Counted from the first letter of the stretch, positions 1 through 26,234 are shown. The stretch is DNA of 26,234 nucleotides from Promethearchaeota archaeon (GCA_011364975.1 RDOE01000046.1:1-26234); one strand, 5' to 3'. Made by a program: numbers and translations. Notes: a model not told the origin generated them from the letters alone.

Positions 1-2
1 AC

Positions 3-224
3 TCAAGGTTGCGTCATTTGATAACAAAAGATTATAAGCTCACAATTTATAATGGAGAAGTGAGTTTTGGAGATATTTATGACAGAAAGGATGATCCCGA
101 TGAGTTACATAATTTATGGTTCGAAGAGAATTTTAAGCAAACACGATTTGAATTAGTAAATCGGTTGTTGCATGAAAATCTTAAAGCTCAAACCCGATTA
201 CCTAAAAGAATTGCCGGTACCTAA
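3..224 (+). CDS. Sulfatase-like hydrolase, C-terminal fragment (gene starts upstream of window)
   Basis: Frame is open to the window edge; 'DYKLTIY...GDIYDRKDDPDELHNLW' matches the sulfatase C-terminal (ELYDL..DP.E..NL) motif. Confidence 0.7.
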   Translation, partial: SRLRHLITKDYKLTIYNGEVSFGDIYDRKDDPDELHNLWFEENFKQTRFELVNRLLHENLKAQTRLPKRIAGT

Positions 225-256
225 CAAAATATGAATAATAAAAAAATTGGATAAAA

Positions 257-691
257 TTACATGAAGACGATTGTTCCTTCTCCAGAAGTCACTACTTCAC
301 CATTTTGATTCTTTACAATGGTCTCTGCAATTATAAATTTTAATTTTCCTTCTTTTTTAGTAAACATTTCTTTTACCGTAGCAATAGCAGTAAGAGTATC
401 ACCGAAGAAAACAGGTTTGATGAACTTAACAGTCTGTCCACCGTATAAGATACCAGGTCCAAATAATTTGGTACCTAATACTGCTGAGATTAAACCCGAA
501 CTCAATGCGCCATGAGCAACTTGTTTACCGAACATCTGAGTTTTTGCATATTCTGGATTAACATGTATAGGATTATAATCTCCAGTTACTTCAGCGAATT
601 TCATTACGTCTTCTTCAGTAATAGTTTTAGTAAATTCGGCGGAATCACCAACTTTATAGTCCTCCCATTTGACTGGTTCTAAATCTGACAT
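257..691 (-). CDS. MaoC-family (R)-specific enoyl-CoA hydratase/dehydratase, hot-dog fold
   Basis: Hydratase motif 'FAEVTGDYNPIHVNPEYA...FGKQVAHG' and 'FIKPVFFGDTL'. Confidence 0.92.
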   Translation of the reverse strand: MSDLEPVKWEDYKVGDSAEFTKTITEEDVMKFAEVTGDYNPIHVNPEYAKTQMFGKQVAHGALSSGLISAVLGTKLFGPGILYGGQTVKFIKPVFFGDTLTAIATVKEMFTKKEGKLKFIIAETIVKNQNGEVVTSGEGTIVFM

Positions 692-807
692 AATTATTAA
701 TTAATGTAAATTGAGATAAAAATATTCACTATTACTTAGTCTGACATTAAACCGAAATCTTATTGTAGCACGGTTAATTCCTCACATTTATTTTTAATAA
801 GGTTTGA

Positions 808-2058
808 ATGGTTTTGCATGCCCCCATTACTTCGACACCGATAACAAAAATTAAGAGGAGAAATCTCTTAGCAATATCATTAACTAGAGTGCTTCATGGA
901 TTTGGGTTAGATATATTTAACGTAGTTTACCAACCTTTCTTATTAGAACTCACAAATTCTCTTCTAATAACTGGTATTATTGTTTCTATAGGTTCAGTTA
1001 TGCAATTTTTACCAATGCCGTTAATTGGCAAAATATCTGACAAATATCATAGAAAGATATTAATTACTGCTAGTATGCCTATAACCATCATTGGAATTAC
1101 ATTTTTTATTATTTCTAATCCAAGCGCAATTTATTATGCCATAATTGGTATCATGATATATTTTTTAGGATTTACTCTTAATAATTTAAATTCCCAATTC
1201 GCAATCGCAGAAAACACAGATAAATCTAAAGGCTTTATATATGGGATCATGTTTTTTGCGTTCTTTGGGGGGCGTTTAACTGGCAGTTCCTTTTTAATAA
1301 TTGCATCCTGGATTGAAACGCGAATGTATTTTTTGATCTTTATTTGCATATTAGCAATTGAAGGTTTAATATTTGGATTCTTATTATCAAATAAAAATCA
1401 AATGGCGTCTCGTAATTCGCTAACTTTTTATAATAATTCCGAGAAAAAGGAAAATCTATGGTTAAAAGTTATTAAAACAAAAACATTAAGGTCAATTCTT
1501 ATTTTCTTTACACTCGACATTTTTGTTTATGGACTTTCCTTAACCATTTATAATGCAGGGTTAAGAGATTATTATCAATTAACAAAAGGAGATCTTGCTC
1601 TCCTATCCATAAGTTTTAATTTAACTAATATGATTTTTCAAATACCTGCGGGTAGAATCACTGATAAACTTGGAAATAAAACAACCTTAATTTTAAGTCA
1701 GATATTCGGATTGGGATTTTTTTTAATGAATATTATAGCGTTTTCATTATGGAGTACAGCTATATATCTTTGGCTTATACCAATCTTGATTATCGGGATG
1801 GCATCACTTGCTCTCTCTGTTTGTACTTTTGTTCCCGCGGAACAAGTAATTCTCACTAATTTGGGTGAGAATCGTAAGGCGGAATCTTATGGCATAATTT
1901 CGTTCGCAAGAGGTATAGGCTACATTCCTACAGGATACATTGGGGGATTTTTAGTTGAAAATTTAAACTACGTTGCTCCTTTCATATTTAGTACTATTGG
2001 CGTGTTTGTTGAAATATTATTTCTTTTAAGGTTTTTCCACCATCATCCTCAAACATAG
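808..2058 (+). CDS. MFS transporter
   Basis: About 12 hydrophobic segments; MFS motif A in both halves ('GKISDKYHRK', 'GRITDKLGNK'). Confidence 0.9.
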   Translation: MVLHAPITSTPITKIKRRNLLAISLTRVLHGFGLDIFNVVYQPFLLELTNSLLITGIIVSIGSVMQFLPMPLIGKISDKYHRKILITASMPITIIGITFFIISNPSAIYYAIIGIMIYFLGFTLNNLNSQFAIAENTDKSKGFIYGIMFFAFFGGRLTGSSFLIIASWIETRMYFLIFICILAIEGLIFGFLLSNKNQMASRNSLTFYNNSEKKENLWLKVIKTKTLRSILIFFTLDIFVYGLSLTIYNAGLRDYYQLTKGDLALLSISFNLTNMIFQIPAGRITDKLGNKTTLILSQIFGLGFFLMNIIAFSLWSTAIYLWLIPILIIGMASLALSVCTFVPAEQVILTNLGENRKAESYGIISFARGIGYIPTGYIGGFLVENLNYVAPFIFSTIGVFVEILFLLRFFHHHPQT

Positions 2059-2143
2059 GAGTTAATGAAAAATAATGGGTTAATTTTTTTTATAAGAATG
2101 ATAGATCAGACCTTTTTAATATTGGTTTAATTTATCTTTGATC

Positions 2144-2596
2144 ATGAAATCAATCCAAATCATTCCAATAGGTTTTGTACAAAGGGAATCAAGAGAAGAA
2201 AATGATAAAGATAGGAGTCTTATTTCAAGAATAATAATTAATAAAGATTTAAATGATGCTTTAGATGGAATTGATGATTTTTCTCATATTTATATCATCT
2301 TTTGGATGGATAAAATAAAAGATAATGATTACGTACATCATCCAGGTAAAGTAAAAGATTCAAAACCTTTAGGAATTTTTGCTACGCGATCACCGATTCA
2401 TCCAAATCCATTCGGATTAACATTAGTAAAGCTAATGAAACGAGAGAAAAATATCCTTTGGGTAGAAGGACTTGATGCTCTGGATAATACTCCTATTTTG
2501 GATATTAAGCCCTATCCCGATTGGGAACATGGAATGTGCATCGTCGTTACCGATTTTAAGATTCCAAATTGGTTAAAAAAAGAACAGAAAGCCTAA
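2144..2596 (+). CDS. tsaA: TsaA/TrmO-like (UPF0066) SAM-binding protein, putative tRNA methyltransferase, single domain
   Basis: 'PIGFV', 'LDGIDDFSHIYIIFW', 'GIFATRSPIHPNP', 'GLDALDNTPILDIKPY'. ATG at 2144 preferred; TTG at 2138 is an alternative. Confidence 0.85.
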   Translation: MKSIQIIPIGFVQRESREENDKDRSLISRIIINKDLNDALDGIDDFSHIYIIFWMDKIKDNDYVHHPGKVKDSKPLGIFATRSPIHPNPFGLTLVKLMKREKNILWVEGLDALDNTPILDIKPYPDWEHGMCIVVTDFKIPNWLKKEQKA

Positions 2597-2757
2597 GATA
2601 TATACTATTTTGAGATTTTTTCCCCAAAATCCGGATTCATTGATATTAGTAAAAACTAATAATAATTCATAATAGAAAAAATAAGAAATAAAATCATTCG
2701 AAAATTCAATTAAATTAATTTAAAATTTATTCATAATTATAAAAAAAGGGAAAATAA

Positions 2758-4017
2758 ATGGGAAAATTAGCAAGAAGAGTCGCAATTGTAGGAGCGGGTA
2801 TGAGTAAATTTGGACAATGGTTTCCTCTTAAACGAAATCCTGATCTTTGGGTTGACGCGTGGATTGATGCTTTAAATAGGGTAGATAATGGAATAGAACC
2901 AAAAGAGATTGATGCGTGTTATGTTGGGAATTATTCTTCAGATCTATTTAACCATCAAGGACATTTAGGACCACAAATGGCAAACTTAGTGGGATTAACT
3001 CCAAAACCAGCTCCAAGATTTGAAGGTGCATGTGCTAGTAGCGGAGTTGCGTTTAGACAAGCAATTTTAGCTATCGCATCAGGAGTACATGATGTAATTA
3101 CAGTATGTGGATGTGAAAGTATGACAGAGGTGTCTACAACATTAGTAACCGATACTTTAGCAACAGCTTCCGATAATATTTTCGAATATCCTGCTGGAGC
3201 TACATTCCCGGGATTATATGCTGCTATTGCCTCTGCTCATTTTCATAAATATGGTACCACACCAGAAGATTTAATGAGAGTGGGGATAAAAAATCATGAA
3301 AATGGTAAAGAAAATCCTTTTGCTCAGATGCAGCAATCTATTAAAGATATTATGGCAAGCAAAATAAAAAAGGCTGAAAGCCAAGGAGGAAGTATTCCCG
3401 AATGGAAAGATGAAATAGATTTTTTAAAAAGTTCCTCAAATCCGATGATTGCCTCACCTTTAAGGTTATTTGATTGCTCATTAGTTACTGACGGTGCTGC
3501 TTGTTTGTTTTTAGCTGCCGAAGATGTTGCCAAGAAATATACCGATACACCAATCTGGATAACCGGTACAGGTCAAGGAAGTGCATCACTCTCTTTACAT
3601 GATCGCAATGATATCACCAGCTTTATTGCAACAAAAGAAGCCGCAAAGCAAGCATATCTAATGGCTGGTTTACAACCAAAAGATATTCAAATAGCTGAAG
3701 TGCATGACTGCTTTACAATTGCTGAAATTTTAGCGATGGAAGATTTAGGTTTTTATGAAAAAGGAAAAGCAGCCGAAGCTATAAAAAATGGAGAATCAAA
3801 AAGAGATGGAATCCTTCCAATAAACACATCAGGGGGTTTAAAATCTAAAGGACATCCCGTAGGAGCAACTGGAGCGGCTATGGCAGTAGAAATATTTAAA
3901 CAGATGAGAGGAATTGCTGAAAGGAATAGACAAGTAAAATTTGATGTTGAAAAAGCTCTTACTCATAACCTTGGGGGGAGTGGTGGAACGTGTGTAGTCA
4001 CGATATATCAAAAATGA
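2758..4017 (+). CDS. Thiolase (acetyl-CoA C-acyltransferase), archaeal/SCP-x type
   Basis: Nucleophile 'EGACASSG', 'EVHDCF', 'KGHPVGATG', C-terminal 'HNLGGSG'; followed directly by a DUF35 gene. Confidence 0.93.
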   Translation: MGKLARRVAIVGAGMSKFGQWFPLKRNPDLWVDAWIDALNRVDNGIEPKEIDACYVGNYSSDLFNHQGHLGPQMANLVGLTPKPAPRFEGACASSGVAFRQAILAIASGVHDVITVCGCESMTEVSTTLVTDTLATASDNIFEYPAGATFPGLYAAIASAHFHKYGTTPEDLMRVGIKNHENGKENPFAQMQQSIKDIMASKIKKAESQGGSIPEWKDEIDFLKSSSNPMIASPLRLFDCSLVTDGAACLFLAAEDVAKKYTDTPIWITGTGQGSASLSLHDRNDITSFIATKEAAKQAYLMAGLQPKDIQIAEVHDCFTIAEILAMEDLGFYEKGKAAEAIKNGESKRDGILPINTSGGLKSKGHPVGATGAAMAVEIFKQMRGIAERNRQVKFDVEKALTHNLGGSGGTCVVTIYQK

Positions 4018-4030
4018 GGTGAAAATGAAA

Positions 4031-4453
4031 ATGTCAGAGCAGAAAGAGATTACGATTCAGAATTATTTGGAATACATTCAAAGTAAAAAATTAATGGGTT
4101 CCAAATGTAAAAAATGTAACGCCCTATATGTACCTCCAAGAAAATTATGCACTGAATGCAATTCTACTGAATTAGAATGGATTGAAATGTCTGGTAAAGG
4201 AAAAATTGCAGCATTCTCATGTATTGGAGTTGGAACAACATTTATGGTCAATAAAGGTTATTCTATGAAGAAGCCCTATTGTTTTTCAGTTATAAAGCTC
4301 AATGAGGGTCCTATGGTTTCTGGACAATTAATAGGTGTTGATGAATCAAAACCAGAGACTATTCTTATTGGAACACCCGTTGGAGTATCATTTATTGAAA
4401 CAGAACTGAAGGGTGGAGAAACTCGAATAGATTTAGGTTTTAAACCTATTTAA
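4031..4453 (+). CDS. DUF35 Zn-ribbon/OB-fold protein, thiolase partner
   Basis: 'CKKC...VPPRKLCTEC' ribbon then OB fold ('SGKGKI', 'KPY...IKLNEGP'). GAGGTGA at 4016-4022 overlaps the thiolase stop and favours ATG 4031; GTG 4019 and ATG 4025 are also in frame. Confidence 0.9.
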   Translation: MSEQKEITIQNYLEYIQSKKLMGSKCKKCNALYVPPRKLCTECNSTELEWIEMSGKGKIAAFSCIGVGTTFMVNKGYSMKKPYCFSVIKLNEGPMVSGQLIGVDESKPETILIGTPVGVSFIETELKGGETRIDLGFKPI

Positions 4454-4531
4454 GCAATTTGGAAAATTTTATTTAATTTTTTTATTTTATTATTTAAATT
4501 AAGATTAGTAGTTAGCATTTGGTGGGTTAAA

Positions 4532-5710
4532 ATCAAACGTAAAACAACTATAATAATTATCATATTAATTATAGTTCTAGTCACTTCGGGATTAATTATT
4601 TCATTATTCATTTTTAATAAAAATCCTTTTTACAATATAGATATAGATTTAAATTTTGATGAAAGCCAAGCTTTTTCATATATAGAGGATCAATTGAATA
4701 TTAACACTACTCATTATCGAATTCCAGGTACTCAAGGTAGAGATGAATGTGCCAAATATATTATATCCAAGTTTCAACAGATTGACTCAAATTTTACTTG
4801 CATTCTCCATAATTTTACAGTAAATTCTGTAGGGTGCCAAAATTTATTGTTTAAAATGAATCTAAATTACTCAAACATTTTAATATTAGGTTCTCATTAT
4901 GATTCAAGAGCAAGAGCTACAAAGGATCCGGTTGATACTGATGCACCCGTTCCCGGTGCTAATGATGGTGCAAGTGGAAGTGCAGTATTAATTGAATTAG
5001 CTAATATATTATTTAAAAGGAAAGATGAACTCTCTGTACAGATTTGGTTTCTGTTTTTTGATGCTGAAGATCAAGGGTACGATTTAGGGCCTGGTATATC
5101 AGGTTGGGATTGGTGCGAAGGTTCTGAAAGGTTTGTAATTGATATTACAGGATTCTACAATAATTCTAAGGAAAATTTTGATGCAATGATATTATTAGAT
5201 ATGGTTGGTGGAACCAATCTTCAATTTATTAATGAACAACGCTCAACATCTTCTTTATTAGATGAATTATTCCAAACAGGCCGCGAATTAGGATACACTA
5301 ATCAGTTTCCTTCAAATCCAATTGTTGCCTCAATTTCTGACGATCATGTTGCTTTCATCGATTATGGTATTCCTTCAGCCGACTTAATTATCAACTTTTG
5401 GAATAATCCAAACTGGCCCTATCATCATACGACCCAAGATGATCTAATACATATATCAAATTATAGTTTAGAGGTTACGGGAAAAACTGTTGAACAATTT
5501 ATCTATAACAATTATTATAATTCTTCTAACCACAATTCTCAATGGAGTAATGATATCAATCTTCTTGATACAGATACATTAATTATTTTGATCTCTCTTA
5601 TATCTATTATTGGAGTTATATCCATCATTTTATATTTAAGATATAAACTTAGGAGAATAAGAGATAATGAAAATTTAAATCGAGGTATGAAAATAAGCAA
5701 TATTATCTAA
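4532..5710 (+). CDS. M28-family metallohydrolase, glutaminyl-cyclase-like, with N-terminal signal anchor and C-terminal TM helix
   Basis: 'GSHYDSR', 'GANDGASG', 'FFDAEDQG', 'LLDMVG', 'DDH', 'HHTTQD'. The frame is open upstream of TTG 4694 and encodes 'IKRKTTIIIIILIIVLVTSGLIISLFIF...FDESQAFSYI'. Start placed tentatively at ATC 4532. Confidence 0.82.
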   Translation: MKRKTTIIIIILIIVLVTSGLIISLFIFNKNPFYNIDIDLNFDESQAFSYIEDQLNINTTHYRIPGTQGRDECAKYIISKFQQIDSNFTCILHNFTVNSVGCQNLLFKMNLNYSNILILGSHYDSRARATKDPVDTDAPVPGANDGASGSAVLIELANILFKRKDELSVQIWFLFFDAEDQGYDLGPGISGWDWCEGSERFVIDITGFYNNSKENFDAMILLDMVGGTNLQFINEQRSTSSLLDELFQTGRELGYTNQFPSNPIVASISDDHVAFIDYGIPSADLIINFWNNPNWPYHHTTQDDLIHISNYSLEVTGKTVEQFIYNNYYNSSNHNSQWSNDINLLDTDTLIILISLISIIGVISIILYLRYKLRRIRDNENLNRGMKISNII

Positions 5711-6333
5711 TTCTTATCTTTAATGGCTAAAAATGCTCTGTGATTTGTCTTATCAATATACGTTTCCAATAGAGTAAATGATTTAAAAATTGACTTAAAC
5801 TCTCTTATCGTGAAAAAATGATGAGGTATACCTTTCTCCTGACCTTTTTGCGGGATAAATGTTTTTGGTTCAACTTTCTTTAAATCCCATTCTTCTCGAC
5901 TAAAGACGTTTAAGATCGGTACCGTAATAAAAATATATCCCCTTGGTTTCAATATTCTATCTATTTCTTGGGCGGTAAATATTATATCTTTCAATAAATT
6001 ATGATGGATTACTTGTATTGATATGATTGCATCGAAATATTCATTGGGATAAGGAAATTCTTGTTCAATTCTCTGACAACTTAACTCTACGTTCTGATTT
6101 TCCTCAGACAACCAATTTTTTGCTATCTCTAAACCTTTTGGAGAACCATCTAAACCATATACATCAAAACCTTCTTTAGACAAAAAAAGTAGATGGCGCC
6201 CAGTACCACATCCCAAATCTAATAATTTTTTAAAATTATTATCTTTGAATAACCTAGTAAGTTTTTGCATATCCGGATGCGGTTCTAAAAACACCTTACC
6301 GCGATTAGTAAAGATGTCATTCCAATCTGGCAT
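5707..6333 (-). CDS. Class I SAM-dependent methyltransferase
   Basis: 'LLDLGCGTGRH', 'VYGLDGS', 'FDAIISIQVIHH', 'RILKPRGYIFI'. Confidence 0.9.
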   Translation of the reverse strand: MPDWNDIFTNRGKVFLEPHPDMQKLTRLFKDNNFKKLLDLGCGTGRHLLFLSKEGFDVYGLDGSPKGLEIAKNWLSEENQNVELSCQRIEQEFPYPNEYFDAIISIQVIHHNLLKDIIFTAQEIDRILKPRGYIFITVPILNVFSREEWDLKKVEPKTFIPQKGQEKGIPHHFFTIREFKSIFKSFTLLETYIDKTNHRAFLAIKDKN

Positions 6334-6338
6334 TTGAA

Positions 6339-7307
6339 CTACCTAGTACGTCTCTCTTCGCATTCATAGAAATACTTTCCATACTTTTCTTTGAAAGCCT
6401 CAGCATGTTCGTCTACTTTCGGACGAATGAATTCTTGTCCATCCTTTATTGCTTCATAAGTCACTGGAAGTGGACCTAATACTTCTCCATCAACTTGGCA
6501 GAAGTAGGGTTCCTCATCAACGTTTTTCATTTCAATCCTTACCTTCCTACTCTGATATTCAAATACATTTGGATGAGGTAAAAGTGAGCCGCTATACATT
6601 TTAGAAAATTGAATTAATAGTTTTAATTTACTAATATCAACAATACTTATATCAAATAATCCATCATCGACTTTAGCACGTTGACAAATATACATTCCAC
6701 CCCCGTATGCCCCACCATTTCCAACAGCAACTAAATTTGCCAAATTCTCATAATTATCGTTATCCATTTTAACTATTATCTCTTTACTTTTAAAGGAAAA
6801 CAGACACTGAAAAATAATTAAATTATAATTTTTTCCTCCTTTCACATTTGATCTTCGCGCTACCTCTGCATCAAATCCTTGGCTTCCTATACCTAAAAAA
6901 TATCTATCAATTCCCTCATCAGTCTTTGCATAACCGATATCACTTTTACTTGAATAATCTTCTGCGATTACTTCACAAGCTCTCTTAATATCCGCTTTTA
7001 TCCCTATTGCAGCAGGTATATCGTTTCCAGAACCCATAGGAATAAATCCACATAATGCTCCTGTATTTGAGGTTACTACTCCATGTAACACTTGATTTGC
7101 AGTTCCGTCTCCTCCAGCCCCAATAACACGATAACCATCTTTAGCCATTTGTTGCGCTAATTCAATAGCATGTTTATCATACTCAGTTTCGACCAATTTA
7201 TATGAAATATTAAGTTTATCTAAGCATTTGAATGCAAATTCTAAGTCTTTCTTAGTTTTCCCTTTTTTGGCAATTGGATTATATATAATAGCGTAATCCG
7301 CTTTCAT
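6339..7307 (-). CDS. Diacylglycerol/lipid kinase family (YegS/DgkB/BmrU)
   Basis: 'IIYNPIA', 'GGDGT', 'IPMGSGND', 'GFDA', 'YGGG', 'DDGLFD', 'QVDGE'. ATG 7307; GTG 7316 is an alternative. Confidence 0.9.
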   Translation of the reverse strand: MKADYAIIYNPIAKKGKTKKDLEFAFKCLDKLNISYKLVETEYDKHAIELAQQMAKDGYRVIGAGGDGTANQVLHGVVTSNTGALCGFIPMGSGNDIPAAIGIKADIKRACEVIAEDYSSKSDIGYAKTDEGIDRYFLGIGSQGFDAEVARRSNVKGGKNYNLIIFQCLFSFKSKEIIVKMDNDNYENLANLVAVGNGGAYGGGMYICQRAKVDDGLFDISIVDISKLKLLIQFSKMYSGSLLPHPNVFEYQSRKVRIEMKNVDEEPYFCQVDGEVLGPLPVTYEAIKDGQEFIRPKVDEHAEAFKEKYGKYFYECEERRTR

Positions 7308-7491
7308 TTTAAACACTTGTAATTTTTGTTTGTTAAAAGCTTAAATAAATGAATAATATAACTTTAAATGTTCAAGAATTTAAAATTTTTAGTTTCTGCC
7401 TTTTTAATCATTTCAAGCTTTTATCATATGATTAGATATTAGTATATTAAAATAGAATTAAAAAGGACTTCAAGTATTAAATAATTTTAGT

Positions 7492-8007
7492 CTATTTTTC
7501 TTTCCATACACAACCACACCCTGAACAGGTATAGATTTTTCCATATATCCGAGGGAAATGGCTTATAATATCTGTTTTATCAATTGATTCATGAATCTTA
7601 AACCAGTTTTCATTAGCACAAATAGGGCACAATCTGCGACCATCTGGTTTTGGAATAATTAAAACCTTACCAGAATGATAAAGCGATTTATTATATCTTA
7701 TTGTATTTATCTCATTCTCTTGATCTGATAAATCTTTCATAAATGAATTAAAGGAGTTGGTTTGAGAGCCTCCGTTCCCATTATCTTGTTCAATAGTAGA
7801 TTGAGACAATTGTGTTTTAATTAATTTAATATAGCTTATTACGATTGGACCTATTTCTTTTTTTTTAGGTAATCTGTCATATTGCTTTACAAAATTATTC
7901 AAAAAATCGTCTACACTAGACTTTTCTATATTATATCCTTCCTTTTCAATTCCACGGATTATATCCTTAATAATGTATTCCTTTAATAATGGATCTTCCA
8001 TAAACAT
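7492..8007 (-). CDS. Hypothetical protein with C-terminal zinc ribbon
   Basis: 'GRRLCPIC...PRIYGKIYTCSGCG..W' gives two CxxC pairs. GGTGAGG just upstream of ATG 8007 suggests this start rather than the ORF-track start at 8106. Confidence 0.7.
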   Translation of the reverse strand: MFMEDPLLKEYIIKDIIRGIEKEGYNIEKSSVDDFLNNFVKQYDRLPKKKEIGPIVISYIKLIKTQLSQSTIEQDNGNGGSQTNSFNSFMKDLSDQENEINTIRYNKSLYHSGKVLIIPKPDGRRLCPICANENWFKIHESIDKTDIISHFPRIYGKIYTCSGCGCVWKEK

Positions 8008-8249
8008 AAAATAAACCCTCACCCTAAAGAGGTCATAAAATTGTCGAAATATTTTCTCAACTGATAAGAATAGAGTAAGATTTTTTACTATTAAATATTT
8101 TCTCAAAATCGAGTGATTCCGATCTTGGAGTTATTACTAATTTATTTGTCCATAATATCTGAACTCCCTATTATCGGATTAACCAAAATTTATATGTTTA
8201 AATTTATTTATCTAGTCAAAGAAAGGCTAAGGATACAGAAGATAAATAC

Positions 8250-8876
8250 ATGAAAAGCGCAACAGAAAAAGAAAAGAAAAAATTTCTTAATAAAAAAGTA
8301 ATTTTTGCTATAGTTATGATTAGTGTTGCATTCTTTGGCTCTTTTTTAGTGTATTTCATCCTTCAAGTTGCTCTTAATACAGAATCTCCTATAGTAGTTG
8401 TCGTTTCTGGGTCAATGGAACCTACTATTCATGAAGGAGACTTACTTTTTGTTAAAGGAACTAGCCCTGAGGATATAAAAAACGGAACTGCTGAAGATAA
8501 AGATGGAGATATTATTGTTTTTGATGCAAGAGGATTATGGATTGGAGCCCCAGAGGAACCTATTGTTCATAGAGTAATTGATAAATTTTTTGTTGGCGAC
8601 ATTTGGTATTTTAGAACAAAAGGTGACGCAAATTCCTTACCTGATGCAGCTCCAGTTCCAGAGTCAAATGTTATCGGTGTAGTTATAGGTGGTATACCTT
8701 ATATTGGTTGGGTTAAAATTTTTCTCACTAGATCTGGACTGTTAATACCACTCCTTGTAATCATATCCGCACTCCTCATCATTAGTATCATTCGAGATAT
8801 TATGAAAGGTGAAGAGGAGGATGAAGTTAAGGATAAAAAAGCTGATGAAGAAATCAGTAATGAAAAACGTGATTAA
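8250..8876 (+). CDS. sec11: Signal peptidase I, archaeal/ER (Sec11) type
   Basis: N-terminal TM, 'VVSGSMEP', 'GDLLF', 'GDIIVF', 'PIVHRVI', 'TKGDAN', C-terminal TM; Ser-His-Asp type. Confidence 0.93.
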   Translation: MKSATEKEKKKFLNKKVIFAIVMISVAFFGSFLVYFILQVALNTESPIVVVVSGSMEPTIHEGDLLFVKGTSPEDIKNGTAEDKDGDIIVFDARGLWIGAPEEPIVHRVIDKFFVGDIWYFRTKGDANSLPDAAPVPESNVIGVVIGGIPYIGWVKIFLTRSGLLIPLLVIISALLIISIIRDIMKGEEEDEVKDKKADEEISNEKRD

Positions 8877-9007
8877 CCTCGGAGTTTTACGATGTAATCC
8901 TATCTTCTTTTAGATTAAATATAATAATTTTTTATATTACTTATACTAACTATAAATTACTACATTAATAGCAGCAAAATTTAGAAATAGAAAAATGGTG
9001 TTTAATA

Positions 9008-9235
9008 ATGGCATGGACCCCTCCAAGTAAATTTACTGTATTTCTGTCGTTCCTCTTATTAGCTGGAGGATTGTTTATACTGATAGAATTGATTTTCACT
9101 CCTATTGGATTAGCCTTTCCCGTAATCACTGTAACAGGATTCTCATCGTTCCAAATTTGGGTCATGATTGGGTTAGGATTAGTCTTTCTTTCATGGATTT
9201 TGTTTTTATTAGGAGTAAGACTTAAAGGTATGTAA
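9008..9235 (+). CDS. Small membrane protein (2 TM helices), unknown function
   Basis: ATG preceded by GGTG; two hydrophobic stretches; T-tract right after the stop. Confidence 0.7.
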   Translation: MAWTPPSKFTVFLSFLLLAGGLFILIELIFTPIGLAFPVITVTGFSSFQIWVMIGLGLVFLSWILFLLGVRLKGM

Positions 9236-9247
9236 TCAAAACTTCCC

Positions 9248-9263
9248 TTTTTTTATTTTTTTT
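9248..9263 (+). terminator. Oligo-T archaeal terminator
   Basis: TTTTTTTATTTTTTTT starting 13 nt after the stop of 9008-9235. Confidence 0.55.
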
Positions 9264-9400
9264 AAAAAAACCTTGATTAATCTATTATTGACTTAATAAA
9301 ATTTTTAAAATTTCAAAGATTTAGAATTACTTGTACTAACCGTAATTTACTTATGGAAATTACGAAAATACATCAAAACATAGTACAAATACTACAAAAA

Positions 9401-9450
9401 AAACTTTAAAAAACTTTTAATCTAAAAAACAAAGAAAAAAACTATATAAA
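9401..9450 (+). promoter_or_regulatory. Candidate alba promoter (TATA-like boxes with A-rich BRE)
   Basis: Tandem AAACTTTAAA/AAACTTTTAA (9401-9420) and TATATAAA (9443-9450). The latter looks too close to the ATG, so the true box is uncertain. Confidence 0.35.
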
Positions 9451-9466
9451 TCAAGTGTATAAAAAA

Positions 9467-9748
9467 ATGCCTAGCAAAGAAGAAAATGCCGTATTTGTCG
9501 GCAGAAGACCTACAATGAACTACGTTATGGCCACTATGATGATTCTTAACAAAGGAGAAGAATGCACCGTTAAGGCCAGAGGTAGAGCGATCTCACATGC
9601 AGTTGATGTATGTGAAATTTTAAGAAACCGATTCTTAAAGGGTACAGAATACAAAGAGATTAAACTTAGTACCGAACAGCTTGAAGGAGAAAATGGACAA
9701 AACAATAATGTTTCAAGTATCGAAATTGTACTAGCTCCTCCAAAATAA
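9467..9748 (+). CDS. albA: DNA/RNA-binding chromatin protein Alba (Sac10b family)
   Basis: 'VFVGRRPTMNYV', 'VKARGRAISHAVDV', 'VSSIEIVL'; ATG at 9467. Confidence 0.95.
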   Translation: MPSKEENAVFVGRRPTMNYVMATMMILNKGEECTVKARGRAISHAVDVCEILRNRFLKGTEYKEIKLSTEQLEGENGQNNNVSSIEIVLAPPK

Positions 9749-9751
9749 ACA

Positions 9752-9810
9752 GAGGAAAGTCAATAATCCTCATCGGTTAAACAATTTAAAAACCACTCTT
9801 TTTTTTTATT
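9752..9810 (+). terminator. alba terminator (short hairpin plus T-tract)
   Basis: GAGGA/TCCTC stem (9752-9771) and a run of T at 9799-9807. Confidence 0.5.
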
Positions 9811-9898
9811 ATTAACTTTTCTTTCCCATAGTAATTTGATAATTCTTTATTTAGAAATATAATAAGAATTAAAAAAAGAAAAGTAGTTTTAAAGGGGA

Positions 9899-11695
9899 CT
9901 ATAAACTAATTTTAATAATTTTTTTTCGTTTCTGGATTTGAATCATACTAATTATACCTAGAAATATTGCAATTATGTAAAAGAGCGATGGAGAGGATAT
10001 TGTAGGAATTTCTGGTTCTTGATAAATAAACTTGAGGACTAAGGTTGATTGTGTACAGATTATATCTTGATTAAAAGTTTGAAAAATAGCTGAATTATCA
10101 ATACCTCGATTATTAATTGCAAAAGTTATTCTTAGATTCTCATCTAGTAGCCAGATTTGTAAATCATCATTTCTCCCAATTAAAATACCATTTTCAATCG
10201 TTGAATAACCCAAAGGAGGTTCAACAACAACCTGTGCCCCGTATATATCAGAAAAATCAATAAAATCTGTTGTAATAATTTCTCTATCCATTGATCCATC
10301 AGGTATTATAAAAAGAGTGTTATTATACGCCTCATAAACATAAATATTTCCATATACATCTGTTACTCCAACAACTTTGGTGGAATTTTCAAAAGTTGTT
10401 GTTATACGGTAATCCATTGGATTATTTATCGGTATTCGATAAATATTAGACTTATTTTGAGGAGAATTTTCTGTTAGGAGGATAATTTCAGAATTTTTTA
10501 CGTCATAGTGAATGGATTTAGCCCATTCATGAATTTCATTCTCAAACCAATCCTCAAAGGAACCATCCTGATTGACTCGTACAATCGCTACGGTATCATT
10601 TGATAACAAAGCATAAATATTATTATCCACATCTAATATAAGTTTTGAAATAGGAATATTATACGGATTCTTACTAAAATAAGTTGGTCCTGATGCATTT
10701 ATTTTATATATAGTATCTCCTATAACATAAAAAATGTTACCCTCAAATGTTTCTATTACTGTATTAGAGTTTACTGTCGGAGTAAGCAATTCTGCTTCTG
10801 ATTTCCCTGGGTCATAACCTATTAGGCATCCTCCAAAACTTCCTGCTGCAACGAACATTTGTAATTTGGTAGACCAAGTTAATGTACTCATTCCTACCTT
10901 TGACGCCATTAGTAATACAAAAGAATTATTTTCATATTTATAGAAACCTCGGTTGTTACCATCTGCTGTCATGTAATATAACTCATCATTATCATCAACG
11001 TCAATACCGATAACTTCTTGTGTTCCTGGAAGTCCAATTCCGTTTCTTAAGGTTGTTATATCAGAAGTAGTTAAATTCATCATAGAAATCGAACCCAGAT
11101 ATGTTTCAGCGAAATATAGAATACTCTGATTATTATTTAAGATAATTTGACTACATCCTTGGACATTTGGAAGGATTGTTGCAAGGAAATTACCATCAGC
11201 ATCAAACTTTAGAATATCTGTCCCATTATATATTGAACCACAATAGAACGAATCATCTGTTGGATCGAGCGTCATTGTTGTTAAAGGTATTCCATAGGAA
11301 TAATTTTTCAAAAAAGTGAACCCACTTGCAGTTATAGTATAAAATCCGAATTCATTTATTCCTAAAAAACGATTATAAATAGGTTGATAAATAATATCGC
11401 TTAGTGAAATCGATATCGTGACATATTCTGTATGAACACCAAATTCATCCATTTTCATTACAACTAAATTGAGGTTATCAATATAGTATAGATCGTTATT
11501 TTGACCTATACATTTTGGGCCGGGTGGATGAGGAATTTCATATATTGGTAAAACATCCCAGCCTGCTCTAACTTCTCTCATAGGATCAGAAGGATTAGCA
11601 ACCACATTTAGAGTAAAAAGATAGTAGTTAATGGAAAGACCCAATATCAAAATTATAATATAAAATCTGAACTTTTTAAGCAGCATAATTACCAA
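9899..11695 (-). CDS. Secreted multi-blade beta-propeller protein with C-terminal membrane anchor
   Basis: Signal peptide ('KKFRFYIIILILGL...VVA'), recurring blade-like units ('IGIDVDDNDELYY', 'VTDVYGNIYVYE'), many N-x-S/T sequons, C-terminal TM plus basic tail. Start may be ATG 11686. Confidence 0.75.
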   Translation of the reverse strand: MVIMLLKKFRFYIIILILGLSINYYLFTLNVVANPSDPMREVRAGWDVLPIYEIPHPPGPKCIGQNNDLYYIDNLNLVVMKMDEFGVHTEYVTISISLSDIIYQPIYNRFLGINEFGFYTITASGFTFLKNYSYGIPLTTMTLDPTDDSFYCGSIYNGTDILKFDADGNFLATILPNVQGCSQIILNNNQSILYFAETYLGSISMMNLTTSDITTLRNGIGLPGTQEVIGIDVDDNDELYYMTADGNNRGFYKYENNSFVLLMASKVGMSTLTWSTKLQMFVAAGSFGGCLIGYDPGKSEAELLTPTVNSNTVIETFEGNIFYVIGDTIYKINASGPTYFSKNPYNIPISKLILDVDNNIYALLSNDTVAIVRVNQDGSFEDWFENEIHEWAKSIHYDVKNSEIILLTENSPQNKSNIYRIPINNPMDYRITTTFENSTKVVGVTDVYGNIYVYEAYNNTLFIIPDGSMDREIITTDFIDFSDIYGAQVVVEPPLGYSTIENGILIGRNDDLQIWLLDENLRITFAINNRGIDNSAIFQTFNQDIICTQSTLVLKFIYQEPEIPTISSPSLFYIIAIFLGIISMIQIQKRKKIIKISL

Positions 11696-11912
11696 ATTTG
11701 ATCCTTTTTTTTATTATTAAATGAATTTTGCTAAAAAAATTTAATTTATATTACCTAAAAAAGAGAATTGAAAGAAAGCCTAAATTAAATAAATTCTCTC
11801 CACGCAAATTAACAACATTTAATAATACAAATGGTAATAATAAATATTAATAAAACACAGTTTTTTGTTTTATTACCTTTATTTCAAAATATAAAAAGAG
11901 GAATAGTTGAAA

Positions 11913-12113
11913 ATGGCTAAAAAAACAGGTAAGGTAGAACCCCTATTCGTAAAATCAAAAGTAAGAGAATATATTAAATCTAAGGATATGAATACTAGCT
12001 CAGGAGTATTGGATGGAGAAGCTTTAAATAATATGATAACCTGGATGTTAGATAGAGCAGTACAACGTGCCCAAGGAAACGGAAGAAAAACCGTAAAAGC
12101 ACGAGACATATAA
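11913..12113 (+). CDS. Histone-fold protein, short-alpha3 type (face-to-face / bacterial-like histone)
   Basis: 'LFVKSKVREYIK..DMNTS...LDRAVQRAQGNGRKTVKARDI*': L2 RKTV motif, R-D clamp, stop right after a truncated alpha3. GAGG upstream; TTG 11907 is an alternative start. Confidence 0.88.
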   Translation: MAKKTGKVEPLFVKSKVREYIKSKDMNTSSGVLDGEALNNMITWMLDRAVQRAQGNGRKTVKARDI

Positions 12114-12141
12114 AAAATATGATAATTTAATAATTTCAAAA

Positions 12142-12154
12142 TTTTTTTTTATTT
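12142..12154 (+). terminator. Oligo-T terminator of histone gene
   Basis: T9 run about 30 nt after the stop, in the gap between the convergent histone and rad50 genes. Confidence 0.45.
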
Positions 12155-12180
12155 CAAATTAAAGTAAGGAAATTATTGAA

Positions 12181-14280
12181 TTAGATCAATTGTACTAATT
12201 TTTGTTTTTCAAATTTAGCTGTACTGATCCCAGTTGTATGATCCTTATCCACTATAATTTTGTGGGTATGAATATCGGTAGGAATTGCGGTGTGTGTGAT
12301 TAGAAATATTTGAGAGAAGGTTTGTGATTTGATGAGATGTTTGAGAATCCTCTCTCTACGAGTTTCATCTAAAGCTGCGAGAGGTTCATCCAGAAGCAAA
12401 AAATCAATCTTTGGATTTTTCTTAGGGGAATCCTTTGTTGGTCTTATTTTACTCATTAATTCTGAAATGGATAATCTTAAAGCCATTCCTAAAGCGGTTT
12501 TGTCACCCCCTGAAAGAACTTCAATTGATTCATGCACATTATTAAAATTATCTCTTATTTTAAGAGATAATCCGGTTTTTCTACTGCCAGAAAGATCGAG
12601 TAATAAATCACTGTATTGTCCAGAAGTAAAGTCTTTAATATATTTATTTGTGGTTAAAGCGATATTTTTCACCAATCTTTTAACTACCATATACTCGGTC
12701 ACAAATCTCCGCACATATTCTTTAGCTTTATTCAAATGGTCAAGATCAATTTCTAAATCACCAATTTTTTTTTCCAGTTCTTTCATGCGCTCGATTTCTT
12801 TTTGGAGATTTTCAATTTTTTTTTTATTTGATTCAATATATTCTTTTTTTTCTTCTATATCACGTTTTATAGAAATTAATTCTGTTCCAAACTTCTCTTT
12901 TTCAATAACTAGTTTTTTAATATTATCAGGGCTCGGATCTTTTATTTGAGATTTGATACTTTTAAGTGTTGTATCAAGCTCAGTCTGAATTTGAACAGAT
13001 TCTTTTTGATACTTTAAGATATTTTCATAATCACTTTTTAAATTTTCGATTTGAAATAATTGCTCATTATATTTATCTATTTGAGTTTGAAAACCATCTA
13101 ATTCAATATCAAAATTATCTAATAAACTCATTATAGCTTTTATTTTTTCTTGGTAAATAATAAGATCTTGATTGAATTCTTGAATCATTTCCTCATAATG
13201 TTCTTTAGTTAATACACTTTGGCAGGTAGGGCATTTTATACTTTCATTTTTTGCTTCATTTGTGGAAAATTGAAAGCTCTCTTGCATTTTACTAATTTTG
13301 CTTTGCACATCTTCAATGCGACCTTTGGTTTTTCCTAAGCCTCTTGTTGTTGCTATTTTTTTCTTATCAAGTAAATCCTTTTTGCTTATTAGATTATTTT
13401 TTTCACGAGTAAGTGTATTTACAATTTTAACTACATTTTGTGTCTTTTCGAAATCCTCTAATTTTAAACTAGAATTGCTTAATTTCTTGGAAAAATCTTC
13501 CTTAAATGACGCTAACTTGTCTAACGAATTTTCAATTTGTTTATATAAACTTTCTAATTGACTAATTATATCATTTGAGGGGAAAGATTTAAGCTTACTT
13601 TCGATTTCAGTTGCTTTTTTCGTATTAACCGAAAGTAATTTTTTGAATTGACTTATTTCATTTATCGTTCTTTCAATATCTTCTTCAATTCGTTCAAGAG
13701 GCACTCTGGATTTTTCTAACTGCTCTTTATTAAATCTTTTTGTCTTAGTTTCGCTATCAAGAATATTTAACGCATCATCGATAATATTGAGTCTAAATAA
13801 ATCAATAATCATTTCACGTAATTCTGCCCCTTTCTTATTTGCTAATTCTTCAACCTCCCCTTGTCTTACAAATACAGTACTCAATGCTTGTTCAGCAGAA
13901 ATTTCAAAAAAAGCTTCAATATTGAAATCTTTGATTTCACGGTATTGATTGGATTTATCCATTTTAAACAATTTTACGGATACACTACTCCCTCTTCCCC
14001 ATTTACGATAAAGATAATATTTCTCCTTATCTAATACAAAATATAAATAAATTTCTGCTTTATCTTGTACTCCATAAGTAATAAATGATTCTGCATTACG
14101 CCCTTTAAATAATTTTGGTCCAAAAAAAGCAAAGAGTATTCCTTCTAAAATGGTAGATTTTCCATACGAATTTTTACCACTTATTAAGATTAACCCTTTA
14201 GGTAAATCCTCATTTCCGTGGGGTAATATCAATTGTTTATACCCCATGAAGTTTTTAAATTGAATCTTAGTTATTTGCAT
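12181..14280 (-). CDS. rad50: DNA double-strand break repair ATPase Rad50 (SMC/SbcC family)
   Basis: Walker A 'GKNSYGKS', Q-loop 'VRQGE', central zinc hook 'CPTC' in coiled coil, signature 'LSGGDK', Walker B 'LLLDEP', H-loop 'LITH'. Confidence 0.95.
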   Translation of the reverse strand: MQITKIQFKNFMGYKQLILPHGNEDLPKGLILISGKNSYGKSTILEGILFAFFGPKLFKGRNAESFITYGVQDKAEIYLYFVLDKEKYYLYRKWGRGSSVSVKLFKMDKSNQYREIKDFNIEAFFEISAEQALSTVFVRQGEVEELANKKGAELREMIIDLFRLNIIDDALNILDSETKTKRFNKEQLEKSRVPLERIEEDIERTINEISQFKKLLSVNTKKATEIESKLKSFPSNDIISQLESLYKQIENSLDKLASFKEDFSKKLSNSSLKLEDFEKTQNVVKIVNTLTREKNNLISKKDLLDKKKIATTRGLGKTKGRIEDVQSKISKMQESFQFSTNEAKNESIKCPTCQSVLTKEHYEEMIQEFNQDLIIYQEKIKAIMSLLDNFDIELDGFQTQIDKYNEQLFQIENLKSDYENILKYQKESVQIQTELDTTLKSIKSQIKDPSPDNIKKLVIEKEKFGTELISIKRDIEEKKEYIESNKKKIENLQKEIERMKELEKKIGDLEIDLDHLNKAKEYVRRFVTEYMVVKRLVKNIALTTNKYIKDFTSGQYSDLLLDLSGSRKTGLSLKIRDNFNNVHESIEVLSGGDKTALGMALRLSISELMSKIRPTKDSPKKNPKIDFLLLDEPLAALDETRRERILKHLIKSQTFSQIFLITHTAIPTDIHTHKIIVDKDHTTGISTAKFEKQKLVQLI

Positions 14281-14287
14281 TATTATT

Positions 14288-15598
14288 CTACTCCTCTGGC
14301 TGCTTCTCCATTACCCTAAGAGCTTTTTTTATTGCCTGCATACCAAAATTAGTGAGTTTATTTAGATCAAAGTTAGTTTTATCCTCAGTTAGTTTTTCAT
14401 TCACAAAATTTCTAAATTCCTCATCAGGCTTTTCAAGAATAAAATCTTCAATTATACCAGCACTGATGTCGTCTTCTAGTTGCTCTGAAATATCAGAGAT
14501 ATTCCATATTATTTGTAGTATGTTATATTTTTCAGGTTGAGAAAAGATTTCTCGTCTGATTCTGGACATTAACTCATTTATCTGCCAATTTTTTTCAAAT
14601 GTAATTTCCCCACTAAAATTAAACTTTAATCTTGCTGAAGTTTTATAATCAAAACCTTCTTTAGTAATACATGCAGTAAGTTCATTCATTATCAATGTTT
14701 CTAAATCCTTAGAGGTTTGACTGGGATTTGTATCGATTGATACAACTTCAAACCTTCTTTTTAATAAATTATTAATAAACACCTTGTTTACATTTAAATT
14801 TTTACTCTTATCATCGAGATCAACTATCAGATATCCTTGATTCTCATATACTTCTTTAAAATTCATTGGTAAGAGACTTCCCGTATAAAAGTGATTTTTT
14901 GAAACAGCCTTTAACCCATGTTCATGTCCTAAAGCTACATAATCATATCCAAAGTCATCAGAATATACTTTATTGTGCAATGTATTATCACCATTAGAAC
15001 CATGAGCTAAGGCAATGTTTATGTAATTATCATTTTTTGGAGGTCTTTGTTGCTCTATCCAATTATCATAAGCATTTGCATAGGACTCTTGTGCATTAAA
15101 TTCAAAATAAGGAAAAAGGTAAAATCTAACTTTTTTAACCTTAAACTCTAAACTCAAAGGAGAATTAGATTTAATAGCATTTATTAAATCCCTTTCTTTG
15201 AAATAGTATAAATTAGGATATATTTCTTTTTCAAAATGAGATTCAAAAGGAGTATAATCATATCCTTTAAACACACCATGATTACCTTCAATATATATGA
15301 AGGGAACTTTTTCATTTGTTTGTTTAAAAAATAGATTTAAACCTTCTTTTAAAGTTCTACGAGCAGGTTCTGGTGGAGGGTAAGAACTATTCTCTGAAGG
15401 AAGATGGAACATATCACCGCAATGAACAACGAAGTCTAGATCTTTAAGGTTAGAAATCTCATCGATTACCCTTAGAAAAATATCATAAATTTCTTGTTCA
15501 TACGGTTTAGAATAATTTTCAATAGCCCATTTGTTTATTACTCCCCTTCTAGCTCTATATCCTAGATGAGAGTCTGCCATATGGATAATTTTAACCAA
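14288..15598 (-). CDS. mre11: DNA repair nuclease Mre11 (SbcD-like metallophosphoesterase)
   Basis: 'HMADSHLG', 'CGDMFH', 'EGNHG', 'AHG', 'DYVALGHEH', 'YTGSL'; 7 nt from the rad50 start, with GAGGAG in its last codons. Confidence 0.93.
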   Translation of the reverse strand: MVKIIHMADSHLGYRARRGVINKWAIENYSKPYEQEIYDIFLRVIDEISNLKDLDFVVHCGDMFHLPSENSSYPPPEPARRTLKEGLNLFFKQTNEKVPFIYIEGNHGVFKGYDYTPFESHFEKEIYPNLYYFKERDLINAIKSNSPLSLEFKVKKVRFYLFPYFEFNAQESYANAYDNWIEQQRPPKNDNYINIALAHGSNGDNTLHNKVYSDDFGYDYVALGHEHGLKAVSKNHFYTGSLLPMNFKEVYENQGYLIVDLDDKSKNLNVNKVFINNLLKRRFEVVSIDTNPSQTSKDLETLIMNELTACITKEGFDYKTSARLKFNFSGEITFEKNWQINELMSRIRREIFSQPEKYNILQIIWNISDISEQLEDDISAGIIEDFILEKPDEEFRNFVNEKLTEDKTNFDLNKLTNFGMQAIKKALRVMEKQPEE

Positions 15599-15642
15599 AT
15601 TTCTTTACTCCATTTAACGATTTGTAATAAATATTTAAGATT

Positions 15643-16842
15643 TTATTCACCTAACACCTTTTTCCTCCATTCTTGCGCATAATTTTTTGTTTTTTTATTG
15701 AATTGTAACTCTAAAAAAGCACTTTCTAATTTATTATATTCTGAGACGAGTAATGTGCTAGCTTCATGCGCCCCACTTAAACTCAAGGGATATCCTCTTG
15801 GAGAATAGGGTATTAAACTTTTCAAAGCATAGATGGCATCTTTTGTATCTAAATAGTCACAAACATCGAATCTTAAAGCTGAACTAGATTGATTCAATTT
15901 TGCAATATAAGCTTTACTTTTAGTATATATTGAGAGATCTGGTAATTCTACTAAGAAATTACTATCATTTAATATCTCCGCCCATATAGGTAATATAAAA
16001 TTACCCTGAGCATCTCTTAGACGACAAGTTTTTGAAAAACTGTAATACTTTATATTAAAAGTCTCAATAAATTTGTAAAAGAATTCAGTAAAGGCGCTTG
16101 GTGGAAAAATGTGTTGCCGAAACATTTGAATTCCATCACCAAGAAAAACTACATTTTCATTTTTTCCCCAGTTACTTACATCTTTAATTCTAATAAGGGA
16201 TTTTAAAATTTCGTCAGCTGTTCTTATTCTGTCTATTACATGCCCTATCGTTGGATAGTAAAAATCATGTGCATTAATGTGTTCTTCTATTTTTGTTTTA
16301 TATGTCGATTTGTACCAATTAACTAATTTATCTACTTTAATTTTTAAATTGTTTATATAGAAATCTCTTTTAATAGTTTTTATAAAATTCTCTATTACCG
16401 TTTGGTATATTATAAGTTTATGTTCATTATCTTCAATATAAGTACTAATCGGTTTGTACATAATCTTTTCTATATTGTATTTGCCCTTCTCAAAAATAAT
16501 TTGACATTCACCAAATTTAAAAGATGCTAATTTGGCATATGTACCACTTAAGACGTTTGAACTCTCATCAAAGCCGATTATTTTATAACCATCATCAATA
16601 TAATCGATTAATTCATCTTTAATAATGTGATAAGGCATATCTATAAAGATGGAATTAGTATTTTTAAGACTTTCATCATTGTCAAATTTATCTGTTTCTA
16701 ATTCAATCTTTTCTTCTTCTGTCCATTTTACTCTTCGTTCTTGAATGTAATCTTTAAATTTTTTAACTTCTTCGTCAATTGATTTTTCTGGTCTTTCTTC
16801 AAAAGATTTTTCCAGCGATATTAATTCAAAGTCAAATGAAAT
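15643..16842 (-). CDS. nurA: NurA 5'-3' nuclease (divergent)
   Basis: 'IIGFDES', 'VFLGDGI', 'GYPLSLSGAHEAS' (NurA GYP..L..AH motif); lies between herA and mre11. The frame is open 68 codons upstream of ATG 16638, to ATT 16842. Confidence 0.82.
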   Translation of the reverse strand: MSFDFELISLEKSFEERPEKSIDEEVKKFKDYIQERRVKWTEEEKIELETDKFDNDESLKNTNSIFIDMPYHIIKDELIDYIDDGYKIIGFDESSNVLSGTYAKLASFKFGECQIIFEKGKYNIEKIMYKPISTYIEDNEHKLIIYQTVIENFIKTIKRDFYINNLKIKVDKLVNWYKSTYKTKIEEHINAHDFYYPTIGHVIDRIRTADEILKSLIRIKDVSNWGKNENVVFLGDGIQMFRQHIFPPSAFTEFFYKFIETFNIKYYSFSKTCRLRDAQGNFILPIWAEILNDSNFLVELPDLSIYTKSKAYIAKLNQSSSALRFDVCDYLDTKDAIYALKSLIPYSPRGYPLSLSGAHEASTLLVSEYNKLESAFLELQFNKKTKNYAQEWRKKVLGE

Positions 16843-16870
16843 TTACATCAACCTCATGTTTATAATAATT

Positions 16871-18613
16871 TCAAGGTAGTGCTGTTGGTGGAGGAGAAAT
16901 TCCTTGCGATTTAGCCTTTTTTGCGAAATTTTCATAATATTTTTTAGAAATTTGTTCAAAATAATCATCATATAAGGGAATTCGAAGTTTCTGAAAGTTA
17001 GTTAGCCATATACCCGAAATTAATGCGATTCCCCTTGTTCCCGTGAGTGATTCTAAATCATAAAGTTGAATCCCTCCTCCTAAAGTTTTAGCAGCAACCG
17101 ACTTCTCCTTCTCTGATCTTAATGGTAAATTAATAACGGTGTTCATGTTCGATAAAATAGTATCATCAATAGGAGAATATTGTTGAGAAATAACTTCTAA
17201 TGCCAAATTAAACTTTCGCCCTTGACGTGATATATCTTTAAACACATTATTGTATTTCATCATTTCTGGGCGTAAAATACTAGGGGCTTCTTCTATAGTA
17301 AATATTATTATTGGTAAATCTGATGGATCTTTTACGATATTTCCTGTTTTAAGATACAAATCTTTTATATTTTTTTTATAGTTCTGAAAAAATCCCTTTG
17401 GTAAGGTTTGTTTCAACTTTTGCTCTAATGTGGTAATATCTGTAGACGATTTCAGCGTTTTCCTAATATCAAATAACGTTCTCGCTAAAACACCATTAAA
17501 AAGAAATTGCTCTAGATCAGATATCATAGATGCATTAAAAATAATGACTCCTCCCCTTTCCAGCTTGTTAACAATATCAGCTAATTTACTCGAAGCATTT
17601 GATTGAAACATATCTGAGTATTCTAACCAATGCATTCTTCTTCTTATAGCTGCCATCGTTTTTTCATCATGACCACCAGGAGGTAGATATCCATCTAATA
17701 ATAAGTTTTCAATATAATTCTCAGGATCGCTTCTATATGCAGAAAAGATGGCTCCAACTTGCAGATCATTAAATGTACCTGTAGCAAATAAATCTTCAGG
17801 CTTAATTTCTTGATAGTTGATAATACATGGTTCTGCTAAGCTTTTAATCTCAGAGGGAGGAATTCCTTTATTAGGATAAAGGTAGAACCATGAACCAAAT
17901 AATTGGCTATTAAAATTCACTGCTTTGCAAATATCATATACTCCGAAATTCCTGCATCCGAGAGCATATTCATCATGCATATCAATTGCAAGCATAGAGA
18001 TTTTAGTTCCCTTATTACTCAAAATTACGTTAGCATTATGTTGCAATAAACCATCAATAAAAACCTGATTTAAATTTGACTTTCCCATACCTGTAGCCCC
18101 TGCAATAAAAAAATGGTACATTAAGTATTTATAAGGAAAATTAACTTGGACTTTACGCTGGGAAGCTAAGTAACCCATGAAGATACCATCTGGAGGGAAA
18201 ATATGCGCGATATACTTATAAATATCATTTTGATCATCAGAAATTTTCATTAAATGTGGTTTAATTATTTGCTTTTCCATCAAATCTTCAATTTCAAAAA
18301 AGACATTTGTAATATATTCTTCTTCTTTTGAACTTTTTTTATTTTTTTTAATAAAGATTATCGGTCGTCCTTGGATTACGTATTCTAATTCTGTTTCTAA
18401 TTCTGCTTTAATATAGTCTGTAATTTGAACATTTTTTAATTTCTGACGAGTGATAATATAATCTGCGATGGTTTGTTCATTAAGTATTTGAGTAATAATT
18501 ATATAGATATTCTCATCACTTTCTGCTTCAAGCTTAATAAATCCATGCAGATGTACGTAATTCTTATAAAAAATCTCTATTGTACTTTCTATAGAATTGA
18601 TTTTTATAATCAT
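16871..18613 (-). CDS. herA: HerA/FtsK-family ATPase (bipolar helicase/translocase HerA)
   Basis: 'HFFIAGATGMGKS', 'IDMHDEY', Walker B 'FTIEEAP', arginine finger 'RQGRKF', 'ISQ', 'ILSNMNT'; first gene of the repair operon. Confidence 0.9.
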   Translation of the reverse strand: MIIKINSIESTIEIFYKNYVHLHGFIKLEAESDENIYIIITQILNEQTIADYIITRQKLKNVQITDYIKAELETELEYVIQGRPIIFIKKNKKSSKEEEYITNVFFEIEDLMEKQIIKPHLMKISDDQNDIYKYIAHIFPPDGIFMGYLASQRKVQVNFPYKYLMYHFFIAGATGMGKSNLNQVFIDGLLQHNANVILSNKGTKISMLAIDMHDEYALGCRNFGVYDICKAVNFNSQLFGSWFYLYPNKGIPPSEIKSLAEPCIINYQEIKPEDLFATGTFNDLQVGAIFSAYRSDPENYIENLLLDGYLPPGGHDEKTMAAIRRRMHWLEYSDMFQSNASSKLADIVNKLERGGVIIFNASMISDLEQFLFNGVLARTLFDIRKTLKSSTDITTLEQKLKQTLPKGFFQNYKKNIKDLYLKTGNIVKDPSDLPIIIFTIEEAPSILRPEMMKYNNVFKDISRQGRKFNLALEVISQQYSPIDDTILSNMNTVINLPLRSEKEKSVAAKTLGGGIQLYDLESLTGTRGIALISGIWLTNFQKLRIPLYDDYFEQISKKYYENFAKKAKSQGISPPPTALP

Positions 18614-18770
18614 TTAGTTCTTCCCTAGTTTTTAGTTAAGTTTTAATATTATATTAATCCCGCTAATTTAAATAAAAAATCTATTAACCACTAGCTAGAA
18701 GTATTTTTGATCTTTTGAGAATAATAACCCTCTTCATTTTTAAAATTCTTAGACTTTAGTAGTTTAATAG

Positions 18771-18834
18771 TTTATATAATAGATATTCAAGAAAAATATA
18801 CTTTTTTCTTTAAGTCCTTTCATTTATATATATG
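18771..18834. promoter_or_regulatory. Candidate TATA boxes in the divergent herA / 18888 intergenic region
   Basis: TTTATATA at 18771-18778 and 18823-18830; weak evidence in such AT-rich DNA. Confidence 0.3.
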
Positions 18835-18887
18835 GATTTTCATATAATACTTGAAACCCCTTAAATTAGAGGATAATATTTAGACAA

Positions 18888-19418
18888 ATGAGCCAAGGCT
18901 TTATTTTCTTATTATCAGTTGTTATATTAAGCGTTTTAATTATATTCTTAATTTATAGAATAATTAGAAAAAAAGCATATAAAGAAAGAGCAAAAGAAGA
19001 ATCTACTTACCCTAACAGTTTTAAATGCATAGATGGGCATGTAGTTCGCTCGAAAGGAGAACTAATAATAGATAATTATCTCTATTTAATTGGATTAAAC
19101 CATGTTTACGAAAAAAAATTAAAAACTGCTTTTGGAACAATTAAACCTGATTGGTATTTACCAGAATATAATATTTTTATTGAATATTGGGGCTTTTCCG
19201 GGAAGAGATATGAACAGAGAAAAAAAGAAAAATTAAATATTTACAAAAAAGCTAAGTTTCGAGTAATTTCCGTTGAGAACTTTATGTTTAATGATATATA
19301 TACAAATTTGGGAAGAAAATTAGGAAAATTAATTTGTATGAAGAAAAATAATCTCTCTTTTAAAATGAAAAAGTTTTGTCCTAGTTGTGGACTAGTGCTT
19401 GATGAGAGATTTCTATAG
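18888..19418 (+). CDS. Membrane-anchored PD-(D/E)xK-like nuclease-domain protein with terminal CxxC
   Basis: N-terminal TM then basic patch; 'DGHVVRSKGELIIDNYL...HVYEK...KPDWYL...IFIEYWG...Y..RKKEK...Y'; C-terminal 'FCPSCG'; GGAGG upstream. Confidence 0.72.
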   Translation: MSQGFIFLLSVVILSVLIIFLIYRIIRKKAYKERAKEESTYPNSFKCIDGHVVRSKGELIIDNYLYLIGLNHVYEKKLKTAFGTIKPDWYLPEYNIFIEYWGFSGKRYEQRKKEKLNIYKKAKFRVISVENFMFNDIYTNLGRKLGKLICMKKNNLSFKMKKFCPSCGLVLDERFL

Positions 19419-19429
19419 ATTCTCTAAAA

Positions 19430-20614
19430 TTATTTTATAAAATTTTCTATCTCATTATACACTTTTTCTAGAATTTGCTCATTTGGTAATATAGTAAGTC
19501 TAATATGCCCTTTTCCATAGTCTCCAAAACCAGAGCCATATACCGTACACACACCAGTCTCTTTTAATAGCTCAATTGCGAAATCTTTATCGTTCTTCCA
19601 CTTTTTTAAGCCTTCTAAATCTAATCTTGGGAAGATATAAAATGCTCCATTTGGTTTAACGCAATCGAGGCCTTCTATTTGACGGATTCGTTTATAGGAA
19701 TAATCTCGTCGCTCTCTAAGCTTTCGTACCATTTGAATTGTATGATCACTGGGTGTCTTTAATATATCAATAGCAGCAAATTGAGCTATTGAACTAGCTG
19801 ATAATCGGGCTCTAGCGAGTTTTTTAATTCCATTCTTAAGTTCTTCCAGTTTATTATTAGGATCGTGATAATAAAGATATCCTAAACGCCACCCTGTAAC
19901 TAAGTGAGTTTTTGAAAATCCATTTAGTCCAATTATCGGTACATCTTTACTTAAAGATGCCGGGCATACGTAGGGTTTATCAAAAGTAATTTGATCATAA
20001 ATTTCATCTGATAATATAAATAAGTTATGTTCCCCGGCCAAATTTATAATTTCTTTTACCTTTTTTTCATTATATAACACGCCTGTCGGATTATTAGGTG
20101 AACAGATGAGTATCGCTTGAGTTTTATCAGTAATTTTTTTTCTTAAATCATCAATGTTCGGTTCCCATCCTTCTGCCTCATTAAGTTCGTATTCTACTGG
20201 TTTACCATCAAAAAAGTTTGTATAATTAATATATAGTGGGTAAGAAGGTCCTGGAATCAATAGTTCTTTATTATCTTCAATCAAACTAGCTATGATAAAG
20301 TGGATTGCTTCGGTAACCCCTGAAGTAATAAGAATGTCTTCTGCATTAACATTTAAATTATTTCTTGTCTTTAACAATCCACTAATTTCTTTTCTTAATT
20401 CAATTACTCCTAAGGAATCTACATAATAATTTTTCCCATTTTTACTCGCATTAGCTAAAGCTGAAGAAAAAAATTCTGGAGTCTTAAAATCAAATTGAAC
20501 AGGATCTCCTATATTTAAATTATATATCGTTTTACCAGTTTTAGCAACCTCGCTTGCAACAGCAGCAATTTCTCTAATTGCATATTCCACACCTTTTACT
20601 CTTTTTGTAAGCAT
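19430..20614 (-). CDS. PLP-dependent aminotransferase class I/II (alanine aminotransferase-like)
   Basis: 'VEYAIR', 'LNIGDP', 'PNNPTG', 'SDEIYD', 'NGFSKTHLVTGWRLGY', 'GAFY'. Confidence 0.93.
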   Translation of the reverse strand: MLTKRVKGVEYAIREIAAVASEVAKTGKTIYNLNIGDPVQFDFKTPEFFSSALANASKNGKNYYVDSLGVIELRKEISGLLKTRNNLNVNAEDILITSGVTEAIHFIIASLIEDNKELLIPGPSYPLYINYTNFFDGKPVEYELNEAEGWEPNIDDLRKKITDKTQAILICSPNNPTGVLYNEKKVKEIINLAGEHNLFILSDEIYDQITFDKPYVCPASLSKDVPIIGLNGFSKTHLVTGWRLGYLYYHDPNNKLEELKNGIKKLARARLSASSIAQFAAIDILKTPSDHTIQMVRKLRERRDYSYKRIRQIEGLDCVKPNGAFYIFPRLDLEGLKKWKNDKDFAIELLKETGVCTVYGSGFGDYGKGHIRLTILPNEQILEKVYNEIENFIK

Positions 20615-20757
20615 TTAATCACTTTAAAATCATTTGAATGAATTAACATTAGAAATTTAGGTTAAATAATATGTGATAATAAATAAGTTTCTCTTTGCTC
20701 TAAAATTGCTAAGGTGAATATATATTGTAAGAAGTTTATTAAGAAAAATACTAAATT

Positions 20758-21126
20758 TTAGAATTGATATTCTCTATTCCTTAGTTTTGAGACAAGATGA
20801 CCTCTCGAAAGTAATTGTATCCCAAATTGAGAGGAATAATCTCTTGAGAAATCAGTTGCGATATTACATATCATAATTCCTCCTTCTATATCTGGTATAT
20901 CAATACAGGCTTTATGAAGTTGACGCAACTGAGTGATTGAAATCTCACGCTTCCAATCACGGATAAAAACCCCGTAATTCCCGTATTTTTCATCCTTAAT
21001 TATTGCATTGAAGGTCCACGTTTTTCCCGATTGACCCCGTAATTTTTGTGGACCGATAACGAAATCGTATTTTTCAGAAAAAACTCTTTGGGCTAATTCT
21101 GTTAAACCTTTCTCTCCTAAAGACAT
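20758..21126 (-). CDS. Mrr-like restriction-endonuclease-fold protein, catalytically degenerate
   Basis: 'LRGQSGKTWTFNAII', 'GVFIRDWKREISITQLRQL', 'GGIMIC', 'GIQLLSRGHL' follow the Mrr_cat layout. Confidence 0.6.
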   Translation of the reverse strand: MSLGEKGLTELAQRVFSEKYDFVIGPQKLRGQSGKTWTFNAIIKDEKYGNYGVFIRDWKREISITQLRQLHKACIDIPDIEGGIMICNIATDFSRDYSSQFGIQLLSRGHLVSKLRNREYQF

Positions 21127-21313
21127 GATATCACATTAATTTTTATTTAAATATATTTCTTAGGTAATATTTAAATGTTATTTAGATAACTATCTTGAAG
21201 AATCATAAAAATAAGTAATACGGAGGTAATATCTTCAAAATCTACGCTATTTCATTTTAAATTATAAAACCATATATGCCGACAAAAAAGATTGATAAAC
21301 ATTATACCTTAAT

Positions 21314-22165
21314 TTAAACACTTAATTTAGTGAAATTAATAAGTTTAAGTAAGGTATACTCTCCTTCTGGGTCTTGACCATTTTGTAATATGAATTTATA
21401 AAGTGAATTGGCTATAAAATTAAAAAGTTTATTAATTATAGGTTCGCAAATGGAATTACACTCAAAATAATTATCTGGAAGAAAGTTACATCTCGGATTA
21501 TATGTTATACAAAACCTTTTCATTTGAAGAGACATTCCATCAGCCAGTAAAGTATCTAAATAATCCCACTTATCAATAATTCCTGCCAATTCACTGGGTT
21601 TAATACTTTTTAGTTTATTTAATAAATTAAAACAACCATCCTCTTCCTTAATTTGACGAGATGACTTTACACGGGTATTAATTTTTTTTAATTCATCTTT
21701 AGCTTCAAGTTTACAAAGAAATACGTATTTTTGCAAAATTTTTTCAGCTTTAATTGCGTCCGATGTATCTTTTATTGTCCAACCAGACATCTTCTTACAA
21801 CGTATTCTCTCATCAGTTAAATTTGAAAACCCTGTTGGATATATCCAACATTGAGGTGGCTTTATTCCAGAATTATGAACTGAACATCCATTAATCTTCC
21901 TATCAAAGAGGAAACATTTTCCGGTTATTTCATTGAATCTTAAATGAAATGCAAAATTATCACTTCTATTAAAATCCTCTATACTTGCATAACCTCTTTT
22001 TACATATTCTTCCGCAAGTACTTTTGGGACATCGATTTTAATTGAACAACAATCTCCCTTACAATTTTTAGGATCTGTACAATTAGGCCCCTCAATTGCG
22101 GATTTCATTAATGAATTGAACTGAGTAATAAGTTGCCAGAAAAGTAAATTCTCTCGATTATGCAA
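21314..22165 (-). CDS. YkgJ/CxxCxxCC-family Cys-cluster (Zn/Fe-binding) protein with extra C-terminal Cys cluster
   Basis: 'C..PKNCKGDCC', 'CFLFD....CSVH...KPPQCWIYP', later 'C......C.......ECNSIC'. Confidence 0.7.
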   Translation of the reverse strand: MHNRENLLFWQLITQFNSLMKSAIEGPNCTDPKNCKGDCCSIKIDVPKVLAEEYVKRGYASIEDFNRSDNFAFHLRFNEITGKCFLFDRKINGCSVHNSGIKPPQCWIYPTGFSNLTDERIRCKKMSGWTIKDTSDAIKAEKILQKYVFLCKLEAKDELKKINTRVKSSRQIKEEDGCFNLLNKLKSIKPSELAGIIDKWDYLDTLLADGMSLQMKRFCITYNPRCNFLPDNYFECNSICEPIINKLFNFIANSLYKFILQNGQDPEGEYTLLKLINFTKLSV

Positions 22166-22299
22166 GATAATTAATAGATCATCACTTTATTTAAAAAACT
22201 CTTTCTTTCCTTAAGTTTATATTATTAAAATGTTTTGCTTAATTAATAATTTATTTACTAGAAATGAATCAAAATGGATAATTAACGGTTTTTGGTAAA

Positions 22300-23292
22300 G
22301 TGCCAGACTTAATCATTATCGATATCACGGAAAATGAAAAAATACTGTTAGACGAATCATTAAATAAAAAAGAAATTAAAGGTAGTGGCAGGATCACCAT
22401 AAAAAACCCATCGAAAGAAAGTAAATTATGGAATTTAGGATGTGACTTAAAAGAAACGGTGCATACAACAATTAATACAAGAGAGATTAATATTGGAACC
22501 CTAAATCCAAGTCAAGAGTATATAATGAATTATGATATACAGAATCTGAAAGAACCCTCTTTAAAAATTATTGAAAGCTTTTATTCTAATAAAGAACTTA
22601 TAGATAAAGTAACTAATATCTCTCTTTTTAAACCAGATACCGACTATAAGTTACAGCTTAATTTAATCAATCTTCGTAAACATCCAATATCAAATGTAAA
22701 TATTACAAGAAATTTACCAGAAATTTTTCAAGATATTGAAGTAAAAACCCCTACTATAGGATTTGCTAGTATAAATGTGAATGATGGAATAAAAATCTTA
22801 AATTGGGATATTACTATATTAGAACCCGAACAAAAGGCTGAACTAGAAATTACTTTAAAGGTAAAATTTACTAATATAGAATCTTTTTCTCTTGGTTCAT
22901 TAAAGGGGACGTATTTAATTAATAACTTCAAATTAACGCTATTAAATCCCGAAATAAGAGGTTTAACGGATTCAATTTCTCGAATTCATCGTACTGAGAC
23001 CTCTCAACCTGATATATGGAATTGCAGTGTGGATTTTATTAATAAATCTAACTTTCAAATAAGAATTGAAGAAGTAAAAGTATCTCAAGAAGTAGAATCA
23101 GGAGGGAAAATAGTAGTATCTCAGACTCCAAATCGCTTACTTAATCCAGAAGAATCCTGGAATTATGATTTTACGGTTGAGAGCGAAAATGTTCCAGAAT
23201 TAAATTCAACAGTTGAATTTACACCTTTATATGCTGTTATAACGAGAGTTAAGGGAGAGATCGTAAAAGAATCTAGGATTTATTCCAGATAA
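22300..23292 (+). CDS. Cytoplasmic all-beta protein, candidate mu-homology-domain (adaptin/coatomer) relative
   Basis: No signal peptide or TM; alternating beta pattern; repeated 'W/I...L.P.(Q/E)' strands; segments resemble the AP mu C-terminal domain (see findings). The ORF is solid, the function tentative. Confidence 0.5.
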   Translation: MPDLIIIDITENEKILLDESLNKKEIKGSGRITIKNPSKESKLWNLGCDLKETVHTTINTREINIGTLNPSQEYIMNYDIQNLKEPSLKIIESFYSNKELIDKVTNISLFKPDTDYKLQLNLINLRKHPISNVNITRNLPEIFQDIEVKTPTIGFASINVNDGIKILNWDITILEPEQKAELEITLKVKFTNIESFSLGSLKGTYLINNFKLTLLNPEIRGLTDSISRIHRTETSQPDIWNCSVDFINKSNFQIRIEEVKVSQEVESGGKIVVSQTPNRLLNPEESWNYDFTVESENVPELNSTVEFTPLYAVITRVKGEIVKESRIYSR

Positions 23293-23464
23293 AGTGTTGA
23301 AATAAATAAACCCTATTCTTTAATTCTCTTCCTCATGTATATTTTTTATCTTCTATGAAATCACAATAATTATTAAACTGAAGTTCATAAATAATTCTAG
23401 ACGTTAGTTTTGGATTTAATTTTAAATCGATTATACCAGAAATATTTCGAATAAATAATTTAGT

Positions 23465-24541
23465 ATGAATGCTTACGAAAGATATCTAGCCGTTTTTGAT
23501 GATCAGAAGCGAAAAAAGATAGATCGTGTTCCTCTTCATGTTCAATATATACGTGAGGAGTTTATTGAGAAAAATAAGAGTGAATTAATGAATAATTACT
23601 CTGGAATATTATATCGGAATTATTATTATGATATTCCTATGATTTTAGGTTTTGACTCCATATTTGCTCCATTCCCTTCTAGTTATAAAATTAAACCCAT
23701 TAAAATTCGGAAAAATACATCTGTAACTCTTAAAATTGGAGAAAATGGGCAATCAACTAAGCATAATACTGAATATTATGAGGGGGGGTATATAAAAACA
23801 CTAGAAATACTTGAAAACTTAGAATCAAACTTAAAATTAGTCGATTCTACCGAACAAATTCAGAAGGTAATACGATATTATGAAAAAATATCATCAAAAA
23901 TCTTTCCAATTCTAATGGTCGATGGAATATTTGACCGGGTCTGGAAAGCAATGGGAATGATAGAATTTAGTAGACATTATAGAAATTGCTCAAAGTTGTA
24001 TAAGAAATTGATCAATTTCTATGCCAAGTTAACAAAGATAAACATTGAAGGATTAATAAATGCTACAGGAAATTCTGGAAAAGTTATTACTATTTTGGAT
24101 GATGTTGCATATAAAGGGCGTACAATGATCCCACCAACACGTTGGCAAATTGATTTCTGTCCGAATTATAAAGAAATTACCTCATTGATTAAGGATGCCG
24201 GAATGATCCCTCAACTACATACAGACGGAGACGTAACTGATTTAATCTCATCATTTATTGATGCAGGTTTTCTGGGTCTTCAAGGATTTGAAGGTGGGTG
24301 TGATCCTTATTACATCAATGATAATTTTCCAGAGTTTGTTATAATAGGTTTTGGAGATGTTTCTTATGTATTACCATATGGTTCTACTAAAGAAATTGAA
24401 GATCATGTGAGATATTTAATGGGTGCCTTAAAAGAAAATAGACATTTTATAATTGGACCAAGCACTGTCATTTTTAAAGAAATTTCCTTAAAAAATGTGA
24501 AATTCTTTATCGAAATTTGTAAAAAAGTAGGCACTTATTAA
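23465..24541 (+). CDS. Uroporphyrinogen decarboxylase / MtaA-CmuA methyltransferase superfamily protein
   Basis: 'MNAYER...IDRVP', 'ILDDVAYK', 'QLHTDGDV', 'LPYGSTKEI', 'FIIGPS...NV'. Confidence 0.82.
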   Translation: MNAYERYLAVFDDQKRKKIDRVPLHVQYIREEFIEKNKSELMNNYSGILYRNYYYDIPMILGFDSIFAPFPSSYKIKPIKIRKNTSVTLKIGENGQSTKHNTEYYEGGYIKTLEILENLESNLKLVDSTEQIQKVIRYYEKISSKIFPILMVDGIFDRVWKAMGMIEFSRHYRNCSKLYKKLINFYAKLTKINIEGLINATGNSGKVITILDDVAYKGRTMIPPTRWQIDFCPNYKEITSLIKDAGMIPQLHTDGDVTDLISSFIDAGFLGLQGFEGGCDPYYINDNFPEFVIIGFGDVSYVLPYGSTKEIEDHVRYLMGALKENRHFIIGPSTVIFKEISLKNVKFFIEICKKVGTY

Positions 24542-24685
24542 TTCATTCTACAAAATATCCTTATTTTAACTACTTATTTATAGTTTTGATTAATAATAAT
24601 ATTTTATAAACCAAATTATCAAATAAATAACAATATACAAGAAATATAAGAAATTATAATTGAAAAAAAATCAGGAGGTTATTTA

Positions 24686-25201
24686 ATTACGGGAAAGAAG
24701 ATTGCATTATTAGCAACTGATGGATTTGAAGACGCAGAACTTATATATCCAATGTATAGACTGATTGAGGCAGGTTATGAAATAGAACTAATTAGTTTGC
24801 ATCGTAGAGAAATTATAGGAAAACATGGATACCCTTTAAAACCTCATAAGTTAATAAAGGAGGTAACACCAGATGATTATGACGGAGTCATTATTCCAGG
24901 TGGGACTAAAAACCCGGATTATTTAAGAAGAGAACCAGATATTTTAAATTTTGTCTCTAAAATAAATAGACAAGGGAAATTAGTAGGAGCCGTATGTCAT
25001 GCGGGATGGGTATTAATTTCTGCAAAGATTATAAAGGATCGGAAAGCTACTGCCTATTTTGCCATTAAAGATGATATGATAAACGCGGGAGCTAACTTTG
25101 AAGATAATGAGGTAGTTATTGATAACAATCTAATTACGTCACGCATGCCAGCAGATTTACCTGAATTTATGAAGGCAGTATTGAAATTTTTAAAAAATTA
25201 A
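24686..25201 (+). CDS. pfpI: PfpI/DJ-1 family intracellular protease/deglycase
   Basis: 'IIPGG', nucleophile 'AVCHAG', 'DNNLITSR.P.DL'. The conserved N-terminus 'KKIALLATDGFEDAELIYP' lies upstream of ATG 24752, implying start at ATT 24686 behind GGAGGT. Confidence 0.92.
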   Translation: MTGKKIALLATDGFEDAELIYPMYRLIEAGYEIELISLHRREIIGKHGYPLKPHKLIKEVTPDDYDGVIIPGGTKNPDYLRREPDILNFVSKINRQGKLVGAVCHAGWVLISAKIIKDRKATAYFAIKDDMINAGANFEDNEVVIDNNLITSRMPADLPEFMKAVLKFLKN

Positions 25202-25209
25202 TTATTTTC

Positions 25210-26232
25210 TTATAATTGCTTATAAAGTTGAAGTATTTCTTCTTTTATTTTTTTCTGGAAAAGATTAACCTCATTTAACTCTTTATCAAATAGATTGTTT
25301 TTCTTTTCTGACAATCCTTTTTTTAGTTTACTATCTTTTTCAATTTCTCCAATTCTTTGTTTAATTTGGCCAAATGTATTATATAACGTCTCAATATCAA
25401 TTTTTATATCATTCTTAATTTTTTTAAGAATTTCGAGCATTATATCAAAATTATATATGGAATCGCTCCACTGGTTAAAATTCTTTCCTTCTTTTAGTTC
25501 ATCAATCGTTCTATCGATAAATTCTAGAAAAACCTTAAATATATTTCCAGGATTTATGATTTTGGATTGTGGTTCCTCATGTGGTTTTAATTCAACTTTG
25601 TCTAATATTTTTATAGAATAGTCAATCATTATACTATCATTATTTATTGAGAGATTCTCCTCTTTAATCTCTTCTAATTCTCTCTCTGTAAATGAAAGGT
25701 CTAGATCCTTAGCTAATTTTAAATTATCTAATTCAACTTCCGTAATTAAGGGAGTAAATCTAACTTGCAGATGTTTTTTCCCATAATAATCATTATCATA
25801 ACGGATGATTTGGGTATAAACTTGGATAAAATCTTCACCAATTGGTGCAAATAATACGCCTTCATTAGGATCTAGCTGTTTTAAAAGAGGATAGATTCGT
25901 TCTTGTTTAATAGCTCCAGTAACAAGAATTTTTTGCCATGGTGTTAACTCAGGATATCCTAATAACGGATTTTGAATAATTACTTGTATAGCATTATCTA
26001 AATTGAGTTTTTTCAAATTCTCTGAAGTTATTTTAGCTATTTTAGGATTAGCTTCTAAAATGGTAATTTTTCCATTAGGAGCTAATTTGTGTGCTAAGCA
26101 CGCAATATAGCCACTTTTTGCTCCCAGAATAAGTAAATCATCATTTTCCTTTAACATTAATTCTTGTAACATAATTGAAATCATATGGGGGGCAGAAATA
26201 GTTCTTATTGTTTCATGATACTCTTTATCGAA
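25210..26232 (-). CDS. pcm: Protein-L-isoaspartate O-methyltransferase-like protein with charged helical C-terminal extension (5' end outside window)
   Basis: Frame open to the edge and reads 'RTISAPHM'; then 'LGAKSGY', 'PWQKILVTGA', 'LLKQL...GVLFAPIG', 'VRFTPL'. Confidence 0.78.
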   Translation of the reverse strand, partial: FDKEYHETIRTISAPHMISIMLQELMLKENDDLLILGAKSGYIACLAHKLAPNGKITILEANPKIAKITSENLKKLNLDNAIQVIIQNPLLGYPELTPWQKILVTGAIKQERIYPLLKQLDPNEGVLFAPIGEDFIQVYTQIIRYDNDYYGKKHLQVRFTPLITEVELDNLKLAKDLDLSFTERELEEIKEENLSINNDSIMIDYSIKILDKVELKPHEEPQSKIINPGNIFKVFLEFIDRTIDELKEGKNFNQWSDSIYNFDIMLEILKKIKNDIKIDIETLYNTFGQIKQRIGEIEKDSKLKKGLSEKKNNLFDKELNEVNLFQKKIKEEILQLYKQL

Positions 26233-26234
26233 AA

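Follow-up and report, generated by a model that had tools for sequence, protein, structure and literature searches.

In archaea, eukaryote-type factors choose the start codon, yet SD pairing can be used, and the AUU start of infC is kept across bacterial species. In a preprint by Hecht et al., infC (IF3) and pcnB are given as the only two confirmed AUU-start genes of E. coli, and E. coli reporters starting with AUA, AUC, or AUU reached only 1–2% of AUG. Among start codons of archaea, reviews mention none but AUG, GUG, and UUG (PMC7531240). Work on SD-led initiation in Pyrococcus abyssi gives the natural aEF1A start as GGAGGUGAU-UUAA-AUG, describes a model in which initiator tRNA samples P-site triplets locally, and reports that aIF1 destabilises non-AUG initiation complexes (PMC6237735). 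Ribosome profiling of Haloferax volcanii assigned ~30% of putative alternative initiation sites to near-cognate codons, showing that archaeal ribosomes can engage such codons; those sites were alternative or novel, and the authors set them aside as possible false positives (PMC7261190). Our literature searches found no report of conserved starts at ATT, ATA, or ATC (hereafter ATH) of the kind described below.

Three Promethearchaeota genes, for NurA, an M28 peptidase, and a DJ-1/PfpI-family protein, resemble infC and pcnB in that an SD precedes a near-cognate codon of the AUU class at particular genes, and their weak start may likewise be a gene-specific expression setting. Features of the infC type that we found in these sequences are conserved coding 5' of every in-frame canonical start, ATH in orthologues with an occasional ATG (NurA), and the SD spacing. 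The factors differ (bacterial IF3 vs archaeal aIF1/aIF1A/aIF2), as do the gene types, which here encode a nuclease for DNA-end resection, a membrane peptidase, and a protein of the DJ-1/PfpI family. Unlike infC and pcnB, the genes use all three ATH codons with a gene-specific preference (ATT in NurA, ATA in M28), and the ATH share of 3/26 genes in the window greatly exceeds that of E. coli. The infC type also includes a regulatory link to IF3, whereas the likeness here rests on codon, SD, and conservation. The SD core and spacing are those of P. abyssi (here GGTGA, AGGTGA, or GAGGTG, 4–7 nt to the start), and local sampling of P-site triplets fits near-cognate positioning. However, the characterised archaeal SD-led systems use AUG, unlike the ATH here, and the reported opposition of aIF1 to non-AUG complexes (PMC6237735) counts against such starts. 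In contrast to the H. volcanii sites, ATH would here be the sole conserved start of the main ORF.

Start codons in the window

The window, meaning the whole 26,234-nt stretch of Promethearchaeota DNA that was analysed (GCA_011364975.1, RDOE01000046.1:1-26234), contained 26 complete genes, with 20 ATG, two TTG, one GTG, and three ATH starts (ATG, GTG, and TTG are called canonical throughout). The original prediction had counted about 24 complete genes, which was too few, but its three ATT/ATC genes stood with all sites as placed. The span given for them, 4532..24688, opens with the M28 ATC and closes with the PfpI ATT, both codons included.

4532..5710, + strand: M28-family (glutaminyl-cyclase-like) peptidase CDS, 392 aa, with N-terminal signal-anchor helix and C-terminal hydrophobic helix
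4532..4534, + strand: M28 putative initiation codon ATC (orthologous column ATA 13, ATC 1 (window), other 1, n = 15)
4521..4526, + strand: M28 SD-like motif GGTGGG, 4-nt exact SD-consensus match (GGTG)
15643..16842, − strand: NurA CDS, 399 aa, 68 residues more than a call from the canonical ATG 16638 gives
16840..16842, − strand: NurA putative initiation codon ATT (ATH in orthologous column)
16843..16845, − strand: TAA in frame directly before the NurA ATT, read from the sequence
16851..16855, − strand: NurA SD motif GAGGT, in the 28 nt between HerA and NurA, with an aligned spacing of 6 nt before the ATT
24686..25201, + strand: DJ-1/PfpI-family CDS, 171 aa
24686..24688, + strand: PfpI putative initiation codon ATT (from Pfam, PH1704 alignment, and orthologues)
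24673..24679, + strand: PfpI SD motif AGGAGGT, 7-nt match (background for at least 6 nt, 0.55%)

Pfam, solved structures, and homologues showed coding upstream of every ATG, GTG, and TTG in these genes, with the ATT or ATC behind an SD-like motif at a gap of 5 nt (M28), 6 nt (PfpI), or 8 nt (NurA). At 3–10 nt upstream, 3.1% of window positions have an SD-consensus match of at least 5 nt and 0.55% one of at least 6 nt; the matches were 5 nt in NurA, 4 nt in M28, and 7 nt in PfpI.

M28. The open frame (4454-5710, +) comprises 419 codons, the first canonical codon being TTG 4694 (codon about 80–81) and the first ATG codon 134. Matches to Peptidase_M28 in Pfam (E = 1.4e-30) and to the solved structures 3tc8, 3gux, and 6qro in the PDB (E 1e-27 to 7e-25) place the gene in the Peptidase M28/glutaminyl-cyclase-like family. 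Structural homology begins at frame residues 58–68, which is 13–23 residues before the TTG (residue 81). Downstream of the ATC the sequence reads Lys-Arg-Lys and then a hydrophobic helix, and homologue N-termini read Ile-Lys-Lys/Arg followed by a hydrophobic helix. The aligned spacing is 6 nt, counted from the base that corresponds to the A of GGTGA. The motif counts against the assignment in that it is only 4 nt long in the window, where 15% of positions carry a match of this length; at the same place orthologues have GGTGA, AGGTGA, or GGTGAT.

NurA. The first canonical codon, ATG 16638, is codon 68, and since the in-frame TAA adjoins the ATT, any upstream start is excluded. The probability that 68 random triplets lack a stop is 0.006. 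The 68-residue extension was conserved in 76 homologues, which spanned 100% of the extended frame. An AlphaFold model had a pLDDT of 85, with residues 1–20 at 82–88 and the extension partly well modelled. Foldseek matched it to NurA structures with E values of 4.9e-9 to 2.7e-5 and TM-scores of 0.3–0.5, including TdpAB (8wfd_G, 4.9e-9), S. solfataricus NurA (2ygk, 1.4e-8), T. kodakarensis HerA-NurA (9x1n, 1.8e-7), and NurA 3tai (1.3e-5); by this model the protein has the NurA fold. The window protein had no Pfam match to NurA PF09376 at E ≤ 0.01. That profile did match 13/20 aligned sequences (the window protein and 19 homologues with 37–88% identity to it), the best at E = 1.1e-6.

PfpI. The ATT lies in an open frame at 24650-25201 (+), and the first canonical codon is ATG 24752, 22 codons beyond it. 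AGGAGGT is the strongest SD-like motif among the gene starts of the window. DJ-1_PfpI (PF01965) matched at E = 3.1e-54 over profile positions 1–164 of 165, N-terminal strand included; profile position 1 corresponds to frame residue 16, three past the ATT and 19 before the first ATG, and residue 2 of the solved protein PH1704 aligns to frame residue 17. The catalytic Cys-His pair is aligned between PH1704 and the window protein, and the DJ-1/PfpI domain match is full-length. The upstream stop is 145 nt away, and the AT-rich spacer looks as if it holds the gene's own promoter. Across M28, NurA, and PfpI, the SD-positioned ATT or ATC is, as judged from this coding evidence, the sole consistent start site, no canonical start being usable.

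Start codons in orthologues and neighbouring genes

We compared orthologous DNA from 52 related Promethearchaeota loci (847 kb, NurA-centred), which share ancestry, so that locus counts are not counts of independent events. In the NurA start column, 43 of 50 loci had ATH (about 33–34 ATT, 5–6 ATA, and 4 ATC), four had ATG, three had another codon, and GTG/TTG occurred in 0/50. The ATG-ATH exchange among orthologues that the original prediction proposed to look for was thus present in NurA, and in PfpI ATT was found in two of three. A quick IQ-TREE phylogeny of the 50 NurA rows had ATH throughout a 47-row clade, with three ATG rows as separate tips; L004 (ATG) sits within a supported set of 12 rows, the rest all ATH. 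No in-frame canonical codon lay upstream in 28/43 ATH loci, and in the other 15/43 a GTG or TTG in frame, either within the SD or immediately 5' of it, is a candidate alternative start. A stop directly 5' of the ATT also occurs in L026, and the TGA within GGTGA is in frame in many loci. The GGTGA-type SD was conserved, with a match of at least 5 nt at 2–12 nt upstream in 43/50 rows vs a background of ~3% (3–10 nt). Residues after the ATH were conserved while the DNA changes were synonymous. The start column was ATT-rich vs a nearby internal Ile column (ATT 13, ATC 20, ATA 17).

The M28 column was almost entirely ATA, vs mixed codons in internal columns. SD matches of at least 5 nt were present in 8/15 M28 rows. 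Seven of the 15 had no canonical codon between the upstream stop and the ATH, the next canonical codon being 50–105 codons downstream, and for 7/14 ATH rows a candidate alternative start is a GTG or TTG that is in frame and lies within the SD or immediately 5' of it. Across Promethearchaeota, down to ~47% protein identity, NurA and M28 have kept ATH. DNA for PfpI came from three loci only, with ATT in L005 and L047, each preceded by in-frame stops, and TTG in L001. This conservation among orthologues is the decisive evidence for ATH starts, beyond the chance statistics of the motifs.

Neighbouring genes served for comparison, including two whose TTG or GTG start had been predicted and was upheld by Pfam position and orthologue columns.

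16871..18613, − strand: HerA helicase CDS, NurA's upstream operon partner (Pfam DUF87/HerA; ATG, no SD)
15596..15598, − strand: Mre11 start TTG, a canonical alternative
22300..22302, + strand: DUF11-like gene start GTG (column ATG 18/19, GTG being the window's own)

For Mre11, position 2 of the Pfam Metallophos profile is residue 3 counted from TTG 15598. The order herA-nurA-mre11-rad50 was kept across loci, with HerA, Mre11, and Rad50 each in 46–50 loci. HerA orthologues had ATG in 48/49 and an SD of at least 5 nt in 1/49. The Mre11 start column (n = 47) contained 38 ATG, 5 TTG, 3 GTG, and 1 ATA, and that of Rad50 (n = 42; SD-led in 39/42) 36 ATG, 3 GTG, 2 TTG, 1 ACG, and no ATH, so frequent flips between ATG and ATH were not seen in these other SD-led genes. 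ATG was also kept in the methyltransferase (23/23), UROD-like (9/9), and hyp122 (29/30) genes. ATH-dominant starts occurred only in SD-carrying families; families without an SD had ATG or TTG. ATH codons opening long frames peaked at an aligned spacing of 6–7 nt (28 + 8 cases), within the ATG range of 4–9 nt, while control triplets were flat across spacings (0–6 each).

Explanations for the proposed ATH starts

NurA, M28, and PfpI are most likely translated from AUU, AUC, and AUU, respectively, with ATH a selected, gene-specific feature and not a set of slips. The SD would pair with the 3' end of 16S rRNA (GGUGA-type core) and bring the near-cognate codon, placed 4–7 nt past the base that corresponds to the A of GGUGA, into the P site. 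Initiator Met-tRNA would pair with its first two bases, the third-position mismatch being tolerated, and the protein would begin with Met. We infer that such initiation is less efficient than at AUG and that its purpose is expression tuning: the ATH is most likely a built-in weak start that sets low or regulated output, which for NurA would be low relative to its operon partner HerA. The orthologue columns present the near-cognate starts as specific to particular genes, conserved over a long time, and located on SD-led genes. Counting against this explanation, an AUH efficiency of 1–2% would leave NurA far scarcer than the 3:1 HerA:NurA complex needs. A broader and doubtful version holds that SD-led AUU, AUA, and AUC genes, perhaps with ACG, form a Promethearchaeota translational regulon of several per cent of the genome, in which the output of NurA, M28, PfpI, and further genes would be set by start-codon stringency and the activity of aIF1/aIF1A.

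The original prediction had instead proposed relaxed and possibly routine initiation throughout the lineage, with ribosomes accepting AUH almost like AUG wherever an SD positions the codon. Three ATH starts among the 26 genes of a single window, sporadic cases elsewhere (Mre11 in L045, a zinc-ribbon gene in L046, an MBL-like gene in L023, and ACG at Rad50 in L005), and one deposited protein already called from ATT (P0106) all favour it. The small sample of related loci did not bear it out, and we consider it unlikely, so that the interpretation in the original prediction is supported only in part. Its link to how eukaryotic start-site fidelity evolved is speculative. Start codons were bimodal by gene, 43 ATH to 4 ATG in NurA and 0/42 ATH in the SD-led Rad50, and neighbours kept ATG. 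With NurA and M28 removed from the 847-kb NurA-centred sample, ATH was not enriched at spacings 4–8 (9 cases vs 6 for composition-matched A/T control triplets), and only about three of the nine look real. Among 42 independent ORFs whose Pfam domain is N-terminal, only one lacked a canonical start, and it was PfpI again; the families absent from the window that had at least six members were canonical in 8/8, none ATH-dominant.

Position in the operon might also matter, if a ribosome ending the upstream gene restarted at a nearby ATH without a full codon check. The NurA ATH does lie 11–40 nt past the HerA stop (median 31, n = 46), and upstream of M28 is a ChsH2-like gene in the same orientation. 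Yet Mre11 and Rad50 start in the herA-nurA operon at junctions that are at least as tight (median stop-to-start distances of 39 and 6 nt) and have mainly ATG, so operon position is not the cause of ATH. The upstream stop is far off in M28 (73–80 nt) and farther in PfpI, and the conserved SD at fixed spacing points to SD-directed positioning, making such coupling very unlikely. We regard as highly improbable a start at the next canonical codon downstream, with proteins as short as annotated and the upstream conservation of other cause. Gene callers do yield the short forms, and the Pfam M28 model alone begins past an internal ATG. But the short PfpI would lose 19 domain residues aligned to the PH1704 N-terminus, the short M28 its signal anchor and the structure-homologous residues before the TTG, and the NurA extension is conserved as protein with ATG exactly at the ATH position in four loci. 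Assembly or sequencing errors, or pseudogenes that have lost their start codon, are effectively refuted: the contig is of metagenome type and a single-base ATG-to-ATT error is conceivable, but ATH recurs, with intact frames and conserved SDs, at NurA in 43/50 MAGs or genomes that were deposited separately and at M28 in 13/14 loci. Gene-specific ATH initiation, long held at NurA in an otherwise ATG operon, points to a deliberate setting of subunit ratios or of the level of a harmful nuclease. Conserved natural AUU and AUA starts would also be a concrete substrate for asking how SD positioning overrides aIF1 proofreading.

Public annotation and single-locus cases

The gene finders in common use look for starts at ATG, GTG, and TTG only, and automated annotation was cut short at these genes, as predicted. 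The window PfpI is deposited as 149 aa (P0081) and M28 as 338 aa, and the NurA ATH codon was used in 0/16 public calls that map to the loci. One deposited PfpI, NCBI protein P0106, is called from the L005 ATT. The cost of truncation is up to 68 residues in NurA, the signal anchor in M28, and the first 19 residues of the PfpI domain. Other genomes' proteins carry extra spurious residues because a GTG within the SD was called as start. Asgard proteomes are heavily mined for eukaryote-like proteins, and start miscalls matter there.

Several unusual starts were seen in single loci. Mre11 in L045 has AGGTGA, 5 nt, and then ATA. The zinc-ribbon gene in L046 has AGGTGA, its TGA in frame, 6 nt before ATT, and codon 29 is its first canonical one. 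In L023 an MBL-like paralogue reads TAA-ATA-ACG where four relatives have ATG, and Rad50 in L005 has ACG in the ATG column.

Frames open 5′ of canonical start codons

The names of the closest homologues place the window in the Promethearchaeota (Asgard archaea). It has 26,234 bases at ~30% G+C, and we counted 26 complete genes in it. Three frames, encoding an M28 peptidase, the nuclease NurA, and a PfpI (DJ-1/PfpI) protein, are open far 5′ of any canonical start (ATG, GTG, or TTG). The ATT and ATC codons that the original prediction had proposed as their starts were found in place behind Shine-Dalgarno-like (SD) motifs.

Window features
18613-12181 (-), herA-nurA-mre11-rad50 operon
4454-5710 (+), M28 peptidase frame; first canonical codon TTG 4694 (codon 80); ATC 4532, 5 nt 3′ of GGTGGG
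16842-15643 (-), NurA frame; first canonical codon ATG 16638 (codon 68); ATT 16842, 8 nt 3′ of GAGGT, with an in-frame TAA immediately before the ATT
24650-25201 (+), PfpI frame; first canonical codon ATG 24752; ATT 24686, 6 nt 3′ of AGGAGGT

Expressed as aligned spacing (nt from the position equivalent to the A of GGTGA to the start codon), the three codons lie at 6 (M28), 6 (NurA), and 4 (PfpI). A HerA-NurA fusion or readthrough was ruled out, since HerA and NurA are in different frames and the ATH (ATT, ATA, or ATC) codon is preceded by in-frame stops.

Protein comparisons indicate that the 5′ stretches of all three frames are coding. In PfpI, position 1 of the Pfam DJ-1/PfpI profile falls on frame residue 16, 3 residues past the ATT, so that the alignment starts 19 residues before the first ATG, and frame residue 17 aligns with residue 2 of a solved Pyrococcus horikoshii protein. 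Its closest homologue (91% identity) begins Met-Val-Lys-Lys-Ile-Ala where the window reads (ATT)-Thr-Gly-Lys-Lys-Ile-Ala. Database PfpI homologues include seven with Met-Lys-Ile-Ala at the N-terminus and nine of 163-174 aa that are called from within the domain. The M28 frame matches solved glutaminyl-cyclase-like structures from residues 58-68, 5′ of the TTG at residue 81; its ATC is followed by Lys-Arg-Lys and a hydrophobic helix, and homologues have the same N-terminal arrangement of Ile-Lys-Lys/Arg and helix. The extended NurA frame is covered 100% by many homologues of ~399-402 aa; among the 76 homologues listed, 6 have Met exactly at the position of the window ATT and 15 are called from an internal Met (330-333 aa). 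An AlphaFold model built from 20 NurA sequences had a pLDDT of 85 (82-88 over residues 1-20, the linker over residues 41-60 being poorly defined) and matches known NurA structures. Window NurA itself has no Pfam match, while 13/20 aligned sequences do.

Start codons in related loci

A NurA alignment was used for a single scan of species-representative genomes, which yielded 52 loci (847 kb), all from Promethearchaeota-type MAGs or genomes, with no cultured species among them; L002 and L004 stem from complete records. At the position of the window ATT, the 50 loci with a NurA N-terminus have ATT (33), ATA (6), ATC (4), or ATG (4: L004, L024, L032, and L044). The remaining 3 are distant homologues (36-39% identity) with a GTG or ATG start one codon upstream. 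Nearly all NurA starts were preceded by a GGTGA-type SD. In 28/43 ATH loci the stretch from the upstream stop to the ATH contained no in-frame canonical codon, and the TGA of GGTGA often served as that stop; in the other 15 the sole candidate was either a GTG within the SD or a TTG slightly 5′ of the motif. Residues 3′ of the ATH are conserved and the DNA changes there are synonymous. The third base at the NurA start column (ATT 34, ATA 5, ATC 4) is less free than at an ordinary Ile column 7 codons downstream (ATT 13, ATC 20, ATA 17), and the M28 start column (ATA 13, ATC 1) points the same way; kinship among the rows weakens this point.

The M28 start column was ATA in 13 of 15 family rows, ATC in the window, and another codon in 1. 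Seven of these rows had no canonical codon upstream, and the next canonical codon lay 50-105 codons downstream. PfpI occurred in three loci only: L005 and L047 have ATT preceded by in-frame stops, and L001 has TTG.

A quick IQ-TREE phylogeny was built from 50 NurA rows with complete ORFs (the window and 49 rows from 48 loci), leaving out L024 and L042, which extend past the contig end, and L043 and L046, which are fragments. ATH was found throughout a 47-row clade in which three ATG rows were separate tips, and the ATG row L004 sat within a supported 12-row set that was otherwise all ATH. The outgroup used GTG or ATG. Contig JAWOCD010000033.1 (L044) carries two NurA paralogues with consecutive locus tags (P0068 and P0069); both start with ATG and sit on long branches of the tree.

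Start classes, spacing, and generality

We used family alignments with start columns in place of a BLAST-extent survey, which had flagged 221/520 genes; those flags were an artefact of alignments running into conserved AT-rich upstream DNA and of antisense shadow ORFs left in the set.

Start-column codons of comparison families
HerA, ATG 48/49
Methyltransferase, ATG 23/23
hyp122, ATG 29/30
DUF11-like, ATG 18/19
UROD-like, ATG 9/9
Mre11, ATG 38, TTG 5, GTG 3, ATA 1
Rad50, ATG 36, GTG 3, TTG 2, ACG 1
Families 12 and 13, TTG 18/18 each
CxxCxxCC family, GTG or TTG

A start column could be defined for 24 protein families, of which 2 (NurA and M28) were ATH-dominant; the 8 families that the window lacks included no such case. 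The CxxCxxCC, DAGK, and ChsH2-like columns, at first unclear, resolved to GTG/TTG, ATG, and ATG/GTG, respectively. Non-canonical start-column codons in Alba (L005), hyp204 (L006), and an aminotransferase (L050) were rejected, a canonical codon being adjacent or 3 codons upstream. Two further window families were rejected as startless genes. Family 14 (“hyp86”, 11879-12139 (-), 86 aa, conserved in 36 loci) is a shadow of 11913-12113 (+), where the real gene begins at ATG and encodes a 66-aa protein that matches the histone fold weakly, below threshold (PF00808, E=0.0033). Family 16 (8965-9252 (-)), also conserved, seems to be a shadow of 9008-9235 (+), an ATG-initiated gene for a 75-aa membrane protein that matched neither Pfam nor Rfam. 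Neither region gave a hit in Rfam or tRNA scans.

An SD match of at least 5 nt was present in NurA (43/50), Rad50 (39/42), Mre11 (23/47), and M28 (8/15) and nearly missing in HerA (1/49), methyltransferase (0/23), DUF11-like (0/19), and UROD-like (0/9) genes; ATH starts are thus confined to the SD-led class. Such a match at 3-10 nt upstream occurs at ~3% of all positions. The SD consensus was based on motifs conserved here and a P. abyssi example. Start regions across all loci divided clearly between SD-led genes (NurA, Rad50, and partly Mre11 and M28) and the SD-less group, which may be leaderless or SD-independent. Families 12 and 13 are also SD-less and keep TTG strictly, and the CxxCxxCC family (window 21314-22165 (-)) keeps GTG/TTG. 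Retention of TTG where Leu is elsewhere seen as TTA suggests selection on the start codon.

We scanned spacing from SD 5-mer anchors, requiring a frame of at least 100 codons, an in-frame stop at most 20 codons 5′, and the absence of nearby canonical codons. ATH peaked at aligned spacings of 6 nt (28 cases) and 7 nt (8 cases), ATG ranged over 4-9 nt, and control triplets were flat. With NurA and M28 removed, 9 ATH cases at spacings 4-8 stood against 6 for A/T control triplets, and the predicted ATH enrichment at SD-optimal spacing across genes did not hold in these 847 kb of NurA-centred loci. About three of the 9 look real: window PfpI, L005 PfpI, and a zinc-ribbon gene in L046. An ATT upstream of the methyltransferase in L015, L016, and L018 was a false positive, the family’s conserved ATG lying 8 codons downstream. 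Outside the large syntenic families we sampled 112 ORFs that were not shadows and had 110 codons or more; among the 42 with an N-terminal Pfam domain, the first canonical start fell inside the aligned domain in 1 (PfpI, L005). Sporadic cases were Mre11 in L045 (ATA, 5 nt from AGGTGA), an MBL-like paralogue in L023 (2314-3192 (-), TAA-ATA-ACG, with ATG in four relatives), and Rad50 in L005 (12550-14650 (+), ACG in the ATG column). In the latter two the frame opens only 1-2 codons 5′ of the ACG, which could reflect ACG initiation, a pseudogene, or sequencing error. Within this sample, which is small (847 kb) and NurA-centred, ATH use is concentrated in particular genes.

Initiation, annotation, and neighboring genes

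Our best reading of these alignments is SD-directed near-cognate initiation: initiator Met-tRNA would start at the near-cognate codon, directed by the SD, and selection would have preserved that codon in specific genes for its weakness as a start. Operon position was considered as the cause, the gap from the HerA stop to the NurA start being 11-40 nt, but ATG is used in the same operon by Mre11 and Rad50, whose median gaps are 39 and 6 nt, and the upstream stop lies 73-80 nt away in M28 and 145 nt away in PfpI; position does not explain ATH use. The NurA dimer is bound by the HerA hexamer. A weak start might set the NurA level relative to HerA, or simply hold the nuclease scarce.

Published data count against an easy mechanism. 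AUH codons gave 1-2% of AUG output in E. coli reporters (bioRxiv 10.1101/063800), and aIF1 is reported as destabilizing non-AUG complexes (PMC6237735). The same preprint gives infC and pcnB as the sole confirmed E. coli cases. Archaeal initiation reviews name AUG, GUG, and UUG as starts and describe SDs as not being prevalent among the annotated starts of Prometheoarchaeum (PMC7531240). In Haloferax volcanii ~30% of putative alternative initiation sites were near-cognate, and these were set aside (PMC7261190). The P. abyssi aEF1A start region shares the SD core and spacing found here (PMC6237735). No account of translation starting at ATT, ATA, or ATC, whether at nurA or in Asgard archaea, turned up in a literature search that covered few subscription journals.

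Automated annotation was cut short, as originally predicted: the window’s own PfpI and M28 are in the database as truncations of 149 aa and 338 aa. All 16 public NurA calls mapped to the loci start at an internal ATG/TTG or at the SD’s GTG, and 12/15 public M28 calls start at a GTG that lies within the SD or slightly 5′ of it. Database NurA proteins called from the SD-internal GTG or nearby TTG have 2-3 residues more ahead of the conserved Ile. The deposited PfpI protein P0106 starts at the L005 ATT, so at least one annotation run accepted such a start.

The 204-aa TTG call at 7492-8106 (-) is probably overlong, as orthologues have ATG (24/25) at window ATG 8007, which gives 171 aa. Rad50 (12181-14280 (-)) has 699 aa with a family median of 707, seemingly short for an archaeal Rad50, and we would guess at a shortened coiled coil. 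The DUF11-like gene (22300-23292 (+)) is a much shorter form, 330 aa vs a family median of 712 aa. In the PCMT-like protein (25210-26184 (-)), residue 1 aligns with Pfam profile position 61 and there is a 175-aa C-terminal extension; its ATG is kept in 8/8 orthologues, so the short N-terminus is genuine. The flanks of NurA loci (L032:8425-9603 (-), L004:16860-18830 (+), and L019/L021) carry typical Asgard eukaryote-like genes, namely actin (Pfam E=7e-133), two Ras-family GTPases, and gelsolin-repeat proteins.
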